Of a DNA stretch of 64,000 nt, positions 1 to 64,000 are shown piece after piece. The stretch spans positions 124,001-188,000 of the IMG/VR virus record IMGVR_UViG_3300032268_000986. One strand, 5' to 3'. Each line of letters begins with the position of its first letter. Position 1 is the first letter of the stretch. The notes below the pieces were generated by a model. That model did not search any database and was not told the origin of the DNA. It saw only the letters and a list, made by a program, of their open reading frames with translations. The position numbers and the translations under genes were made by a program.

Positions 1-130
1 GTTTTTCAGTCTTGACTGGATCTCGGGGCTTCTTGACAGGAGGTGCCGGCTGCGCATCAGGTTGGGGAGCAGCAGGTGCAGGGTTTACGTTGGCATTCTT
101 ACCAAACCATCCCTTGATTGATTCAAACAT
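1..130 (-). CDS. Hypothetical protein, N-terminal part (runs off window start)
   Basis: ATG at 130 abuts the queE stop; reads MFESIKGWFGKNANVNPAPAAPQPDAQPAPPVKKPRDPVKTEK with no stop. Confidence 0.7.
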   Translation of the reverse strand, partial: MFESIKGWFGKNANVNPAPAAPQPDAQPAPPVKKPRDPVKTEK

Positions 131-1018
131 TTATTTTCCCCATCCATTGCCCCAGAGATCCACATGCAATCTTGGGCTGTAGTTGTAGCCACGCTCCAGG
201 GCCCAGTTAGCCACATTCACACGATTCTTCTCATAAGGCACAGCTACGCCGCCCTGGGGCATGACAAAAACTTTACCTTTGAATCCTGCCTCACGATACT
301 CAGACACAGCCTGATCAACTTCTTCAAAGTGTGCCGCACTGTCAACAACAAACTTGAGATACACTGTGCCAACCCACTCATAGTCCACGACAATCTTGGG
401 TCGGATGGCGTCTGCCCATGATTCGCCACTGGCACTCAACTTTGGACTCACACTGAATGTGAGTGCTGCCGGTGTTCTTTTTTGCGCCAAGGAGTTGTGT
501 TTGCTGTTCAAGGTCCAGTTCAACAAGTATTGTCTAAACGCAGGTTGTAGTTCCTGAGTGCCATTGGTTTCAAATGTTAAATTTTGCAAATTCAACATGT
601 CAGGATGTGACAGCAATTCTTCATACGCACGTTGCCAACCCAGCAACGGCTCACCACCCGTGATCACAAGATGTACATCGTTACCATTGCGTTGTAACCA
701 TGTATGATTGGGAGTAAGCGCCAACATGCGCTCTACTACTTCACCAGTATTATAATTGGGACTTAGATGTTTGTAAGCCGGATGCCATGATGCATAGCTG
801 TCACATCCGGTTTCTACCAGGGGTAGATCTTCAAACCGATTATACATGTGAACAACTTCGGCCACTTCATCTGCACCAGTGGATCGTTCTCCAGGTTTGC
901 ATCCAAACCCTGCACAGGTAAAGTTACATCCAAATGTTCTCAAAAACACACTGGGCACGCCAACAAATCGGCCTTCGCCCTGTGCAGAATAAAATAGTTC
1001 GCTGATTTTTAATTTCAT
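131..1018 (-). CDS. queE: 7-carboxy-7-deazaguanine synthase (radical SAM)
   Basis: ISELFYSAQGEG, FLRTFGCNFTC...GCDS, VITGGEPL, FETNGT, SVSPKL, YSPRLHVDLWG are QueE-family motifs; clustered with queD and folE. Confidence 0.93.
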   Translation of the reverse strand: MKLKISELFYSAQGEGRFVGVPSVFLRTFGCNFTCAGFGCKPGERSTGADEVAEVVHMYNRFEDLPLVETGCDSYASWHPAYKHLSPNYNTGEVVERMLALTPNHTWLQRNGNDVHLVITGGEPLLGWQRAYEELLSHPDMLNLQNLTFETNGTQELQPAFRQYLLNWTLNSKHNSLAQKRTPAALTFSVSPKLSASGESWADAIRPKIVVDYEWVGTVYLKFVVDSAAHFEEVDQAVSEYREAGFKGKVFVMPQGGVAVPYEKNRVNVANWALERGYNYSPRLHVDLWGNGWGK

Positions 1019-1043
1019 ACTGTATTGTACAATAAATTTAATG

Positions 1044-3011
1044 TCAAGTCAATGCCGCAGTTTGCCCACGACGTGCAAAAGTGTCAGTACTGCCCACACG
1101 CTCAATTGATGCTTTGCCAAAGTTACGTCGTCGAGCAAAATAAAACAGCTCTAGGAATCGCGGAAAACTCATGGTTTTTTCTTCGGGAAAGTCCAAGTGA
1201 TAGGTCACTGTTGCTTTTTCAAGTTTGGCATCAGTGGTGATGTATTCCCAAATGTTGTAGTCAAGTTTGAGCTGTTGCGGATAAGACGATATGGAATCAT
1301 ACGCCACTAGATATCTGCGTTGGAATCGCATGACATCGGCCAACAAGTCTTGTGGTAGATCGTAGCGTTGCATGAACTGTTCCAGTCTTTCAAATATGTT
1401 GTCATACTGATGATGCACATGCATGTTCAAGATTGAACGATGAATCAAGTTCCAGCCATGTATCTCAATGCCGCCAATGTCGGGGTGGCGTATTTGGCCT
1501 TGAGTCATCCAGTTTTTGTAATACTGTCTTACTTCTTGCATCTCTTGCACGAACCATGAGTCCTGTTGCAAGAACTCAAACAGATCATCATAGAACTTGC
1601 TGTAATCCACGCCCTGATACTTGTAGACCAGTCGGCTCAGCAGTGTGCTCACACCATTGATATGGAATGTGTTGATGTACCATGAAAACACTTCGGCATC
1701 CAGCATGATTTCGTCGGGCAGATCCTTGGTGGCAGTGATGATGTCAATGCCTTCTTCAATGTGTTCGTTTGAATAACTGCCTGAGAAGTAGTCAGTCACT
1801 CGTGCTGACTTGATCTGAAACAGTTTTTTCTGCAACAGATTCATTTCTGCGTTTTCCAGCAGTTGTGCTTGGAACACAGTGAGGCCAGTGTGATTGCCCA
1901 TGCGGAACAAGCGCCAGAAGTTGTCTTTCCATGTGGTAAGACTTTCGCCGGGCAATCCCAGAATCAGTTCGGTATAAGTGGGAATGTTGCGCTGTTCACA
2001 AAGTTCAAACACTTCTTCCAGCTTGTTCATTTCCATGTTTTTGCGTCGAATGTTTTCCAACACATCCACGTCAAGACTCTGCACCGACAAAGTAAGTCCT
2101 TGGTTGAACCCCGGGGCATCCAAGAGTTTCTTCACAATGTCTACTACTTCTTTTTTTTGATTCTTGGCCCAGGCCACTGAGAAAGTCTTGGGGTAACCGT
2201 ATTTTTCTTGAACTTCAATGATCTTGTCAGCAATCATATTGTCACGCTCGGGAAACATACCAAAGTTGGCATCTGTGATGGATATAAACCCACAACGATG
2301 CTTGGCCATCCATTCCAGTTCGTCAAACACTCGTTCCAGTCCAAAGTGCTTGACCTTGTTGTAGGTCAAGCTGCCCCAGTCGCAAAAGGTACAGGCAAAC
2401 GGACAACCACGATTGGTCTCCAGAGTGCCGTTCCATTCCACGTCGGGATTGTCAGCCATGATCTGATCAAATATTCCTGTTAGATACGGACTGGGCACTT
2501 CTCCCAGGGTTTCTATTCGTTTGGCGTCCGGCGTTTTTACTGCTTCTCCGCCGCGATTGATCAACAGGCCTGGAATATCTTCCCAGCGTTGATTTTCAAA
2601 GTTACGCAGTATTTCGCGAAATGTGATCTCGCCTTCAAAACAGATCACAAGATCCATGTAGGGCTCTTTGCGAAAAATATCAGGATCAGTCACAGCAGGT
2701 TCGGGCCCACCAAACACAATCAAACAATTGGGATTGAGTTCTTTGACCATGCGAGCCAGGGTGTAGTTGTACTGGTGATTCCACACATAGGTGCTGAATG
2801 CTACTACATGATTCTGCGCCAACTGTTGTGCCAAGGGCTCCACAGCATCTCGACGCCACACCATGTCAGTACATTCAAAGTTTTGTCCAATCCACTCATC
2901 GGCCCGGGCATAACTCCAGATCACTCCGGCAGAATAAGGCAAGTAATGGGCATTGAATTCTTTTGGCCCCTGTTGAAAGTTGGGTTGTACCCATGCAATT
3001 TTATATGTCAT
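1044..3011 (-). CDS. Cobalamin-dependent radical SAM protein
   Basis: N-terminal B12-binding-like domain (FSTYVWN, VFGGPEP), ETNRGCPFACTFCDWG CxxxCxxC motif, DANFG, ELILGLPGE. Confidence 0.88.
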   Translation of the reverse strand: MTYKIAWVQPNFQQGPKEFNAHYLPYSAGVIWSYARADEWIGQNFECTDMVWRRDAVEPLAQQLAQNHVVAFSTYVWNHQYNYTLARMVKELNPNCLIVFGGPEPAVTDPDIFRKEPYMDLVICFEGEITFREILRNFENQRWEDIPGLLINRGGEAVKTPDAKRIETLGEVPSPYLTGIFDQIMADNPDVEWNGTLETNRGCPFACTFCDWGSLTYNKVKHFGLERVFDELEWMAKHRCGFISITDANFGMFPERDNMIADKIIEVQEKYGYPKTFSVAWAKNQKKEVVDIVKKLLDAPGFNQGLTLSVQSLDVDVLENIRRKNMEMNKLEEVFELCEQRNIPTYTELILGLPGESLTTWKDNFWRLFRMGNHTGLTVFQAQLLENAEMNLLQKKLFQIKSARVTDYFSGSYSNEHIEEGIDIITATKDLPDEIMLDAEVFSWYINTFHINGVSTLLSRLVYKYQGVDYSKFYDDLFEFLQQDSWFVQEMQEVRQYYKNWMTQGQIRHPDIGGIEIHGWNLIHRSILNMHVHHQYDNIFERLEQFMQRYDLPQDLLADVMRFQRRYLVAYDSISSYPQQLKLDYNIWEYITTDAKLEKATVTYHLDFPEEKTMSFPRFLELFYFARRRNFGKASIERVGSTDTFARRGQTAALT

Positions 3012-3018
3012 TGGGTAT

Positions 3019-3852
3019 TTATTTTGATTTACTGTGTGGATATTTGAATTGCATCATCTGGCTGTTGATATCATTTTGTGCTAATTTCTCCCAGGGGTCC
3101 TGTGTGCCTTTGAATATATTTTGAAAGAATTCCACACTCATGCCAATGTTGTGCATGTGATTGGCCAACTTGATACAATCCTTGTGTCGCAATTCAATCA
3201 TACCGGCGCTATGGAAATCGTTGGGGTCATCAGGCTTGCCCTCTAACATGGGACGATTGCGGAACACATCATCGTTGTTGTTGCCTGTTAGATCATAACG
3301 ATCGTGCAACACATGTACGTCAATGCGCTGGTAAATGTCCAACATATAAGCCTGCTGGCTCACCCAGCCATCTTGTGTGGGATGTGGTGATATGTAGCCC
3401 AGTAACTCATACCACTTGCGCGGTACAATGGGAAAAATGCTATAGGGATGATCTCTGTGAGTGCGGAAAGACAAAAGTTTAAACTGATCAGTATAGCCGG
3501 CAATGACCTGATCCCAGTCCTGTGTTTCCATCACAGCATCATCATTCCACACTATCAACCAGTCAGCATCAGCATGTTTGGCCAAGGCATTGCTGTATTT
3601 GTGCAGGTTCACATAGCCCATGCGACGAAATTGCATGGCAATGAACTGAATGTGGTGTTGTTCCAACCAAGGTTTTAGGTGATCATGGAAATAAGTCAGG
3701 CCCACTTGATCATCATCATCAAACGCAAACAGCAGTTGAATTCGTTCTGGGCAGTCAGCAAGTTCAATCAAACTGCGAACACTGCGACCCAACATGTTGT
3801 CAGTACGTCCACGAGTAGCCAGCAGCACAGCAATGTCAAATCTAGATGTCAT
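3019..3852 (-). CDS. GT-A fold (family 2-like) glycosyltransferase
   Basis: IAVLLATRGR, FAFDDDD, WNDD acidic motif; start moved to MTSRFD behind GAGGAG RBS. Confidence 0.75.
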   Translation of the reverse strand: MTSRFDIAVLLATRGRTDNMLGRSVRSLIELADCPERIQLLFAFDDDDQVGLTYFHDHLKPWLEQHHIQFIAMQFRRMGYVNLHKYSNALAKHADADWLIVWNDDAVMETQDWDQVIAGYTDQFKLLSFRTHRDHPYSIFPIVPRKWYELLGYISPHPTQDGWVSQQAYMLDIYQRIDVHVLHDRYDLTGNNNDDVFRNRPMLEGKPDDPNDFHSAGMIELRHKDCIKLANHMHNIGMSVEFFQNIFKGTQDPWEKLAQNDINSQMMQFKYPHSKSK

Positions 3853-3853
3853 G

Positions 3854-4393
3854 TTACTCCTCGTAGGTTGCACTGTTTCCGGCATGTTCAAATACTTCAA
3901 CTGAACGCAGACGAACTTGTTCATTCATGAGATAACCAATGCTGTAGCCTTGTGATTGACCAGTGCGGTGGTTTGTGAATTCATAACGTTCGTCATCTTG
4001 AAATTTACGCAAGATACGAGCCATTTCTTCATATGCCAGTTTGGCAAATTTTTCACAACCCACACCATTGTCGAATATGCGTATATCACAAATGCCACCT
4101 CGATCTTGTATCCCAAGATCGGCCATGCTCTTGAACAGATCCACATGAGGATCATCACGTGCCACCAGTAGAGTATGATCAAACATGTTTTTAGCCCAGT
4201 CATGGAAGGACTTTAGCACGTCCGAATCTATGACCCAGTTGCAAACATCTAGAGACTCAGACTCAAACACCAAACGAAAGCCAATGGAATAACCATGAAG
4301 CAGACTACGGTGACTGTGGCGACTACGCCACTGTCTAAACACGCAGGAAAATCCTTGATCAGTGCCGTAGGTTTTTGTACTAGTATATTTCAT
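3854..4393 (-). CDS. Second, degenerate QueD-like protein (Cys replaced by Arg)
   Basis: Aligns with adjacent QueD (STKTYG, FRQW, LHGYS, NWV.D, FDH, EKFA, EHAGNSA.YE); HSHRSLLHG instead of HSHCHLLHG; start moved to MKYTSTK. Confidence 0.8.
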   Translation of the reverse strand: MKYTSTKTYGTDQGFSCVFRQWRSRHSHRSLLHGYSIGFRLVFESESLDVCNWVIDSDVLKSFHDWAKNMFDHTLLVARDDPHVDLFKSMADLGIQDRGGICDIRIFDNGVGCEKFAKLAYEEMARILRKFQDDERYEFTNHRTGQSQGYSIGYLMNEQVRLRSVEVFEHAGNSATYEE

Positions 4394-4868
4394 CCAACAA
4401 GTCCTCGTTCCAGTTGTTATGACCTTCGTAGATGGCGCTGTTGGCACCGTGTTCAGCGCACTCAACTCGTACACAATAACAACGATCGTTGGTCTTTTGT
4501 CGAATCAAGTCATCAGCAAAGTTAAAGGCATGTTCAGCAAACTTCTCTGCACCCACGCCATCAAAAATTCTAATCTCAGCTAGATCCAATGCTTCCAGTT
4601 CTTGGAATTTGGCCAAGTGTGGATCATTTTGATCCAAGGCTAGCTTGTGATCAAAGTGATCTTCCAGCCATGCTTTCAGCGGTTTGAGTCCGCCAAAGTC
4701 CACAGCCCAGTTCTTGTTGTCTAATTGATCACATCCAAATGTGAATGTAAACGCCAGACTGTAGCCATGTAGCAAATGACAGTGTGAATGATCTGCGTTG
4801 GGTTGACGGAACACCGCTGACAGACCAATGTTGTGTCCGTAATGTTTTGTTGAGTAATATTTTGCCAT
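4380..4868 (-). CDS. queD: 6-carboxy-5,6,7,8-tetrahydropterin synthase
   Basis: HSHCHLLHGYS (CxxxHG), VDFGGLK, DHFDHK, AEKFA motifs. Confidence 0.9.
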   Translation of the reverse strand: MAKYYSTKHYGHNIGLSAVFRQPNADHSHCHLLHGYSLAFTFTFGCDQLDNKNWAVDFGGLKPLKAWLEDHFDHKLALDQNDPHLAKFQELEALDLAEIRIFDGVGAEKFAEHAFNFADDLIRQKTNDRCYCVRVECAEHGANSAIYEGHNNWNEDLLDEIY

Positions 4869-4940
4869 TGTGATTCCCCTATGTTAGATTATAGCATAGG
4901 CAGCAGAGTTTGTATAGCGGGATGAAGCCAAAGACCGCTT
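4869..4940 (-). promoter_or_regulatory. Structured queD leader (preQ1-I-like stem-loop plus RBS-occluding hairpin) overlapping a possible sigma70 promoter
   Basis: AGCGG/CCGCU stem, A-rich tail, CCUAUG/CAUAGG hairpin over AGGGGA RBS; also TATACA-17-TATAAT with an extended -10 TG. Confidence 0.55.
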
Positions 4941-4948
4941 AAAAATAC

Positions 4949-5344
4949 TTATGCAGGCAGTTGATAGCCGTCTGCTTTGTAGTTGGCTTGCCCGGCAATA
5001 ACTCCACGCACACCGCCAATGGGATCAGCACAGTCACCCACACGGCGTGGTATCAAATGCACATGTGGGTACATCACAGTTTGCCCTGCTTCTCGACCCA
5101 TGTTGATGCCAATGTTAAATGCCGCACATTCACCTGTGGCTACCATTCTACGACCATGCCGCATGGCTGATTCAAAACATTCTATGATTACATCATCGGT
5201 ATTGTACTTGGGCACAAACAACAAGTGTCCATGCGTGACTGGAAACCGGTCCTGAAACACCGAGACATGATAGTCTGATAATTCACCTACCAACAGATCC
5301 CAGGGTGCAACACCATCTTTTTGTGCTTGTTCTAGGTCGGTCAT
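4949..5344 (-). CDS. HIT family nucleotide hydrolase
   Basis: FPVTHGHLLFVPK, GQTVMYPHVHLIPR (HxHxx variant of the histidine triad). Confidence 0.88.
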   Translation of the reverse strand: MTDLEQAQKDGVAPWDLLVGELSDYHVSVFQDRFPVTHGHLLFVPKYNTDDVIIECFESAMRHGRRMVATGECAAFNIGINMGREAGQTVMYPHVHLIPRRVGDCADPIGGVRGVIAGQANYKADGYQLPA

Positions 5345-5346
5345 GT

Positions 5347-6030
5347 TTAACCTCTGGTACAAGCATTGACAATGTTCATGAACTCAGTGCGCACTGATGG
5401 GTCACTGCGGAACACACCACCTAGTCGACTGGTCACAGTGCTGGATCCTGTGTCCTCAACACCACGACTTTTCACACAGTAGTGTTGAGCATTGATTACC
5501 ACGCCAATGTCATCAGTTTCCAAGATGTATTGCAAGGCATGATACACTTGTTCAGTCAGTCGTTCTTGAATTTGAGGACGCTTGGAGAAGTACTCTACGA
5601 TGCGATTGATCTTGCTGAGTCCCAGAACTTTTTGCTTGGGAATATAGCCCACAGTGGCCAAGCCGTCTATGACAACAAAGTGATGTTCACAGTTGCTTTG
5701 TACCGAAACGTTGCGTTCCACAACCATTTCATCATACTTCATTTTGTTGTCTACTGTGGTACACTTGGGAAACGCCTCGTAGTCCAGACCCCAGAAGATT
5801 TCGTTTACATACATCTTGGCCACACGCTTGGGTGTGTCACGCAGGCTGTCGTCATCTAGATCCAGACCCAGTACTTCCATGATGTGTTTGAAATCTTTTT
5901 CAATCAGTTCAATTTTATCTTTGCGATCAACTGAATGTTGAAATGTTGGAGTTTCCACACCACACTTGATCAAGTGCTGATGTACTAGTTGACCCAACTC
6001 GGGGTCGCATTTGGTTTTGTTATAGCTCAT
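5347..6030 (-). CDS. folE: GTP cyclohydrolase I
   Basis: TPKRVAKMY, SNCEHH, LGLSKINR, RPQIQERLT, HYCVKSRGV. Confidence 0.96.
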   Translation of the reverse strand: MSYNKTKCDPELGQLVHQHLIKCGVETPTFQHSVDRKDKIELIEKDFKHIMEVLGLDLDDDSLRDTPKRVAKMYVNEIFWGLDYEAFPKCTTVDNKMKYDEMVVERNVSVQSNCEHHFVVIDGLATVGYIPKQKVLGLSKINRIVEYFSKRPQIQERLTEQVYHALQYILETDDIGVVINAQHYCVKSRGVEDTGSSTVTSRLGGVFRSDPSVRTEFMNIVNACTRG

Positions 6031-6097
6031 TTTGATATCCTTCCTTACACGGATGTTAATTTTGAAGTTTGCTACCGTTGTGTAGCATGTTTATTTA
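6031..6097 (-). promoter_or_regulatory. TAAATA late-promoter motif and hairpin leader of folE
   Basis: TAAATA overlapping the upstream stop; UGCUAC/GUAGCA hairpin; AAGGAAGGA RBS. Confidence 0.5.
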
Positions 6098-6676
6098 GTC
6101 AGTGATTGTGATGGTTCTACAATCTGGATACATAACATGCTTGGGTGGCTCACTAACATATTTTGCCAGCAACTCACTGCCATGCTGGGCTTCTTCTATT
6201 GTGGGTTTGTAGTGATAGCCCACGCGGAAAACACGTTGGTCCTGCCAAGGGGCAATATTCAAATCCCTGCCATCATAACGCATGCGGATAATATCCTCAT
6301 AGGCCTGGTGGTCATCAAGTAGTATAGCACCACCGCGGCCTATTTGTAAAGGCTTAGTGTGTCCAAAACTCAAGCACTGCATGGCACCACCCTTGTACAT
6401 GTCCTGCTCTAGCCTGCGAGCACTATCCCAGATTCTAGTGCCCACAAACTCATATTCGCCTTGCCAGGACGTTGCCGTCAACTCATAATCAATGCCCAGT
6501 CGATGCATGATCATGGGCACACTCAAATAAGTGTAGCAGGTAAATGAACACTGCTTGACTTGATCATATCTCATGCACAGTTCAATTGCATGTGTGCAGC
6601 AATCGGTCATGATGGCATAGGGGGCGCCAGTGAACTTGGCCAGGCTTTTTTCAAATTTTAATATTTCGTCAAACAC
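6095..6676 (-). CDS. Compact DegT/DnrJ/EryC1/StrS-like PLP aminotransferase
   Basis: FEKSLAKFTGAPYA, THAIEL, WDSA, LSFGHTKPLQIGRGGAIL; GTG start overlapping the upstream stop inferred. Confidence 0.8.
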   Translation of the reverse strand: MFDEILKFEKSLAKFTGAPYAIMTDCCTHAIELCMRYDQVKQCSFTCYTYLSVPMIMHRLGIDYELTATSWQGEYEFVGTRIWDSARRLEQDMYKGGAMQCLSFGHTKPLQIGRGGAILLDDHQAYEDIIRMRYDGRDLNIAPWQDQRVFRVGYHYKPTIEEAQHGSELLAKYVSEPPKHVMYPDCRTITITD

Positions 6677-7667
6677 AATTTCTCTCCGGAAAAAAATCTT
6701 GTTTCTCTCCCTGTCGGGCAAGATCCAATGTAATGCAGTGTATGCCACCGTCCCAGAAATATCTATGTCTAAATGGGACAATGTGAGGGGTGATGCCATG
6801 ACGATCAAACGCCTCGAACACTTTTTCATTATAGTTATTGACAATCACATTGGTTGGATCGATGGTCAGCATGTTGACATCAAACACTGTTTCTTCAACA
6901 TAGCCCACCCAATGACTCAACCAGGTTTCCACGCAATCAATTACATCTTGGTCCTGTTCAAAGCCTGGAATCCACCAACGGCCTTGGTTCTTTTGTTTGA
7001 GAGTCATGAAACCTTGTACCTTGGCCCAGCTTTGGTCAGGCAAGTATACAACTTCCCAATCAGGGAATGTTTCTGTATAAGTGGGTATGTCATGCAGACT
7101 TACAATCAATCCCGGAGCCACTGGACAAAATGTACCATCAGTGTGACCAAAAGTTTCAATCACATGGGATCGATAACCAGGAAACTGTGCAGCCGCATAT
7201 TTTTTCATCTCTGCGTATGGCTCTGCTTGATAGCTACCAAAGTACAAGTCCTTGCCGATGCGACTGACCATGGCACCATTGGTCCATGAGTTTTGCATCA
7301 AGTGGGCGTTGTTGCCTTGTTGCTTGACAAGATTCAAAATTGGAGACCAGGTAGTTTGGTCATAGTAACTGTGATAAAACTCATTACCAATCATGATGGC
7401 ATTATCACGTGGCTGCATTGGTGGGCGAGTAATAGTTCCGTATTGGTTAAACGGTTCAGCCGGTAATTCGGGCCTAACCACTGTGACATCAAACTCTTGA
7501 AGTTTGTTGATTATGGCTTGGTAGTCTTCTTCGGTCTCTTGAGCTATTTTTTCAAACAACTCACGAACATGCGGAACCTTGATCCATGAATAAAACTCAG
7601 GTGGATAACTACGGCCCACTGCACACACCTGCAATGGATCCCAGGGTTGATGTACGCTGTAAGTCAT
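6669..7667 (-). CDS. Amidinotransferase family protein (glycine/inosamine-phosphate amidinotransferase-like)
   Basis: WDPLQVCAVG, QPRD, HTDG, DVNML, HRYFWDGGIHCITLD with C-terminal catalytic Cys. Confidence 0.85.
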   Translation of the reverse strand: MTYSVHQPWDPLQVCAVGRSYPPEFYSWIKVPHVRELFEKIAQETEEDYQAIINKLQEFDVTVVRPELPAEPFNQYGTITRPPMQPRDNAIMIGNEFYHSYYDQTTWSPILNLVKQQGNNAHLMQNSWTNGAMVSRIGKDLYFGSYQAEPYAEMKKYAAAQFPGYRSHVIETFGHTDGTFCPVAPGLIVSLHDIPTYTETFPDWEVVYLPDQSWAKVQGFMTLKQKNQGRWWIPGFEQDQDVIDCVETWLSHWVGYVEETVFDVNMLTIDPTNVIVNNYNEKVFEAFDRHGITPHIVPFRHRYFWDGGIHCITLDLARQGEKQDFFPERNCV

Positions 7668-8623
7668 CGCTGATACCAGGCCCATGCATGGCGAATCATG
7701 TCATCTAATTCAAACTGTCGCCAACTTCCGGCAACCTGGGAAAATTTGGCAGCACTGGCTGTGAGCACAGCCGGGTCTCCGGGCCTAGCATTACCTAGCA
7801 CAACTTTTAATTTTCGCCCGGTTACACGTTCAGCTGCGGCAATGATTTCTCTATTGCTAATACCGTTGTTGGAACCCAGATTGTAGACACCAGAAGGCAG
7901 TACTGGATTCAATGCCATGACATGTGCCTGGGCTATGTCTGCCACATGCACGTAGTCACGTACACATGTGCCATCCAGTGTGGGATAGTCTACACCATTT
8001 AATATAAATTCACGATCATCTCTCATGGCTTCCAACACTCTGGCAATGATGTGTGTAGCACCGGGCCTTTGCCCATGACGTTGTTGTGGATCAGCACTGC
8101 AAGCATTGAAATAACGGAATGCCACATACTCAAGCCCATAAGCACGATGATAACTTTTCAACATCATTTCAGTCATGTACTTGCTTTCGCCGTAAGGTGA
8201 GATTGGTTGAGCCACGTCAACTTCATGACAGGGATTCATCATGGGTTCACCATATACTGCGGCCGATGAACTAAAAATAAATCGAGTACGGGGCATGGCC
8301 TGACGAATAATGTCTAGTAAGATCTTGGTCTTGATCACATTGTTTTCGTAGTATGAAGATGGATCTGCAATGCTGGGACCTACCAAACTGGTACCACCAC
8401 AATGAATCACAGCAGAGGGCCGTGCCACAACAATATGTTTCAGTGCATCGTCGCTGGCAAAGTCAGCTAACAAAAATTCGTACCGGTCTGAAGGCTCTAT
8501 CTGTAGAGTTGATGGCATTTTTTGATTGTCAATACCCAGAACACTGTGACCAGCGTCGAGCAATGCCATTACAATTTGTCCGCCAATGTAGCCAGCGGCC
8601 CCTGTTACAATTATTTTATTCAT
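7664..8623 (-). CDS. galE: UDP-glucose 4-epimerase-like NAD-dependent epimerase
   Basis: VTGAAGYIG, FSSSAAVYG, SPYGESK (YxxxK), FRYFNA, RDYVHVAD. Confidence 0.9.
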   Translation of the reverse strand: MNKIIVTGAAGYIGGQIVMALLDAGHSVLGIDNQKMPSTLQIEPSDRYEFLLADFASDDALKHIVVARPSAVIHCGGTSLVGPSIADPSSYYENNVIKTKILLDIIRQAMPRTRFIFSSSAAVYGEPMMNPCHEVDVAQPISPYGESKYMTEMMLKSYHRAYGLEYVAFRYFNACSADPQQRHGQRPGATHIIARVLEAMRDDREFILNGVDYPTLDGTCVRDYVHVADIAQAHVMALNPVLPSGVYNLGSNNGISNREIIAAAERVTGRKLKVVLGNARPGDPAVLTASAAKFSQVAGSWRQFELDDMIRHAWAWYQR

Positions 8624-8624
8624 A

Positions 8625-9470
8625 TTATCCACAATGTTTAATACATTTTTGATTGGTCAAATCAGTGTCAACTTCTTGAATGTGTATTACATTTTGAAAT
8701 TTTTCACTTTTTTCTAAATAACAACATCTACTAATACTACCGTCAGCTGACACGTACACACTTGGAATAGACAAATGCATACAATTTTTAGCTTCAACAG
8801 TAGTTTTGACTCGATTAACTGTTGCTTGCATAAAAGTAGCCGGCAACAATTCAAACTCTTCGCCTGTTTGATAATGCCTGGCTTTTTTATTTGTACGATA
8901 GGTGTGCGCTAGACAAAACTTTTTAAAATTCATCTTTTGGCTCAACATTAGGCATTCAGGAATCTGGTGCTCGTTATGCCGGTAAGGGATAAACTGCCAA
9001 ATTGCATTTCCACCGTGATCAATAAATGCTTGTGCATTTTTTATGATCTTGTTAAAATCTGTGCCTTGCCTGTAGATTTCATGTACGCCAGCTAGTCCAT
9101 CAATACCAAACCAAACTTCATGATTCATGTCGGCAAGTTGTTGTGCAAACTCGGTCCACCAACTTTCGTTACGTAAACTACCATTGGTATGAAGTTGTAT
9201 TTTTTTACCGTATTTTTTTGAAATTGCAATCAAGTCAGTAATGTAGTCAGACGCAATGGGGTCACCGTAATTTCCACACAGTTGTACAGTATGAGAGTTT
9301 GGGAATTGTACAATAATCTCCTCATAGCGTTCCGGCATCAAATCCTGCTTGACAAGATTCGGATTGACACCAAATCCGTTTAGAGTTCGTGGACATGCTG
9401 GGCACCATGCATTGCATTTTGAGCTTGCTTCTACATGTATCCATCCAACGTCCTTGACAGATAGCGTCAC
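8625..9470 (-). CDS. Radical SAM protein with C-terminal SPASM/twitch-like Cys cluster
   Basis: SKCNAWCPACPR, GNYGDP, HTNGS, CCY; paralog of 24992..26035; GTG start overlapping the upstream TGA inferred. Confidence 0.85.
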   Translation of the reverse strand: MTLSVKDVGWIHVEASSKCNAWCPACPRTLNGFGVNPNLVKQDLMPERYEEIIVQFPNSHTVQLCGNYGDPIASDYITDLIAISKKYGKKIQLHTNGSLRNESWWTEFAQQLADMNHEVWFGIDGLAGVHEIYRQGTDFNKIIKNAQAFIDHGGNAIWQFIPYRHNEHQIPECLMLSQKMNFKKFCLAHTYRTNKKARHYQTGEEFELLPATFMQATVNRVKTTVEAKNCMHLSIPSVYVSADGSISRCCYLEKSEKFQNVIHIQEVDTDLTNQKCIKHCG

Positions 9471-10195
9471 TCTTCTATCCTTCTCGGTTTTTCCCATATC
9501 AGTCTCAACGATCCATTGAGATCCCCCAATGTTTGTCCTACATGATTTTCTACTACCAGCCAATGAAACGGCAATTGACGAATTGTTTGGTCAAAAAACT
9601 CAGCCAACTGCCAACTGGTTGGTTCAGCAGTTCCGAGATATTCAATAAACTGATCTGGGCGATTGGTTCTATTAACCATGCCTTGCACTGGTAGTGTCAC
9701 ACATGCCCGTCCACCAGGTGCCAACAAAAGATCAACGTCTAACAAGGATGCAGTAAGCGATCCTACATGATCATGATAGAGACTGTTAAAAGCAGCAACT
9801 GAATCAAACATGCCTGCATGTTCCACAGCGTACTGGTGATCGAAAGCAACAATTTCATCAGCATGCCCTGCAAACTTTTGGTCTATATCTATACCATGCA
9901 CTTGCGGATAAAATTTCTTAAAAATATTCATACCACATCCAATGTCAAGTATGGTAGCTGGTGACTTTTCTGCCACAATGTCGTAATATCGAAAAATTCC
10001 CATACCAAACATAGGTGTAAGAAATCGATCTCTAGGATTAATACCACGCATATCAGCATCGGCAAAAGTAGAATAACCAAATTGTATTCGATCCCCGGTA
10101 TTAAATGCATTACGAACACGTTCTTCGTATTGTTGTTTCTTGGCCGGAGTCCAGAACTCAATTTCGTTATAAGGGTTGATACATAACAATGACAT
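9467..10195 (-). CDS. Class I SAM-dependent methyltransferase
   Basis: ILDIGCG motif I, GIDID, LLAPGGR. Confidence 0.8.
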   Translation of the reverse strand: MSLLCINPYNEIEFWTPAKKQQYEERVRNAFNTGDRIQFGYSTFADADMRGINPRDRFLTPMFGMGIFRYYDIVAEKSPATILDIGCGMNIFKKFYPQVHGIDIDQKFAGHADEIVAFDHQYAVEHAGMFDSVAAFNSLYHDHVGSLTASLLDVDLLLAPGGRACVTLPVQGMVNRTNRPDQFIEYLGTAEPTSWQLAEFFDQTIRQLPFHWLVVENHVGQTLGDLNGSLRLIWEKPRRIEE

Positions 10196-10206
10196 TGATT
10201 ACCTTT

Positions 10207-11454
10207 TTATGATTCAATTTTTACCACTTGATATTTTTCATGGGCCACGTGATCACGATAGCGAGCACCTGAACGATTCCATGGTGTTGCTCGACACTCC
10301 ATGCCACCTTCGGCTATGGTTCCAGCAGTCTGCATGATGTCAATCACACGATCAACAGTGGCATTGTTCCAGTCTGAGATCAAGCCCATGTTGTGATGAG
10401 GTTCACGCAACAACAACTGCATCTTGTGGTAGGCATCATCTATGCTCCAAGGGACATAAAGCCTGTTTGGATCGTTGGCAAAGGTTTCGGGGAAACTACG
10501 ATAGGCAGGATAAAGCACGTTACAGCCAAGAGTGTCAGCCTCGGAAACTGTGTTAGAGACCCAGTCTTGTAAAGCACAATTAAACAACACACGAGTATTA
10601 TTGAGATGAGCATAGTATTCGTTCTTGCCAATGTTGTCGTAAATCTTTAGCTTGCCTTCAGCTTCCATGCGGCGGGCACGTTCAACAAACTCGGGATTGT
10701 TGCTTCGCAAAGGGCCGCCTGAGTATACTGCAAACTCACAGGGCTCACTGGTAAGTTCGCCATACATCTCAATCAGGTCCATGAAAAAGCCCGGTTGCTT
10801 CTCTTGGTCAAAGCGAGCTGCAAACCCCACTCTCCGAGGACGCTGATCAAACGGCTGGATATTTTCTACTCCACCAATACGTTCTAACACTTCCTCTTTG
10901 CCAAATGCCAGGCCAGATATGTTGTAGATGGGAGCCGTCCAACCAGCAATACGCATGTGGGCAACCATTTCTTCGTTTGTGGCAAGAACCGCACCACCAG
11001 AGAATGCCACCATCTCATTGACCATTTTTTCATACAGGTCCATCCACCGGTTCATGCCCCAGACATGCACAAAGTCATCAGGATCAATGGCCTGTGCTAG
11101 ACAACGCACAAAGATTCGTGGGCACTGCTCGCGAGGAATCTGATTCATGATGTAACCAAGACTTTCAAAGCCTGGTTGGAACATGTCTTCAAAGTAGATC
11201 ACATCGTCACCGGCGATGTCTCCGTTCTTCATCAGCTGAACCAGGTTCATCATTTGACTCATGGCAAAGTAACTGCGACCATGTGCGTCTAACACTTGCC
11301 CAACTGAGATGGCCTGTGTGTTGTCAATTGTAGTTCCGGGAACATACACAACATCAAGACCTCTACGATCAAACACGCGGCGGTTCCACTCTGTGAGTTG
11401 TAGAGTGTAGCGAGCTTCGTAACTTTCCAAGCCCATGTAAAATAGTTTTCTCAT
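10207..11454 (-). CDS. GT-B (family 4-like) glycosyltransferase
   Basis: GFAARFDQEKQP, SNTVSEADTLGC (E-x7 region), AYRSFPE. Confidence 0.8.
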   Translation of the reverse strand: MRKLFYMGLESYEARYTLQLTEWNRRVFDRRGLDVVYVPGTTIDNTQAISVGQVLDAHGRSYFAMSQMMNLVQLMKNGDIAGDDVIYFEDMFQPGFESLGYIMNQIPREQCPRIFVRCLAQAIDPDDFVHVWGMNRWMDLYEKMVNEMVAFSGGAVLATNEEMVAHMRIAGWTAPIYNISGLAFGKEEVLERIGGVENIQPFDQRPRRVGFAARFDQEKQPGFFMDLIEMYGELTSEPCEFAVYSGGPLRSNNPEFVERARRMEAEGKLKIYDNIGKNEYYAHLNNTRVLFNCALQDWVSNTVSEADTLGCNVLYPAYRSFPETFANDPNRLYVPWSIDDAYHKMQLLLREPHHNMGLISDWNNATVDRVIDIMQTAGTIAEGGMECRATPWNRSGARYRDHVAHEKYQVVKIES

Positions 11455-11455
11455 C

Positions 11456-12340
11456 TCAGTCCTTTAGTAACCTAATAGTATTATTATACAACGTATTAAA
11501 CAAATGTCTAGTGTTGGATGAATTGTATTTGCTCATACTCTCATTGTATTCTTGAATAATTTTGTTTTTCTCGTATGACATCTTGCCATGCGGTGATTGA
11601 TAGTGTTCAATTACATATTCTGTGGGCATGATCAACACAGATTTTTTTAAAACATATTTAAAAAACAACGAATGATCAAGCACCAACTTGGACATATTGG
11701 TCCAATCGTTATCAATCCAGGTTTGAGTAATAGCAGGCACCTGGAAGTCATAGTTATCCAGGGGGCTTCCTTTTACGTTGTGGAGCACACGATTTGATGC
11801 TATCATTATCCACAAACTACTGGCGCACTCCCATTGGTCTTCTCTCCAATTTAACACAGACGATTCAGCATTTAGAAATCGTTGATCAATACGTCTTGTA
11901 TGTTCAAAACTTTTTTTCCCTTGTGCTTTCCAGGCTTGCTCTAGGTGAGAACTTGCGGTTCTACCGGTAGTAATGATAACACACTCGGCAACAGAATTTG
12001 TGGGCAATACAAAGTCGCACACAATCTCATCTGAAAAACAAAGGTTATTCACCACAGCATTGTTTAACCAAGTAACTTGATCATACGGGTGACACTCGGG
12101 CAACAAGTTTGCTAGATCGTCGGCATGCGTGGATATATGTCTCACAATCCGCACTCCTAGCTCTCGTGCCTGTTGCAGATTTTCTGTAGAAGCGTCTGCG
12201 TGGCAAATTTCATACAGCCCCGGTTTAATATGGTACTTGGCCGACTCTGCCCAGTTACCATGAAACTGCAAATAACTAAATTTGTTTTTGTAAAATTCAA
12301 CTATTCTGCGGTTGCCGTTATGAAAAATGCAAACACTCAT
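11456..12340 (-). CDS. Hypothetical protein with a sulfotransferase-like P-loop segment
   Basis: IITTGRTASSHL resembles the PAPS-binding 5'-PSB motif; AT-richer than its neighbours. Confidence 0.4.
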   Translation of the reverse strand: MSVCIFHNGNRRIVEFYKNKFSYLQFHGNWAESAKYHIKPGLYEICHADASTENLQQARELGVRIVRHISTHADDLANLLPECHPYDQVTWLNNAVVNNLCFSDEIVCDFVLPTNSVAECVIITTGRTASSHLEQAWKAQGKKSFEHTRRIDQRFLNAESSVLNWREDQWECASSLWIMIASNRVLHNVKGSPLDNYDFQVPAITQTWIDNDWTNMSKLVLDHSLFFKYVLKKSVLIMPTEYVIEHYQSPHGKMSYEKNKIIQEYNESMSKYNSSNTRHLFNTLYNNTIRLLKD

Positions 12341-12564
12341 GCAGGGCGGTATCCTGCAAAGCGGCGTAGATCTTCACTCCACATGTTCTTGGCGTTCTTG
12401 CCTTGTGAGAACTTGTTGTACTGTTGCCAGGCATAGGCCTTGAAATTGTAGAGATCGGCTTCGTTGTAGCGATAGCCGTGATCTACACAGAACTCTCGAA
12501 GTTTGTCCAAGTCGTCAAACAGGTCACGCACACGAGGATTGGGTTTGATAGTAAATTTTGCCAT
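12337..12564 (-). CDS. Small hypothetical protein
   Basis: 75-aa ORF tightly packed in the operon. Confidence 0.7.
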   Translation of the reverse strand: MAKFTIKPNPRVRDLFDDLDKLREFCVDHGYRYNEADLYNFKAYAWQQYNKFSQGKNAKNMWSEDLRRFAGYRPA

Positions 12565-12566
12565 GA

Positions 12567-13016
12567 TTAAATTTTAATTGAAAGATTGGGACGAGTGAGT
12601 TCATATTTAATAAAGCAGCCGTTCTCACCATCTTCGGCTATTTCAATCCAGACTGTACGTCCGGGATACTTTTGCACAATCTGATCATATAGATCGTCTG
12701 CGATCATTTCACATGATTTGTAGTCTAACGACAATACACCTTGGTCGCTATGATACAGTCTTTCCAACCAGCGTTTGAATTGTATAAACTCCACATCTCG
12801 GTCATTGTGGAATACGTCAATCCAAACCCTAAAATGAAAAATATGGCGATGAGGATAGCCCAAAAACGAAACATCATATTCATCTCCTGTTGCTAGTTGT
12901 GGGTCTTGTGAGGCTGCTGGATACTTATGGATACCTTCTTTGCGGAACGTGATCCAGATTTTTCGTTCAGCATGTTGTTTGATTCGGTCAACTGTTTCTC
13001 GTTCTTGTTGGTTCAT
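12567..13016 (-). CDS. dpdL: DpdL-like T-fold protein (candidate 7-carboxy-7-deazaguanine decarboxylase)
   Basis: LGYPHRHIF fits the LxxxHRHxF signature as I recall it; KSCEMIA parallels the T-fold PTAENIA motif; near the TGT-like gene. Confidence 0.72.
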   Translation of the reverse strand: MNQQERETVDRIKQHAERKIWITFRKEGIHKYPAASQDPQLATGDEYDVSFLGYPHRHIFHFRVWIDVFHNDRDVEFIQFKRWLERLYHSDQGVLSLDYKSCEMIADDLYDQIVQKYPGRTVWIEIAEDGENGCFIKYELTRPNLSIKI

Positions 13017-13510
13017 AATGGTTCATCCTTGCTGTAATCATCCCATGATGTAAATGCATCACGACTCATTAGACTGTGTAGACTGTGACACCAAACACCA
13101 GGATTGGTGGCATCAAAGTCTTTGTCGTCTATTTTTAACATTGTATTATAATTCCACAACTTTGTATACGGTACACTTACTCGAATCTGTGGAATAAAGT
13201 TGCGGTACTCGCAAAGTGAGCCATCATTGAATTCTTCCACATGCGTGACGGGAATGTCCAGACTGCACAAATAACCCTGGGCCAAGAACGGCTCAATCAT
13301 GCTTTCCCACCTCTGCCACTCTAGACGATCATCAGGATGAAAACTGTGATTGGCACCAAAGAAAATGTGCTCTGCCCCATTCAGGTTCAATGCAATTGCA
13401 TCGGCGGATTGAACACCAACCACAAACAATGTGCGCCGGCCAAATGCTGGGGTTCGTTCTACTTCGGTTCCGGTAAAGAAATTGACATTGCCATGACCTT
13501 CTCGATTCAT
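13013..13510 (-). CDS. Hypothetical protein between dpdL-like and dpdA-like genes
   Basis: 165-aa ORF with ATGA-type overlaps on both sides. Confidence 0.75.
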   Translation of the reverse strand: MNREGHGNVNFFTGTEVERTPAFGRRTLFVVGVQSADAIALNLNGAEHIFFGANHSFHPDDRLEWQRWESMIEPFLAQGYLCSLDIPVTHVEEFNDGSLCEYRNFIPQIRVSVPYTKLWNYNTMLKIDDKDFDATNPGVWCHSLHSLMSRDAFTSWDDYSKDEPL

Positions 13511-15051
13511 ATGCTATCCTCTAATTCATCTAGTTTGTCAGTATCCAACTCATCGGGGTCAATGGTCACAGGTTCATCAAAACTGAACAACACATCAAAC
13601 ATGGGTCTTGCTGACACCAGTTTTTTGCCGGTAAATCCACGTGTGCCAATGATCAGGTCCAGGACTTTTTCATAGTGAGTGATACGGTCCATTCTGCTAG
13701 TATAGCTGGGTTGGCTAAAGATGTCATCCACTATGGCACGGAAATCATGATCAGGAGTGGTACGCCCGGCCAACATTCCAGGCTTGCTGCCCAGATCATA
13801 TTGCTCGTTGGCAGTTTGCACAGCATTGATGTGCTGCCACACATTGTGGCCCATGAGCAATGCATAACTGAAACTGTCCCATGATGTTTTGCCTTCTTTG
13901 CCAATCTTGTTGAGATCACCGGGTCCGTAAACACAAACATCAGAAACCTTGAGCCTGGCCGAAATTGGAGAATCATCAAACTCGGTATGAATACCATCTT
14001 GAATCACTGCATCTCGGAAACTGCGTTGGTCTGTCTTGTACTTTTTGTTGTCGGCAGTGGGTGCCATGCGATAGGTCCACTTGTCACGATTGGGATAACT
14101 GCTTTGATAATACAGTTGACCATTTGCTGTGGCCAGGAACGGTGATGCACAGTCAAACGAAATTGTGAACTGTGGATTGTGATACTTGCGCACCGCACGT
14201 TGGATGTCTGTGAGCAAACACGCCCACTCCAGTTTGCTGGTGCCCAAGAAGTGCATCCAGTCATGTACGCCAGGTTCCAGCAACCGGTCACGCATGAGTG
14301 TGACTATTCTACGCAACACCAAGTGAACATCGCACATGTTCTGTCCGCCCATGCCCCAACCATTGAAGTGGCGTCCGGGGTATTGCACAGGATCAGAATA
14401 CTTCTTCATGGTCTCGTACCAGGAGTCTGCTTCCACATGATTGGCACCTTGCAACACATTGAGCAGTCGTGCTCCACCGTTGTCTATGCCGCGACGATTG
14501 GCAATAAAGTAATCGTTGTTGTAGATTGTGGCATCCACCGCATCTTGGTAGTTGCGGATACCGGTCTTTTCACTGCTGCCAGGCCACTTTGATGTCCATG
14601 TAGGGATATCCAAGGTCAAGCCATATGTGGCCAGGCCGTCTTGCCATTTGAGCACGGCTTCTCGTTTTTTCTGTGCCCGGGGACAACCTGAATTGGCCTT
14701 CCAGTCACCGTCCCACACACCCTTGGCAATTTGGAATCCACCCGAGTCACACAACAATACAGTATTGGGGTCGCGACTGCGCAACATGTCCTCTTTGGGA
14801 TTGTGCTTGGTCAAGTCTAAGTCAGCATGTCCAGCCGAATACAATGCCCAACGATATGGGAACAGTCCTTGCTGTGCATTGAGAAAATTCATGCTCTCCA
14901 TGTCAGGCATGTTCTTGGGCATGCGGGCAGCTTCTACATAGGGTTCAAATCGTTGACGCCCAATGTAGGTACTGTAGAAACTGCTGATGGCCGGCAAGAA
15001 CACAGCATAGTCATGCTGTCTTGCAGTTAGATCATGTTGCTCTATGGTCAT
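13507..15051 (-). CDS. dpdA: TGT-fold transglycosylase, DpdA-like (inserts 7-deazaguanine base into DNA)
   Basis: CDSGGFQ, LDIP, NVLQG, GWGMGG, HFLGTS, SFDCASP; lacks the CxCxxC Zn site of bacterial tRNA Tgt; phage context with folE/queD/queE. Confidence 0.8.
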   Translation of the reverse strand: MTIEQHDLTARQHDYAVFLPAISSFYSTYIGRQRFEPYVEAARMPKNMPDMESMNFLNAQQGLFPYRWALYSAGHADLDLTKHNPKEDMLRSRDPNTVLLCDSGGFQIAKGVWDGDWKANSGCPRAQKKREAVLKWQDGLATYGLTLDIPTWTSKWPGSSEKTGIRNYQDAVDATIYNNDYFIANRRGIDNGGARLLNVLQGANHVEADSWYETMKKYSDPVQYPGRHFNGWGMGGQNMCDVHLVLRRIVTLMRDRLLEPGVHDWMHFLGTSKLEWACLLTDIQRAVRKYHNPQFTISFDCASPFLATANGQLYYQSSYPNRDKWTYRMAPTADNKKYKTDQRSFRDAVIQDGIHTEFDDSPISARLKVSDVCVYGPGDLNKIGKEGKTSWDSFSYALLMGHNVWQHINAVQTANEQYDLGSKPGMLAGRTTPDHDFRAIVDDIFSQPSYTSRMDRITHYEKVLDLIIGTRGFTGKKLVSARPMFDVLFSFDEPVTIDPDELDTDKLDELEDSI

Positions 15052-15057
15052 GCGTGA

Positions 15058-15780
15058 TTACTTGCTTTGTGCCGGCAGTGTGTAATCGTACACAGCAATA
15101 CCTGAATCCACAGTGATTTGCATGGCACCGTCATCGCTGATGCGCATGATCTTGTTGCCACTCAAGGCCAAGATACTCATGACCTGCACAGCTGGCCACG
15201 ACAGTGGTCGTTTGAGAGAATTTTTTACACCGCTGTGAAACACAAAGTTACCGGCATGTGTGCTATGATCACCAAAGAAGAACTTGAGATCACCATTGTC
15301 AGTCTTGACCTGAAAGTTGGCTTGTTCAGAGTTGGCCTGAGCCTGCATACGCAATCTCAGGATAGCAGCCGCGGCAGGCTCAAATTCAATGTGCCAGTTG
15401 ACTCCGTTGAACTTGGGAGTCTTGAGCTTGTCAGTGATGATTTGACTGGCCATGAATCGATAACTGTTACGAAAGTCGCCAGCGGCATTTTCAAAGTCAA
15501 TGCCCTCAAGATCACCGCTGGCCTGTTTCTTAATGGCCAACTTGGCGTTTTCCTTGTATTCGGGCAAGTTCAGCAAAATCTTTAATTTGGCCAAGTTTGG
15601 CATACCAAACGTGCCCACAAATTCTGCCACTGGGTTATGGAATCTAGCGTCCAGTACCACACTGAGGTCTGTGGCCAGGCCAACCACAGAAGTTTTGTCA
15701 GCTGTGCCAACAATTTTGATTAGGTCAATACAACCAAGATCAAGAGTATGACCCACTAGGTCCAATAAACAATCACGCAT
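15058..15780 (-). CDS. Probable DNA sliding clamp (gp45/PCNA-like)
   Basis: 240 aa, beta-rich repeated-domain pattern, ends ITVDSGIAVYDYTLPA; lies next to DNA polymerase. Confidence 0.55.
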   Translation of the reverse strand: MRDCLLDLVGHTLDLGCIDLIKIVGTADKTSVVGLATDLSVVLDARFHNPVAEFVGTFGMPNLAKLKILLNLPEYKENAKLAIKKQASGDLEGIDFENAAGDFRNSYRFMASQIITDKLKTPKFNGVNWHIEFEPAAAAILRLRMQAQANSEQANFQVKTDNGDLKFFFGDHSTHAGNFVFHSGVKNSLKRPLSWPAVQVMSILALSGNKIMRISDDGAMQITVDSGIAVYDYTLPAQSK

Positions 15781-15810
15781 AATTTCTCCTTGTTTAACAG
15801 TATATGCTTT

Positions 15811-16755
15811 TTATTTAGATCGCGCAAGAATTTTGGCCAAACTTTGGCCTCCTCGAATGCTGTGCATTTCTCCAGGTTTACGAAATGCTAGCCAACACAC
15901 ATCACCGCTACCACGATGTCGATCTGTTACTGTCAAACCGGCCACATGTGCCTGTTCCACTAGACAGTGTCCTGGTACATAGCTCATGAATGACTGTTCG
16001 GCCAAGGCCACACCATGTGCCCAGTCGCAGTCGTTGTATGTGATGATAGCTTCGCCGCCGGGTCTCAATTTGTCCGCAATTTCTGTAATGTATTGCTTTA
16101 CCACTTCCAACGGCTTGTAGTTCATGTAGTTGTAGGCCAAAATCAACCCAAACTGATTGGCAGGAAAATTTTTAAGATAAGGTTCAGGGGCATGATCGTT
16201 CACAGTGTATCGTCGCAAACGCCGTTGATACTCAAGAGTGAATTTGTTCACACATGGCTCCAACAATTCATTTCGTTCATCTACAATGTAGAGTGGATCC
16301 CAATTTACCATGTTGTCAACAAATGTATCTAGGCCTGGCCGTATTACCATGGCTGGCATGCGCCAGTCAGAGATATTGTTGACTCTGCCAACTAGCTTTT
16401 CACGATCTTCGCTGTCAATCAACAGTTGACGTTGCAAAATTTGATCTGACTTGTCGGTCAAGGGTTGCATGCGGTGAACTTCGCGACTGTTTTCTAACAT
16501 AGCTGGTTCACGGTCCTGGATCATGGATTCAAGTTGCATGTCCATGGCCCGCATGGTTTCTAGAAAATTAGTCACGCCAGACCGCACAGATTCCAAATGC
16601 ACCACAAGATCTTCCACTCGGTTGGGCAACCTTATGTTGTGCCCATCAACCTGATGTATCAATGACTCCAAGTGCCGAGCAGTGGAATAACACTTGGGGT
16701 CAGGGGAGAACTCGCCTAGCAAATTCTTGAGGTGTACAATTTCACTTAATCTCAT
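15811..16755 (-). CDS. Coiled-coil protein with C-terminal methyltransferase-like domain
   Basis: FGLILAYNYMNY...KLRPGGEAIITY resembles class I MTase motifs IV-VI; motif I degenerate. Confidence 0.5.
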   Translation of the reverse strand: MRLSEIVHLKNLLGEFSPDPKCYSTARHLESLIHQVDGHNIRLPNRVEDLVVHLESVRSGVTNFLETMRAMDMQLESMIQDREPAMLENSREVHRMQPLTDKSDQILQRQLLIDSEDREKLVGRVNNISDWRMPAMVIRPGLDTFVDNMVNWDPLYIVDERNELLEPCVNKFTLEYQRRLRRYTVNDHAPEPYLKNFPANQFGLILAYNYMNYKPLEVVKQYITEIADKLRPGGEAIITYNDCDWAHGVALAEQSFMSYVPGHCLVEQAHVAGLTVTDRHRGSGDVCWLAFRKPGEMHSIRGGQSLAKILARSK

Positions 16756-19418
16756 TCGAATGTAAACAATAAACTAAATGTGTTTTCAGTGTTGGTGGCC
16801 GCGGCTAAATCCCAGTCCAACACGCCCAATAGGTTGTCAACTTTTTTGTCCACCACTGTGGCCTCCATGGCGTCACTGTCAAACGGCAATTCAGTAAACC
16901 AAGTAGGCAGCCGCTGCTCGTCAGTGGGATAGCCAATTGATGTCCAGCCCAGGGGATTGTCTTTGAGTTTGCACACAATGGTTTTCATGCCATCGACGAT
17001 TTGCATGCTGTAGTTGTCTGAGTTCATTCTGCGCATTTGATTCCAGTTCATTGCGGCTCTAACATGTCCTGGCATGTTGGCTTTGCCTTGTTGTTTTTCT
17101 TTCTTGCCATACATGGTCAAGTTGTTCACACGCTTGGGTGATCCTTTTTCCCAGGCTGGACGTTCTTTGAACAAGTATTTGAATTCACGAATCTTTGAAA
17201 CAACATCATCACGTGGCACGCCGCACAACACATCATGTAACACGTCGCTGAGAAAATCCTGAATTACCTTGGGTGTGTCACTGCGTTTGAGATCCAAGCC
17301 CATGGCCTTGACCTTGCCAGGTTTGCCATCTCGATCCAAGCGCCGCCCTTCCTTGTCAATGATCATCACAGCATAGCGTTTCTTGGTGATGAACAGGCCT
17401 TTTGACGCCACAATTTCACGGCCACCTTTGATCACACTGCCCATTTCTCTAGGACAGTGAAATGCCTGCTCCATGAATCCAGGAAAGCTCTTGTTGACTT
17501 CTTCGGCAATACCGTCATACAGGCTGATACAAGTTTCCTTGTTCCATTCCATACGGCCTTCTTCAACTTCTTTCTTGAGCACAGGCCATGCTGAGAAATA
17601 GCACGAGTCAGTGTCACCATAGATAATGGTTTCACCAGTGTGATCATATTTGCCAGTGATACACTCGTTGACATGAGCATCCATGTGACGGGCAATTGCA
17701 CGGCCTGTGAGTGTGGTACTCTGTCCGATACGTTTGTCAAAGAATCTACATCCTGCATTGAGGATAGCGCCATACAACGAGTTCAAGTTGATCTTCTTGA
17801 CCAACTGACGTTTGTCCCAGTACTCGTATTGAGTCTTGTCAACACCCTCTACTTCCTTGGATTTCTTCTGCATGTCTTTGCGTTCAGCGTACCAACGCTT
17901 GAGCAGGCCGGGAATGATACCTTCCTTCTCATAGGTAAAAATTGTACCGTTGGCACTGAGTATCCAAGGGCGGTTGCTGTTGAATATGACATCCCAGAGT
18001 TCGGCAGCTGAGTGTACGGTCTCTTCGCCATTTTCCCAGTCAACAGTGATTTCGGTACCACGCTGTTGTTCCATCACAGCAGTGTATTCAAGACTGCCAA
18101 ACAGGCCTTCCCAGGCACCGGCAAAACTTTCGCCTTTGGCCATGTTTTCTTTGATCAATCGATCTGTCATGATAGGGCGCAGTTGCCCCACAATGGTTTC
18201 TGGACCCATGTTCAGCGCACGAATTGCACTGGGATACAAACTGTTGATGTCAATGCTGCCAATGTATTCATGAATACCTTTTTTGGGGTATGCCACATAG
18301 GCACCGGCAGCTTGAGTGTCCTCGTCGGTGAGTCGCTCACGTCGATTGGGCACCACAAATCCTCGTTCATGTGCTTCGTTGATAATGGCCTGTTCGGTCA
18401 CAGCCACGGCACCCATGGTGGTCTGGAGCAACACAGTGTTCTCATGCGCCAGGGTACTGGCCAAATCCAGAAACTTGAGTTTCTTGTCCAGCTTGTGTAC
18501 CAGTAATGTATCTTGGCGGTTGTATTCAATAAACTTTTTAAAGTGTTGATTGTACAGTTGATCCAAGGTACCTTCAAACTGAGTCTTGCGTTCGTCCAGT
18601 TCGTATTCGCCAATGGCATCCAAGCTGTAGCTGTGACGTTCTTCATAGGTGTACTTGCGATACAGTTGCATATAGTCCATATGCACACGACCCACTAGGT
18701 CAAATGTGATCTGTTCAGCACCGTACCGTTCAAATGTTCTTGGTTTGGGCAGTTGTCCCCACAAACAAAACTTGCGAGTATCGTCTTTGCTGAGTATGCG
18801 TATGGTACGATTCACAGTGTAGGGTATGTCATAGCCTTCTGAGTTCCAGCCACTGATGACATCAGCGTCATCAATCAGGTCCAGAAACGATTTGACCATG
18901 TCCTCTTCACGTTCAAACAATATGGTGTTGTCAAACTCACTCACCAGTTCCTGTGCAGTTTCCCAGCTCAAGCCACGTGGAGGAACTGCCAAGGTCACTA
19001 GTTGATCCAGCCAGTCCAGGTAAACAGAAATTGCTGTGATAGGATTGAATGGATCATCTGTGGGCGAGAACCCTCGCTCTTGGTCAAAGGCCACTTCAAT
19101 GTCAAAGAATGCTGTTTGTAGTTTGGGCGCATCTTGTCCTTTGTAGTTGTCTTCAAAGCAACGAAACACAGGATTGATATCGCTCTCATACAATTTCTTG
19201 CCCGAGTGCATGCGAAGTTCTTTGCGGAACTCTTTGTTGTTGCGAGTTGAAAATCTGCTGACTGGTGTTCCATGTATTGACTGAAACTTGCCTCGCGGAT
19301 CGTCATAATAGAACACATACTGTGCTGGATATTCGCGGTATACTCGTTCGCCATTGCAGCGTTCAACCACGTGAATACGATCGTGTTCACGATCAAAAAG
19401 TGCGTCTACGTAACTCAT
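16752..19418 (-). CDS. Family B DNA polymerase with 3'-5' exonuclease (gp43-like)
   Basis: FFDIEV, GWNSEGYDIPY, YNRQD (exonuclease); SIDINSLYPS, KINLNSLYG, YGDTDS (polymerase). Confidence 0.97.
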   Translation of the reverse strand: MSYVDALFDREHDRIHVVERCNGERVYREYPAQYVFYYDDPRGKFQSIHGTPVSRFSTRNNKEFRKELRMHSGKKLYESDINPVFRCFEDNYKGQDAPKLQTAFFDIEVAFDQERGFSPTDDPFNPITAISVYLDWLDQLVTLAVPPRGLSWETAQELVSEFDNTILFEREEDMVKSFLDLIDDADVISGWNSEGYDIPYTVNRTIRILSKDDTRKFCLWGQLPKPRTFERYGAEQITFDLVGRVHMDYMQLYRKYTYEERHSYSLDAIGEYELDERKTQFEGTLDQLYNQHFKKFIEYNRQDTLLVHKLDKKLKFLDLASTLAHENTVLLQTTMGAVAVTEQAIINEAHERGFVVPNRRERLTDEDTQAAGAYVAYPKKGIHEYIGSIDINSLYPSAIRALNMGPETIVGQLRPIMTDRLIKENMAKGESFAGAWEGLFGSLEYTAVMEQQRGTEITVDWENGEETVHSAAELWDVIFNSNRPWILSANGTIFTYEKEGIIPGLLKRWYAERKDMQKKSKEVEGVDKTQYEYWDKRQLVKKINLNSLYGAILNAGCRFFDKRIGQSTTLTGRAIARHMDAHVNECITGKYDHTGETIIYGDTDSCYFSAWPVLKKEVEEGRMEWNKETCISLYDGIAEEVNKSFPGFMEQAFHCPREMGSVIKGGREIVASKGLFITKKRYAVMIIDKEGRRLDRDGKPGKVKAMGLDLKRSDTPKVIQDFLSDVLHDVLCGVPRDDVVSKIREFKYLFKERPAWEKGSPKRVNNLTMYGKKEKQQGKANMPGHVRAAMNWNQMRRMNSDNYSMQIVDGMKTIVCKLKDNPLGWTSIGYPTDEQRLPTWFTELPFDSDAMEATVVDKKVDNLLGVLDWDLAAATNTENTFSLLFTFE

Positions 19419-19495
19419 TGTTCTCCGTTTATGGCCGGTAAGCCGTGATTCATGTTCCTTACGGGAACGACTCGCTGTTGTAAACAGTATTTATA
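19419..19495 (-). promoter_or_regulatory. TATAAATA late-type promoter and multi-hairpin leader of DNA polymerase
   Basis: TATAAATA at 19495-19488; hairpins CUGUU/AACAG, GUUCC/GGAAC and CGG/CCG; GGAGA RBS. Confidence 0.6.
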
Positions 19496-19751
19496 GGGTC
19501 TTGCCCACGGTCTCAAGGATAGTTTCCAATAACTCATGATCTTGTTTGGCTTTGCCAAACTCGGCCTTGTGTGCCAGTTTGATGGCTTTCTTCAACACCG
19601 CAGGTTTGATTTCCAGCTCTTCTGCAATGGCCTTGATGGTGTCGTTTAATCCACCCTGCAAGGTTTCAATTTCTTGGGTAACTTGCATGCCCTCATTGAT
19701 GATTTGAGTGAGCTTGATCTTTTGATCGCCGTTGAAAGTTTTGGTTTCCAT
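19491..19751 (-). CDS. Small dsDNA-binding protein, T4 DsbA/GapR-like
   Basis: 86-aa helical protein with IKAIAEELEIKPAVLKKAIKLAHK pattern typical of this family. Confidence 0.6.
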   Translation of the reverse strand: METKTFNGDQKIKLTQIINEGMQVTQEIETLQGGLNDTIKAIAEELEIKPAVLKKAIKLAHKAEFGKAKQDHELLETILETVGKTL

Positions 19752-19771
19752 GATCTCTCCGTTAAAAAATT

Positions 19772-19800
19772 AGTATAACACAATTGTCAACGTTTTGCAA
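19772..19800 (-). promoter_or_regulatory. Sigma70-type promoter
   Basis: TTGCAA-17 bp-TATACT with TG extension, upstream of the GGAGAG RBS of 19751. Confidence 0.65.
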
Positions 19801-20596
19801 TTTGATGTTGCTCAAACTGACGACGCTGTTGCAATAACCATTCTGTTGTATTGGTCACACGGGTACGTTCTTGCCACTCTTGCCACATCACTTGTTGAAA
19901 CGGCTCAGTACTGTGTGCAAGGTTAACAATGTTTTCTAGCCCCAGTCTGCCTGCACCGCCTAGTCCATAGTTGATGTGAATACTTTCTCGAATCCGTCCA
20001 GGTGGTACTGGCAAAGTTTTGTGGACTTTTGGGTATCGATTGTCATTGATGTAGCCCCAGTTTGATTTAAACGGCACTGTGAAATACTGATCTTCTGGTA
20101 TGTCCAGATCAATCCGGTGTGAATCAAACATGGTAAAACAATGTTGATTGATTTCAGAATTCAAACAGAATTGTGTTCCCATGGCCGGCTCGTCAAAGTC
20201 TATCATGTACAACTGCACATTGACCAAGAATTCTGAGCTGTCAAAGTGTTTGAAGAAAAAACTGTTGCTGAAATCTTTGTAGCCACGCACTGAAGCAATG
20301 GCCAACTCACAACCAGTCAATTGGTTTAGCTTGGGAATCAAACTGCCCCCAAAATTGATAGCGTTGACCCAATTTTCAGATTCGCACACCAATCGATTGC
20401 CGTACCGGCTGCTCCACAAACTTTCAGTGCATCGCATTTCGCGACAGAGAACATCAAAGTATTCTGGAGACAAGAAATCTTGCAGCACCCAAAGGCTGGG
20501 AGAAACTTGCGTTTTGTTTTCCCAGTTGTACCGGGGTTCCACAATATCAGTAGCGGTAGAGATCACTCTTGAAAGGTCCGTTGCGGGCAATGCCAA
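19787..20596 (-). CDS. 2OG-Fe(II) oxygenase-like protein (start uncertain, possibly GTG 20542)
   Basis: KHFD (HxD), distal H in PKVHK, RES (RxS) in beta-strand context. Confidence 0.6.
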
Positions 20597-21848
20597 TGTA
20601 GCTGGCCTGACGATCAGTCAACATGGTCAATTGCACACCCAGTTGGTCCAGATGCAGTCTAGCAACTTCTTCGTCGATGTGCTTGGGCAACAGATGCACT
20701 TGGCCTGAAACATAGTCAGCGGTGCGATTGAACATTTCAATCTGAGCCAAGACCTGATTGGTAAAACTATTGCTCATGACAAAACTAGGATGCCCGGTAG
20801 CACAGCCCAAATTTACCAAGCGACCTTCGGCCAAGAGTATGATCTTGCGGCCATTGGGCATGTGAATCAAATCCACTTGAGGTTTGATGTTTTCCCAGCG
20901 ATATGGTTTGAGGCTGGCCACATCAATTTCAGTATCAAAGTGACCAATGTTGCACACAATGGCATTGTTTTTCATGGCATGCATGTGTTCGAACTTGATC
21001 ACATCCACGTTGCCTGTGGCAGTTACAAAGATGTCTGCTTTGTCGGCAGCATATTCCATTGTGACCACACGATAGCCTTCCATGGCAGCTTGCAGGGCAC
21101 AGATGGGATCAACTTCAGTGACCCAGACCTGGGCACTGAGAGCCTTCAAGGCCTGAGCTGAACCTTTGCCCACATCACCATAGCCGGCTACCACAGCCAC
21201 CTTACCGGCAATCATGAAATCGGTTGCACGTTTGATGGCATCCACAAGGCTTTCACGACAACCATAGAGATTGTCAAACTTGGTCTTGGTCACAGAATCG
21301 TTCACATTGATTGCTGGAATTTTCAGTGTGCCTGCTGCCACACGTTCTAGTAGTTTGTGAACACCAGTGGTGGTTTCCTCTGTCACTCCAAGAATACCAG
21401 GCAACAAATCAGGACGACGATCATGCACATAAGCAGTAAGGTCATGTCCGTCATCCAGCAGCATGTTGGGCTGCCAGTTGTTGGGACCTTGCAGTGTTTG
21501 CTCAATGCACCACCAGTATTCTTCTTCAGTCTCGCCTTTCCAGGCAAACACCGGAATGCCATTAACAGCCAGTGCTGCCGCGGCATGATCTTGTGTGGAA
21601 AAGATATTACATGAGCTCCAGCGTACTTCAGCACCCAGAGCAATCAAGGTTTCAATCAGTACAGCAGTTTGGATTGTCATGTGCAGGCTACCGGCAATGC
21701 GAGCACCTTTTAGTGGTTGTTCGCCGCGATAACGTTCACGTATTGCCATCAAGCCAGGCATTTCACCTTCGGCAATGACAATTTCTCTTTGGCCCCATTC
21801 GGCCAGGCCAATGTCGGCCACTCGGTAGTCTTGGGTTTGTGTGTTCAT
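20547..21848 (-). CDS. ahcY: S-adenosylhomocysteine hydrolase
   Basis: [68 protein letters not shown]. Confidence 0.98.
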
Positions 21849-21853
21849 AGACT

Positions 21854-21883
21854 ATTATATATGTTTCTACAAACACCATGCAA
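21854..21883 (-). promoter_or_regulatory. Sigma70-type promoter giving a near-leaderless ahcY mRNA
   Basis: TTGCAT-18 bp-TATAAT, ATG only 5 nt after the -10 box, no SD. Confidence 0.55.
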
Positions 21884-21886
21884 GGA

Positions 21887-22291
21887 TTATTTTTGGAAAT
21901 ATCCCCAGATCAAGAACCAAGCAATAACTGGGCCAAGATACAGCATCTGATATTGATGTCCGGTTCGGGCAAACAACTCGTCTCGTGTACATGCTCTACA
22001 GGTCCAGTTGTCAAACCACCAACCATCAGCTTCGCCAACCACATGATACCCATTGGTGGATTTTACCCGATGCAACCGATAGCGATGCAGAATCAACACG
22101 TTCCAGATAAAAGACCATATGTTGCTGCCGCACAGTAACCACAGCACGGTGATGCTGTAGTCATCGCAGTCACCGCGCAGCTGACCATCTTTCTCCTGCA
22201 TCACAAACCAGTAGTCGGTGAAGAAGCTCCTGGGATCACTTTGATAGTGAAACTTTTGATTCACTGTGTCAATTGCGTGTTCAAGTTGCAT
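21887..22291 (-). CDS. Transglutaminase-like cysteine peptidase family protein
   Basis: GDCDDYS...GYHVV...WFDN gives a Cys-His-Asp triad. Confidence 0.6.
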   Translation of the reverse strand: MQLEHAIDTVNQKFHYQSDPRSFFTDYWFVMQEKDGQLRGDCDDYSITVLWLLCGSNIWSFIWNVLILHRYRLHRVKSTNGYHVVGEADGWWFDNWTCRACTRDELFARTGHQYQMLYLGPVIAWFLIWGYFQK

Positions 22292-22303
22292 GATGTTGTT
22301 TGA

Positions 22304-22402
22304 TAGTGCTCACTTCCGGGATTCTGAGTAGCGAATTCAGCCGTCCCGCGCCAGCAGCCTGCGCACACTAGTGGTAACAAGTACCAGTCCTAAGGTGTGT
22401 TC
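22304..22402 (-). ncRNA. Candidate structured RNA (three hairpins plus pseudoknot), family unknown
   Basis: Fully intergenic; stems CACAC..UAG/CUA..GUGUG, UGGUA/UACCA, GCGCAG/CUGGCGC, GGGA/UCCC, CUGA/UCAG; loop UUCGCU complementary to downstream AGUGAG. Confidence 0.55.
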
Positions 22403-22404
22403 TT

Positions 22405-23307
22405 TTAAACCATGCGGCGCTTGATGGCACCTACCAAGGTAATTTGTTCCAACAAGGCCTTGCGGAAGTTGCGTTGAGCTTCGGTCATCTTGGCAGGGAA
22501 CTGCGCATTCACAAATGTCTTGACTCCGTTGAAGTCTTTTGCTGTTTTTGCTCGACGTACCATGTCAACGACTTTTTTCATCGCTTGTGGGCTAAATGCA
22601 GGACGTTGTGATGTCTGCGCGGTAGGCGCAGTCCAAGTTTTGTTGGCAGTCTTTTCTCGGGCAGCACGTTTGCGAATGGCATTGGGAGTCATGCTGACTT
22701 TACCGGCGACCTTGCCACCAGTTCGTTGTTTGACCGGTGTTGTGGCAGCGGCAGTAGTAGTTGCGGCAGTTTTGAGATTGGGGTTGTTGGGGTTAGAGGT
22801 ATGGCGAACTACTCCGCTGCCCACGCCCGAAACTCCTGTGGTAGTACCACCAGTGCTAGACGTAGTGGGTCTTGACGCCAACTGACTTGCCATGTTGCCA
22901 AATACACCTGCACCAGCACCTGGCTCCACAGTAGAAGTTGCAGCAGGCGCAGCAACTGAAGTAGCCCTGGTGGTAAATGCCGGGGTTGACATGTTTGGCA
23001 TGTTACTGGTTGGAACATTGTATGTTGTTGACTTGTACCCAGTAGTGGCTGCCGGTGCGCGGTTCAAGGGACGAATACCTTTGTTGGGAGTCTTGGGCAA
23101 ATACGGGGTGTTGGCAGATCCATCGGCCTTGGTCGTATCGGCCTTGGTCGTATCAGCCTTGGCTGTATCATTCCAGGTTGGTTCAACACGACCGTATGCA
23201 TCTGCACCATCGGCAAAATCATCACTGGTGTACAATTTTTTGGTGCGAGGATTGATTGACGCAGTCTGTGTGGTAATGGCTTCGTTGAATAATTCTGAAA
23301 CAATCAT
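22405..23307 (-). CDS. Low-complexity Thr/Ala-rich basic protein, putative internal head protein
   Basis: N-terminus MIVSELFNE resembles a capsid-targeting motif; largely disordered composition. Confidence 0.7.
   Translation of the reverse strand: MIVSELFNEAITTQTASINPRTKKLYTSDDFADGADAYGRVEPTWNDTAKADTTKADTTKADGSANTPYLPKTPNKGIRPLNRAPAATTGYKSTTYNVPTSNMPNMSTPAFTTRATSVAAPAATSTVEPGAGAGVFGNMASQLASRPTTSSTGGTTTGVSGVGSGVVRHTSNPNNPNLKTAATTTAAATTPVKQRTGGKVAGKVSMTPNAIRKRAAREKTANKTWTAPTAQTSQRPAFSPQAMKKVVDMVRRAKTAKDFNGVKTFVNAQFPAKMTEAQRNFRKALLEQITLVGAIKRRMV
23122..23166. repeat. 15-bp tandem repeat x3 (encodes KADTT-like units)
   Basis: atcggccttggtcgt atcggccttggtcgt atcagccttggctgt. Confidence 0.9.
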
Positions 23308-23308
23308 G

Positions 23309-24064
23309 TTATTTTTCTTCCAGGTAATCTTGGTTTTGTTGTTCTGGCTGTTGACGGCGCTGGAACAACTTTACAGCCATGTCGGCATGTGATAATTTGG
23401 GAAATCGTGTGGGCAGTTGACGTTGGCCATGACGAATTTCAAATCCTTGATCCTCATTGCCCCAGCACTCAAGCACTGTGCCATCTTCCATGGCATAGGT
23501 TTTGACCGGCTGCTGTGCAGCCACGACTGAGGTGGCCACTTGATCTTCAACATCATGTGCAACTTCACTGTCCATGGCAGAACCTTCTTCAGAGTCCCAG
23601 CCTTCTTCTACATCCTCTTCGGCTTGTTTCTGTTTCACAGCCGACTTGGCTTTGTCAATCAAATCACGGTCAACCCGAGCTTTCTTGGCCAGTTTATCTA
23701 GTTCAGGAGTTGAACGTTCACGACGGCCATCATCTCGATGGCTTATGGAATCTTCCAAACTATCCAAGTATGCATTGAGATCTTTCTTGACCTTGCTCAG
23801 CATGTCTTCTTCAACTTCTTGCATGGCTTCTTCGAGGCTGGACTTCTTGGGCTCCACTGAGTCGCCTACCATGTAACCGGCCATGGGATGTTTTTGATAG
23901 GGCTTCTTGGTCAATGTGGTAGAAATGTTCTTGGGCTTGAACAATGCCGGCAACTGAGGCACATCTCGTTGCTGTTGATTGAGTCCGTGCTTGACCGACA
24001 CCGGGGTAGTCTTACCCTCAATCAAGGCCAATCTCTCAATTATCTTGTAGATTGGATCACTCAT
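23309..24064 (-). CDS. Hypothetical protein (acidic/charged)
   Basis: Start MSDPIYK overlaps the dps stop (ATGA); contains LIE/LEE sites. Confidence 0.75.
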   Translation of the reverse strand: MSDPIYKIIERLALIEGKTTPVSVKHGLNQQQRDVPQLPALFKPKNISTTLTKKPYQKHPMAGYMVGDSVEPKKSSLEEAMQEVEEDMLSKVKKDLNAYLDSLEDSISHRDDGRRERSTPELDKLAKKARVDRDLIDKAKSAVKQKQAEEDVEEGWDSEEGSAMDSEVAHDVEDQVATSVVAAQQPVKTYAMEDGTVLECWGNEDQGFEIRHGQRQLPTRFPKLSHADMAVKLFQRRQQPEQQNQDYLEEK

Positions 24065-24501
24065 GCTCTGGCGTCTTTCAAATAACTGCGCAGTTGCCAA
24101 TGATATTTTCCGTGTTGACTCAGGCGCTGACTCACAAAGTCTGCAATGCCTTGTTGATTTTCTTGTTCAGCGTCAGCAAAGCATTGATTTAAAATTTCAA
24201 TCATCTGTTGATTGTTGGCCAGCAGTTCTTCCAGCATGAGCCTGGCACGAGGTATCTTGGTTTGTCCAGATATCTTTGTCAATTCGGCAAAACGTTCAAA
24301 ACTTCCTGGAGCATATTCATCTAGGTATCTGATGTATTCTGCGGTGGGGTCTATGGCCGAATAGGCATCTTCATAGATATTTTGAAAAAACTCATGCAAT
24401 TCACCAAAGTCAGGTCCTTCCACATTCCAATGGAACTGCTGAGCCTTTAGGTAATAGGCAAAATTACTTGCCAGGAGAGTTTTTAAAGTGTCCGCTAACA
24501 T
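24061..24501 (-). CDS. dps: Dps/ferritin-like DNA protection protein
   Basis: KAQQFHWNVEGPDFGELHEFF, D..AEYIR, HGKYHWQLRS ferroxidase-centre motifs. Confidence 0.92.
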   Translation of the reverse strand: MLADTLKTLLASNFAYYLKAQQFHWNVEGPDFGELHEFFQNIYEDAYSAIDPTAEYIRYLDEYAPGSFERFAELTKISGQTKIPRARLMLEELLANNQQMIEILNQCFADAEQENQQGIADFVSQRLSQHGKYHWQLRSYLKDARA

Positions 24502-24664
24502 TCTTGTTCCTTTTGTATTCCCGAGGCGTATTAGGCGTAGGATCAGTTGTATATTTACCATTTAGTAGAGAACCGCCTGATCTTGATACCATGCCCATGG
24601 GTTGTGCCACAGTGGCAATTGATCCTGAAGTAGTAGTCTCTGTCACAATGTCATGTACTTTCAT
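24464..24664 (-). CDS. Small hypothetical protein, putative internal head protein
   Basis: Starts MKVHDIVTE, a capsid-targeting-like motif. Confidence 0.65.
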   Translation of the reverse strand: MKVHDIVTETTTSGSIATVAQPMGMVSRSGGSLLNGKYTTDPTPNTPREYKRNKNVSGHFKNSPGK

Positions 24665-24950
24665 GCCATATCTCCACAATGTTATCATTGACAATACGAC
24701 CTGGGCCATGATCTACGCGAATATTTCGTATTTTTAATCGAGCACCAACATCGTCAACAAACTCAAATCGAATGGGATATTGTCCTGGCACGGCCTCAAT
24801 TTGAAGATTCTCTTCAAGATACATGCCCTGCCAGATCCAGGTGCGTTCGGCAAACAGTTCGTCATTGACATAACATCGATATGTTGGCTCAACTTCATAC
24901 CACTTGCAGTAGACGTCACAGATTACTCGGACATAATTGCGCTTGTTCAT
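24651..24950 (-). CDS. Hypothetical protein
   Basis: 99-aa ORF downstream of TAAATA at 24961-24956. Confidence 0.7.
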   Translation of the reverse strand: MNKRNYVRVICDVYCKWYEVEPTYRCYVNDELFAERTWIWQGMYLEENLQIEAVPGQYPIRFEFVDDVGARLKIRNIRVDHGPGRIVNDNIVEIWHEST

Positions 24951-24955
24951 AAGAA

Positions 24956-24984
24956 TATTTAGCCAAAATCTACGTCTATAAATA
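24956..24984. promoter_or_regulatory. Divergent pair of late-promoter motifs
   Basis: TAAATA on - (24961-24956) and TATAAATA on + (24977-24984) between divergent genes. Confidence 0.65.
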
Positions 24985-24991
24985 TCTCTAT

Positions 24992-26035
24992 ATGATCAAG
25001 TTCAATCAAATCACACGAGTACAGGTTGAGTTAACCACACGATGCAATGCTCGGTGTCCCATGTGTCCACGAAACTATCGTGGGTCAGACTACAACAGCG
25101 GATATCCCGTGACAGAGTTGTTGCTAGAAGATTTTAAAAAGATTTTTACTCCAAAGTTTTTACAACAATTGCGAGAACCTGCGGCTCCTCAGGATGGATT
25201 CAAGCATCGGTCATTCAAGTTCTACGGAGTGATGTTCAATGGAAATCTAGGTGACTTTGGCCTGGCTCGGGACGGAGTAGAAATTGTAGAATATCTTGTG
25301 GCACACAATGTACGTGTGATGATTAACACAAATGGCAGCATGCGAACTCCTGCTTGGTGGAGCCGCTTGGCCTTGCCCGGAGTAGAGATTGGGTTTGCCC
25401 TAGATGGGCTTGCTGACACCCATGGTCTGTATCGTCAAGACACTGACTGGAATCGTGTGATAGAAAACGCCCAAGCATTTATTGCAGCCGGTGGTCAAGC
25501 AGTGTGGAGATTTATTCCGTTTGATCATAACCGACATCAAGAACAACAGTGTCGTGACCTGGCCCAAGAATACGGCTTTGTTAAATTTGAAAACATATAT
25601 GATGGTAGAGACACCGGACCAGTGTTTACACGATCAGGTGAATTCAGTCACCAAATTGGGCATGATCCTTCGGGGGTGACTCCCACACTACAGCCCTTGC
25701 TGGAAAGTCATCAATCATGGTTCAATCACAAGACCATACGCATTGCCAAGGACAAACCTGACCTTGAATTGACCTGCATACACAAGGTCAATGAAGAAAT
25801 ATACGTGGCAGCAGATGGCACTGTGTACCCTTGTTGTTTCTTGGGATTTTATCCCACACAAATGCATCATCCCGGCAACGAACAAGTAAAAAACATTGTG
25901 CAGGAAAACTCAGCACTGAAGCATGGACTGGAACATGCCATGGCCTGGTTTGAACGTGTAGAACAATCTTGGAGTCATGGCAGCATTGCTGAAGGCAGAC
26001 TCTATAATTGTGTGAACAGTTGTGGAAAAATATGA
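24992..26035 (+). CDS. Radical SAM protein with SPASM/twitch-like domain
   Basis: [27 protein letters not shown]; paralog of 8625..9470. Confidence 0.87.
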
Positions 26036-26655
26036 ACTCAGACTTACAAAAATTATTTACTAGATTTTACAATCCAAAAGACCAAGAACCAGAACCCACG
26101 CGAGGGCCCAGCAGCATAGAAGGGACCAAAAAGATTTGTGATGAGCTGTGGCCATTGTTTGAACGGCACGGCATTTGCAGTATGTTTGACGCTGGATGTA
26201 ATGACTGTGTCTGGGCACAAGCAATTGATGCTAGGATTATCTACAGCGGCGGGGATATCAGTGCCGAGATCATTGCCGAAGCACAACGTTGTTACCCCCA
26301 TCTAAACGTCCAGGTGTTTGACATCACAACTGATCCAATTCCTGCAGTGGATGTGCTGTTCATGCGTGATGTTGCAATTCATCTTTGCAATGCAGACAAA
26401 CTTAAGATGTTACAAAACTGGCTTGACAGCGAAATTCCCTGGCTGTTGACCACGACAGAACCTGCGCACCCAGAAAATTTAGAAATTGAATACAACGCTG
26501 ATGGTTTCCCTTGGGCAGGAATAAATTGGCAGCTGCCACCATGGAACTTTCCCGAACCTAGAGACTGCATTGTCGAACAATCACATGAAAGCCGAAGACT
26601 GGCACTATGGCACCGAGATCAACTCAAGGACCTGATATGGCAGTTGCCCGAGTAA
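26032..26655 (+). CDS. Class I methyltransferase-like protein
   Basis: [32 protein letters not shown]. Confidence 0.7.
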
Positions 26656-27515
26656 TGTTCCTGGCCAAGTATCGTGTGCCACATGCGTGTTTTAGTTTGC
26701 AGTGGGATCAACACATTCTAGGCATAGACAAAACCATTGTTGCCAGTCCAGTACCCCGAGATGAACTGTGGCGTGCGTTTGACTCTTACAACATTGATAC
26801 TTCTCGGTTTGAATATGTCAATGATGACATCATTTATCGGCTGTATCCCGAAGTCAACAACTGGGTATTTGAAAATGACTATCGTATATGGTGGCTGCGC
26901 CAACAAGCAATCAAATTAAGTTACATTGATTATCTTGGCGAAGATGTGATGTTGATGTATGATCCTGACACATTCATGATTGAAGATTACCGTTGTTACA
27001 ATCCTGACACTGACACATTGAATTTTATGGCCTTGTTGAATACCACTCAAGGCAGTTACAACCGTGTGTTTGAGTGCATCACTGGTTTGAACAAAGTAAC
27101 TCCGCATTGCTTTGTAACCGAACTGGTGCCAGTGCGCCGCACCGACTGGTTGGCTCTTAGAGAACACCTTGCTCGGCGTTGGCCAGGCAAACACTGGTTG
27201 GATGCCATAATTGATCCTGTGCCAGGTTGGCCTGCTGTGCCGCCTTGGCACTTTGAAGGGCATATTAAGTGGTTTTCTGAGTACGAGTTTGTGGGCAATT
27301 GGGCAGCACGCCGAGGCAACGTCACCTATCAGGCACAACGCAGATTTGAATACGATGAGTTAGACAAGTTGGTTCAACTGGATCCCGCACAACATAATGC
27401 TGTGTGCGATGCTATGACCGACCTATCACGCAGCATGATCATGGACTGGGATACCTATACTATTCACAATTTTGATCGATATCGCAACATGGTCTTGGAG
27501 GCCTTGGCAAAATGA
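26637..27515 (+). CDS. GT-A-like protein (DUF6492-like)
   Basis: WLRQQAIKL, YDPDTF (DxD); paralog of 29985..30806. Confidence 0.55.
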   Translation: MAVARVMFLAKYRVPHACFSLQWDQHILGIDKTIVASPVPRDELWRAFDSYNIDTSRFEYVNDDIIYRLYPEVNNWVFENDYRIWWLRQQAIKLSYIDYLGEDVMLMYDPDTFMIEDYRCYNPDTDTLNFMALLNTTQGSYNRVFECITGLNKVTPHCFVTELVPVRRTDWLALREHLARRWPGKHWLDAIIDPVPGWPAVPPWHFEGHIKWFSEYEFVGNWAARRGNVTYQAQRRFEYDELDKLVQLDPAQHNAVCDAMTDLSRSMIMDWDTYTIHNFDRYRNMVLEALAK

Positions 27516-28627
27516 GATTCTGTTATCCTGTATATGATCCAGTGGGCACAGCATTTGGTGTGCATCGTCAGGCACACTGGGATTGTGATTTGACCACAGA
27601 CCTAGATCTAGTATCACAGCAGCCATTTCGTGTGGCCACAGTGCCAGTATTTTTTAACAGTGAGACATTTTGGCCCGGGATCAACTTATTAAAGATCAAT
27701 CCTGACCTGGCCGCAGTGAGGTTAGATGAATTTGATCTAGTACTGGTTCATGATGTAGAATGTTGCCGTTGGCCAGATGTTGAAGACTGGTTGCAGTCAG
27801 TGGGCATTGTGCGTTATCTATTTGTGGCCAATAATTTAACAGCCACGAGAAATTTGCCCAGTGAGAAATTCTTTTTTAAACCGCATTGGATGATCAAAAC
27901 AGTAGACGACAATCTATCTGTGCCAACCAACCAGTCTGGTGATAAACCATACATGTTTGAAGCCATGATGGGAGCTCGACGGCCGCACCGTGACTACATC
28001 ATGTTGGCCATGACTTGCAGTGGACAACTTGAACATAACATAGTCAACTATCGTGGATTTCCCGGCGGATCTACAGATGTTCACACCGAGGAGTTTCAAA
28101 ACATTTTTCCTGGCACACAGTTGAATTTTCCCTATATCAGTCCCAAGTATGATCCTGCCTGGGAACCAGTCAGCACCGTGCTCAGTAGCAATATCAGTTT
28201 TCCAGTGCCATCGGGAATCTATCAGAAAACACATTATAGCATAGTGCCCGAATCCCAGTACACTGGAGACACATTCTTTGCCACAGAAAAGACCGCCAAG
28301 GTATTGTTGGCACAACGACTGGCAGTGTGGTTTGCTCCTGAAAACTTTTTGCAAAATCTTCGCAGCCTGGGGTTTGAAACGTTTGGAGATGTCATAGACG
28401 AAAGCTATGATCAAGATGACTATCATCGTGATTGGAAACGATTTGAACGTGCCTGGCACACTGTAGAGCACATGGCCAGGTTTGAAGATCCTGTGTTGCT
28501 GTATCAAAAGCTACGCCCAAGACTGGAACACAATCGCAATCACATGCTGACCTTGGAACAACGCACACTGGCAGCTTGGCAACAGCGCCTGCAGGAATTG
28601 ATTCCTGCCGAACACTGGTCAGTTTAA
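27512..28627 (+). CDS. Putative glycosyltransferase-like protein
   Basis: YSIVPES...FATEKTAK...LRSLGFETF resembles the C-terminal motif of GT10-like GT-B proteins. Confidence 0.45.
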   Translation: MRFCYPVYDPVGTAFGVHRQAHWDCDLTTDLDLVSQQPFRVATVPVFFNSETFWPGINLLKINPDLAAVRLDEFDLVLVHDVECCRWPDVEDWLQSVGIVRYLFVANNLTATRNLPSEKFFFKPHWMIKTVDDNLSVPTNQSGDKPYMFEAMMGARRPHRDYIMLAMTCSGQLEHNIVNYRGFPGGSTDVHTEEFQNIFPGTQLNFPYISPKYDPAWEPVSTVLSSNISFPVPSGIYQKTHYSIVPESQYTGDTFFATEKTAKVLLAQRLAVWFAPENFLQNLRSLGFETFGDVIDESYDQDDYHRDWKRFERAWHTVEHMARFEDPVLLYQKLRPRLEHNRNHMLTLEQRTLAAWQQRLQELIPAEHWSV

Positions 28628-29446
28628 ACCAAAGTCATCACGCATTCTCTGCAGGAAGTTTTCGGCAATTTCCACCTGCCCCGATGGTGCCATGTGATAG
28701 CCGGGATCTTGGCCCACATGTTCGTGACGAGCACTGATGGGCAAGTAACTTTGTTTTTCATTCAACATGATGTTGCGGTCTGGAATCATAGAGGGGAATG
28801 CCGTACGCCACTGTGTTTGGTTGGCAGGATCAAACGGCCACAGCAGTATGGGAACCACTATGAAATTGATACCATCTAGATGCAGTTGCATGATGCCTTC
28901 GCGAATGATCCACTCGTCTTGTTGCTTCTTCCAGTCTGAATCATACAGGTTGTTGATGTAGTGCTTGACCGCAGTCTGCGCATCGTGACTGATTTTTTGT
29001 GACCTGTATTGGTGTGGATAGTTTTCAGCCAAGCTGAAAATGGTTTCACAAATCATGCGATAGGGATTGTTGCCATAGTTGACATTGTCAATGCCAGCTG
29101 CTCGATCGTATCCATTTTTCAATTGGGTATTCTGTAGGTGACGCTGTAGGTCTGAACCTCTGCCGCCCCAACCTCTGCCTTTGTCTTCACTATCACTGGG
29201 TTGATACGGAGCCGCTGAAGCAGGTATTTCCATTCTGTCCCAGAACGTGGGAGTGATTATTGCAAAGTCTGGACGCTGGCGTCTTATTTCTTCTATCTGC
29301 ACACGCACACCACCGTTGCTGCACCCCTGACGTGCTAGATTAACAAGGTTCCAGCCCAAGCGTTGAGACATGACTTCGCTCCAGGCTGTGCCGGGCAGGG
29401 TTTGACTGGGTGCTGAATAACTACAGCCTGCTACCATTAACTTCAT
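28619..29446 (-). CDS. SGNH/GDSL hydrolase-like protein
   Basis: VAGCSYS (block I), NLARQGCSN (block II), DPGYH (block V-like). Confidence 0.6.
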   Translation of the reverse strand: MKLMVAGCSYSAPSQTLPGTAWSEVMSQRLGWNLVNLARQGCSNGGVRVQIEEIRRQRPDFAIITPTFWDRMEIPASAAPYQPSDSEDKGRGWGGRGSDLQRHLQNTQLKNGYDRAAGIDNVNYGNNPYRMICETIFSLAENYPHQYRSQKISHDAQTAVKHYINNLYDSDWKKQQDEWIIREGIMQLHLDGINFIVVPILLWPFDPANQTQWRTAFPSMIPDRNIMLNEKQSYLPISARHEHVGQDPGYHMAPSGQVEIAENFLQRMRDDFGLN

Positions 29447-29988
29447 TAGTGATCCTTGAGAAATTCTTTGACTGATGTGGGGATGGTGTACTCGTTGATG
29501 TGTCCCAGACTGTGAAAACCAGCCACAATGTCCTTGTGCATGGGCAGTTCGCTGGAATCATACACGCCCGGGGGAATTACAAAACGATTTGTTCCTTGTC
29601 CGTGTGGTGCAAATGTTGCCAAGTTTGAGTGATTGGCCACTGCGTCATGCACCAAGCGATGGTGTATGTGTCCGTAATCACCTTCAGCATCATGAGTCAA
29701 CACAAGATCAAATCCTTGGGCCAGGTCATACATGCGTCTTTGTGCTTCGGTACTGCTCCAACGAGTGAACTGTTGTTGTTGCTGATCTGCATAGTCATCT
29801 TCAAATCCCAGGAACACTGTTTTGATCCCACGTCGACGCCAAAATGCAGCAACTTCACTGCCGCGTGGACTGGTTTCAGTATAGGTCAAATAACCAATGG
29901 TCCAGTCCAGTCGCTGATAGCGATGGATAAAACTGTATCCAAATATCACACAATCATCAGGATGTGCAACTAGGCATAGTGCTTTCAT
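29446..29988 (-). CDS. PIG-L/LmbE-family deacetylase
   Basis: VAHPDD and LTHDAEGDYGHIHH metal-binding motifs. Confidence 0.82.
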   Translation of the reverse strand: MKALCLVAHPDDCVIFGYSFIHRYQRLDWTIGYLTYTETSPRGSEVAAFWRRRGIKTVFLGFEDDYADQQQQQFTRWSSTEAQRRMYDLAQGFDLVLTHDAEGDYGHIHHRLVHDAVANHSNLATFAPHGQGTNRFVIPPGVYDSSELPMHKDIVAGFHSLGHINEYTIPTSVKEFLKDH

Positions 29989-30806
29989 TTGATTCCCTTT
30001 GTAACTAAAAAGTCTAGGTAACATTGTTGACGTTCACTGTCAAGATTTGACCAGGCATTGCGATGCACACTCACAGTCATGCTGTTTTGCATTTCTGTAA
30101 ACTTGCGATCAAATGATTCAACTTCACTGTGACACACATTGCACACCGGAACCGATTGAATCTGTGTGTTGTACAGTGTGTCAAAGTTGCCATGCATGGC
30201 ATGCACAAATCCCGAATACAAAATAAATTCAGTCAGTCGACCGTGAGCTTGAAACCACTGTGGGAACACCTGACCAGACTGTGTTTCCACAGCAGCAATC
30301 ATGGCTCTAGCTGTGGCATTGTGTACAAAGAACGGCACCCCACCGGGACCAATCTGTTGTGGTAGATCAATCTTGAAAAAATCATTTACAATACTGCGAC
30401 TGGCCTCAAACACTGGATAGATGTCCAGTGTGCCTACCTGCACTCGACCGTGCTGATCAAACAACTTGGCTAACTCAAGCTCATGTACAAATATGGTCTT
30501 GGCATCCAAGACCATGCTCCAGGTGTTGTAGCTCATGCCCGATGCCATGAGCTTGATGGCTTGTTGACTTACCCAACCAGTGGTGTGAAACGAGGTAGAG
30601 AATGCGCTGGCAGGTACAATTCGAACCCTGGACTGCATGCTGCCCCACCAAGCAGTGTCAATTTCTTGAGCCACTGCGTCGTCATCATTTACAAACACAT
30701 AGATGCTGCTGGCACCAATGTTCCGACAGTAGAGGTCAAGGCTCTGAGCCTGCCGACGCAGCACATCAAGCTCGTCTCGAAAAACCACAGTAACAATATC
30801 AATCAT
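29985..30806 (-). CDS. GT-A-like protein (DUF6492-like)
   Basis: GWVSQQAIKL, VLDAKT; paralog of 26637..27515. Confidence 0.55.
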   Translation of the reverse strand: MIDIVTVVFRDELDVLRRQAQSLDLYCRNIGASSIYVFVNDDDAVAQEIDTAWWGSMQSRVRIVPASAFSTSFHTTGWVSQQAIKLMASGMSYNTWSMVLDAKTIFVHELELAKLFDQHGRVQVGTLDIYPVFEASRSIVNDFFKIDLPQQIGPGGVPFFVHNATARAMIAAVETQSGQVFPQWFQAHGRLTEFILYSGFVHAMHGNFDTLYNTQIQSVPVCNVCHSEVESFDRKFTEMQNSMTVSVHRNAWSNLDSERQQCYLDFLVTKGIK

Positions 30807-31204
30807 GCAGTATGTATGAGGTCAAACAGTGGGCCAGCGTGAAATTCTCCTGACTGGGCCGTGATGCCTTGAGACAAATCAGCATGATTAAGTGGTACAA
30901 TATGTGTTTCCACTGGGACGTCACCCTGTAACTGCATCAAGGCCAACATGCGGTGCCGCCCATTGTGTGCAATCACTGCGGGAGGATCTTGGTTGTCAAG
31001 ATACAACACAGGATATCCAATTCCGGGATAAACCAGTCTGTGCTTGATCCAGTCAATGGTGTTCTGTTCTTGTGCGGTAAGCTCAATTGGCCGGCACAAC
31101 GATAGAAATACTGTAGGGCGCATGCTCACCAACAAACGATGCGTATCTGCAGGTAAATGAGCAGCTCCTATACCATAGTCGTTGTTGATGGTGTACGTGG
31201 TCAT
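30803..31204 (-). CDS. ParB/Srx-like domain protein
   Basis: VIAHNGRHRMLAL resembles the DGxHR motif. Confidence 0.5.
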   Translation of the reverse strand: MTTYTINNDYGIGAAHLPADTHRLLVSMRPTVFLSLCRPIELTAQEQNTIDWIKHRLVYPGIGYPVLYLDNQDPPAVIAHNGRHRMLALMQLQGDVPVETHIVPLNHADLSQGITAQSGEFHAGPLFDLIHTA

Positions 31205-32646
31205 TTGTTACGACCCGACTTCATGTTGGCGCACCAGTGATACATGCGGGCCTTCTCACCTGATGCACGTTTGGCACGGGCACGTAGGTCAGTAACTGAT
31301 CCGTCGCAGCTGGCACCTGCCCGTTTCACACGGCCCGGGCGACTCTTGCCTTGGACTTTGCCGTCTGCAAAGTTTTCATTCAAGCCATTTAATTCTTGTT
31401 CACCTTGAGGTGTTAGAAACCAGAACCCGTCACCTGGTGTAACAATCAAGCCGGCATTTTCTAAACTGTCGTATACATTTTGTTGTGCATCAGTTATACC
31501 ACGTATGTCTTGTTGAAAATCCAATCCATGGTTGTTGGCTACATCAATTGCTTTCATTAATAGTAATTTACCGTAACCTTGTCCTTGCCAGCGTGATTCA
31601 ACTTCTGCTTCATTGTTGACGTCATCTGTGTCAGCACTGCGTACAAAATTGAAATACCCTACATGTTTTCCATGCACTGCTAGTGTGATTTGAAAACTGT
31701 GTTTATATCCGTCAGGTGAAGTGACTGTGAATTTTACAGGGTTTCCGCCATCTGCAAAGTTTTCTGCCACAGCTGGTTGTACTCTACTCAATTCATATAT
31801 AACTAAATCGCCAGTGTCTGCACGAAAAGCTCTATAACCCCAGGCCCGAGCATAACGTTGAACCAGTCTGTCATACAACTTGGCACGACTTTCAGGATTT
31901 GGTTGAGGCTGGTCAGGCTCATAATATATTGTTGGGTCAGTTGCTTTACTGGCTGAAAAACTCAATCTTGAAGGTTTGTATTTTTTAATGTACTTTTGTA
32001 TGGAAGCCAACACTGTGGCAAAGATTCTCTGGGCATCGCCTTCGCCAGTGACTTCTTGACTGTTGTTTCTATAAAATTCAACCTGCACTATTTCTTTGCC
32101 CTCGTCATCTTGTTGATTGTTGAACATGATGCTTAAATTTGTTCCGTCGGGCAATTTGGCCAACATATCAACATCACCATACTCACTTTTTTCTGATTTG
32201 GTTTTGTAGGGGTTGTTGAAAGCTTCTGGCACAGGTTCCCAGGCCATGTTTTTACTGCCCTTGACCGCAGGCCGGAATCCCTGTGATCGATAGAACTTCA
32301 TCAGTTTGCTTTGACTGACTTGGCCCTTGTCCCAGGGGTATAATGTGAGTGCAATGTTATCTTCTTGTGCCAGACGTTGCAGTTCCCGCATGGCACGTGA
32401 TCCAACTCCGGCACGCAGGGGATAGGCCTGGAACCATTTGACTTCCACTGCGTCACGTTTGCTGTTGCTGGGTGTGAGTTCAAACATGGCAAACTGTTGA
32501 TCCTCGCCTGAACCGCCCATGGGCATGACATGATTGTTTTGCCAGGTCTGTGGATATGCTGCATAGACTTTTTGAATCCAGTCATATGCTCGTTGCTGTG
32601 GACTCAGCTTGATTGTGTTGTCAACAATGAATTCCTGTGCTCTCAT
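31201..32646 (-). CDS. Modular protein with two GNAT acetyltransferase-like domains and a basic C-terminal module
   Basis: MRAQEF start; AGVGSRAM..KFYRSQGF (GNAT 1); VESRWQGQGYGKLLL (GNAT 2); duplicated ENFADG. Confidence 0.75.
   Translation of the reverse strand: MRAQEFIVDNTIKLSPQQRAYDWIQKVYAAYPQTWQNNHVMPMGGSGEDQQFAMFELTPSNSKRDAVEVKWFQAYPLRAGVGSRAMRELQRLAQEDNIALTLYPWDKGQVSQSKLMKFYRSQGFRPAVKGSKNMAWEPVPEAFNNPYKTKSEKSEYGDVDMLAKLPDGTNLSIMFNNQQDDEGKEIVQVEFYRNNSQEVTGEGDAQRIFATVLASIQKYIKKYKPSRLSFSASKATDPTIYYEPDQPQPNPESRAKLYDRLVQRYARAWGYRAFRADTGDLVIYELSRVQPAVAENFADGGNPVKFTVTSPDGYKHSFQITLAVHGKHVGYFNFVRSADTDDVNNEAEVESRWQGQGYGKLLLMKAIDVANNHGLDFQQDIRGITDAQQNVYDSLENAGLIVTPGDGFWFLTPQGEQELNGLNENFADGKVQGKSRPGRVKRAGASCDGSVTDLRARAKRASGEKARMYHWCANMKSGRNK
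31364..31764. repeat. 14-bp direct repeat TCTGCAAAGTTTTC flanking the second GNAT module
   Basis: Exact copies at 31364-31377 and 31751-31764. Confidence 0.9.
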
Positions 32647-32650
32647 AAAA

Positions 32651-35600
32651 CTATTTAACTACGCCTTCGTCTAGCTCGTCTTCGGTCATGATTGGCACAA
32701 CAGACATTTCTGTGCCGTATGCATAACCGTTGTTCTGCATCCACTGAGTGGCCACACGATTTGCATCACGTTGCTGATTACCAATACCTGAGAATCTATA
32801 CAACTCATTACCATCAGCATCTAGAATCTGCCAAGCACCGGAGAATGTGCCCGGAGTGGCTCGTTGCTGTGCCAAGGCTGCTGTGCTTCCAGGGTAGACC
32901 ACCTCTATATCTGGTTCAATGTCAATGATACCATTTTGAGAAGAATCTTGACCAGTCTGACGAGTTCTCACTTCAAACTCATTGGGATTGTGTCCGTTTT
33001 GGCTTAGCCAAGTTCGTGCTTCGGATTCTGCATTGCGTCGGTACGTGCTGGGCGGGTTGAAGTAAACTTGATTGTTGCTTCTGCTGGCCACTTCCCAGGG
33101 CCCAGGACCGGTGGGTCTCAGCGGGTTAGTATCTGTCTGAGTGTTGGTCACACCGGGGCCACGCCGCATGCCAAATGTTCTTATAGCATCCTGAGTGTTC
33201 AATCTATGCGGCCCGTGCGCACGATAATCATCTAGGCGAATCTGAGCTTCGTCATCGTTGCGTAGCTGTGCAGTGTCAACTACCGCACCAGTTTCTCTAT
33301 TGTAGATTTCGTAATCAACACTGGTGTCCACACCTTGTGGCTCTGGTGCAGCAGGTTCAATCTCTTGAACTGTTAATTCAAGATCATTTCCAGGGTTCCT
33401 TATGTTGTAATCCTGTATCCAGGCTCGAGCAGCGGCCTGGTCTCTAAATCGTCTAGTCACAGACTCGCCGTCAACATTCATTGTTGCAAAGCGATCAAGC
33501 ACTGCTACCCAAATACCCCAATTGCCAGTTGGTGTGCTGTCTTGTTCTTCAGCTGGGCGAATGGGCTGAGCCTGCCAGCCTTTGTCTCTAAACCATTCTT
33601 GTTCAGTGGCACCGCCGGTGTTCAAATTCCATTGTTGTCGGGCTTGTTGCATGGCTTCAAATTTACTAGAAGCAATGACCTCTATGCCTTGACTTTGATA
33701 TGGAGAATCACTTGCACCAGTGACCTTCCATACAAATGGTCTATCCAAACTTTTATTATCAACAGGCTCTTCATACGGACGCACTGGCTTGGCCACAACT
33801 GATTGTCTGGTGTTGGCCCAGCTGGGATAGCCATCTGCACCCAAGGCTTTTTCAATGGCTTCTTCTTTAGTGGTGGCAACAACTTCTATACCGGCTAGAC
33901 TTTGCGGGGGATTTGTCACGCTCCACCACATTTTTTTACCGCTAGTCGCGCCGCGTTTGACCTGTCGTGTCAGCTGAGCCTGCTTGACAAAACTGCGCAG
34001 GGCTGCCTTGGGAATCTTGCCGGCTACGTATTCGGAAAAATATCTTATAGTGTCAGCGTCATCCTTGTTGTTTTCAGTCAACAGCTTGTACAGCTTCTTG
34101 AGGTATTCTTCTCTGTATGCTGCAGGATTCAAGGCAGCACTCATGGCCACTGTGAATCGCAACAGGGTGTTTTCAATTTGATCAAAGTTTTCGTCCAGCC
34201 AGTCGCCACCAGGTGAGCGGAATTCAATGTGCCCGTCCTTGGTATTGATTGATGTGTACTTGCTGGTCACACCCGAGTGTATGGCCTTGGAAGCCAGGCT
34301 GTCCAAGTTGCCTTTCATTTTTTCCAGCAGTTGTTGAGCCGAGTCTGGATCGTTGCGCACCTTGCCCTTGACCATGTCCAGGGCAGACTTGGCATAGGTG
34401 TTGCCAGCTCGGCCAAACAGATCCAGCACATATTTGTCGCCCATCAGCAGGGCCAGTTTTACAAAGTCCAGATTCTCTCTGCTGTAGCCCGGCACTGAAA
34501 TATTGATGTGCAGGCCTGTGGAGTCATTGGTATAGCAGCCATATTCCTTGGCCCAGGCCTTGACCTTGTTCAAGTCGCTGAGTATTTCGTCAATGGGCAA
34601 GGGCGGGCTCACAAACTCCAGGCCAGTGTCGCCAGGATTATCGCCATCCAAGCTGCCGTCTGGTTCCACAATATAGTGTTGTGATGTTGGGCTAGGACGC
34701 GGTACTCGTCCTGAATGATAGCTGCCACTGGCCTTGGTGTCACGACCAATGGCGTTTTCAAACTCCTGTGCCACATCTTCAATGCTGGCTTCGCCACCGC
34801 CTACAGTGGTCCAGTACGGCCAAGAAATCTCATAGGCATTTTCTACACCGCTCATGCGATCCAAGTCTTCGGCATCCAGCCAGTCGCTTTCGTCGTAACT
34901 TTCAAAATTTTCTTCACGGAACTCTTCAAAAGCATCACTACTGCCGGGGTCGATATGCAGGTTGGCAATGTATACCTCTAGTGCTTCCTCACGAGCTTCG
35001 CCCTCCAAGCCGTCGGGATTCCACTCAGATTCGTCTACATTGTTGGGCACCCATTCTTCTAGGAATTCTTCGCCACTGCGTTCCCAGTCTCGATAGAGTT
35101 TGTCATCCAGCCATTCCTGGAAATCATTCTGCATTCTTTCACGCAGGCGTTCTACTTCTCTACGACCATTGTAGTCACCATCATGGAAGAAGGCCACAGC
35201 ATCATCAATGCTGCGGCAGCGTTCGTCTTGGTCATAGTCTGGCTCCAGATCACCGTCATCATCGTTTTCGGTGTTGGGCACAATCATTTCAAATTCCATG
35301 CCGGCAATGGCGCCGGTACGGGCAGCTTCCTGCCGCAGGCTTGACGGACTCATGTTGATCTCACCCAGGAACTCATCTTCCAACAAGGCAAATTCCCAAT
35401 GTAGGTCATTGGCAAGCTCTTCACGCAGGTTGGCAGTCTTCATCAACAGTGCCGGGCGGCCTTGACTGTCAGTGTCCAAGGCCAGCTTGTTGGCTTCTCG
35501 GCCCACTTGTCCAGGCTTGATATCCACAGTCAAGGCCATGCTGTAGCGCGGGTCACGTGCTTCTTTTTTGTTTCGGGGAATGTAGCCCGATGCACTTTCT

Positions 35601-36772
35601 TTGATGGGTGCATCATCAAACTGTTCAGGATGTGCGACGGCCCAGTCACGCATGATAATGCCGGCTCTAGCATTGGCATCGTTTTCCCAGCGTGATCCAG
35701 TTTCTCCTGCGTCTGCAGGCAAGGGGCGAGTCTGATGCTGGGCGCAGTGTACCAGTTCATGTGCCACGGTACGCAGTACATCCAGTATGTGTCGATTTGT
35801 CAAGCTCACATTCAGCGTGTGTGCTTCAGGATCGTAGCGACCAAAGCTGTGATTGCTGGTGCCCCAGTCAGGGTCAGTGTGCAACACCACACGTGGTAAA
35901 GGATCAATATCTAACCGGTTGGCCACATGTTGTATAAAATCATTGATAGTGTCTGGATCCAAGTCATCTTCACAGAACATCTTGGTACTGGGGCTGACAC
36001 CGTCGGGCGTGGATCCTGCATCTTCAGCAAAGCCATAACGGAAACGCTGACGCGGCTTGTTTTGTTCACGCAGACTCAGCTCATGATCACGAGCAGCAGT
36101 TCTAGCATCACGCAAGGCCTTGATGCAGCCCTTGGTTCTTAGAATTTTAAAAACAATGTTTTCGCAGCCAAACTCACCATGCTGGTCCAGCCCACTCTGG
36201 CGCATGTTTCTAATCTTGTCCCATAGCCGGCCCATGGCATCTGCATCACCCGACTGAATGGCGCTGTGAATGCGAGCGTCTAGGTCTTCTACCTTGGCTC
36301 GCACACAGGTGTCATCAATACGAGCACGTTTTTTACGTGGTACTTGTATCCAACGGTCATTCATGACCGAGTATTCGCCTTGGCTTACCGGAGCTTCGGC
36401 AGCATTTTGCACATAGAGTTCAACTGGTATCTTGCCAATGGACAATGTGTGTTCGTCATTGTACTGATATTTCTTGGCGTTGAACAGTTCTTGATACACA
36501 TCATCCTGGCTGGGAAAATCCACCACAAGATGTAGATCAATATCTGACTGCGGAGTATAACTGAAAGCAGCATTGCTGCCGCTCACAGTTATGTCTTTTA
36601 CCTGTAGGTCAGATACACCTAGAAACTCCCGAAAATCAGCAGCAATTTCCAGGAGTTTGTCACGTACCTCGGGCAACATGTTTTCATCTCGTGCCCAAAT
36701 CACAGGATTGAGACGATTGTGAAATTTTACTGCGTCGGTTAATTTAAAAGAATCCAGCTCATGAATGTTCAT
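32651..36772 (-). CDS. 1373-aa multidomain protein: Pol-beta-like nucleotidyltransferase, HExxH module, amidoligase-like domain, C-terminal repeats
   Basis: SGSNA..SDIDLH; AHELVH; GMEFE, EPDGSL, GLEFVSPP, STGLHINIS, KYTSIN, IEFRSPGG. Confidence 0.8.
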   Translation of the reverse strand: MNIHELDSFKLTDAVKFHNRLNPVIWARDENMLPEVRDKLLEIAADFREFLGVSDLQVKDITVSGSNAAFSYTPQSDIDLHLVVDFPSQDDVYQELFNAKKYQYNDEHTLSIGKIPVELYVQNAAEAPVSQGEYSVMNDRWIQVPRKKRARIDDTCVRAKVEDLDARIHSAIQSGDADAMGRLWDKIRNMRQSGLDQHGEFGCENIVFKILRTKGCIKALRDARTAARDHELSLREQNKPRQRFRYGFAEDAGSTPDGVSPSTKMFCEDDLDPDTINDFIQHVANRLDIDPLPRVVLHTDPDWGTSNHSFGRYDPEAHTLNVSLTNRHILDVLRTVAHELVHCAQHQTRPLPADAGETGSRWENDANARAGIIMRDWAVAHPEQFDDAPIKESASGYIPRNKKEARDPRYSMALTVDIKPGQVGREANKLALDTDSQGRPALLMKTANLREELANDLHWEFALLEDEFLGEINMSPSSLRQEAARTGAIAGMEFEMIVPNTENDDDGDLEPDYDQDERCRSIDDAVAFFHDGDYNGRREVERLRERMQNDFQEWLDDKLYRDWERSGEEFLEEWVPNNVDESEWNPDGLEGEAREEALEVYIANLHIDPGSSDAFEEFREENFESYDESDWLDAEDLDRMSGVENAYEISWPYWTTVGGGEASIEDVAQEFENAIGRDTKASGSYHSGRVPRPSPTSQHYIVEPDGSLDGDNPGDTGLEFVSPPLPIDEILSDLNKVKAWAKEYGCYTNDSTGLHINISVPGYSRENLDFVKLALLMGDKYVLDLFGRAGNTYAKSALDMVKGKVRNDPDSAQQLLEKMKGNLDSLASKAIHSGVTSKYTSINTKDGHIEFRSPGGDWLDENFDQIENTLLRFTVAMSAALNPAAYREEYLKKLYKLLTENNKDDADTIRYFSEYVAGKIPKAALRSFVKQAQLTRQVKRGATSGKKMWWSVTNPPQSLAGIEVVATTKEEAIEKALGADGYPSWANTRQSVVAKPVRPYEEPVDNKSLDRPFVWKVTGASDSPYQSQGIEVIASSKFEAMQQARQQWNLNTGGATEQEWFRDKGWQAQPIRPAEEQDSTPTGNWGIWVAVLDRFATMNVDGESVTRRFRDQAAARAWIQDYNIRNPGNDLELTVQEIEPAAPEPQGVDTSVDYEIYNRETGAVVDTAQLRNDDEAQIRLDDYRAHGPHRLNTQDAIRTFGMRRGPGVTNTQTDTNPLRPTGPGPWEVASRSNNQVYFNPPSTYRRNAESEARTWLSQNGHNPNEFEVRTRQTGQDSSQNGIIDIEPDIEVVYPGSTAALAQQRATPGTFSGAWQILDADGNELYRFSGIGNQQRDANRVATQWMQNNGYAYGTEMSVVPIMTEDELDEGVVK

Positions 36773-36787
36773 GGCTGTATTTAGCTT

Positions 36788-37720
36788 TTATTCTGGAGCA
36801 ACCGTGCTTTGTTCCACGGGCTCGATGTTGCTGGCAATCACAGTGGCTTCGGGTTCAACATTGAGTTGTTCCGGAGCAATATCATGTCCACCTTGTGGAA
36901 CCATGCCAGCGACGTCGGCTGCAGGTGCAGAATTCACGGGCGAAAACACCGCGGCAAGATCTTGGTACAGTTTTTCTTGTGTGGTGCCATCAAACACATA
37001 GGTACCAGTGTGGCGCAACAGCACACGCTTGTCTACCCAGACTTGTCCGCCAAGGTCACGCCAGTTTTCACAGAATGTCCAGTCTTCCGAGTAGTAGCGA
37101 TTTTCACGCACTGCTGTGTCAAAATAGGTTTTCATGTACTGATTCAAACTGGCATCTAGGCCAATGTCATTGTTGAAATGACGCACAGCAGGATGGCTGT
37201 TGAGCTTTTCAAACACTTCACGCTTCATCAACAAGAAGCCTGTGCCAGTCTTGGTGACTTCGATCAAGGGATTGTCGGGCGTCTCTACAAATCCAGGAAG
37301 TCCGTTCACACACCATTTCACTGGCAGGCTCTTCATGGGATACAAGCCGCCAATCACGTCTTTTTGTGCATCCAACAGCACCAACACATGCCAGGGTTCC
37401 CAGCCAATGTCTGCGTCAATAAACATCAAGTGTGTGCTGCCTTCAGTGGCCAAGAACTTGGCAGTGAGTGTGTTTCTAGCACGGCTGATCAAGCTCTCGT
37501 TGGTCATGGTTTCCACGGTCCAATCCAGCCCCAGTTGACGGGCTGTGTTGGCCCACTTGATAAAACTCATAAAAGTCTGCTCAGTGAGTTGACCACCATA
37601 ACAAGGCATACAGAAGTGTACTCTTGTGGTTTTTAAATAGTCAAGGTTTACTTGAATATTGGTCTGGTTGGTCTGTTGTGTGTCGCTTGGGGGCGTAGTA
37701 GTGGGTTGGGCGTCTGCCAT
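36788..37720 (-). CDS. GT-A fold glycosyltransferase-like protein
   Basis: FCMPCYGG, ESLISRARN, THLMFIDADIGW, TGFLL, SEDWTFC. Confidence 0.75.
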   Translation of the reverse strand: MADAQPTTTPPSDTQQTNQTNIQVNLDYLKTTRVHFCMPCYGGQLTEQTFMSFIKWANTARQLGLDWTVETMTNESLISRARNTLTAKFLATEGSTHLMFIDADIGWEPWHVLVLLDAQKDVIGGLYPMKSLPVKWCVNGLPGFVETPDNPLIEVTKTGTGFLLMKREVFEKLNSHPAVRHFNNDIGLDASLNQYMKTYFDTAVRENRYYSEDWTFCENWRDLGGQVWVDKRVLLRHTGTYVFDGTTQEKLYQDLAAVFSPVNSAPAADVAGMVPQGGHDIAPEQLNVEPEATVIASNIEPVEQSTVAPE

Positions 37721-37783
37721 GTTTACTCCGTAAAAGTTGTGTATTATTTACAGAGTATAGCATGCTGGATGATTTTTTCCTAG

Positions 37784-38362
37784 CTATTTGACGCCAATGA
37801 TCATGAAACGAGTATATGCAGTTTCAGGATCTTCAAGAGATAGGCTGCCTGAATACAATATCTGACTCAAGGGAAATTGTTGTTGAATATCTTTTGCACT
37901 GAAAAACGGGTTCTCTTCCACATGGTCACGTGCCTGCATGGCCACTAGTGTTCCCGGAGGAATATTCTGAAACCAGTCACTGCCCGCTATGTCGGTCAGG
38001 CTCAGATTGATCACACTGCCTTGGCCGTCCAGTTGTTGGTAGTCAAGACCATTGGCGTCTTTGCGCATGTGTTCAACGCCCTGATATCCCAGTTGATCCA
38101 GCATGGTTTTACCTGTGAACAAACGTTCACTGTTGGTTTCTACATTGATTATCTTGTCTACCTCCAGGGCAGACTGGCGTCTTATCAGCAGAGCCAGGTT
38201 ACTGTACCAAGACCCCAGCACATACATCACAGAAACATAATCGGTAATCTTGGACAACTCCTGGATCAACCACAACTTGCTGAATACCAGGTCTGGTGTA
38301 AAACTACCACTGAAGCTGTAGCCTGAGCTTTCGGCCAGGCCCACTACATCTTCCACAATCAT
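37784..38362 (-). CDS. Class I methyltransferase-like protein with capsid-targeting-like N-terminus
   Basis: VMYVLGSWYS (motif I variant), INVE, TRFMIIG; begins MIVEDVVGLAE. Confidence 0.6.
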   Translation of the reverse strand: MIVEDVVGLAESSGYSFSGSFTPDLVFSKLWLIQELSKITDYVSVMYVLGSWYSNLALLIRRQSALEVDKIINVETNSERLFTGKTMLDQLGYQGVEHMRKDANGLDYQQLDGQGSVINLSLTDIAGSDWFQNIPPGTLVAMQARDHVEENPFFSAKDIQQQFPLSQILYSGSLSLEDPETAYTRFMIIGVK

Positions 38363-39918
38363 TTTTTACGACCCTGACAGTGAGCTCGCTGACTGAATCC
38401 CCGGGGACTGGCGCAGTTGATTGAACTTTTGTATTTTTGACTCCACTTTTCATCAATGTAGTCTTCGTCCACGGGCTGATTTTCTCTACGTTGATAGCTG
38501 GCAGTCATGCCACCCACAAAGTTTTGTGCATCAACTTCGGTCATGTCAGGCTTGTCCATCAGGGGACCACCTGTGACCCAGGCATCGCAGGTTCTGCGAC
38601 TGGCACATTTGAACTTTAGAAACTTGCAGTATCCCAGGTCGCCGGCGTCAATCACACCTTCTGCATCTGCAGGCGAGTCAGCATCAATACCTTGCGCAAT
38701 GCAGTCCAAGGTGTCTTGGCGTATGTCAAATGCCGCACAGTTGCCGCACAGGCTTTGTTTTGCTTCTTCTGCACTGTCAAGATTCCACTCGTCAACTTTT
38801 TTCATCCAGAACTTGCGGTTGGACATGTCTGGGTTGAGTGGGCCATATCCGTATTCGTCAATGGCTTTTTGTCTGTTCTTGAGATTCAGTGTGATGTCCT
38901 GTGTGGCAGGCGGACACTTCTTTTCAGCCTCCGCCACACCTTGTGATTCAAAATTATCTATATTTCTAGAAACTCTACGCTCACTGCCTTGAGCAGGGAA
39001 TCCTGAACTTTGTGATTGCGGCGCAGGTCTTCCTGGGGCATACTTAGATAACTTTTCAGTGGCTTTTTCTCTAGCAATAGTCATCCACATTTGTTGTTGT
39101 CTGCGATCAATAGGCTGGCCACGTGTGGCAACTATTTGTTCATAGATTGCTCGTGCCATTTCCTCTATGTCTTTATTGTGTTGCACACGAGGATCATCTT
39201 GACGCATGTTTTGGAATTCTCTTGAAACATCAACAGGACGTGATTGTGCTATTGCAGATCCAGCTGCACCTGCCACAGCCGCCGCACCTAGTCCACGTAA
39301 GAATCCTCTACGGCTCAAGTCTTCGTCAAGTTCACCGCCAATGGCTGTGTCCAACAGTTTGACAACCGTGGCAGCTAGTCGGGGATTGGTTTGTGTCTTG
39401 GGATACAAGCTCATTACCAGAGCTGTTTTGCGTTGATCATTTAACCGGGGCCAGGCAGCGCGAATTTCTGTGGCCGATGTCATTCCGGGACCAAATTCCA
39501 CAGTGGGCAAGTAGGCCATGTAGGCATGCCGGGCAAATGGTTCTAGTCGGCGAGCACCCATGAGTGGTTGCAGGTATGCAGGTGATCCGTCTTTTTTTAC
39601 ACCACCGGCCTGGGGTGGTTTGTTGGCGTCTTTTTCACTGCGTACAAAGATCAGTCGATCCTGTGCAGGGTCAAATTGAGCAGTGATTTCCTCGGCACGA
39701 AATGGTGATTTGACCTGCACAAAATGTCCAGGCTCAACTCCAGCCAACTTGGCCAGTTTTTCTTTTACAGCAAATGGAAATGGTCTAGCCGATGTGTCAT
39801 TTGTGGCTGCCACAAATACTTTGGCGTCGGGAAATGCTCTGCGGGCAGAGTTGTAAAGGGCTGCATGGCCAGCATGAAAAGGGTGAAACCCACCCGGTAT
39901 AATAACAACGGTAGTCAT
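38359..39918 (-). CDS. Modular protein: HxGH nucleotidyltransferase-like domain, internal Tat-signal module, Cys-rich module, basic C-terminal peptide
   Basis: GGFHPFHAGH; LDE-DLSRRGFLRGLGAAAVAGAAGSAIA; SQGVAE; CGNC...CKFLKFKC..C; KWSQKYKSSINC. Confidence 0.8.
   Translation of the reverse strand: MTTVVIIPGGFHPFHAGHAALYNSARRAFPDAKVFVAATNDTSARPFPFAVKEKLAKLAGVEPGHFVQVKSPFRAEEITAQFDPAQDRLIFVRSEKDANKPPQAGGVKKDGSPAYLQPLMGARRLEPFARHAYMAYLPTVEFGPGMTSATEIRAAWPRLNDQRKTALVMSLYPKTQTNPRLAATVVKLLDTAIGGELDEDLSRRGFLRGLGAAAVAGAAGSAIAQSRPVDVSREFQNMRQDDPRVQHNKDIEEMARAIYEQIVATRGQPIDRRQQQMWMTIAREKATEKLSKYAPGRPAPQSQSSGFPAQGSERRVSRNIDNFESQGVAEAEKKCPPATQDITLNLKNRQKAIDEYGYGPLNPDMSNRKFWMKKVDEWNLDSAEEAKQSLCGNCAAFDIRQDTLDCIAQGIDADSPADAEGVIDAGDLGYCKFLKFKCASRRTCDAWVTGGPLMDKPDMTEVDAQNFVGGMTASYQRRENQPVDEDYIDEKWSQKYKSSINCASPRGFSQRAHCQGRKK
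38928..38942. repeat. GVAE cassette-boundary repeat (variant copy)
   Basis: CCTCCGCCACACCTT shares 13 nt with the 16-mer at 49493, 55816, 56608 and 57217. Confidence 0.8.
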
Positions 39919-39930
39919 ACCGTTATTTAG

Positions 39931-40296
39931 TTAGTATGTGATGGTGACAGAGTTGATGACACCGCCTGAAAAGCCTTCAACTCGTAAGCGTATCCAGGTA
40001 AAGTTTCCGGCAATGGCAGCAGGGTGATAGTCAGTCAGTGGCACAGTGCTGCCATCCCCGTACACATAGGTGGTAAACCAAGCAGCACTATCAGCGGTGT
40101 CGTCCAGTGTGGCTTCCACATAGATGATTCCTTCAAAGTTCTGCACACTGAATGTCAGGGTTTGAATACTGCCGCGACCATGATAGTAGTCGGCCGCAGT
40201 CACAGCTGGTGATGACCAATCTTGACTGCTGCCATCATAATTGCCAGCAGCTTGACCATATGTGGTGGTATCAAGAATGGTTTGTGTGGTGATCAT
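39931..40296 (-). CDS. Hypothetical beta-rich protein (possible virion component)
   Basis: 121-aa ORF, late-gene context. Confidence 0.7.
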   Translation of the reverse strand: MITTQTILDTTTYGQAAGNYDGSSQDWSSPAVTAADYYHGRGSIQTLTFSVQNFEGIIYVEATLDDTADSAAWFTTYVYGDGSTVPLTDYHPAAIAGNFTWIRLRVEGFSGGVINSVTITY

Positions 40297-40463
40297 TACG
40301 CTTGTTCAATTTCAACAATCACGCCGGCACCGGCCAACTCTTCGGCCACGGCCTGAAGCGCATCGCAGATGTCGCTGTTGGCAATCTGCTGATCTGCACT
40401 GTCTTTTTCCTTGATCAATTTTGAGAGTTTGATCACAACTACTTCTTCGTGTATTTTTGCCAT
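40296..40463 (-). CDS. 55-aa hypothetical protein (not in ORF track)
   Basis: MAKIHEEVVVIKLSKLIKE...VIVEIEQA; TAAATA upstream; TAATG overlap with the next gene. Confidence 0.75.
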   Translation of the reverse strand: MAKIHEEVVVIKLSKLIKEKDSADQQIANSDICDALQAVAEELAGAGVIVEIEQA

Positions 40464-40469
40464 AGTGTG

Positions 40470-41135
40470 TTATTTAGCCTGTATTGGTAGTGTTTTTCTA
40501 ATGATCCCGGGAGACACTAGATTCAACATTTGAATGTCACGCACATCGTCATGATCAATAAAAAAGTGACTCTGCACATAAACATGCCGGGATGCGGCGA
40601 GCCGCTCGCGAAACCCCGGGGTCAAACGATAGCAATCGCCTCGATTCAGCAGAAATCTTCGCAGTGCATGCCCTTGCTCTTGCTCCAGCATGCGACCACG
40701 GAAATAACTGCGATACCGGTGTTGTGGTTTTTCCAGTATCACAACATCTCGGGGCAATGCTACCCGAGCTCGAGTACCGTTTCCGTCTGGCTGTGCAGCC
40801 ACCAGCCGGTCAAGATCTGCTAGACTGTTGGTGTACACGTACATCCAGTCACTGTAGAAAATACGCTTGTGGGGTTCTTCAAATGCCGCCAACACATCAC
40901 ACATGTCGTGCAATCGTGCCACCCAGTTGTCATCAATGACTCTAGCCGGGTTTGACCAGCTGTATTTCAACAGTAGAGTGTTTGTTGCACCAACGGCGGT
41001 ACTCACAGCTTCATGGGTGAGAGTGTGCAAGCACCTGGCTCCACGCATGGCAAAGTTGTAGCCAAATTCGTACTGATCATAGAACAGCCGATCTCGCACA
41101 CGATCTTCAAATGTTGTCAAGTCTAATGATGCCAT
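40470..41135 (-). CDS. Hypothetical protein
   Basis: 221-aa ORF following clpA. Confidence 0.7.
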   Translation of the reverse strand: MASLDLTTFEDRVRDRLFYDQYEFGYNFAMRGARCLHTLTHEAVSTAVGATNTLLLKYSWSNPARVIDDNWVARLHDMCDVLAAFEEPHKRIFYSDWMYVYTNSLADLDRLVAAQPDGNGTRARVALPRDVVILEKPQHRYRSYFRGRMLEQEQGHALRRFLLNRGDCYRLTPGFRERLAASRHVYVQSHFFIDHDDVRDIQMLNLVSPGIIRKTLPIQAK

Positions 41136-43371
41136 CGCTGCCTACTGTTTGTGTGCTGGGGGAAATTACCACAAATTCAACTTGATCATCTACTAGATCA
41201 GCCACAACTTCGCAATCTCTAAGTTGATCAAACAAGATGCGTTTGCTGAGTGGCACACGCAACAACTCGTCAATCTTGCGGCTCAAGGGTCTGGCACCCA
41301 ACTTGCTGTCGTAGCCCTTTTTGGCCAACAAGTCCACGGCAGCTTCGCTCACAGTGAGTCGAATGTTGCGCTGGGCCAGGCTGGTTTTGAGATCGTCTAC
41401 AAATTTTACCACGACCTTTTTAATGGACAAATTGTCCAGCTTTTGGAACTTGACCACTGAGTCAATACGGTTTCGCATTTCGGGCTTGAAAAACTCTTTT
41501 ACTGCTCGATCATCTTCGCCGGTTTTCTCAAAGCTACCAAAGCCAATGTTGTTGGTTTCACTATCTCGGGCGCCCAGGTTTGATGTCATGATGATGATGC
41601 AGTTCTTGCAATTGGCTTTCTTGCCATTTGAACTGGTGATAACACCTTCGTCCAGCATCTGCAACATGATGTTGGTGACGTCGGGGTGAGCCTTTTCAAT
41701 CTCGTCAAACAGCACAATGGCAAAGGGATTTTTGCTGAGATCTGAAATCAGTTTGCCACCGCCTATGTTGCCATCTTCAAAACCCACGTAGCCTGGCGGC
41801 GCACCAATCAAGCCGCTGACCGAGTGACGTTCTTGAAATTCACTCATGTCGTATTTCAGCAAGGGCATGTCAAGATTTGCACTCAACAATCGAGCCAGTT
41901 CAGTCTTGCCTGTGCCAGTGGGTCCTGTGAACAAGAAACTGGCCATGGGACGCTTGTCATTGCCAATGCCAGCGAAGGAAATATACACACGTTCCAGCAC
42001 TGTGTCCACAGCTGAATCTTGCCCGTATAACTTTTGTTTGATATTGCTTTCAAGTTCCACAATTTTGGCTGATCGTTCGTTCTGCAGACGGTCTGTGGGC
42101 ACACCGGTCACACGACTCAGTTGAGCTTCAATCAAGGCACGAGTAATGGTCACACAGCCTTGATCCCGCACACGTTCACGAGCACAGGCACCGTCAATCA
42201 AGTCAATTGATTTGTCGGGATTCTTTTTGTCATGAATGTAACGATTTGCCAGTTCCACAGCAGTGGTCATGGCCTCGGTGTCAATCAACACATTGTGGAA
42301 TGTTTCCAGGCGTGGTGAGAGACCAATCAGGATCTGTTCTGTGGTCACTGCATCGGGTTCATCAATGCTGAGCTTGTGAAAGCGGCGCATCAAGGCACGA
42401 TCTTTTTCAAAGCTCTCGTAAAACTCTTCCCAGGTGGTTGATGCCACTACCTTGAGCATGCCCTTGGTGATGGCCGGTTTCAGCATGTTGGCAAAGTCCA
42501 AGCTGGAGTTTGATCCAGAACCGGCGCCACGCATGGTGTGAGCCTCGTCGATGAACAAAATGGTCTTTTTCTTGGTCTCCAAGGCTGCAATCACCTGTTT
42601 GAATTTTTCTTCAAACTCACCGCGGTACTTTGACCCAGCCAGCAAACTACCAATTTCCAGGCTCCACACTTCGTGATCTTTGAGAAACTCGGGCACACGT
42701 CCTGCATGAATTTCCTGGGCCAGTCCATCCACAATGGCAGTTTTGCCCACGCCGGGATCGCCCACCATGAGCACATTGGCTTTGAAGCGTCGAGCCAACA
42801 CCGTGATCATGTCTGACAGTTCGGTGCTGCGACCAATCATGGGTTCCAGTTGATTTTTTGCAGCACGAGCAGACAAATTCATGCAGTATTCTTCCAGCAC
42901 AGCATCGGCCTGTTGCTCAGACATCACTGCCGAAGATTCTTGACTGTAGTTTTTGCTCCAGAACTCAACAAATTCTGCTTTCTTCACTCCATACTTGAGC
43001 AAGAAATAGTGTGCATGACTGTTGGTTTCGGCCATGATAGACAGATACAAGTCAATCGTGGTCAATTGACGTCGTCCAGTAAACATCACTTGTACATTGG
43101 CGCGATTAAAAATGCGTTCCAGTGACTGTGTTTTTTTAGGTTGTGTGTCTGGAGTGTTGCTGATCATGCCCACTAGACTGCCAAGATATGCTGTTATGTC
43201 AGCATCCAGGTTGACCACGTCGGCACCAAAGCGTTCCAGAGTCTTACGGAATGGGTCAAATCGAATCATGCTCAACAACAGGTGTTCAGTCAGCACATAC
43301 TCGTGTTTTTGGTCACGAGCAATTTTCACGGCCTGTTCAACAACAAATTCAATATCGGGGCTATTTTGCAT
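41107..43371 (-). CDS. clpA: ClpA-type Hsp100 AAA+ chaperone
   Basis: Clp N-domain (EHLLL), Walker A GDPGVGKT and GPTGTGKT, FIDEAH, FDEIEKAH, no ClpB middle domain, IGF loop. Confidence 0.92.
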   Translation of the reverse strand: MQNSPDIEFVVEQAVKIARDQKHEYVLTEHLLLSMIRFDPFRKTLERFGADVVNLDADITAYLGSLVGMISNTPDTQPKKTQSLERIFNRANVQVMFTGRRQLTTIDLYLSIMAETNSHAHYFLLKYGVKKAEFVEFWSKNYSQESSAVMSEQQADAVLEEYCMNLSARAAKNQLEPMIGRSTELSDMITVLARRFKANVLMVGDPGVGKTAIVDGLAQEIHAGRVPEFLKDHEVWSLEIGSLLAGSKYRGEFEEKFKQVIAALETKKKTILFIDEAHTMRGAGSGSNSSLDFANMLKPAITKGMLKVVASTTWEEFYESFEKDRALMRRFHKLSIDEPDAVTTEQILIGLSPRLETFHNVLIDTEAMTTAVELANRYIHDKKNPDKSIDLIDGACARERVRDQGCVTITRALIEAQLSRVTGVPTDRLQNERSAKIVELESNIKQKLYGQDSAVDTVLERVYISFAGIGNDKRPMASFLFTGPTGTGKTELARLLSANLDMPLLKYDMSEFQERHSVSGLIGAPPGYVGFEDGNIGGGKLISDLSKNPFAIVLFDEIEKAHPDVTNIMLQMLDEGVITSSNGKKANCKNCIIIMTSNLGARDSETNNIGFGSFEKTGEDDRAVKEFFKPEMRNRIDSVVKFQKLDNLSIKKVVVKFVDDLKTSLAQRNIRLTVSEAAVDLLAKKGYDSKLGARPLSRKIDELLRVPLSKRILFDQLRDCEVVADLVDDQVEFVVISPSTQTVGSDGIIRLDNI

Positions 43372-43427
43372 ATGGTTCCTTGAAATACTTTCAATAATTT
43401 TAACACACTGGCCTGGCTGATGCAACC

Positions 43428-44228
43428 TTATTGGCAGTGTTCCTTGATGGCCTGTGTCACAGCGTCGGGCACATGATCGGGTATGTATGCTGTCAGGCGC
43501 AGCATGAGATCGCCACGACCTGTGCCAGAATCTTGCAGTCCACGCTGTCGCAGCCGCATCACAGTTCCAGGTTGGCTGGCAGCAGGTATGTTGATGGTCA
43601 GTTCATTGCCCAAAAAATCACTCAGGTCAACATCGCCGCCTGTGATCAATTTCCAGATTGAAATCCTAAAATCAGTGTGCAAGTTCAAACCATCTCGGCG
43701 CCACGCAGGATCGGGCTGCACTCGATACTGCACCACAAGGTCTTGTCCCCCGGGCGCTACACCACTGTATTGTACATTGTCCCCGTCCTGGATACCACGG
43801 GGCACTGAAATTTCCACAGTGGTGGTACCGGCACTGCTGCCAATGGACACACGTCGAGTGGATCCCAGTGCAACATCACGCAACTGTATAGTGACCGACA
43901 TGCGAACATGACTGCGTCGAGGCTGTGCGCCACCGGGAAATCCTCCAGTGAATCCACCCTGACGAAACATGCTGAACAAGTCATTGATGTCCACTCCAGC
44001 CGGGTGAAACCCACCACCCCCGCCGCCCTGGAATGGCGAGGGATTGTCATAGGCTGCTCGTTTGTTGGGATCACTCAGGGTGTCATAGGCTACCTGAATT
44101 TCTTGAAATCGAGCTGTGTCGCCACCTTTGTCGGGATGATGCTGGCTGGCCAGTCGACGGAAAGCACGTTTGATTTCATCGGCAGCAGCGGTTCGAGCAA
44201 CTCCTAGAGTTGCATAGTGATCGGTCAT
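43428..44228 (-). CDS. DnaJ/CbpA-type co-chaperone (no Zn finger)
   Basis: J-domain with HPD (HHPDKGG), G/F-rich linker, C-terminal GDL domain. Confidence 0.92.
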   Translation of the reverse strand: MTDHYATLGVARTAAADEIKRAFRRLASQHHPDKGGDTARFQEIQVAYDTLSDPNKRAAYDNPSPFQGGGGGGFHPAGVDINDLFSMFRQGGFTGGFPGGAQPRRSHVRMSVTIQLRDVALGSTRRVSIGSSAGTTTVEISVPRGIQDGDNVQYSGVAPGGQDLVVQYRVQPDPAWRRDGLNLHTDFRISIWKLITGGDVDLSDFLGNELTINIPAASQPGTVMRLRQRGLQDSGTGRGDLMLRLTAYIPDHVPDAVTQAIKEHCQ

Positions 44229-44234
44229 AGAAAA

Positions 44235-44280
44235 GGTCCAGTACAACATTAATTATACTGGACCTGCGGATGATAATCAA
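44235..44280 (-). promoter_or_regulatory. Sigma70 promoter whose -10 box lies within a terminator-like inverted repeat
   Basis: TTGATT (44280-44275)-17-TATAAT (44257-44252); GGTCCAGTA/TACTGGACC stem followed by TTTT. Confidence 0.65.
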
Positions 44281-44499
44281 TTATTTTTTGACTGGAACTG
44301 CTGTGGTGTCTTCGAGTTTTTTGTGAACTTTGACTTCTTTGCAATTCTGTTTGACTTTGCCAGTCTTGGCATCCTTGACTGGTTGACCTTGTTTGTCCTT
44401 GACATCCACACAGACTTGTTTGGTTTCTTTCTTGGGCTCGTCAGCAATGACAAATTGACTACCTAGAGCTAGTGTTAATGCGATCAATAAGTGTTTCAT
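44281..44499 (-). CDS. Small secreted Lys-rich protein
   Basis: Signal peptide MKHLLIALTLALGSQFVIA; two Cys. Confidence 0.7.
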   Translation of the reverse strand: MKHLLIALTLALGSQFVIADEPKKETKQVCVDVKDKQGQPVKDAKTGKVKQNCKEVKVHKKLEDTTAVPVKK

Positions 44500-44501
44500 G
44501 T

Positions 44502-44845
44502 TTAATCCTGTTTAAGTTTACCGACTGAGTTTTTTATACCTAATCGGTCCTCGAGTATAGCAATGTGCTGACGATTTTCAGCAATCATGTCACGATTACG
44601 TTGAATCTCTTTTTCAAGATCTTGGCGTAGTTTTTCTCTAGCAAGTTCAGCACCGGTGTTTGTGGCCTGCTTGTTGTCCGTGGTCACTACCAGACTTACT
44701 TTCTGGTTGAGGATTGTGACATCGTGCTGTATTGCCCCAGGGCCGAAATCAAGTAACCTGTTGAACCAATCAGCAGTGGTAAGAGAGCAAACAACAGTTT
44801 CTCTATAAATGCACCCTTGGCGCTTTCTTTGTTTTCATCTGCCAT
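44502..44845 (-). pseudogene. Membrane/coiled-coil protein gene split by a 1-nt frameshift in a G run
   Basis: MADENK..LISALG continues as AIQHDVTILNQKVSLVVTTDNKQ only after a frame change at CTGGGGCAATA (~44735); span 344 nt is one short of 115 codons. Confidence 0.7.
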
Positions 44846-44869
44846 TTTATTTTCCTTTATAGTTTTTGT

Positions 44870-45439
44870 TTACCGTTCTGGAAACGGTGGAATTATCGGG
44901 GCTGGTTTTCCGCCCCATCCGGCAACGACTTCTGTGAGCATAGGCGCTGGTGCTCCAAGGCCTGCACTACTACCATAGCCTGTTGTAGGTGCGCTTCCAA
45001 AGCCGCTTCCGCCGCCCAGGGGTTGTGTTCCCCAGGACTGTGTGACTGTGGTTGCTGTTGGTGTACCGAACATACTGGTTGTGGACTGTCCCACTGGCGG
45101 CGGTGGCGTGTATGTTGTTCCGACATTTGATGGTAGGGTGATTCCGCCATTGTTGGCTCCTGACATTTTTTCCTGTGTGCGACCATAGGCTGCGATACCC
45201 AGCACAGCACCCATGGCAATGTGGAACAAGCCGGCACCCTGCAAGGTAATGGGTTGCCACTGTATGTTGACCTGGCCTTTGCTCACAGCCTGCAACAGAC
45301 TCCACAGTATGGGAAACAACACAAAGTCCATGACACAAACCAGCATGTACATCCAACCCATCATGGGTCGCCATTTTGAGTTCATCCAGTCTTCTTTTTT
45401 CTTTTCTGACTCACTCATGGGTTTTTGTTCTTCTGTCAT
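44870..45439 (-). CDS. Holin-like membrane protein (3TM holin-like) with low-complexity tail
   Basis: WRPMMGWMY..FVLFP..AMGAVLGIAAYGRTQEK; lysis-gene neighbourhood. Confidence 0.55.
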   Translation of the reverse strand: MTEEQKPMSESEKKKEDWMNSKWRPMMGWMYMLVCVMDFVLFPILWSLLQAVSKGQVNIQWQPITLQGAGLFHIAMGAVLGIAAYGRTQEKMSGANNGGITLPSNVGTTYTPPPPVGQSTTSMFGTPTATTVTQSWGTQPLGGGSGFGSAPTTGYGSSAGLGAPAPMLTEVVAGWGGKPAPIIPPFPER

Positions 45440-45465
45440 GCCAGCTCCTTGTGTAACAAAAGTAT

Positions 45466-46248
45466 TTACCGTCCAACGTAGATTTGGGGCAGAGCGTCTT
45501 GCGCACGTTGTTGTTCTGTGCGGGGGAACAGCCCTGGTCCATATTGAGGATACTTTTGCTGGCGGTCATGTGCTACCCACACAAACACTCCGCCCATGAC
45601 AAATACTATTGTAATGATGGCAACACCTATTGTGAATTCTTCTCTGAGTTGTTTCAATCTGGCCTGACGCCGTCGTTGCTGGGCTTCGTGTACCTTCATT
45701 TGTTTTATCACAAGAGTCTGTTGTTCTGCACTCATTTGTTTCATCATTTCTTCTACTTCGGTGTACAGCGCACCCAGTTCTGGCGGGCTTTGATAGATCA
45801 TTAATTCCCGTAGTTCAACTTCCATTTGTTGCAGTTGTTTGCGCATGAGCACACGTTGTAGAGCACGTTTGCCCAGACTGTCATCGCCGGTGTAAATTTC
45901 ACGCCGGGCTCGACGTTCTTGTTCGTCAAATATGGCCATGCACTTGTAGAAGTTGTCATAGTATGTGCCCAGGTGATTGCCAATTTCTTGATAGACACTG
46001 CTGTGATCGCCTGCATTGGCTTTTTTGTTTAGATCTATTACACGATTCTTTTCTTCTATGTAGGCATTCTTTTGTGCCACAGTGGCAGGTTTTTCAGGAG
46101 GATAGAGTTTTTGAAACTGACTGTCAAGATCCTTGAGGACATCACGGACTTCACCGGCAGCGCCTTTGATGTCTTTGTAAAGTTTACATCCTGCCTTGAC
46201 AGCGGACACAGCCCCGTTGGCCAGGGCAAATAATGTTAAGGGATCCAT
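45466..46248 (-). CDS. Coiled-coil protein with C-terminal TM helix
   Basis: MDPLTLFALANGAVSAVK; TM IGVAIITIVFVMGGVFVWV; paralog of 47026..47523. Confidence 0.75.
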   Translation of the reverse strand: MDPLTLFALANGAVSAVKAGCKLYKDIKGAAGEVRDVLKDLDSQFQKLYPPEKPATVAQKNAYIEEKNRVIDLNKKANAGDHSSVYQEIGNHLGTYYDNFYKCMAIFDEQERRARREIYTGDDSLGKRALQRVLMRKQLQQMEVELRELMIYQSPPELGALYTEVEEMMKQMSAEQQTLVIKQMKVHEAQQRRRQARLKQLREEFTIGVAIITIVFVMGGVFVWVAHDRQQKYPQYGPGLFPRTEQQRAQDALPQIYVGR

Positions 46249-46285
46249 TTTTGATTTTTATATTCCCAGCAGCAGTCATGAAAAA

Positions 46286-46307
46286 GCCCTGTAAGTATTT
46301 ACAGGGC
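46286..46307 (-). terminator. Intrinsic terminator-like hairpin containing TAAATA
   Basis: GCCCTGTAAATACTTACAGGGC followed by TTTTT on the minus strand. Confidence 0.65.
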
Positions 46308-46334
46308 CCGGGATTTATATTAAATGCAGGTTTA

Positions 46335-46880
46335 TTAAATTGCCGGGATCCACAGCCAATAGCCCTGGGCCATCAGCACCAGTCCAACTGCGCCCACCGC
46401 CAGGCTGACATGATACATGCGATTGTTCACGGTCAAAATACTGGCACTCAGCAACACAATGGCCAGTTGGAACAGCATGCCTGAAAATGTCAACCATGGG
46501 CCATGAGCTCTGGCAGCTTCACGTGCAGCTTCTTGTGCTCGTGCTTTGGCCAGCAGTTCCCGCTTGCCTTCGCCGGTGTCGGGTTCACTTTCGTAACGAG
46601 CAATTTTGGCTTCAAGTTTGGCAATGCGAGCAGTGTCTGTGCCTTTGCGAGCTTCTTCCAACTGTCCTTCGGCAAGAGTTTGTTTGATACTCTTGCTTTG
46701 ATAGAATCCGTAAGTGTTGCTGGCCTGTAACAGATTGGTCTGTGCTGTGCTGCTGAATCCGTTGGCAAGATAGGTATTGGCTGCTAAAAACAGCGCCATG
46801 AACACAATGACCAAGCCGGCCTTATCCTTGATCAGTGCTTCACGTTCACTGCGACTCAGATGTTTGTTTTCTTCTGTCAT
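46335..46880 (-). CDS. Membrane protein, DUF4337-like
   Basis: N-terminal TM, Y.FYQSKSIKQ, C-terminal two TMs (LFQLAIVLLSASIL). Confidence 0.65.
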   Translation of the reverse strand: MTEENKHLSRSEREALIKDKAGLVIVFMALFLAANTYLANGFSSTAQTNLLQASNTYGFYQSKSIKQTLAEGQLEEARKGTDTARIAKLEAKIARYESEPDTGEGKRELLAKARAQEAAREAARAHGPWLTFSGMLFQLAIVLLSASILTVNNRMYHVSLAVGAVGLVLMAQGYWLWIPAI

Positions 46881-46903
46881 TTTGTTTTCCTTTTTTGTAT
46901 TTA

Positions 46904-47029
46904 TTAACCAGGTAAAAATCTAAAACCATCAACCAGCCATGAGGCAATGATCACGCCACAAATGATTTTGAGTAATTTGTCAACGTTATCTTTGTAATCA
47001 AAGACTTCATATTTGTGTTCGGGCTTCAT
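46904..47029 (-). CDS. 41-aa single-TM protein (not in ORF track)
   Basis: MKPEHKYEVFDYKDNVDKLLKIICGVIIASWLVDGFRFLPG; ATGA overlap with the upstream stop. Confidence 0.6.
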   Translation of the reverse strand: MKPEHKYEVFDYKDNVDKLLKIICGVIIASWLVDGFRFLPG

Positions 47030-47523
47030 CTACTGCAACTCCTAGATGTTTGGCAATACTGCATGAGTTCATACAAACCCCAGGCCATGCCCACCAGTGC
47101 AACAATGGCCAAAAACACTGCAATGACTATTTCTGTAGTTTCCTCTATCTCTCTCTTGCGTTTTGCAGCAGCTTCCTTTTCTCTTCTGGCATCATGGGCA
47201 GCTTCAAGATCCATGGATTGCGACCTTGCTTTGATTTTATTCCATACGTCAACCTTGCCAGCTTGCATGAACAGCAGTTGCAATTCTTTTTCAAACCGGG
47301 CGGCCTGGTCCAAGGCCATTTCAATTTCAATTGCCGCTGCCATGCTGGACTTCTTGCCACTGGTTTTGGCCTGTACTGCGGCCTTGGTTGCATTGCTTTT
47401 GGCATCAAAATACTTGCCCAACACCGGGCCCAGGGATGAAACATCATCCACGGTTTTTGATACTTTCTTGATTAACGCAACAGCGGATTGTATGCCTGCC
47501 AGTGCGGTGATTGGATCAATCAT
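47026..47523 (-). CDS. Coiled-coil protein with C-terminal TM helix
   Basis: MIDPITALAGIQSAVALIK; paralog of 45466..46248. Confidence 0.75.
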   Translation of the reverse strand: MIDPITALAGIQSAVALIKKVSKTVDDVSSLGPVLGKYFDAKSNATKAAVQAKTSGKKSSMAAAIEIEMALDQAARFEKELQLLFMQAGKVDVWNKIKARSQSMDLEAAHDARREKEAAAKRKREIEETTEIVIAVFLAIVALVGMAWGLYELMQYCQTSRSCSR

Positions 47524-47744
47524 TTTTTTCTTTCCTTGTCAGGTTCTTTTTTGTGCCACTCCAAGCAAACCACAGTTCTATTGTATACATCACCGGTCCA
47601 GGTCCATCTAATGCACCTGGGCGGTGGTTCAGATTTGTTGGCTAGCAATGGTTGTGCTGCCTGAGGTTGAGGCGGTGTAATGGTTTGTGATGACGTGTTG
47701 ATAAACGCCATGACTGCAACAGCAGCAATGATGGGTTTATTCAT
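47520..47744 (-). CDS. Small secreted/membrane protein
   Basis: Start moved to MNKPIIAAVAVMAF; C-x-W-x-W...C motif. Confidence 0.6.
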   Translation of the reverse strand: MNKPIIAAVAVMAFINTSSQTITPPQPQAAQPLLANKSEPPPRCIRWTWTGDVYNRTVVCLEWHKKEPDKERKK

Positions 47745-47823
47745 GGCTCCGGCCCTTTGTATACGCTCGATCTTTGCCGAGTCTATATACTTACAAGGGC
47801 CGGGGTTGAACTTTACAGTGTGT

Positions 47824-47943
47824 TTATTGATCTTTTCGAAATGCAGCAATCACACGTGCCTGTATGCGCTTGGCAAATTCGGGTTGAGGAAAATTCCATC
47901 CAATAAATGCGCCCAATACCAACCAAAATAGTGTTTCCAACAT
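47824..47943 (-). CDS. 39-aa single-TM protein (not in ORF track)
   Basis: MLETLFWLVLGAFIGWNFPQPEFAKRIQARVIAAFRKDQ directly after the endolysin. Confidence 0.6.
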   Translation of the reverse strand: MLETLFWLVLGAFIGWNFPQPEFAKRIQARVIAAFRKDQ

Positions 47944-47946
47944 GAT

Positions 47947-48567
47947 TTATACTCCCAGTACGTGTAATGCGTGTTCGGTGTGCTTGACACGATCTTCTAG
48001 ACCAATGTATCCACCGTTGATGGCTCGTGTGAGGCCACGCACATCATTGGCGTCGGCAAAACGATTCAGGTTGTTTTGTTCCCAGTACCAACAGGCGCTT
48101 TGAGCAGCACCTTCAAATGTGTGCAGATATTCACTGGCTTCTTCTGTGGAGATTTCCAAGCTGCCGGCAAAGAATGTGTAGTTGTCCCGGCCTGTGAGCT
48201 GTATCAAGCCACGACCACAGTAGCGATATCCATCGCCTGATGCTTCGTCACCATTGCCCATGCGGCTGGCGTAGACTCGGTTGGCAATCTTTTCTGGTTT
48301 GTTGGCATATTGTGCCGCCAGTTCAGCTGTGGGAAAATACCGGGGAAATGTCTTTTGCAGGCTGGCAGCACGATAGTTGAGATTCTCTTTGATAAACACA
48401 AAGTTGCCCGACTCGTGTGCGCACTGTGCTACAAAATGTGCCACACGCAAGGGTGTGTTGATGTCATAGTCAGGCAGCAGTTGACTCAGTGCGTCATACC
48501 AGTTGTTGATATAAGGGTTCTTGACCATCTGCTTCAGCTGCGGTAGTGTTAGAATACATTCACTCAT
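47947..48567 (-). CDS. Glycoside hydrolase family 19 endolysin
   Basis: AHFVAQCAHESG, ENLNY, ANRVYASRMGNG, YCGRGLIQLTGRDNY, SACWYW, TRAINGG. Confidence 0.93.
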   Translation of the reverse strand: MSECILTLPQLKQMVKNPYINNWYDALSQLLPDYDINTPLRVAHFVAQCAHESGNFVFIKENLNYRAASLQKTFPRYFPTAELAAQYANKPEKIANRVYASRMGNGDEASGDGYRYCGRGLIQLTGRDNYTFFAGSLEISTEEASEYLHTFEGAAQSACWYWEQNNLNRFADANDVRGLTRAINGGYIGLEDRVKHTEHALHVLGV

Positions 48568-48597
48568 GGTGGGCTCCTTGTTTGATTTATTTTGTTA

Positions 48598-49713
48598 TCA
48601 GCAGTTCCACTTGCGCAGTGCCAGAGCCTTGCGAGTGGGTTTACCATTGGGCTTTTTCATGGGGCCTTTGACGCCGCCCATTCTGGCACAAAATGATTTT
48701 CTGCGCTTGGCTGCTTTGGAACCTGGCTTGAGTTTTGAAGGCTTGGTGGTCACTGCCATTTGCAGTTTGCTACCGGGATTCTCTCTGCGATAGCTGGCCA
48801 CACCCTTGGCATTGAGTCCGCCCTTTTTGCTCTTGCCTTCTTTTCTGCGCCAGGCAGCAGTTTCATACAGCACGTTGTCTGGCAGGGCTTCAAACTGTTC
48901 CCATACTAGATCTTTACTCACACGATTTTTCACTGCCATTTCTTCGGCCAGTTGATCCATGGCTTCAAACATCTCATCCACTTCAGGATCCACTTCGTCC
49001 GACGCTTCTTCAGAGTACATGTAGTCCCACACTGCGACCAGCATGCTCTTGGCCACAGCAATCTTTTCCTGGCACCATTCAGGCAAGTTGTCGCCTGAGT
49101 CAATCAAGTCGTCGATACCTCGAACAGCACGATCCAGGGTTTCTAGATTGTTGTCGGCCATGCCGGCTTCGTCGTCATACTCGGGATTGTAGTTTTCTGG
49201 CATGGTTTGTTCACCAAAACGTTGACGATAGCTGTTGGGGTTCATTGACGATCTGGTCCCGACCACAGCATTGCCTTCGCCACTTAATAACAAATCATAC
49301 ATGAGTTTGATTACTTTTAAGGGGCTATTCATTCTTTCCAGGGCGTTTTTAAACCATTCAACTTTTTCTGGTTTCATTGGCTTGGAACTGGGCTTGCTGA
49401 TCAGCGCCAGGGCCTGAGCCTTTAGCGTGGACAAGTCTCTGATTTGTTCAAGACGTTTTAAATCCTCAATATCAAAGTTGTAATCGGCTTTGCCTTCCGC
49501 CACACCTTCTGACTTGTTGCCATAGTTGCCAGCGCCTTTTTTGCGGCACTGAACCAGGCGTCCTGATGCATAGGCTGACGGCCATACTTTTGCACTAGAC
49601 TTGACCTTGTAGTAACAGGCGTCTTTCTTTTCCATCATCAGCATTTCGCTGAACATGGGGCCACCACAGTGTGGGCATGACTGTTTGGATTCAACCAAGT
49701 CTTTGAATTTCAT
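48598..49713 (-). CDS. Modular putative internal head polyprotein (basic Cys-containing modules)
   Basis: MKFKDLVE start; DACYYKVK..WPSAYASG; SEGVAEG; DNLPEWCQEKI; C-terminal KKGGLNAKG..RRKSFCARM. Confidence 0.78.
   Translation of the reverse strand: MKFKDLVESKQSCPHCGGPMFSEMLMMEKKDACYYKVKSSAKVWPSAYASGRLVQCRKKGAGNYGNKSEGVAEGKADYNFDIEDLKRLEQIRDLSTLKAQALALISKPSSKPMKPEKVEWFKNALERMNSPLKVIKLMYDLLLSGEGNAVVGTRSSMNPNSYRQRFGEQTMPENYNPEYDDEAGMADNNLETLDRAVRGIDDLIDSGDNLPEWCQEKIAVAKSMLVAVWDYMYSEEASDEVDPEVDEMFEAMDQLAEEMAVKNRVSKDLVWEQFEALPDNVLYETAAWRRKEGKSKKGGLNAKGVASYRRENPGSKLQMAVTTKPSKLKPGSKAAKRRKSFCARMGGVKGPMKKPNGKPTRKALALRKWNC
49493..49508. repeat. GVAEG cassette-boundary 16-mer
   Basis: CCTTCCGCCACACCTT exact copy. 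Confidence 0.9.
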
Positions 49714-50273
49714 TTGCGTTTTCCTTTGGTACTTACATTTATGGCTGCGCCTGATCGATTGGCATTGGGATCTTCTCGGCGCTTTCTTGCGGCTGCACTG
49801 GCACGACCCTTTTTGCCCAGGGCATGTGCCTTGGCCTGTGGCAAACACTTGGGCTTGCCTTCTTTGCTACTGCCTCTGGCACAGTCTCCACGTATTTTGC
49901 CGTCGGGTCCAAAACGAACCCATTTTTGTTTGAACCAGTCACGTAGATTTTCTTCCAGCTCTTGTGTGGACATTTTCTTTTCATATCCCTGCACAGAGGT
50001 GGTCTTGTCGGGGTCAGGCGCACCTTGCAATTTGGCAGCTGGCAAAAACTTCCGTATACTCTGCAGGGTCAGCGGACCCATCACGCCATCCACATCCAGG
50101 TTGGCACGGTACTGTTGATTCAGCATCTGTTGTATTCTGCGAACTTGATCTGACGTCATGTCTTGTTCTTCACTCACAGGCACACAATTGGGTACCATTC
50201 GGGAACCTTTTTTCTTCATGCCTTGACGACGATATCCGGTCCAGCAGGCTTCCAATATTTCTCTATATCTCAT
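49710..50273 (-). CDS. Modular putative internal head protein with a peptidoglycan-binding-like module
   Basis: MRYREILE; ACWTGY..VPNCVP; IQQMLN..LDVDGVMGPLT (PG-binding pattern); LEE-NLRDWFKQKW..KPKCLP. Confidence 0.75.
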   Translation of the reverse strand: MRYREILEACWTGYRRQGMKKKGSRMVPNCVPVSEEQDMTSDQVRRIQQMLNQQYRANLDVDGVMGPLTLQSIRKFLPAAKLQGAPDPDKTTSVQGYEKKMSTQELEENLRDWFKQKWVRFGPDGKIRGDCARGSSKEGKPKCLPQAKAHALGKKGRASAAARKRREDPNANRSGAAINVSTKGKRK

Positions 50274-50302
50274 GGCTGCTGCCCTGTTGCCCGGTATTTC
50301 AT

Positions 50303-50911
50303 TTATTTCACACTTTCAAAAATCTTTTTCTGTTCACGATACCACTGCTGCCAGGCCTTTAGTTTTTCGGCGTTTTCGTGGCAGCTTCCGTAGTTGTCGA
50401 CAACGGTTTCGAGGAGGGTAGAGGCTTTAACATCGCTGGGGGTTCCATCAGTTGACTCGGGACCTCGGGCCACTTCATTACGACTGGCGCTGTCGTGCAG
50501 GCTGACAGTAGACCTAGGCAGAGTACACTGATTATCCAGCTGTGCGCCGGCAACTTCGCGAATGATTTCTTTGTTGATGTAAACATTTTCTTTGACCACC
50601 TTTATCTTTTCAACCACACGGGTTTGTACGACTGTGTTGACCTGCTGTGATTTTTCTTCAGCCGTCTTGACCCGGGCTTCTAGTTCACGCACACGTTCGC
50701 GCCAGGTCATTTCGGTGCTGTAGCCACCATAGAAATACGCTGCCACGATCACTGCCACGATGCCCACTAATTCAGCAGGCAGTCGATATTGCCGCATGAT
50801 GGGAATCCACTGCACCAGCTTGGAAGCTGTGTACAGCGCCAGACCCAGTGCAAACAACACATAGGTAACAAACAAGATTATGCTGTCAGGCAGCCAATGC
50901 AGTATCCACAT
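50303..50911 (-). CDS. Rz-like inner-membrane spanin
   Basis: N-terminal TMs, coiled coil, C.LP...V.LHD.A and NY..CHENAEKL segments; embedded lipoprotein gene. Confidence 0.7.
   Translation of the reverse strand: MWILHWLPDSIILFVTYVLFALGLALYTASKLVQWIPIMRQYRLPAELVGIVAVIVAAYFYGGYSTEMTWRERVRELEARVKTAEEKSQQVNTVVQTRVVEKIKVVKENVYINKEIIREVAGAQLDNQCTLPRSTVSLHDSASRNEVARGPESTDGTPSDVKASTLLETVVDNYGSCHENAEKLKAWQQWYREQKKIFESVK
50359..50586 (-). CDS. Rz1-like outer-membrane lipoprotein spanin embedded in the +1 frame
   Basis: Basic N-region, hydrophobic WIISVLCLGL, lipobox LSAC, Pro-rich mature part. Confidence 0.7.
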   Translation of the reverse strand: MFTSTKKSFAKLPAHSWIISVLCLGLLSACTTAPVVMKWPEVPSQLMEPPAMLKPLPSSKPLSTTTEAATKTPKN

Positions 50912-50938
50912 ACTGCTATTTAGTTGTCTATTATAGAA

Positions 50939-51736
50939 TTATTTCAGGCCCAGGCTTTTTCGTATGTTTGTGGCACTGATATTGTGAATACGATCATCAA
51001 ATGTTTCCTGTTCTATTTTGTACCCAACATCCCTGCCGTAGGTGATGTTGACAATGTTGGGCACCACTTGGATTTCGTACTGTCCCTGATACACCATGTC
51101 TAGATCTCTGCGTATATAATTCTTTACTTGATCAATGGCAAATGGGTTTGATCCCTGCCAACCCTGACAGTCCCTGATTTGTATCACAACTTGTCCGGTT
51201 TTGGCAATGGCACGTTCAAACAGGGCACGATGTCCCTCATGCCAGGGCTGCCAACGTCCCAGCATTTGCACAGTTTCCTTCTGCCAGTCAAACACGGGTC
51301 TGCGGCGGTTGTCCAGTACATGTGCGGCAATGAATTCTCCCCATTTTTCTGCATGTTGTTCAGTGATACGGAAATCATATACTTCGGGTGCAACAAACGC
51401 TCGATTTGTGTCCTCGTAGCGGCCACGGTCAATGGTGTCAACCCATACAGTCCAGTCGGCCTTGAAGTTGTTGCGCATTTCCACCAAGGGTGCAACAAAA
51501 TCACAGATGACATAATCCGCATCTGTCATTGCATCTGCTAGACTACGCATACGCAGACTTTGACGAATACGACCTGCTTCGCTGAAGTCCCAGTCATTGT
51601 GCTCTTTGCGCACATCGTCGGCATTGAGCCAACGCACACGTTTCTTTTCGGCCTGCAAGTGCTCAAGAATGTGCTGTGCTAGATATGTTTTGCCTGCACC
51701 GGGCAGGCCCATGATTAGTATTCGTTGTGGGGTCAT
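50939..51736 (-). CDS. APS kinase-like domain fused to a small HxGH nucleotidyltransferase domain
   Basis: GLPGAGKT, LNADDVR, DFS..GR..Q, DFVAP; GRWQPWHEGH. Confidence 0.8.
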   Translation of the reverse strand: MTPQRILIMGLPGAGKTYLAQHILEHLQAEKKRVRWLNADDVRKEHNDWDFSEAGRIRQSLRMRSLADAMTDADYVICDFVAPLVEMRNNFKADWTVWVDTIDRGRYEDTNRAFVAPEVYDFRITEQHAEKWGEFIAAHVLDNRRRPVFDWQKETVQMLGRWQPWHEGHRALFERAIAKTGQVVIQIRDCQGWQGSNPFAIDQVKNYIRRDLDMVYQGQYEIQVVPNIVNITYGRDVGYKIEQETFDDRIHNISATNIRKSLGLK

Positions 51737-51752
51737 TTACGTTTCCTTTGGG

Positions 51753-51977
51753 TTAATCTTTATCTGTGACTATGACAGCAGTTTGGTCAACCCAAACTAT
51801 TCTGCCCTCACAGGCAATGTTCCATTTGGTTACACCGTGCTCGTGTGTGCATTCAGTGTAGGTTTCTCCAATGATGCGAACATCTGTGGCCAAGTGTTCC
51901 ACACCATTTTCAAATATGCGCCACACCAAGTCACTGCCGTGGTGTTGTGTATTGAATCTAACGTGATACTTGTTCAT
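51753..51977 (-). CDS. Small hypothetical protein
   Basis: 74-aa ORF in the operon. Confidence 0.65.
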   Translation of the reverse strand: MNKYHVRFNTQHHGSDLVWRIFENGVEHLATDVRIIGETYTECTHEHGVTKWNIACEGRIVWVDQTAVIVTDKD

Positions 51978-52624
51978 CTGGGCAAGTGAGCCAAAAAATC
52001 ATTTGTTTTTTCAGTTCTGACTCCGGTAAGCTGTAGTGTGACTCGGGCATGGTGTCCTGCGTTGGCTGTTGAATGTGGAATGTTGGCCCAGTCAAACGTG
52101 GTCACAGATCCGGCCCGCCACTGATTCCAGTGATGGTTGCCGTATTCCCAGAACTGTCCCGGTTGCCAGGCCGTGAGCTGAACAAATATTCGCATCACAC
52201 GGGCAGGATCTTCGGGTAGCCATTTCTGCAGTTTGTCAATGTGCAGGTTCCACACTTCGCCGAGCCGTTGCACGTGAATGCGAGCCATGCAGTCTGCCAG
52301 TCCAAATTGATCCACAATCTGTTTCAATGAATCGGGAATTTGCCAATTCATGTGAGTAATGATCATTTGGGGATCAGCGCCCACCCGAGAGATATCATAT
52401 TCTTCGGCTGCCAGGTCCTCGGACGGAACATGCACACCCTTGCCTTTGTAGCCACGTGTGGCCCAGGTAGCAGGTTGTGAATTGGCAATTATCAAGTCCA
52501 AATCTGCCAGCCACGTGGGTTCAATGTGTCCCAGTTGAATCAGTACATCTTCGGCACGGTCCTCACGAGTGGGGTCAAAATGATAGTTTGATTTTTGTTT
52601 TGTGGTGTCCCAACTGCTGTTCAT
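51974..52624 (-). CDS. Cupin/2OG oxygenase-like protein
   Basis: NLHIDK (HxD), HSTAN.G..ARVTLQLTG. Confidence 0.55.
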   Translation of the reverse strand: MNSSWDTTKQKSNYHFDPTREDRAEDVLIQLGHIEPTWLADLDLIIANSQPATWATRGYKGKGVHVPSEDLAAEEYDISRVGADPQMIITHMNWQIPDSLKQIVDQFGLADCMARIHVQRLGEVWNLHIDKLQKWLPEDPARVMRIFVQLTAWQPGQFWEYGNHHWNQWRAGSVTTFDWANIPHSTANAGHHARVTLQLTGVRTEKTNDFLAHLPR

Positions 52625-53250
52625 ATCACTGTTACCTTGATGTCGTTGTTTGTGTAGTTTTGTCTATAATTGCTGTCGGGCCAGGCAATGTTCAATGCAT
52701 CACATAATTCCAAATTGGTAGATACTGGTTTTGATCCGCGATGTTTGTAATCCCACATGGCATCAGTGATGCCTGTGTTCTGTTGTTTAATTATGCCGGA
52801 CATGGTCTTTAAATCTTTATAGTATGTATCATACAATGGATAGGTGATGTCAAAATGTCCACACTTGACCCACCAGCCCAGACAAGCATCATCTGAGCGA
52901 TGTACCAACACAATAGGCGACTCAGGCCAGAGACTCTTTAGTGTGCCAATCTGTGTGGAAAAACAGTGACTTTTGATAATGCGAATACCCGAACCACAAA
53001 ATGGTCTATCAAATTCAGCCTCCAGCATTTCTTTTTTATATTGTGCTAGATTGTCAAATCCTGTGCCAAACTCCATGCCTGGATCCCAGTAAGCACCCAG
53101 ATGCATCAGGTCCATTCGGCCCGCAGCGTCATGGTAGTAGGTACGTGCATCAGAGTAGTCGGTTTGATCAATGCTGGGCGAATAATAAATGTTTTTTACC
53201 ACACTGCTCCATTTTGAGCCTGGGGCACCGGCCACAAAGATGTATTTCAT
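52621..53250 (-). CDS. Hypothetical protein, sulfotransferase-like
   Basis: IFVAGAPGSKWS, IIKSH, IVLVHR pattern of P-loop sulfotransferase folds. Confidence 0.45.
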   Translation of the reverse strand: MKYIFVAGAPGSKWSSVVKNIYYSPSIDQTDYSDARTYYHDAAGRMDLMHLGAYWDPGMEFGTGFDNLAQYKKEMLEAEFDRPFCGSGIRIIKSHCFSTQIGTLKSLWPESPIVLVHRSDDACLGWWVKCGHFDITYPLYDTYYKDLKTMSGIIKQQNTGITDAMWDYKHRGSKPVSTNLELCDALNIAWPDSNYRQNYTNNDIKVTVI

Positions 53251-54209
53251 TGGTTGGGATCAATTCTACGTGCAATGGGTTGCCAGGTCTGTTGCAGGCG
53301 AGCCATGCTGGCTCTAACACCAGCTGGACTGTGTTCTTCGGGTGTGATATACATCATGTTTTCACGAAATTTAGCACCGGCTTCTGCTGACCGTATTGCC
53401 GGCACAAACTGGTCACGATACCATGCTTGTATTTCAGCAGGTGTACCTGGTGGCAACACCATGTTCCAGCAGCCGTGTATGCTGAGTCCAGGGGCGGCTC
53501 GGCTCATTAAAGGAATGTGCTCAAGTCCTGGTAGAGTGCGTGTGTCAGCAATGCCGATAAACTTGAGAAGCCCGGCCTGCGCATGTGGATAGCCCACGGC
53601 CACTGGAGTCACACCAAATTCCACATGTCCGCCCATGACATCTGTCAAGGCCTGTGCCGGTCCTTTGTACATCACAGTTTGCAAGTTGTCGCTGCCAGGC
53701 GCACTGACTCGGTCCACAAGATATTCCACTGCCAGCTTGTGTCCGCCGCCACCAATGGCCACCATTAGTCGCTGTCGATTACGAATGGCAGCCACAAACT
53801 CTTCTGGAGTGTTGATTCGACTGCTGGGGTGTGCCCAGAATGCCAAGGGGCTGCGGGCAATGTTGGCAATGGGTTCTAGATCCATGGGATTATATTTTAT
53901 CATTTTTGGATACCATATCTCAGGTGTGACCCAGTTTGATTGGCAAGCAGGCACAGCAATGGTGTGCCCATCTCGAGGCTGTGTGACAAAGTGATTGATG
54001 GCAATGTTGCCATCAGCACCGGGACGATGTTCTGGCTTGAACACTGCACCAGTTTTCTTCTCCACAATGTCGGCCACGATGCGGAACGAGATTTCGTTGC
54101 CGGCGCCGGGTCCATTGGGGAATATCACAGTCACAGGTTTTGAGGGCTGCCATGCAAATGCTATGGCAGGCGCCAACAACAGCGCAGCAAATAATTTTTT
54201 GATCAACAT
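53247..54209 (-). CDS. TctC/Bug-family tripartite tricarboxylate transporter substrate-binding protein
   Basis: Signal peptide (AIAFA-W), PGAG.E, RPGADGNIA, DGHT, YKGPAQALTDVMGGHV, PPGTP. Confidence 0.9.
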   Translation of the reverse strand: MLIKKLFAALLLAPAIAFAWQPSKPVTVIFPNGPGAGNEISFRIVADIVEKKTGAVFKPEHRPGADGNIAINHFVTQPRDGHTIAVPACQSNWVTPEIWYPKMIKYNPMDLEPIANIARSPLAFWAHPSSRINTPEEFVAAIRNRQRLMVAIGGGGHKLAVEYLVDRVSAPGSDNLQTVMYKGPAQALTDVMGGHVEFGVTPVAVGYPHAQAGLLKFIGIADTRTLPGLEHIPLMSRAAPGLSIHGCWNMVLPPGTPAEIQAWYRDQFVPAIRSAEAGAKFRENMMYITPEEHSPAGVRASMARLQQTWQPIARRIDPNQ

Positions 54210-54218
54210 GTTTTTCCT

Positions 54219-54291
54219 TAAATAATAGTGTTGATTTCAACAAGAGCCACAAATTTTTTGTGGTACTGTTTAAAATTCTACTCTATTTATA
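54219..54291. promoter_or_regulatory. Face-to-face late-promoter motifs
   Basis: TAAATA on + (54219-54224) and TATAAATA on - (54291-54284), with a CCACAAA/TTTGTGG inverted repeat between them. Confidence 0.5.
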
Positions 54292-54300
54292 AAATTTTCT

Positions 54301-55020
54301 ATGAACACCAAAATTTTTAACCTTTTGCAAAAAAATTTGCACACAGCATTTGCTCTGCCCAAGTATGCCAACATTGTGATTGATGCCAACACTCGGGTGC
54401 AAGACCTGCCCTGGACTCCGGCTCGATACCGCAAGTTCAAGGATGCAGTGGATGCTGAATTGAGCCTGCCCTGTGACTACATGGGCACCTTGCGTGAGAT
54501 CACGCATGACCTAAGTGAGCGATATATTCATCGCTTCTTTGCTGAAATATGGAAACCTCGAACCAATGACTATGATTACACTGGCTGGCAACTGGCTGAA
54601 GAAATTAACCAACTCAATCCGCGATCGGTACTGGACGTGGGTTGTGGATACCATCCGTTCAAAGGGAGAATTAATAATCTCACTGGGATCGATCCTTACA
54701 ACAACTGTGCTGATTATATGGTTGACATCTTGGAATACGTGGGATCACATGACGTTGTCATCGCGTTGGGTTCAATAAACTTCAATGATCGCGAAGAAAT
54801 TGAAGCACGATTTGCTCGCTGCGTGAGTGTGCTGGATGTGGGCGGCCGGTTCTATCTACGTGCCAATCCTGGTATCACACATCGCACAGGACCTTATGTG
54901 GAAATATTCCCCTGGACGTTTGAAGTGGTCAAAGAATTTGAATCACGATACAACCTGCGCTTGGACACCTTCAAAAAGGATGCCAACGACCGACTGTACT
55001 TTGTTTATACTCGACTGTGA
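54301..55020 (+). CDS. Class I SAM-dependent methyltransferase
   Basis: VLDVGCG, TGIDPY, VLDVGGRF. Confidence 0.8.
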   Translation: MNTKIFNLLQKNLHTAFALPKYANIVIDANTRVQDLPWTPARYRKFKDAVDAELSLPCDYMGTLREITHDLSERYIHRFFAEIWKPRTNDYDYTGWQLAEEINQLNPRSVLDVGCGYHPFKGRINNLTGIDPYNNCADYMVDILEYVGSHDVVIALGSINFNDREEIEARFARCVSVLDVGGRFYLRANPGITHRTGPYVEIFPWTFEVVKEFESRYNLRLDTFKKDANDRLYFVYTRL

Positions 55021-55653
55021 TCAGCGCCCGGCCACTGCCAAGGCAGCACCGTTGTTGAAACTCTGACTGTGCGACTGCGCCTGACGCAGACCCTTGCGCT
55101 TTGACCACTCATATCCAGCACGATGGCCCGAGCAGTCCTTGGTACAGGGCGAGCCTAGGAACGACAGCTCTTGCAAGTGTTCGGCTGACTCGCCCAGTTC
55201 AATTTCCGGGGTCACGCTCTGAAACGTGCGATCCATCACAGCAGTCTTGAACTGAAACTCTGAGGTTTGTTCGTTGTTGCGGCGTAGGCCAATGCTGAGT
55301 CCAGTATCGGGATCACGCACCCAGACCTTGCTGGCAGCTGGCATGCGCATGAGCTGATCCTGGATGCTGGGCAGTCGGCGCAGAGCTTGATCCACAATGC
55401 CAGGATCTATTTCACGAAAATACACCTGTTCAATGGCATGGCTGTCTACGTCAATGGTCAAGTCGCCAATGTGTAAGTGTCCTTGTGATGTTTCTGCTAT
55501 GTGTGATTTTGATTCACCGCCTCCATCACCGCCACCTTCGCCAGAATCTTCACTGCCGTAGTAGGCATACCCTGGGAAAAAATATCCACCATAACGACTG
55601 GATTTTTTCCCACGACGTTTTTTGCGCTCGGTGACAAACTCTTGGGCTCTCAT
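55021..55653 (-). CDS. Modular putative internal head protein
   Basis: MRAQEFVTE start; basic/Gly-rich segment; IAE and LQE sites; C-terminal PCTKDCSGHRAGY. Confidence 0.75.
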   Translation of the reverse strand: MRAQEFVTERKKRRGKKSSRYGGYFFPGYAYYGSEDSGEGGGDGGGESKSHIAETSQGHLHIGDLTIDVDSHAIEQVYFREIDPGIVDQALRRLPSIQDQLMRMPAASKVWVRDPDTGLSIGLRRNNEQTSEFQFKTAVMDRTFQSVTPEIELGESAEHLQELSFLGSPCTKDCSGHRAGYEWSKRKGLRQAQSHSQSFNNGAALAVAGR

Positions 55654-57551
55654 TTTTTTGGTGGTTGCACTGCTGTGGGCACGTTACGGTACACACGTTT
55701 TTGTGGGTCGTACACTGTTTTAAGTGGGCCCATGCCTGCCAGTTTCTTTACTCTGGCCACCATGTCTTGATAGTCGTCACCGTAGTCGGCTTCGGGTGGC
55801 TCAGACTTCCGGTTGCCTTCCGCCACACCTTGTGATACGCTTTCAAACTCTGGCTTTTTATTTGAAGAAAGTCTATCTAATTTTTCAATAGTGCTACCTG
55901 CATTTCTAAAAAACTGTGCTGATTCTTTTTGGTATAATTCTGGATTATTTTTTAATACTTCTACACTTTGCTTTGCCTTAGGGTAGATGCTATTAACATA
56001 ATCTTTAGCATTGTTTGCATCAATAAACCTCTTAATAGATGCGGCAACTGCTTTAAATAAATCACTATTATCTAACTGTCTATCTTTACAAATTGCGTAT
56101 ACTATTAAAGCATCTATTAGGACATCAAATTCTTCTTTACCAAGATTGCCCATTGCAGATTTTTGTTGTTGTTGAGATTGGAGTGCAGAATTATATTTTT
56201 GATACGCTTCGCTTATACCTGCTCTATACGCATTTAAAAAATCCTGATAACGATTTTTCATATTAGTTAGAAACGCTGACACTAACTTATTCTCTTTATC
56301 TAACCCGGATGCCTCATATGCTTGTTGATTGCAAGTATCAATCACATTTTTTGCATTATATGAATTTGTTTGTCTACAATAGTCAGAGACCCAATTACCA
56401 ACATTAGTGACTAACCAATTTCTTAAATCATATCCTGTGTCCTGGTGAATACGACCCATTGTTCTTGTGGCCAAATCTGTAGCATATTTTGTCCATTGCG
56501 TAACTTCCTGAGCGTCTGCTTTTGTTGCAACACCACCGGCTGCACCTGTCACAGCCGCCGCACCCAAGCCCTTTAGGAATCCTCTACGGTCTATTTCTTC
56601 TAATGAGCCTTCCGCCACACCTTCTTGCATATTGTTTAACAATTCCTGCGCTTTTTCAATGCTGATCATGTATCTACCAAAGCGGTTAGGGTCTGCAGCC
56701 TTTTGTAGATATTCTTTGCTAAAGCCCTGTGGTCCGCTTGGTGAATCTATTCTAGCAGGAGCTGTGACTTGTTGCTTGCCATTTGCTCTGGCCTGTAGTT
56801 CTGCCTTGGCATCAGCAACACTGACCATTGGGCGAGGGTGTTCACCTGAAGCAACTTGTTGTAGATATTGTGTATTATAATTACTCAAGTCTGCCGCCTG
56901 AGCATGACCCATACCACCACCCATTGCCATGGCACCTGCTAATGCAGCTGAGCCCAATGCGCTTTTCCACCCTTCAGTTAAATCAGTTACACCAAAACCA
57001 ATATAGCTGTCACCGTGTTCGTCGCCTGATCGAACAACAAATGCGCCGCCCTCTTCACTTTCAATTTCACCAATTTCCCAACCTTGGCGAGCTAGAGCTT
57101 GTTCAACTTGTTGTTGTACAGCATCATCACCATTGTACCACATACGAGCGTACTTGTGTAGTGTATCTTCTTCACCACTGTCACCGCCATCACCTGGCGC
57201 AAATTCATTCAACGAGCCTTCCGCCACACCTTGGCTTTCACTGACTTCGGCAGCGGTCAGGTACACAGTCCAGGTCTTGCCCGAACTGGCGGATTTCCGT
57301 TCAGCCCACTGCTTCATGTTTTCAAGATTGCTGCGCTCTTCTGCACTGTCTGCTGTGCCACGGCCGGCAACCACTTTCCATGGTCTGCCATTGATGGCAA
57401 TTTGTATATTGTTGCGCTCGTGTGCCAGTTCTTGACGTAGGCCACGATGGTCATCGCCACGGCCCATGCCGCTCACACTGCTGTCGTAGTCACGCTGATA
57501 AGCATCACGACGGTCAAAGCGACTTTCTTGTGTTATTTGACTGACTTTCAT
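55650..57551 (-). CDS. 633-aa modular polyprotein with three GVAEG boundaries and internal Sec- and Tat-type signal peptides
   Basis: MKVSQITQE; QGVAEGSLNE; LTE-GWKSALGSAALAGAMAMGGGMGHAQA; EGVAEGSLEE-IDRRGFLKGLGAAAVTGAAGGVATKADA; QGVAEG. Confidence 0.8.
   Translation of the reverse strand: MKVSQITQESRFDRRDAYQRDYDSSVSGMGRGDDHRGLRQELAHERNNIQIAINGRPWKVVAGRGTADSAEERSNLENMKQWAERKSASSGKTWTVYLTAAEVSESQGVAEGSLNEFAPGDGGDSGEEDTLHKYARMWYNGDDAVQQQVEQALARQGWEIGEIESEEGGAFVVRSGDEHGDSYIGFGVTDLTEGWKSALGSAALAGAMAMGGGMGHAQAADLSNYNTQYLQQVASGEHPRPMVSVADAKAELQARANGKQQVTAPARIDSPSGPQGFSKEYLQKAADPNRFGRYMISIEKAQELLNNMQEGVAEGSLEEIDRRGFLKGLGAAAVTGAAGGVATKADAQEVTQWTKYATDLATRTMGRIHQDTGYDLRNWLVTNVGNWVSDYCRQTNSYNAKNVIDTCNQQAYEASGLDKENKLVSAFLTNMKNRYQDFLNAYRAGISEAYQKYNSALQSQQQQKSAMGNLGKEEFDVLIDALIVYAICKDRQLDNSDLFKAVAASIKRFIDANNAKDYVNSIYPKAKQSVEVLKNNPELYQKESAQFFRNAGSTIEKLDRLSSNKKPEFESVSQGVAEGNRKSEPPEADYGDDYQDMVARVKKLAGMGPLKTVYDPQKRVYRNVPTAVQPPKK
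55816..57232. repeat. Three exact copies of the GVAEG 16-mer
   Basis: CCTTCCGCCACACCTT at 55816, 56608 and 57217. Confidence 0.92.
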
Positions 57552-58132
57552 ATGATTCCTGCTGCGGCTTGTAACACACGAACATCAGCAGTGACTTCGT
57601 GTATGCGCCGGGTGGCCAGGCCAGCTGCGGCACGCATTTCATTTAGATCTTCCTCGTGGGTGCGACGATAGTCATCGGGTGTGCAGGGCACAGCTTTGGC
57701 AAATGTTTCTGGATTCCAAGGCCACTTTTTACCTTCGTAATGCACAGTCCAGTCTTCAGGGTCAAACTCGGTCAAGGTTGACAGGTCATCCAGGAGAGTC
57801 TGCACATGTTCAGGCGCTGACCTGCGTCGACGGATTTCCACATACACCAGGAATCTACTGGGCTTGATTTCACCTGGCGAGCGGTCAGCATCCATGACAA
57901 AGTCATAGCCTTTTTCAAACCAGGCCACTAGATCCTTGGCCGCAGACAAGTCACGTACAAAAAAGCTCAGCACAATGATGTCAGCATCATCGCCCATTTT
58001 GCTGGTGAATTCATCCACGTGAACCGTGGACTTCATTATGCCATCAAGGTCACGATACTGTAGACCCTCAGATAGTCGCTGGCGCCGCGGGTTGGTTGAG
58101 TTGTTGTTGTGCTGCATCAGCTGCTCCGTCAT
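57548..58132 (-). CDS. Hypothetical protein (start uncertain)
   Basis: LSE-GL..DEFTSKMGDD..FEKGYDFV; ATGA overlap with the next gene. Confidence 0.7.
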   Translation of the reverse strand: MTEQLMQHNNNSTNPRRQRLSEGLQYRDLDGIMKSTVHVDEFTSKMGDDADIIVLSFFVRDLSAAKDLVAWFEKGYDFVMDADRSPGEIKPSRFLVYVEIRRRRSAPEHVQTLLDDLSTLTEFDPEDWTVHYEGKKWPWNPETFAKAVPCTPDDYRRTHEEDLNEMRAAAGLATRRIHEVTADVRVLQAAAGII

Positions 58133-58649
58133 TTTGATATTCTTCTTGGTCAAGATCATTTTCATAGGCCTGATCCAATTCATCAAGTTCAATCTCTTCG
58201 TCTTCCATTTCAATGGAACCAGTGCGTATGTCCTGCATCAGGGCCTTGGGCATGGTGATTTCCACCAGCCACACTTTCTGACGCATGAGCTTGGCTTTTT
58301 TGGTGCCGGCTCGATAATCACTGGGATCTTCGATCTTGATGGGAATTTGAATTTCTTTTTTCATGAACTCCACGTTGCAGTCAAACGACAACAACCGGCG
58401 TGCGCCTCTAGGGTCGGGCATGAGTTTCAGGGGCCACATAAACGTGCAGGTCACTCGATAACGGCCAATTTCTGGGCCCGACACCAGCTCGCCAATTTCC
58501 CAGTTTTTGAAAGCATACAGGTCTACTTCGTCCAGCACACGCTCAAAATCCAAGAGTGTGACAAGACTGCCCTCGCTCATGTAGATGTCACGAATGTTGT
58601 CGGCTACTTGCCAGTAGTCGGTGTGATCGCGGAATATTTCTTTGTCCAT
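58068..58649 (-). CDS. Hypothetical protein
   Basis: Start MDKEIF just after TAAATA (58661-58656). Confidence 0.75.
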   Translation of the reverse strand: MDKEIFRDHTDYWQVADNIRDIYMSEGSLVTLLDFERVLDEVDLYAFKNWEIGELVSGPEIGRYRVTCTFMWPLKLMPDPRGARRLLSFDCNVEFMKKEIQIPIKIEDPSDYRAGTKKAKLMRQKVWLVEITMPKALMQDIRTGSIEMEDEEIELDELDQAYENDLDQEEYQNDGAADAAQQQLNQPAAPATI

Positions 58650-58685
58650 GTGGTTATTTATGGGTATATTATCAGTAGCCAAATC

Positions 58686-59426
58686 TTAGAATGGTACAGT
58701 AGCAGTTTGTGTTACTGTGCCGTTGTTTGTGACAGTTTGTGTGCCCGATGTGTCTGTGGTCACAGCCGCACCCAACATCAGGTACTTGGTATTAGCCAGG
58801 CTAGTCAATGGTGCCGACGGTGCTGTCACCGTACTACTGGTGCTGTTATACACTGCTGAGCCCACAGTGATTCTAAGGTTGGTTATAAAGCCAGACCAAT
58901 AGCCGCCATAGAATCTGCCGATCCAGTTACAGACACCTGTATAATCAAGATTGTTGACCTGTGTTCCGCCGCTAGGGCTGGTTCCGCCTGCGGCACCGGT
59001 AGCACGACTGCAGGTCACATAAGCACTAGTATTGACAAAAGTACCCACCCACATGGTTTCTACCTGTGTGCTGGCATTGCGGTTTAGTATGATGTACTGC
59101 CATTTGTTGACCTGCAAGGTGTTGCTGGGGAAAGTATAAGTCCTAGCACCGCCACCGCCGTATTTGTCCAGGGTAAATGACTGTGCATCAGTATTGAATA
59201 GGCTGAGAGCACCCGATTGATCTGTGGCAACCAACGCCTTTTGACTAGCATAGCTACTGTTGTTATAACACCAACCTTCTATAGTGTAAGCACCGGTGCC
59301 TAATGCGGCGCCAGGTGACATTGAGAGATACTGACTGCTTCCGTTGAACTGTAGGCTGCCTGCCAATGGCGTGTAATTTACAGCACTGGGCACATTGCTG
59401 GCCAGTGACATCATGATGCCGCTCAT
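58686..59426 (-). CDS. Concanavalin A/LamG-like lectin-fold tail protein
   Basis: SLQFNGSSQYL, YTIEGW, WQYIILNR, GFITNLRITVG; TAATG overlap with the fibre gene. Confidence 0.7.
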   Translation of the reverse strand: MSGIMMSLASNVPSAVNYTPLAGSLQFNGSSQYLSMSPGAALGTGAYTIEGWCYNNSSYASQKALVATDQSGALSLFNTDAQSFTLDKYGGGGARTYTFPSNTLQVNKWQYIILNRNASTQVETMWVGTFVNTSAYVTCSRATGAAGGTSPSGGTQVNNLDYTGVCNWIGRFYGGYWSGFITNLRITVGSAVYNSTSSTVTAPSAPLTSLANTKYLMLGAAVTTDTSGTQTVTNNGTVTQTATVPF

Positions 59427-62400
59427 TATGACAGTCCTGTTCCGTTGATGAACCAAGTATTGGCTGCGGTGTTCATGATAGTGGCCATGCCAAATGTGGC
59501 CAACACTCGGTTGCCCGCGGTGGCATTACCTGCCTGGTACATGCTTACGCCTGTGCCCTGATTTATCAAGATGCTGGCTGTGCCGGCATTTACAATTGTG
59601 ATAGCAGTGCCCACGGGCCATGCGACTGAAGTGTTGTTGGCAATGGTCAAACTCAAGTTTGATGCACTGACTGAGTAATAATGTCTACCAGCATCTGTAG
59701 CAGCAATGGTTGCGTTGGCAGAGAATGAGACCTGCGGTATATCTCGGTAGCCCACTGCTGTGGCACTACCATTGGGCGCATTGCCCAGGTCCATGTACAA
59801 GCCACGAGTGTTGCCTCCAGATTCAAAGAACCGCATGCCGTTTTGGAATACATCTTGAACCAGGCTTGTGCTCAACACTGTGTTGGCTAGCGCCGGGAGA
59901 GCCCAAAAAAGTTCAGCACCCTCGTTGCCACCCGGAGCATTGTCGATAGTAATGTTGGCACCAGTAAAACGAATGTTACCAATCACATTGCCAGTGACAC
60001 TTAAATTGCCACCTGTAATATTGGCAGTTGTTGTGATATTGGCAGCACTGGTCAACGCTGACACAACGTTGCCACTCAAACTCAATCCTGCGGCATTCAA
60101 TGTATTGGCACTGGTGACATTGCCGGTGGCACTGACACTGCCCGGAGCACTTAAATTACCAATGTTGCTAAATGACCATGTCTTGGCTGTGCCATTGACA
60201 TCGGTCATAATAGTGGCACTGTTAGCATAGGCGGATACAATAGTGTCTGGGTTAGGTTGTGTAGTTCTCCATGACAGCAACTGTGCTGGATTGTCTGTGC
60301 CATTGTTCATGGCCGCAATAGCAATGGCACCATTGGCCACAGTTTTGATAAGCCCGCCCGAGGTACCAGGTATGACCAAGTTGCCTGTGGTATCAAAGGT
60401 CCAGGTATTGGTGCCGTTGCTGGTCACAGTCACGTTGCCATTGCTGGTTGCAACACTTACATTACTATTACCATTGACAATGTTGCTACTTGGACTTGCA
60501 ACTATGCCAGTGAGTTGGCTACCATTACCTAGAATAAAATTGCCGCTGACGTTGCCGGTGGCTGATATTAAGCCACCAGTCAAGATGTTGCCACCTGTAA
60601 CGTTGCCAGCCACGCTCAAGGGAACGTTTTGTACCTGCACAAGCACGTTGCTTACCACAAGATTGTTGTTGCCGCCAGCACCAATATTGATAGCATTGCC
60701 GGGATTTGGTGCAAGGATGTTTGTGACGGTTAGGTTTGTACTGTTGACATTGAGTATATCTCCTATTGTTCCTTGGAGGTTGCCACCAGTGATGTTGCCT
60801 GTAGCAGATATCAGGCCACCTGTGAGTATGTTACCACCTGTGATATTAGCAGTTACACTCACGGTAGTTCCTGTGTGTGTGGTGGCATTGACATTGGCGC
60901 CACCTAGTACGTTGCCACCAGTGATATTGCCTGTGGCTGATATCAATCCGCCTGTGAGGATGTTGCCACCGGTGACGTTGCCGGAACTTACCAGACTGTC
61001 CACATTGGCTGTTTGGAAATAAGCCACGCTGTTGAGGCTGTTGCTGAGTGTGCTGTTGGCCTTGTCGTAGACCAAGCTGATGATACTGTGATTTCCTGCT
61101 ATGCTTACACGGGCCACATTGTCGGCTGCAGGAGTTACTATCTGATTGTTCATCAGTGTAACTACTGTGCCAGCACTGGCAGTGACAGCATTGGCTGTGT
61201 TGCTTGAAGCACGAATTATTGAATCAACAATGTTCAAACTACCTGCAGTGACCTGAGGCATCACGCAATCATTGGCTCCCTTGACCAACACAGCGGCTCC
61301 AGCATTGTTGACCACTAGATTGTCTATTTTGTTGCCAACAATGCTAATAGATCCTGAACCAGATATCAACACATTGCCTGTGACCTGTAGCTCACAATCA
61401 TCAACTTCTACATAGCCTGAACTGCTTTTGGTAAATTGTCCGGTCACAGTTGACATGCTGATATAAGCCTGTGAGTTGCCTGCGATGATCAGATTTGCCA
61501 TTCTGAGTCCAGCAATCCTGCTAGTAACATTGGCCATGGTGACTGTGCCAATGACTATAGTGCTGGCACCAGTGGCATCATAGGTTATTAGTTGTGTATT
61601 TGTACTGGTTATAGTGGGATTTTCTGTGTATTCACCTGGGTGTATCACAATGGTATCGCGACCACCAGCAACCTGTGTGAGTGCGTGAGTTATGGTCAGA
61701 TATGGTCGTAGTATGGTTCCTGTGCCAGTGCTGTCATTGCCGTCTTTGCTGACATGCATCTCATCAGCAAAACTAGTACTGATACCAGTCAGCTGTGATC
61801 CATTGCCAATAAAATAGTTGCCAGTGACGTTGCCTGCGGCTGAGATCAATCCACCTGTTAAGACGTTGCCACTTGTGACATTGCCCGACACTGAAACTGT
61901 GGTGCCTGTATGTGTTGTGGCATTGACATTGGCACCACCAAGTATGTTGCCACCAGTGATATTGCCTGTGGCGGATATCAATCCGCCTGTTAGGATGTTG
62001 CCACCTGTGACGTTGCCCGAAGCTGACACAGTGGCACTTTGTACCAGAGTTGCTGCTATGACGTTGCCGCCGCTGACGTTGCCAGTGGTCACTATCAGAC
62101 CAGCTGTGGTAATATTACCACCAGTTACGTTTGCACTTACTGAAACAGTGGTACCTGTGTGTGTTGTGGCATTGACGTTGGCTCCACCCAAGATGTTGCC
62201 ACCAGTGATGTTGCCTGTGGTTGATATTGGATTTGATCCCAACGCAGCCAAATTGGCCACAACATTGGCGTTGCCATAACTGGCAGCAATACCAGACAGC
62301 AGTGAACCGTTGCCTAGAATAAATCCACCGGAAATGTTAGCAGTGGTTGTGATGTTGCCCGTGCCACTGATAGTGTTGGCTCCCAAACTGGCCAATAGAG

Positions 62401-62776
62401 TAGTCACATTTGAATTGCCATATGTACCGCCCGACGTAATGGTCATTGTGGCCACTGCGCCGTTGGCAGTGACAGCAACGCCTGATCCAGTGAAGTTGAT
62501 TGCTGTGGCGTCTTTTACTATGATATTGCCATCCACCATGACTTCAATATAGTTGGGCACTGTGGGCTTGACGTTGGTAACAGTGGTGCTGCCAGCAGGG
62601 TTAACAGCAACTTCCTGCACAGGCACAACTGCAGGAGTTGTGCTGGCAGTGATGCCCAGTCCTGGTCCAGGTTCCACTGGTGCCGGAGTTCGATCTAACG
62701 GGGCTATTGGTGTTGGTGGGGGTGTAGAAGTGTCTACTGCGGCTGGTGCATAGGTGTAATTGTTATTTGTGGCCAT
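59426..62776 (-). CDS. Tail fibre/spike-like protein with G-N-I/V-T repeats and a beta-helix-like insert
   Basis: Many SATGNITGGNIL units; HVSKDGNDSTGTG..PYLTI..A motif; Asn/Thr/Gly-rich. Confidence 0.8.
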   Translation of the reverse strand: MATNNNYTYAPAAVDTSTPPPTPIAPLDRTPAPVEPGPGLGITASTTPAVVPVQEVAVNPAGSTTVTNVKPTVPNYIEVMVDGNIIVKDATAINFTGSGVAVTANGAVATMTITSGGTYGNSNVTTLLASLGANTISGTGNITTTANISGGFILGNGSLLSGIAASYGNANVVANLAALGSNPISTTGNITGGNILGGANVNATTHTGTTVSVSANVTGGNITTAGLIVTTGNVSGGNVIAATLVQSATVSASGNVTGGNILTGGLISATGNITGGNILGGANVNATTHTGTTVSVSGNVTSGNVLTGGLISAAGNVTGNYFIGNGSQLTGISTSFADEMHVSKDGNDSTGTGTILRPYLTITHALTQVAGGRDTIVIHPGEYTENPTITSTNTQLITYDATGASTIVIGTVTMANVTSRIAGLRMANLIIAGNSQAYISMSTVTGQFTKSSSGYVEVDDCELQVTGNVLISGSGSISIVGNKIDNLVVNNAGAAVLVKGANDCVMPQVTAGSLNIVDSIIRASSNTANAVTASAGTVVTLMNNQIVTPAADNVARVSIAGNHSIISLVYDKANSTLSNSLNSVAYFQTANVDSLVSSGNVTGGNILTGGLISATGNITGGNVLGGANVNATTHTGTTVSVTANITGGNILTGGLISATGNITGGNLQGTIGDILNVNSTNLTVTNILAPNPGNAINIGAGGNNNLVVSNVLVQVQNVPLSVAGNVTGGNILTGGLISATGNVSGNFILGNGSQLTGIVASPSSNIVNGNSNVSVATSNGNVTVTSNGTNTWTFDTTGNLVIPGTSGGLIKTVANGAIAIAAMNNGTDNPAQLLSWRTTQPNPDTIVSAYANSATIMTDVNGTAKTWSFSNIGNLSAPGSVSATGNVTSANTLNAAGLSLSGNVVSALTSAANITTTANITGGNLSVTGNVIGNIRFTGANITIDNAPGGNEGAELFWALPALANTVLSTSLVQDVFQNGMRFFESGGNTRGLYMDLGNAPNGSATAVGYRDIPQVSFSANATIAATDAGRHYYSVSASNLSLTIANNTSVAWPVGTAITIVNAGTASILINQGTGVSMYQAGNATAGNRVLATFGMATIMNTAANTWFINGTGLS
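60840..62230. repeat. Imperfect internal repeats of the tail fibre gene
   Basis: GGANVNATTHTGTTVSV unit three times (~60870, ~61910, ~62160) plus many gatgttgccacc units. Confidence 0.85.
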
Positions 62777-62967
62777 GGTGTTGGGATCCTTGCAATATTT
62801 ACCGCAGTATCAATTTTAATTCAATCTGCCTGGGTCAGCGCCAAACATGTTGTTTGGAGCCTAATACTTAGTCAAGCATGCCACTAAAATCTATCCACAT
62901 AATATTCATTGCACAATGTCGTAAATATTTCTGTCTCAGAACAGAGACTAACCTAGGAGATTTGCAC

Positions 62968-63705
62968 TTGAGCAGAAATCGCGCCGCTAAGGCACAGAAA
63001 CGACAGAGTCCGGAAACAGTGGAAAATACCATTAAATTCAACACAGCATCTAAGGTGGCACAGCGCCGCATAGAATTGATCCCTCGAACACGAAATCAAG
63101 AACAGCTGGTCATGGCTCTGCAAGATCCCAATCAACACATTGTAGTCACCACAGGGCCTGCAGGTACTGGTAAAACATACCTGGCCATGCTGGCGGCTAT
63201 ACGAGCACTAAAAGAAGGAGAATGCGATCGAATCATAATGACACGCCCCGCTGTGGGTGTAGAAGGTGAACAACATGGGTTCTTGCCCGGCAATCTAGTT
63301 GCCAAAATGGAACCATGGACTCGCCCCTTGTTGGATGTCATGCGCGAATATTATCGCCCTCAGGACATCTTGGCCATGATAGAAGATCAGGTAGTTGAAA
63401 TCGCGCCACTGGCTTACATGCGCGGACGCACCTTTAAAAACTCATGGATTATAGCCGACGAAATGCAAAATGCAACTCCGGCCCAGGCCAAGATGCTGAT
63501 GACCCGCATAGGAGTGAATTCACGTATTGTGATCACCGGTGACGTGGAACAGGCCGATCGCCACTCAGGCGAAAACGGTTTGTTGGATTTGTGTGAACGG
63601 CTTTGTTCAACTCCGGTTCGGGGTATAGCCGTGTGTGAAATGACTGCTCGTGATGTACAACGTCACGCCATCATTGGGTCAGTACTGGGACTTTATTCCA
63701 ACTGA
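62968..63705 (+). CDS. phoH: PhoH-family ATPase
   Basis: GPAGTGKT, TRPAV, GFLPG, PLAYMRGRTF, ADEMQN, TGDVEQAD; TTG start 7 nt after AGGAGA. Confidence 0.95.
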   Translation: MSRNRAAKAQKRQSPETVENTIKFNTASKVAQRRIELIPRTRNQEQLVMALQDPNQHIVVTTGPAGTGKTYLAMLAAIRALKEGECDRIIMTRPAVGVEGEQHGFLPGNLVAKMEPWTRPLLDVMREYYRPQDILAMIEDQVVEIAPLAYMRGRTFKNSWIIADEMQNATPAQAKMLMTRIGVNSRIVITGDVEQADRHSGENGLLDLCERLCSTPVRGIAVCEMTARDVQRHAIIGSVLGLYSN

Positions 63706-64000
63706 CCTGTTATCAGCTGGTAGATTTCACGCCAGTTTTTGACCACAGGATACGGGCACTCATGATTCATGTTGTGCCCGTGTTCCATTAGTATGCTCCG
63801 TAAACCCAGTCTATATCCTAGATCAGCGTTTTCGGGTTTGTCTTCAATCCAGTACAGGCCCGACCCACGATAGGGTTCCAGGGCAGCGTCTTTGTCTCCG
63901 CCGGTTTCCAGACACACCACACTTTCAAATGCAGTTTTACCAAACAACTTTCTGAGATTCATTTCTCGCAGTTTCTTGGCATTGGTGTCAGTGCTGAGAC
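63693..64000 (-). CDS. HAD-superfamily hydrolase, C-terminal part (starts beyond window end)
   Basis: DKDAAL...WIEDKPENADLG (motif III/IV); frame stays open to the window end. Confidence 0.7.
   Translation of the reverse strand, partial: LSTDTNAKKLREMNLRKLFGKTAFESVVCLETGGDKDAALEPYRGSGLYWIEDKPENADLGYRLGLRSILMEHGHNMNHECPYPVVKNWREIYQLITGQLE

Follow-up and report, generated by a model that had tools for sequence, protein, structure and literature searches.

Putatively masked export signals inside the modular proteins of an environmental jumbo phage

A giant environmental phage strings protein modules together with a fixed linker, and some of these modules begin with bacterial export signals that lie behind a probable protease cut site, which suggests, without proving it, that cutting switches export on. 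The window examined here is a stretch of 64,000 nucleotides from IMG/VR record IMGVR_UViG_3300032268_000986 (positions 124,001 to 188,000), a 343-kb jumbo phage contig whose DNA polymerase is closest to those of phages Phosso and Atu_ph07.

Internal signal segments in two open reading frames

The initial annotation reported twin-arginine signal peptides in the middle of two ORFs, each directly after a hydrophobic-x-Glu site, as well as a Sec-like peptide with the same placement, and this observation was confirmed. In ORF519 (519 aa), residues 197-199 are LDE and are followed at residues 200-224 by DLSRRGFLRG...AIA and then Q. In ORF633 (633 aa), residues 317-319 are LEE and are followed at residues 320-347 by IDRRGFLKG...ADA and then Q, while DLTE at residues 190-193 precedes the Sec-like segment at 194-219, which ends in AQA. 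Both Tat segments pass the curated cutoff of NCBIfam TIGR01409 TAT_signal_seq (23.2 and 20.3 bits against 16.7), although their Pfam TAT_signal (PF10518) scores of 17.9 and 20.4 bits fall below the gathering score of 22.7. The description of the two Tat segments as near-identical in DNA was overstated, since they are 78% identical over 65 nt with a nearly identical core of about 26 nt. The label "virion polyproteins" was likewise not an observation, and nothing in the window shows that these proteins are in virions. The features of ORF519 are as follows.

38359..39918, minus strand: ORF519, a modular protein with no N-terminal leader; tblastn matched different parts of it separately in different phages.
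39349..39918, minus strand: module 1, a predicted HxGH nucleotidyltransferase (about aa 1-190), with CTP_transf_like at E 1.7e-4, TIGR00125, and weak PDB matches to phosphopantetheine adenylyltransferases; it was found on its own in an uncultured 484-kb phage.
39322..39330, minus strand: LDE (aa 197-199), a predicted Glu-specific cut site before Tat signal 1, at a position conserved in homologs.
39247..39321, minus strand: internal Tat signal 1 (aa 200-224), with SRRGFLRG, an Ala/Gly-rich core, and AIA before Q.
38929..38940, minus strand: linker GVAE (aa 327-330), here followed by A.
38551..38916, minus strand: Cys-rich module (aa 335-456), which is free-standing in other phages, where depositors annotate it "high potential iron-sulfur protein" (tblastn, 53% identity, E 8e-35, to Actinomycetia phage DSL-LC01); a Pfam search gave no HiPIP hit.
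38362..38457, minus strand: IDE site (aa 488-490) followed by a basic Cys/His tail module, KWSQKYK... (aa 491-519), with 77% identity to cyanophage ORFs; relatives show the same junction, LDE then KW.

ORF633 carries five modules on one chain. BLAST segment borders piled up at residues 100-119, 180-199, 300-329, and 550-599, and the AlphaFold model has confident domains separated by segments with pLDDT below 50, so that module borders, low-confidence model segments, and linkers coincide.

55650..57551, minus strand: ORF633.
57525..57551, minus strand: N-terminal leader MKVSQITQE, which matches the leader pattern that 49 of 91 distinct homolog N-termini match.
57219..57230, minus strand: linker 1, GVAE (aa 108-111), with pLDDT below 50 at residues 100-124.
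56973..56984, minus strand: DLTE (aa 190-193), the end of module 2 and a predicted cut site, with the same L-T-E as the end of the 65-residue T4 gp23 propeptide (residues 63-65; propeptide length from PMC5694885).
56895..56972, minus strand: internal Sec-like signal (aa 194-219), with GWKS, an Ala/Gly/Met core, and AQA before A; about 65 distinct homologous contexts were found, all internal, and pLDDT is below 50 at residues 196-219.
56610..56621, minus strand: linker 2, GVAE (aa 311-314).
56595..56603, minus strand: LEE (aa 317-319), the second predicted cut site, directly before Tat signal 2; the string GVAEGSLEEIDRRGFL recurs in many homologs.
56511..56594, minus strand: internal Tat signal 2 (aa 320-347).
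55830..56510, minus strand: cargo of Tat signal 2, a predicted all-helical domain (aa 348-574) with pLDDT mostly above 90 and no Foldseek PDB match with E below 0.1.
55818..55829, minus strand: linker 3, GVAE (aa 575-578), before a 55-aa C-terminal module.

To determine whether the Glu site consistently precedes the signal, we compared 162 homologous proteins, which contained 105 distinct signal-like contexts. Of these, 101 have [LIVMF]-x-E within the 10 residues before the first basic residue, against 13.4% of random 10-residue windows, and in 99 of the 101 the Glu lies 3-5 residues before that basic residue. None of the signals is N-terminal, and none starts before residue 12. The pattern is therefore more than chance and extends well beyond this window.

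The initial annotation offered internal translation starts as an alternative, and a TTG does lie two codons before RR in ORF519, while the linker contains GTG and strings that resemble a Shine-Dalgarno site (AGGTG, GGAGG). However, about half of roughly 35 distinct DNA contexts have no ATG, GTG, or TTG in the 15 codons upstream of the signal, including the window's own Sec-like signal. The P3 codons are CTT three times, GTT once, and ATG once, and CTT and GTT are not start codons. In ORF633 the codon two places before RR is ATA. The GTG inside the linker sits at variable distances from the signal, and 169 of 172 linker copies have no signal after them. Separate production of each signal-bearing module from an internal start is thus disfavored and, as a general rule, very unlikely.

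A conserved linker and N-terminal leaders

The larger phenomenon, which the initial annotation missed, is the GVAE-G linker system. ORF519 and ORF633 belong to a large class of beads-on-a-string proteins found in one clade of environmental jumbo myoviruses, in which independent modules are joined by a short disordered linker, [K/Q/E]-[Q/E/K]-G-V-A-E-G. The linker fits the same hydrophobic-x-Glu rule and is often doubled with a second site, as in GVAE-GSLEE-IDRR, GVAE-GELDE-GWK, and GVAE-GSLNE-F. Most full-length relatives start with a leader of 8-10 residues, M-[K/R/N/I]-x-x-[D/E/Q]-hydrophobic-hydrophobic-x-E, and 49 of 91 distinct homolog N-termini match this pattern, against 0.67% of internal Met positions. 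Only 6 of 66 window ORFs of 150 aa or more match it. Further leaders and linkers in the window are found in the following ORFs.

55021..55653, minus strand: ORF210, overlapping the end of ORF633, with leader MRAQEFVTE (nt 55627-55653) followed by a basic stretch; the leader differs from the first 10 residues of T4 IPII and IPIII by one deletion and conservative changes.
48598..49848, minus strand: modular ORF with leader MKFKDLVE at the ATG at 49713, linker GVAE at 49495-49506, and a C-terminal DUF6321.
31201..32646, minus strand: ORF481 (GNAT domain), with leader MRAQEFIVD.
22405..23307, minus strand: ORF300, with leader MIVSELFNE.
49710..50273, minus strand: ORF187, with leader MRYREILE.

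The N-termini of several T4 proteins have the same shape, with IPII and IPIII starting MKTYQEFIAE then A and gp24 starting MAKINELLRE then S, and the literature says that gp21 removes these stretches. Free-standing forms join a leader directly to a signal. Related locus L004 has MRAQEFVNE then DLTRRGFL, and related loci L217 to L219 have M[K/R]INEII.E..LDE then GWKEK, and these leaders are net acidic, which is unusual for a Sec n-region. In PA5oct, a 73-aa protein encoded next to the portal gene starts MKINDIITE and carries the product "structural protein" with the note ESI-MS/MS, although the leader is rare in PA5oct and no statistical link between leader and virion proteome could be made there.

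The linker is conserved even at the nucleotide level. The exact 12-mer GGTGTGGCGGAA is used in 32 of 63 linker contexts found by protein search, against 0.8% expected from codon usage, and GCG is used in 42 of 63, against a background of 8%. The 16-mer occurs in at least 120 IMG/VR loci, with 172 different contexts, and the same module end is joined to a dozen different continuations. One possibility is that the linker is only a recombination joint, a stretch of microhomology that spreads and shuffles modules, with the internal signals as passengers that have little or no function in their present place. We consider this improbable as a full account, because the signals keep their full consensus (RRGFLKG, an Ala/Gly-rich core, A-x-A) across relatives that have diverged to 40-60% identity, which argues for selection on them. 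It also does not explain the Glu site before signals that are not preceded by a linker, such as DLTE then GWK. This reading is compatible with the explanation proposed below rather than exclusive of it.

Possible exposure of the signals by cleavage

We propose, tentatively, that all three elements are cut sites for a Glu-specific protease: the leader, the linker (V-A-E then G), and the hydrophobic-x-Glu in front of each signal. The most likely enzyme would be the phage's T4 gp21-type prohead protease acting inside the prohead, in which case the leader would act like the T4 capsid targeting sequence. Cutting would release separate modules and, for the minority that begin with a Sec-like or Tat signal, would create the free N-terminus with a basic n-region that such signals normally have. 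Until then, the signal sits behind acidic residues and upstream domains, which would keep the protein in the producer cell's cytoplasm, where it is available for packaging. After ejection into a new host, the released modules would be exported by host Sec or Tat and trimmed at their A-x-A sites. Our analysis establishes the motifs, their positions and conservation, the modular mosaic, the disorder at the linkers, and the lack of start codons, whereas cleavage, the identity of the protease, packaging in virions, ejection or injection, export, and what the cargo does are inferred from sequence alone. The interpretation in the initial annotation, that cleavage during head maturation unmasks the signals for export after injection, is therefore only partly supported.

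Homologs of gp21 exist in the nearest cultured relatives, namely Phosso (58.6%), Atu_ph07 (51.7%), PA5oct (51.9%), and K64-1 (34%), and more than 600 IMG/VR stretches encode one. Related contig IMGVR_UViG_3300027708_000035 carries both the protease (locus L158) and linker proteins (locus L265). The window's own contig, however, was not among the 80 loci returned per scan for the protease, no protease domain was found in the window ORFs that were scanned, and no linker-bearing genes lie within 6-8 kb of the protease genes examined. In addition, T4 gp21 sites are loose (hydrophobic-x-Glu) and the linker is far more conserved than that, even in its codons, so it must have an additional or different role. 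ORF519 lacks the leader, and if the linker in ORF519 were cut, the Cys-rich module would be separated from the Tat signal. Only 3 of 172 linker copies are directly followed by a signal, so export is a side branch of the system. The phage also encodes proteins with ordinary N-terminal signals, such as the TctC-family protein at 53247-54209, and in this view masking would be a choice and not a limitation.

These proteins may instead be true polyproteins that are cut in the cytoplasm of the infected cell by a dedicated Glu-specific protease, of phage or host, that has nothing to do with the capsid, with signal-bearing modules exported during the same infection. The linker is a well-defined motif of 6-7 residues in disordered segments and in specificity looks more like the cut sites of RNA-virus polyprotein proteases than like the loose gp21 sites. 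The modules include cytoplasmic-type enzymes (nucleotidyltransferase, GNAT, and source names such as a glycosylase), and no linker genes lie next to the head genes examined. Nevertheless, no candidate protease was found in the window ORFs that were scanned, and a polyprotein used only for expression needs no short N-terminal leader, yet most of these proteins have one that resembles T4 propeptides. Because the phage already uses plain N-terminal signals for proteins exported during infection, masking would serve no purpose, and we regard this reading as doubtful.

A further possibility is that no cleavage occurs and that the N-terminal modules stay in the cytoplasm while the internal Tat or Sec segment inserts as a loop and the C-terminal part is moved across the membrane, as happens in class V (FecR) and class IV (Streptomyces Rieske proteins) Tat substrates; signal peptidase may then release the exported part at the A-x-A site. 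Internal Tat signals preceded by a folded N-terminal domain are an established class (PMC13673990), which the initial annotation had missed. ORF519 fits that class well, with a cytoplasmic-type nucleotidyltransferase, a Tat signal, and a C-terminal part that includes the Cys-rich module annotated in other phages as an iron-sulfur protein; such proteins are typical Tat cargo. ORF519 also has no leader, and 112 of 123 signal-bearing homologs have only one signal. This reading does not explain the near-universal hydrophobic-x-Glu at a fixed distance before the signal, the same grammar at linkers and leaders, or the acidic residues next to the n-region. It also fails on topology for ORF633 (Sec-like signal, then Tat signal), for related locus L202, and for the 11 of 123 signal-bearing homologs that carry two or three signals in series, nearly all with an A-x-A or A-x-S site, since these cannot all face the same way in one uncut chain. 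Although we consider it unlikely overall, it remains a real rival for proteins with a single signal.

Comparison with known systems

The T4 internal proteins (IPI, IPII, IPIII), Alt, and gp24 carry capsid targeting sequences that are removed by prohead protease gp21, which cuts after Glu. As in the window, which has MRAQEFVTE, MKVSQITQE, and MKFKDLVE, a short N-terminal leader ends in hydrophobic-x-Glu, and diverse, fast-changing cargo shares only the leader (PMC3012670). Here, however, there are many modules per chain with internal sites, a strongly conserved linker, and export signals on some modules, while T4 cargo acts in the cytoplasm, and packaging and cleavage are only inferred for the proteins described here.

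The ejection proteins of SPN3US and phiKZ-type phages are packed in the head of a giant phage and cut after Glu by the prohead protease, often at several sites. SPN3US gp47, which the initial annotation did not mention, provides an experimental precedent, as it loses a propeptide to its prohead protease and the mature fragment begins with a predicted transmembrane helix thought to meet the host membrane (PMC5694885). The motif there is A-x-E or S-x-E, the phage lineage is different, gp47 has a membrane helix rather than a cleavable Sec or Tat signal with an A-x-A site, and there is no shared linker and no module shuffling.

Class V (FecR) and class IV (Streptomyces Rieske proteins) Tat substrates likewise have a twin-arginine signal inside the chain, after a folded N-terminal domain or after membrane helices (PMC13673990). 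Those signals are uncleaved membrane anchors and occur once per protein, whereas the signals described here keep A-x-A sites, follow a conserved Glu site, and can occur two or three times in series.

Polyvalent proteins of phages and conjugative elements (Iyer et al. 2017; PMC5512222) are also highly mosaic phage proteins built from many unrelated domains and proposed to be packaged and injected. That paper mentions neither linkers nor signal peptides (0 occurrences of each term), and its hallmark domains, such as MuF, ART, and the zincin-like peptidase, were not seen here.

Finally, the bipartite transit peptides of thylakoid lumen proteins work in the same way as the cleavage proposed here, in that a first protease removes an N-terminal part and exposes a Sec- or Tat-type signal for a second membrane. 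PMC2132503 is a related paper. This is a eukaryotic organelle import pathway with no evolutionary relation to the proteins described here, and the masking part there is itself a targeting signal.

Internal signals and the Glu sites that precede them

The family-B DNA polymerase encoded in the window, which matches contig IMGVR_UViG_3300032268_000986 (342,865 bp) at 100% identity, is closest to those of jumbo myoviruses, namely Sinorhizobium phage Phosso (50%), Agrobacterium phage Atu_ph07 (46%), and the 121Q/Rak2-like phages (43%). The window carries many auxiliary genes, including those for a ClpA/B-like ATPase, DnaJ, PhoH, SAH hydrolase, ferritin, GTP cyclohydrolase I, two PTPS proteins, a TctC-family protein, and a GTA-type holin. 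Only a few genes look structural, near 57.5-62.8 kb, and nothing in the window shows that the two ORFs carrying internal signals, ORF519 and ORF633, are virion proteins. The features noted are as follows.

3854-6030, minus strand: two PTPS-family genes and GTP cyclohydrolase I side by side, a set typical of 7-deazaguanine (queuosine-type) base synthesis, which suggests DNA modification
16752-19418, minus strand: family-B DNA polymerase
32651-36772, minus strand: 1373-aa protein with a nucleotidyltransferase and an amidoligase domain, starting MNIHELDSF, which may be another member of the modular, polyvalent class
38359-39918, minus strand: ORF519
41107-43425 and 43428-44249, minus strand: ClpA/ClpB-like double AAA+ ATPase with a Clp_N domain, and a full DnaJ, just upstream of ORF519; a phage-encoded unfoldase and co-chaperone could bear on the handling of packaged or ejected proteins
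Starting at 44499: 72-aa ORF with an ordinary N-terminal signal peptide
53247-54209, minus strand: TctC-family periplasmic binding protein with an ordinary N-terminal signal peptide
55650-57551, minus strand: ORF633
57548-58213: hit to a PHROG 'virion structural protein'
59426-62776, minus strand: 1116-aa ORF with internal repeats of 61 nt and 201 nt and no family match, which sits next to a Laminin_G_3 ORF and the PHROG hit and looks fibre-like

Translation of both ORFs confirmed the observation made in the initial annotation, that export signals lie within the two chains directly after hydrophobic-x-Glu sites. In ORF519, LDE at residues 197-199 is followed by a Tat-type signal at 200-224. 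In ORF633, DLTE at 190-193 is followed by a Sec-like signal at 194-219, and LEE at 317-319 by a Tat-type signal at 320-347. All three signals end in A-x-A. The Tat segments carry SRRGFLRG and DRRGFLKG, each followed by an Ala/Gly-rich core and then by a signal peptidase site (AIA then Q, and ADA then Q) that is kept in homologs, and they score 23.2 and 20.3 bits against the curated cutoff of 16.7 for NCBIfam TIGR01409, although they fall just short of the gathering score of Pfam PF10518. The claim that they are near-identical in DNA did not hold, since the two segments are 78% identical over 65 nt. They also depart from class I-III Tat signals, which lie at the N terminus of the precursor.

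To determine whether this arrangement is shared, we searched for proteins related to ORF633 and found 480 relatives, which typically share only 7-50% of the length at 70-99% identity, a strongly mosaic picture. Among 162 retrieved proteins there are 105 distinct signal-like contexts, 22 of them with RR-x-F, and the signals start at residues 12-841 and never at the N terminus. In 101 of the 105, a hydrophobic-x-Glu tripeptide lies within the ten residues before the first basic residue, compared with 13.4% of random windows, and in 99 of those 101 the Glu is 3-5 residues upstream. Even short, free-standing versions keep an acidic leader before the signal: related locus L004 has MRAQEFVNE then DLTRRGFL, and loci L217 to L219 have M[K/R]INEII.E..LDE then GWKEK. 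Internal translation starts, the alternative raised in the initial annotation, are unlikely, as about half of roughly 35 distinct DNA contexts have no ATG, GTG, or TTG within 15 codons upstream, and the P3 codons seen are CTT, GTT, and ATG.

Other searches gave little. A DNA search of both ORFs against 50,697 phage records and a tblastn search with ORF633 returned no match, and PHROGs gave no hit for either ORF. A sequence search of the PDB gave only weak adenylyltransferase hits, and Foldseek searches of the PDB with the ORF633 model and with its module 2 alone gave nothing with E below 0.1.

A modular architecture joined by the GVAE linker

The initial annotation missed a linker that runs through these proteins. 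The peptide GVAE, usually followed by G, occurs five times in the window, always in frame in minus-strand ORFs (38929-38940, 49495-49506, 55818-55829, 56610-56621, and 57219-57230), and relatives have up to six copies per protein. Residues at the G, V, and E positions are invariant, while the sequence on either side varies freely, and one module end (...EKAQELLNNMQE) is joined to a dozen different continuations. BLAST segment borders on ORF633 pile up at residues 100-119, 180-199, 300-329, and 550-599. The AlphaFold model shows confident domains (pLDDT around 90) separated by segments below 50, and these fall on the three linkers and the two signals, apart from the N terminus and one loop inside module 3. 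ORF633 is therefore five modules on a string.

ORF519 has four or five modules: a nucleotidyltransferase, then a Tat signal with a module of about 100 residues, then a Cys-rich module, then a short basic tail, and each part is found separately in other phages. Although depositors annotate phage homologs of the Cys-rich module as high-potential iron-sulfur proteins, that annotation is the only link to this family, since no Pfam or NCBIfam HiPIP hit was found at E up to 0.01. The 29-residue basic Cys/His tail (38362-38448, residues 491-519, KWSQKYKSSINC...) is 72-77% identical to ORFs of Synechococcus phages S-CAM9, S-PRM1, and DSL-LC02, resembles the DUF6321 tail at the C terminus of ORF 48598-49848, and in relatives is also preceded by hydrophobic-x-Glu. 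We considered module 2 of ORF633 (residues 113-192) as a dedicated masking domain, but only about 17 of 39 distinct copies precede a signal, and the alignment that suggested this role was biased by our choice of sequences; the idea was rejected.

The linker is also conserved as DNA. In 63 distinct linker contexts found by protein search, codons are skewed far beyond background usage, with GGT in 56 of 63 (background 37%), GTG in 46 of 63 (background 33%), GCG for Ala in 42 of 63 (background 8%), and GAA in 57 of 63 (background 81%), and the exact 12-mer is present in 32 of 63 against 0.8% expected. The 16-mer AAGGTGTGGCGGAAGG occurs in at least 120 IMG/VR loci (L223 to L342). Of 175 copies, 170 are in the GVAEG frame inside open frames of 100 aa or more, in 172 different contexts, and only three of those are directly followed by a signal. 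The linker is therefore also a nucleotide-level element, and most plausibly, on sequence evidence alone, it is the joint at which modules are recombined, although an RNA-level signal or recent spread are also possible reasons. That the linker may be mainly a recombination joint is compatible with each of the other readings considered here.

N-terminal leaders and the candidate prohead protease

Of 91 distinct N termini among the larger homologs, 49 fit the pattern M-x(2,3)-[DEQN]-hydrophobic-hydrophobic-x(0,2)-E, whereas only 0.67% of internal Met positions do. Within the window, 6 of 66 ORFs of 150 aa or more fit this loose pattern: ORF633 (MKVSQITQE), the neighboring ORF210 (MRAQEFVTE, followed by a basic stretch), the ORFs starting at 49713, 50273, and 23307, and one (MASLDLTTFE at 41135) that may be a chance match. 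ORF519 has no such leader. The T4-type head proteins that are targeted to the capsid and processed by gp21 have an N-terminal propeptide of about 10-20 residues ending in hydrophobic-x-Glu. Among the T4 proteins read from GenBank, IPII and IPIII begin MKTYQEFIAE then A, gp24 begins MAKINELLRE then S, gp22 begins MLKEQLIAE, and gp23 residues 63-65 are L-T-E. According to the literature, the first ten residues of IPIII suffice for head targeting, the gp23 propeptide is 65 residues long, and gp21 and its giant-phage counterparts all cut after Glu (PMC9026906; PMC5694885). The leader, the linker (V-A-E then G), and the sites before the signals (L-T-E, L-E-E, L-D-E) all fit that grammar.

T4 gp21 has homologs in Rak2-like jumbo phages (K64-1, 34%). 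An environmental homolog from the same sampling project (locus L097, 6001-6621) is closest to those of Phosso (58.6%), SCTP-2, PA5oct, and Atu_ph07. More than 600 IMG/VR stretches encode relatives, and the 80 kept are 84-100% identical to the L097 homolog. One contig, IMGVR_UViG_3300027708_000035, carries both the protease (locus L158) and linker proteins (locus L265). Two partial scans did not recover the gene from the window's own contig, so its presence there is inferred, and no linker genes were found within 6-8 kb of the protease genes inspected.

Leader-like N termini also appear near head genes of related phages. In Pseudomonas phage PA5oct, a 73-aa protein encoded between the portal gene and the protease gene (PA5oct record 82921-83142; 22922-23143 of locus L343) starts MKINDIITE, is marked as detected by ESI-MS/MS, and sits where T4 has gene 67. 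In the two of six PA5oct regions examined, however, the leader was too rare to be linked to the virion proteome, and this was the one clear case. In the environmental clade, the small ORF after the portal gene (loci L107, L110, L116, and L158, about 6475-6830) starts MLL.EF.YF.., which is leader-like, and L110 has a 67-aa ORF after the capsid gene that starts MRINELIFE. The T4 late-promoter string TATAAATA occurs three times in the window (0.73 expected), at 19488-19495, 24977-24984, and 54284-54291, upstream of the DNA polymerase gene, a radical-SAM ORF, and the TctC-family gene, respectively, and not upstream of the modular ORFs.

Proteolytic unmasking as a tentative model and its relation to known systems

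The interpretation offered in the initial annotation, that cleavage during head maturation unmasks export signals that then act after injection, is partly supported. Three points favor cleavage. First, a Glu site at a fixed distance before the signals has no role in ordinary signal peptides. Second, ORF633, related locus L202, and 11 of the 123 signal-bearing homologs have two or three signals in series, and signals that all need their N-side in the cytoplasm cannot coexist in one uncut chain. Third, the phage also encodes ordinary N-terminal signals, in the TctC-family protein and the 72-aa ORF. Masking therefore looks deliberate, and it would keep a secretory module in the producer's cytoplasm, which is what packaging into a capsid requires. 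We have high confidence that the pattern itself is real and non-random, but cleavage, packaging, ejection, and TatABC-dependent export are inferred, and we hold the full chain from prohead protease through capsid and unmasking to export in the next host only tentatively.

Internal Tat signals that function uncut are an established class (class V, FecR; class IV, Rieske proteins; PMC13673990), in which a single internal Tat signal, its N-side facing the cytoplasm, is preceded by a folded domain or by an even number of membrane helices. This reading fits ORF519 quite well, since it has no leader, an enzyme at its N terminus, a single internal Tat signal, and a Cys-rich C-terminal part. It does not explain the Glu site, and it fits neither ORF633, in which one Sec-like segment precedes the Tat signal, nor the 11 homologs with serial signals. 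Cytoplasmic polyprotein processing by another protease cannot be excluded, and the strongly defined linker would suit it, but no protease was found among the window ORFs scanned and this reading gives the leader no purpose.

In its most far-reaching form, which is possible but doubtful on present evidence, a widespread clade of environmental jumbo phages would pack its capsid with combinatorially shuffled polyproteins. The prohead protease would cut these into modules, some of them secretory proteins whose Sec or Tat signals become active only after that cut, and the phage would deliver ready-made periplasmic or envelope-acting proteins into the next host at the moment of infection using the host's own export machinery. 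The linker would double as the recombination joint that generates new combinations. If this is right, it adds a new route by which a virus can act on the bacterial envelope, as proteins carried in the particle would reach the periplasm within moments of infection, before any phage gene is expressed, which bears on superinfection exclusion, envelope defence, and counter-defence. It would also show dsDNA phages making systematic use of a polyprotein strategy, with a defined linker serving as both cut site and shuffling joint. The linker and leader are simple, searchable marks that identify hundreds of candidate injected proteins in metagenomes, turning a vague class (internal or polyvalent proteins) into a testable catalogue. 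Even if the capsid part is wrong, two observations stand and appear undescribed in the papers searched, the conserved Glu site in front of more than 100 internal signals and the nucleotide-level conservation of the linker. Literature searches for the linker string, for signal peptides in ejection proteins, and for phage polyproteins returned nothing that describes this system, and the papers searched contain neither the linker nor signal peptides at protease-generated N termini of phage proteins.

The individual parts, however, are known: capsid targeting leaders, Glu-specific prohead proteases, polyvalent proteins, and internal Tat signals. Their combination is not known from the papers searched. 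As in the polyvalent proteins of Iyer et al. (2017), with 2-15 unrelated domains in one phage polypeptide, ORF519 and ORF633 join several modules with a mosaic distribution, but Pfam, PHROGs, and NCBIfam found none of the hallmark effector or anchor domains (MuF, portal fusion, ART, zincin-like peptidase, and others), and the gene context is only partly structural, with the PHROG hit at 57548-58213. An experimental precedent for the proposed unmasking is SPN3US gp47, whose propeptide is removed by the prohead protease and whose mature form begins with a transmembrane helix.

Follow-up and report, generated by a model that had tools for sequence, protein, structure and literature searches.

A standard in-frame connector in mosaic polyprotein genes of freshwater giant phages

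The window analysed here, a stretch of 64,000 nucleotides from the 342,865-bp genome of a phage recorded in IMG/VR (IMGVR_UViG_3300032268_000986, positions 124,001 to 188,000 of that record), contains three long genes on the minus strand that are built from unrelated protein modules. First, the gene at 55650-57551 encodes 633 amino acids and comprises four modules separated by three copies of a short connector. Copy 1 (57216-57233; CAAGGTGTGGCGGAAGGC, encoding QGVAEG) lies between modules 1 and 2; copy 2 (56607-56624; GAAGGTGTGGCGGAAGGC, encoding EGVAEG) directly precedes an internal twin-arginine (Tat) signal; and copy 3 (55815-55832, encoding QGVAEG) lies between an all-helical cargo of unknown function (55832-56507) and the C-terminal module (55653-55814; ..DYGDDYQDMVARVKKLAGMGPLKTVYDPQKRVY..), which is the last module of many relatives' polyproteins. 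Second, the gene at 48598-49713 (371 aa) consists of an N-terminal Cys-rich VWPSAYASGRLVQCRKKG module, connector copy 4 (49492-49509, encoding EGVAEG), and a body ending in DUF6321. Third, the gene at 38359-39918 (519 aa) consists of a cytidylyltransferase-like domain, an internal Tat signal (about 39259-39321) with its module, a variant connector (38926-38943; CAAGGTGTGGCGGAGGCT, encoding QGVAEA), and a C-terminal Cys-rich module. In this last gene, the homolog P0022 has QGVAEG where the window has GGELDEDLS.

To evaluate whether the repeat is real, we searched the window and then the whole genome for the 16-mer CCTTCCGCCACACCTT. Exact copies were found at 49493-49508, 55816-55831, 56608-56623 and 57217-57232, together with a copy with two mismatches at 38927-38942, whereas none of 100 shuffles gave six or more matches at up to three mismatches. 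These five are the only copies in the genome at up to two mismatches, and no inverted copy was found. All of them lie on the minus coding strand, in one frame, reading SQGVAEG, QEGVAEG, SQGVAEG, SEGVAEG and SQGVAEA, with codons GGT GTG GCG GAA GGC (GAG GCT in the variant). No GVAE motif with these codons occurs in any other ORF of the genome. Nucleotide identity does not extend beyond a unit of 17-18 nt, and the real unit is of 18 nt, (C/G)AAGGTGTGGCGGAAGGC, encoding (Q/E)GVAEG. The repeat described in the original prediction is therefore confirmed, with the correction that the variant, placed there at 38928 and said to share 13 nt, starts at 38927 and shares 14 of 16.

The original prediction also spoke of AT-rich cassettes, in the plural, which is wrong. 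The cargo at 55832-56507 has a GC content of 0.328, against 0.471 ± 0.031 for genome windows of that size (lowest 0.12%), but the Tat-signal part (0.54) and all other modules (0.47-0.53) are ordinary, so that only one cassette is AT-rich. The internal Tat signal itself (56511-56609; GSLEEIDRRGFLKGLGAAAVTGAAGGVATKADA) starts at the residue after GVAE and has the RRxFLK motif, a weakly hydrophobic h-region and an AxA site, although its Pfam TAT_signal score of 20.4 bits, like the other score obtained, 17.9 bits, is below the cut-off of 22.7. In the precursor it starts at residue 316 of 633, and it would be N-terminal only after cleavage at the connector.

The connector is not a quirk of this genome. 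The exact 17-mer occurs in more than 119 IMG/VR contigs, always in frame and between unrelated modules of long ORFs, and 149 of 169 motif loci share other genes with this genome, at a median amino acid identity of 54% and with a locus GC of 36-49%. All 323 exact 12-mers lie in long ORFs in the GVAE frame, although some ORFs stop 0-7 residues after GVAE, where a cleavage site has no obvious use. Large related contigs have 1-4 copies, always on one strand, and single ORFs have up to nine connectors. A sequence logo showed a sharp six-residue motif with unconstrained flanks. In agreement with constraint on the protein, single-mismatch variants are synonymous in 75 cases (10 possible changes) and non-synonymous in 46 (26 possible changes).

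We then asked whether codon usage could account for the identical silent sites. First, GCG makes up 7.5% of Ala codons and GTG 22% of Val codons in these ORFs, but 90-91% in the motif, and the expected share of exact 12-mers is 0.006, against a leave-one-out observed share of 0.67. Second, since most of these statistics come from loci chosen by the DNA motif, we examined loci found by protein similarity only, of which 12 of 21 GVAE motifs are the exact 12-mer, where codon usage predicts 0.007 per motif; a degenerate DNA scan gave 27 of 88. Third, a control invariant motif, WPSAYASG, has free silent sites. Fourth, where the neighbouring four-fold sites of homologous modules are saturated (0.26 identity), those of the motif remain 0.79 identical. 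Chance or codon bias, for which nothing speaks beyond GGT and GAA being preferred codons, is thus refuted.

Comparison between contigs showed that the modules are exchanged. Module orders differ between contigs, the window's modules occur in other contexts, and blastn HSP ends pile up at the motif, although this is partly expected at a universally identical 18-mer wherever the true crossover lay nearby. The AT-rich cargo recurs at 98-99% identity in other contigs that have different neighbours. Contig L255 shares 784 nt at 98.7% identity, ending at 55815, the last base of the motif in copy 3, while the next shared module is only 82% identical and lies two extra modules away. L256, whose backbone is 67-77% identical, carries the cargo at 98.4% identity, fused to the homolog of the other window polyprotein gene. 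A close relative has another cargo in its place; in an X2 contig with 97-98% identical flanks, 493 other nt stand in place of 760. However, not every junction is at the repeat, as the upstream edge of the Tat cargo lies in the Tat n-region and L256 has a breakpoint inside the cargo.

A possible role of the motif as a protease site was evaluated from the position of the Tat signals and from the gene neighbourhood. The Tat RR starts 3-7 residues after GVAE in 5 of 8 loci, and about 40 of 56 metagenomic proteins read GVAEGSLEE[IV]DRRGFL, the signals starting a fixed 7 residues after GVAE in most relatives. The same modules also occur as ORF starts. A candidate processing protease is a predicted zincin-like domain (35618-35959, minus strand) within a 1373-aa polyvalent-type ORF (32651-36772). 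Its HExxH motif plus downstream Glu is invariant in 27 homologs and the core of its model has pLDDT above 90, but no Pfam family passes its threshold, and the nearest folds, namely, minigluzincins, IrrE/PprI, SPRTN/Wss1 and ArdC, are weak matches (best E 7e-3). Homologs of this domain lie 2-5 kb from a GVAEG gene in 5 of 5 large contigs, and inside GVAEG ORFs in L040, L143, L073 and P0008. This linkage could, however, be plain synteny within a related clade, and modelling of the complex gave no answer.

Based on these results, the interpretation that we favour, with moderate confidence, is that the repeat is the core of an in-frame connector that joins autonomous protein modules into mosaic polyprotein genes in a clade of freshwater jumbo phages distantly related to the T4 superfamily. 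What the analysis establishes is that the connector sits at module boundaries, that its peptide is sharply defined, that its silent sites are conserved far beyond codon bias and beyond the divergence of the adjoining homologous modules, that the same modules occur in different orders, genes and genomes, and that many similarity breakpoints fall at the connector. What we infer, at the protein level and from sequence alone, is that the motif is an endopeptidase site that releases the modules as separate small proteins, the most likely enzyme being the zincin-like domain of the neighbouring polyvalent protein. Cleavage would expose the Tat signal that begins right after the motif, and some modules would then go to the host periplasm. 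At the DNA level, we infer that the identical 17-18 nt give co-infecting relatives a short homology patch for in-frame crossover by the phage's own UvsX, gp32, UvsW and gp46/47-type recombination system. In this view, the modules flanked by the standard connector are the ones that spread, which keeps the nucleotide standard, and the AT-rich cargo is a recent import of this kind from a lower-GC relative. Short-homology recombination is the best-supported reading of an otherwise unexplained silent-site conservation, yet 17 nt is short for homologous recombination, that crossovers happen inside the 17-mer remains an inference, and selection for transferability is a second-order argument and, on present evidence, a hypothesis.

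The interpretation given in the original prediction, namely, a protease linker that doubles as a short-homology recombination site swapping cargo among internal-protein genes, is therefore partly supported. The in-frame linker, the differing module content with junctions at or next to the repeat, and the failure of codon bias to explain the identical codons all hold, and a protease-site role is plausible; the assignment to internal-protein genes is not supported.

Among the alternatives, the one that survives best, although doubtful, is that the silent sites reflect a translational or mRNA-level function, such as a programmed ribosome pause at the module boundary that allows co-translational folding or cleavage. 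GTG and GCG are rare codons in these genes, SD-like AAGGUG and GGAAGG are present, the element never occurs outside its reading frame, and the canonical sequence is the same in genomes of 36-49% GC. However, GGT and GAA are common codons, so the motif is not simply a run of rare ones; no conserved RNA structure and no Rfam match were found; the phage's own tRNAs cover all five codons; the anti-SD match is weak on inspection; and this reading does not explain why similarity breakpoints fall on the motif.

Somewhat less likely is that these are capsid-internal, ejected proteins whose motif is a T4-type prohead-protease site (hydrophobic-x-Glu, compare the T4 capsid-targeting sequence ending in IAE) and also a recombination site, as proposed for T-even internal-protein loci. 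V-A-E followed by a small residue fits the T4 gp21 rule, the genome has T4-like gp17, gp18, gp55, gp47 and UvsW, and homologous modules in marine cyanomyophages lie between gp16 and gp17. However, no gp21 (PF03420, phrog_207), S78 or other T4-type or HK97-type prohead protease and no gp23 (PF07068, phrog_138) was detected in the genome, nor did tblastn with a cyanophage gp21 give a hit, although this absence is weak because the phage-family searches gave no signal in any control genome either. Moreover, the genes lie in a replication and chaperone region (PolB, ClpA/B-like, DnaJ), 120 kb or more from the terminase and sheath genes, and next to PolB in about 70 relatives. Internal Tat signals point to the cytoplasm-to-periplasm route rather than to the capsid, and, together with a cytidylyltransferase, fit cytoplasmic expression better.

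Also unlikely is a dedicated sequence-specific nuclease or recombinase that recognises the 17-18-mer and inserts or excises modules, as in an integron-like system working in frame. The near-invariance of an asymmetric site across a clade, the direct repeats flanking the cassettes, and the ORFs that end just after a terminal connector, resembling an empty attachment site, would agree with it. However, the site has no dyad symmetry and no structured attC-like element, no recombinase or nuclease was found consistently next to the arrays, with no tyrosine recombinase among the neighbours scanned with Pfam, many junctions lie off the site, and the general T4-type recombination genes are sufficient in principle (PMC2839356). 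Least likely of all, short of chance, is an uncleaved flexible linker whose nucleotide identity is only recent common descent, hitch-hiking with recently spread modules. Some adjacent segments, such as the Tat signal, are nearly identical in DNA among loci, and variants are mostly single transitions away from the canonical form, but the flanks are unrelated or saturated at silent sites while the motif stays fixed, a passive linker does not need a six-residue invariant peptide, and Tat signals inside uncleaved proteins of 500-1000 aa would not be expected to work.

The connector shares features with several known systems. The polyvalent proteins of phages and conjugative elements (Iyer et al., 2017; PMC5512222) are likewise long mosaic proteins of several unrelated domains, for which an associated zincin-like metallopeptidase is proposed to cut them into functional units, and the 1373-aa ORF (NTase-like, HExxH domain and amidoligase) fits this description, its peptidase domain being predicted from a model with weak fold matches. 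Neither a conserved junction peptide nor a nucleotide-level connector is described there, where the word linker does not occur, and the modules reported here are mostly small unknown domains, several with Tat signals. Polyvalent proteins are also delivered into the host with the DNA, packaged in the virion. The PeSL promoter/stem-loop cassettes of T4-type phages (Arbiol et al., 2010; PMC2839356; PMC4122927) are short conserved elements that flank accessory ORFs and act as linker sequences for exchange, insertion and deletion between related phages through the phage's own recombination system, and were compared to integrons by their authors. Flanked units are exchanged in the present case too, but PeSLs are intergenic regulatory elements of about 50-70 bp, with a sigma-70-like early promoter and a terminator stem-loop, whereas the 17-18 nt element is always inside a reading frame, must keep frame, encodes a peptide motif and shows no structure signal. 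In T-even tail-fibre adhesins (gp38 glycine-rich motifs, gp37 His boxes; Tetart 1996/1998, cited in PMC3157838), conserved in-frame motifs also delimit variable segments, with junctions at or near them, but there they form the structural core of a single folded domain; here one universal sequence, likely a cleavage site, separates unrelated autonomous modules. T4 internal proteins (see the review PMC3012670) offer a further comparison. They are hypervariable accessory proteins, packaged in heads, with a single N-terminal sequence ending in hydrophobic-Ala-Glu that is removed by gp21; here the motif is internal and repeated, no head association is evident from sequence alone, and no gp21 homolog was detected, in searches that gave no signal in control genomes either. 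Polyproteins of RNA viruses with 3C-like or NIa-type sites have a sharply defined short motif at every junction with variable flanks, but this is a DNA phage, its gene content is accessory and shuffled between genomes, and the silent sites are fixed. No description of GVAEG or DUF6321 was found in the literature searched.

It is tempting to speculate, although this stronger reading is only a tentative possibility, that a clade of freshwater jumbo phages uses one universal, nucleotide-exact, in-frame plug to string accessory proteins into polyproteins, and that this plug is read twice: as peptide, by a dedicated zincin protease that releases the modules, some of which then carry a freshly exposed Tat signal into the host periplasm; and as DNA, as the standard joint through which modules are traded between phages, possibly helped by a sequence-specific factor. 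This would be a coding-sequence counterpart of integron or PeSL cassettes, kept fixed at silent sites by selection for exchangeability. If the dual reading holds, it would be a clear natural case of a standardised in-frame connector, one short sequence under selection both as a peptide and as DNA. It would explain how giant phages assemble and trade arrays of small accessory proteins without breaking reading frames, would add post-cleavage Tat export to the ways in which phages place proteins in the host periplasm, and would give a searchable 17-mer that marks hundreds of unknown accessory modules in freshwater viromes.

To establish whether the observation behind the original prediction holds, we first searched for the 16-mer CCTTCCGCCACACCTT, which is exact at 49493, 55816, 56608 and 57217, with a 2-mismatch copy at 38927, a count that no shuffle approached. 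These five copies are the only ones in the genome, an IMG/VR virus record of 342,865 bp that is 99% complete and of which the window is bases 124001-188000, and all genes concerned are on the minus strand. On the coding strand the unit is (C/G)AAGGTGTGGCGGAAGGC, read as (Q/E)-G-V-A-E-G, and identity stops at its edges. Three copies lie in one 633-aa ORF (55650-57551), one in a 371-aa ORF (48598-49713), and the variant, QGVAEA, in a 519-aa ORF (38359-39918). The stretch 55832-56507 has a GC content of 0.328, compared with a genome value of 0.471 +/- 0.031 for windows of that size, which places it in the lowest 0.12%, whereas the other modules are ordinary. The observation therefore stands, except that there is one AT-rich cassette rather than the several that had been proposed.

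The genomic setting of these genes is not that of a head-gene cluster. The window holds a family-B DNA polymerase, an AdoHcy hydrolase, a B12-radical SAM, a ClpA/B-like ATPase, DnaJ, a GTA-type holin, a TctC-type binding protein and a 1373-aa ORF with an amidoligase domain. The polymerase is closest to those of Sinorhizobium phage Phosso and Agrobacterium phage Atu_ph07 (46-50% aa), and then to Rak2-like phages. In about 70 related contigs (among loci L006-L248) the GVAEG polyprotein gene lies next to the PolB gene and to a small 86-92-aa ORF (window 16752-19769, with the small ORF at 19491-19751), while in this genome the polyprotein genes lie 19-38 kb away. A GTA-type 3-TM holin homolog and a peptidoglycan-binding-domain protein (44870-45439 and 49710-50273, minus strand) lie among the polyprotein genes, so lysis-related functions sit in the same region. 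The TctC/Bug-family periplasmic solute-binding protein (53247-54209, minus strand) belongs to a family that is expanded in Betaproteobacteria. Elsewhere, the genome has T4-like terminase, sheath, gp55, gp47, UvsW, UvsX and gp32-like genes, together with a cluster of 33 tRNA genes and a permuted (two-piece type) tmRNA with tag ANDSQFALAA (G000:C1:91040-109238, in coordinates of the whole genome and outside the window). This tmRNA type is typical of alpha- and betaproteobacteria and cyanobacteria, and is thus a possible host clue. The ClpA/B-like double-AAA ATPase and a full DnaJ (window 41107-43371 and 43428-44249), plus two ClpP paralogs (G000:C1:227530-228123 and 229760-230332), together make a near-complete proteostasis set. 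The ClpPs are processive degraders, however, and so are poor candidates for site-specific cuts. No prohead protease or major capsid protein of T4 or HK97 type, and no gp23, was detected, although the phage-family searches gave no hit in any control genome either, so that this absence is weak evidence.

The sequencing runs that hold this DNA are freshwater and lake metagenomes. Megablast and tblastn searches with the 633-aa ORF, and blastn with the connector plus the Tat signal, found nothing in 50,697 phage records, and thus no near-identical cultured phage. When bacterial genomes were searched, the 18-mer gave 56 mostly single hits in high-GC actinobacteria, at about the chance level, plus a few small MAG contigs that look like binned phage, one of them with 3 copies. 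Small Comamonadaceae and betaproteobacterial MAG contigs also carry the 18-mer, but this search gave no host assignment.

The motif is clade-wide. The exact 17-mer is present in more than 119 IMG/VR contigs, and many contigs carry 2-3 copies 150-500 bp apart. In 196 distinct ORFs we counted 449 GVAE motifs, up to nine per ORF, with internal modules of a median length of 78 aa. Of 169 loci that carry a motif ORF, 149 share other genes with this genome at a median 54% aa identity, and their GC ranges from 36 to 49%. Five large related contigs (260-342 kb) carry 1-4 exact 12-mers each, always on one strand. All 323 distinct exact 12-mers lie in long open frames in the GVAE frame, so the element never occurs as non-coding DNA, and no antisense copies were found. 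The peptide logo is (K/E)-Q-G-V-A-E-G-(S), with uninformative flanks.

We then asked whether codon bias could account for the identical codons, and this explanation is rejected on several grounds. First, in these ORFs GTG is 22% of Val codons and GCG is 7.5% of Ala codons, but in the motif they are 91% and 90%, such that the exact 12-mer is expected at 0.006 per motif and is seen at 0.67 after removing one ascertaining copy per ORF. Second, a degenerate DNA scan for S-Q-G-V-A-E-G with any codons returned 88 distinct sites, of which 27 were the canonical sequence. Third, contigs reached only through protein similarity to the Tat cargo gave 12 exact 12-mers among 21 GVAE motifs, against 0.007 expected per motif. 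Fourth, an invariant amino-acid motif in the same genes, WPSAYASG, has freely varying four-fold sites. Fifth, for homologous module pairs whose neighbouring four-fold sites are saturated (26% identity), the adjoining motif keeps 79% identity at its four-fold sites; a stricter within-family control, using the VWPSAYASG module followed by the motif, gave only 4 rows and was uninformative. Single-base variants are 75 synonymous (10 possible changes) against 46 non-synonymous (26 possible), so peptide and nucleotides are both constrained. These variants are scattered single changes, mostly transitions, and genome-specific variants, which would suggest co-evolution with a reader, were not seen. There was no Rfam match, and predicted pairing shows only what a GC-rich patch gives, with no RNA structure signal.

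Comparison of the loci showed that module shuffling is real. Module orders differ between contigs, and among 1,383 blastn alignments between the ORFs internal alignment ends pile up at the motif, with 221 of 1,141 starts within +/-10 nt and 206 of 1,043 ends within -3 to +11 nt, although part of this pile-up is expected for any universally identical 18-mer. The window's own modules recur in other combinations. The AT-rich cargo occurs in at least 24 metagenomic proteins of 372-1106 aa at 30-99% identity, each with different partners, and nearly all of the aligned copies end ..KKPEFESVxQGVAE. The structural model of this cargo is predicted to be all-helical (pLDDT 73) and has no significant PDB fold match.

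At the DNA level, locus L255 shares 784 nt at 98.7% with the window, in a stretch that ends at 55815, the last base of the motif, while the next shared module is only 82% identical and is separated by two extra modules. L256, a 240-kb relative whose backbone is 67-77% identical, carries the cargo at 98.4% identity, but fused to the homolog of the other window polyprotein gene, and one of its breakpoints lies inside the cargo. Here (L256:6001-7248 against window 55028-55146 and 55997-56603) the Tat cargo is cut at window position 55997 and joined to the C-terminal part of the homolog of the next gene (window 55021-55653), a deletion or fusion that does not use the connector. In metagenomic run X2, a 3,368-nt contig that is 97-98% identical on both sides has 493 other bases in place of 55794-56553, and it keeps the Tat signal. 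In runs X4 and X6 the cargo is 6-10 times deeper than its flanks, and contigs end at the motif edges. Motif-to-motif joints were also seen (55832 to 56604 and 55832 to 57213), but these have only 20-nt sides and could not be interpreted as clean deletions. Thus, cassettes move between diverged genomes, often but not always at the connector, and the low GC of the cargo matches the lower-GC members of the clade. The Tat-signal coding sequence (window 56511-56609 and 39259-39321; loci L057, L108, L131, L152 and L163) is itself nearly identical in DNA across loci (CGT AGA GGA TTC ..., GGTGCGGCGGCTGTGGCAGGT), and looks like a second standard part, with the upstream junctions of the cargo falling in its n-region.

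The possibility that the polyproteins are processed at the motif is inferred from sequence alone. In the 633-aa ORF a twin-arginine signal (GSLEEIDRRGFLKGLGAAAV..ADA) begins at the residue after GVAE. In 5 of 8 Tat signals in the IMG/VR loci the RR lies 3-7 residues after GVAE, and among 56 metagenomic proteins with this signal about 40 read GVAEGSLEE[IV]DRRGFL. A Tat signal buried 100-800 residues inside a protein makes sense only if cleavage exposes it. The same modules also occur as ORF starts, for example M..SLNEFA.. against GVAEG-SLNEFA.., and P0022, a homolog of the 519-aa ORF, has ..GGEQGVAEGSLSEIDRRGFL where the window has ..GGELDEDLSRRGFL. However, some ORFs stop 0-7 residues after GVAE, which this reading does not explain.

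A candidate for the putative processing protease came from one protein (P0008) and two loci (L040 and L143), which end in an HExxH module. Its homolog in this genome lies at window about 35618-35959, inside the 1373-aa ORF (32651-36772, minus strand). This ORF reads as a polyvalent protein, namely, an N-terminal minimal nucleotidyltransferase-like motif (GS..DIDLH), with phrog_36119 matching the N-terminus, then an HExxH zincin-like domain, and then Amidoligase_2. In 27 homologs H-E-x-x-H and a Glu about 21 residues downstream are invariant. The core of the structural model has pLDDT above 90, and its nearest solved folds are minigluzincins (abylysin, selecase), IrrE/PprI, SPRTN/Wss1 and ArdC, albeit with weak E-values from 7e-3, and no Pfam family passes its threshold. 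In 5 of 5 large related contigs a homolog lies 2-5 kb from a GVAEG gene, thirty of 168 short loci also contain one, and homologs neighbour GVAEG genes in 31 loci, yet this linkage may be plain synteny. Cultured phages with the domain are freshwater Synechococcus phages B3, B23 and S-SRM01, and Flavobacterium phage immuto, where it sits in a polyvalent NTase-NMNAT-HExxH protein and is followed by ..KKVMAEG...

The nearest known concepts are four. First, polyvalent proteins with MPTase processing (PMC5512222). Second, PeSL cassettes, which are intergenic linker sequences for homologous shuffling in T4-type phages (PMC2839356). Third, exchanges within or near conserved in-frame motifs of gp38 and gp37 adhesins (PMC3157838). 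Fourth, the T4 internal proteins, whose capsid-targeting sequence ends ..IAE and is cut by gp21. None of these combines one universal junction peptide, fixation of its silent sites across a deeply diverged clade, and Tat signals placed to be exposed by cleavage, and literature searches for GVAEG and DUF6321 found no description. Modules such as the Cys-rich VWPSAYASGRLVQCRKKG domain and DUF6321 also occur in Pelagibacter phages and in marine cyanomyophages. In the latter, modular proteins carrying them lie between gp16 and gp17 (L249:2359-4482, from Synechococcus phage ACG-2014f, and L250:2494-3324, from S-SKS1), and in the two cyanophage proteins that we translated the modules are joined by other sequences (for example ..SNWRD..EHEFIDLIKPEP..) and not by the QGVAEG connector. 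Likewise, a 700-aa ORF in the tail and terminase region of this genome (L252:13187-15289, that is, G000:C1:308187-310289) shares a short module (phrog_10538, phrog_30268) with DUF6321-type proteins but has no GVAE connector.

Based on these results, the interpretation advanced in the original prediction, of a protease linker that doubles as a recombination site among internal-protein genes, is partly supported. What our analyses document is a non-random repeat and the exchange of modules at it, whereas cleavage, exposure of the Tat signal and the identity of the protease remain well-motivated inferences. Among the alternatives for the fixation of the silent sites, a translational role and a sequence-specific enzyme are the live rivals, and codon bias is rejected. 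The label of internal head proteins is not supported. The repeat has a clear role as a junction of mosaic polyproteins, and our preferred reading is that its silent sites are fixed by short-homology recombination with selection for exchangeability.
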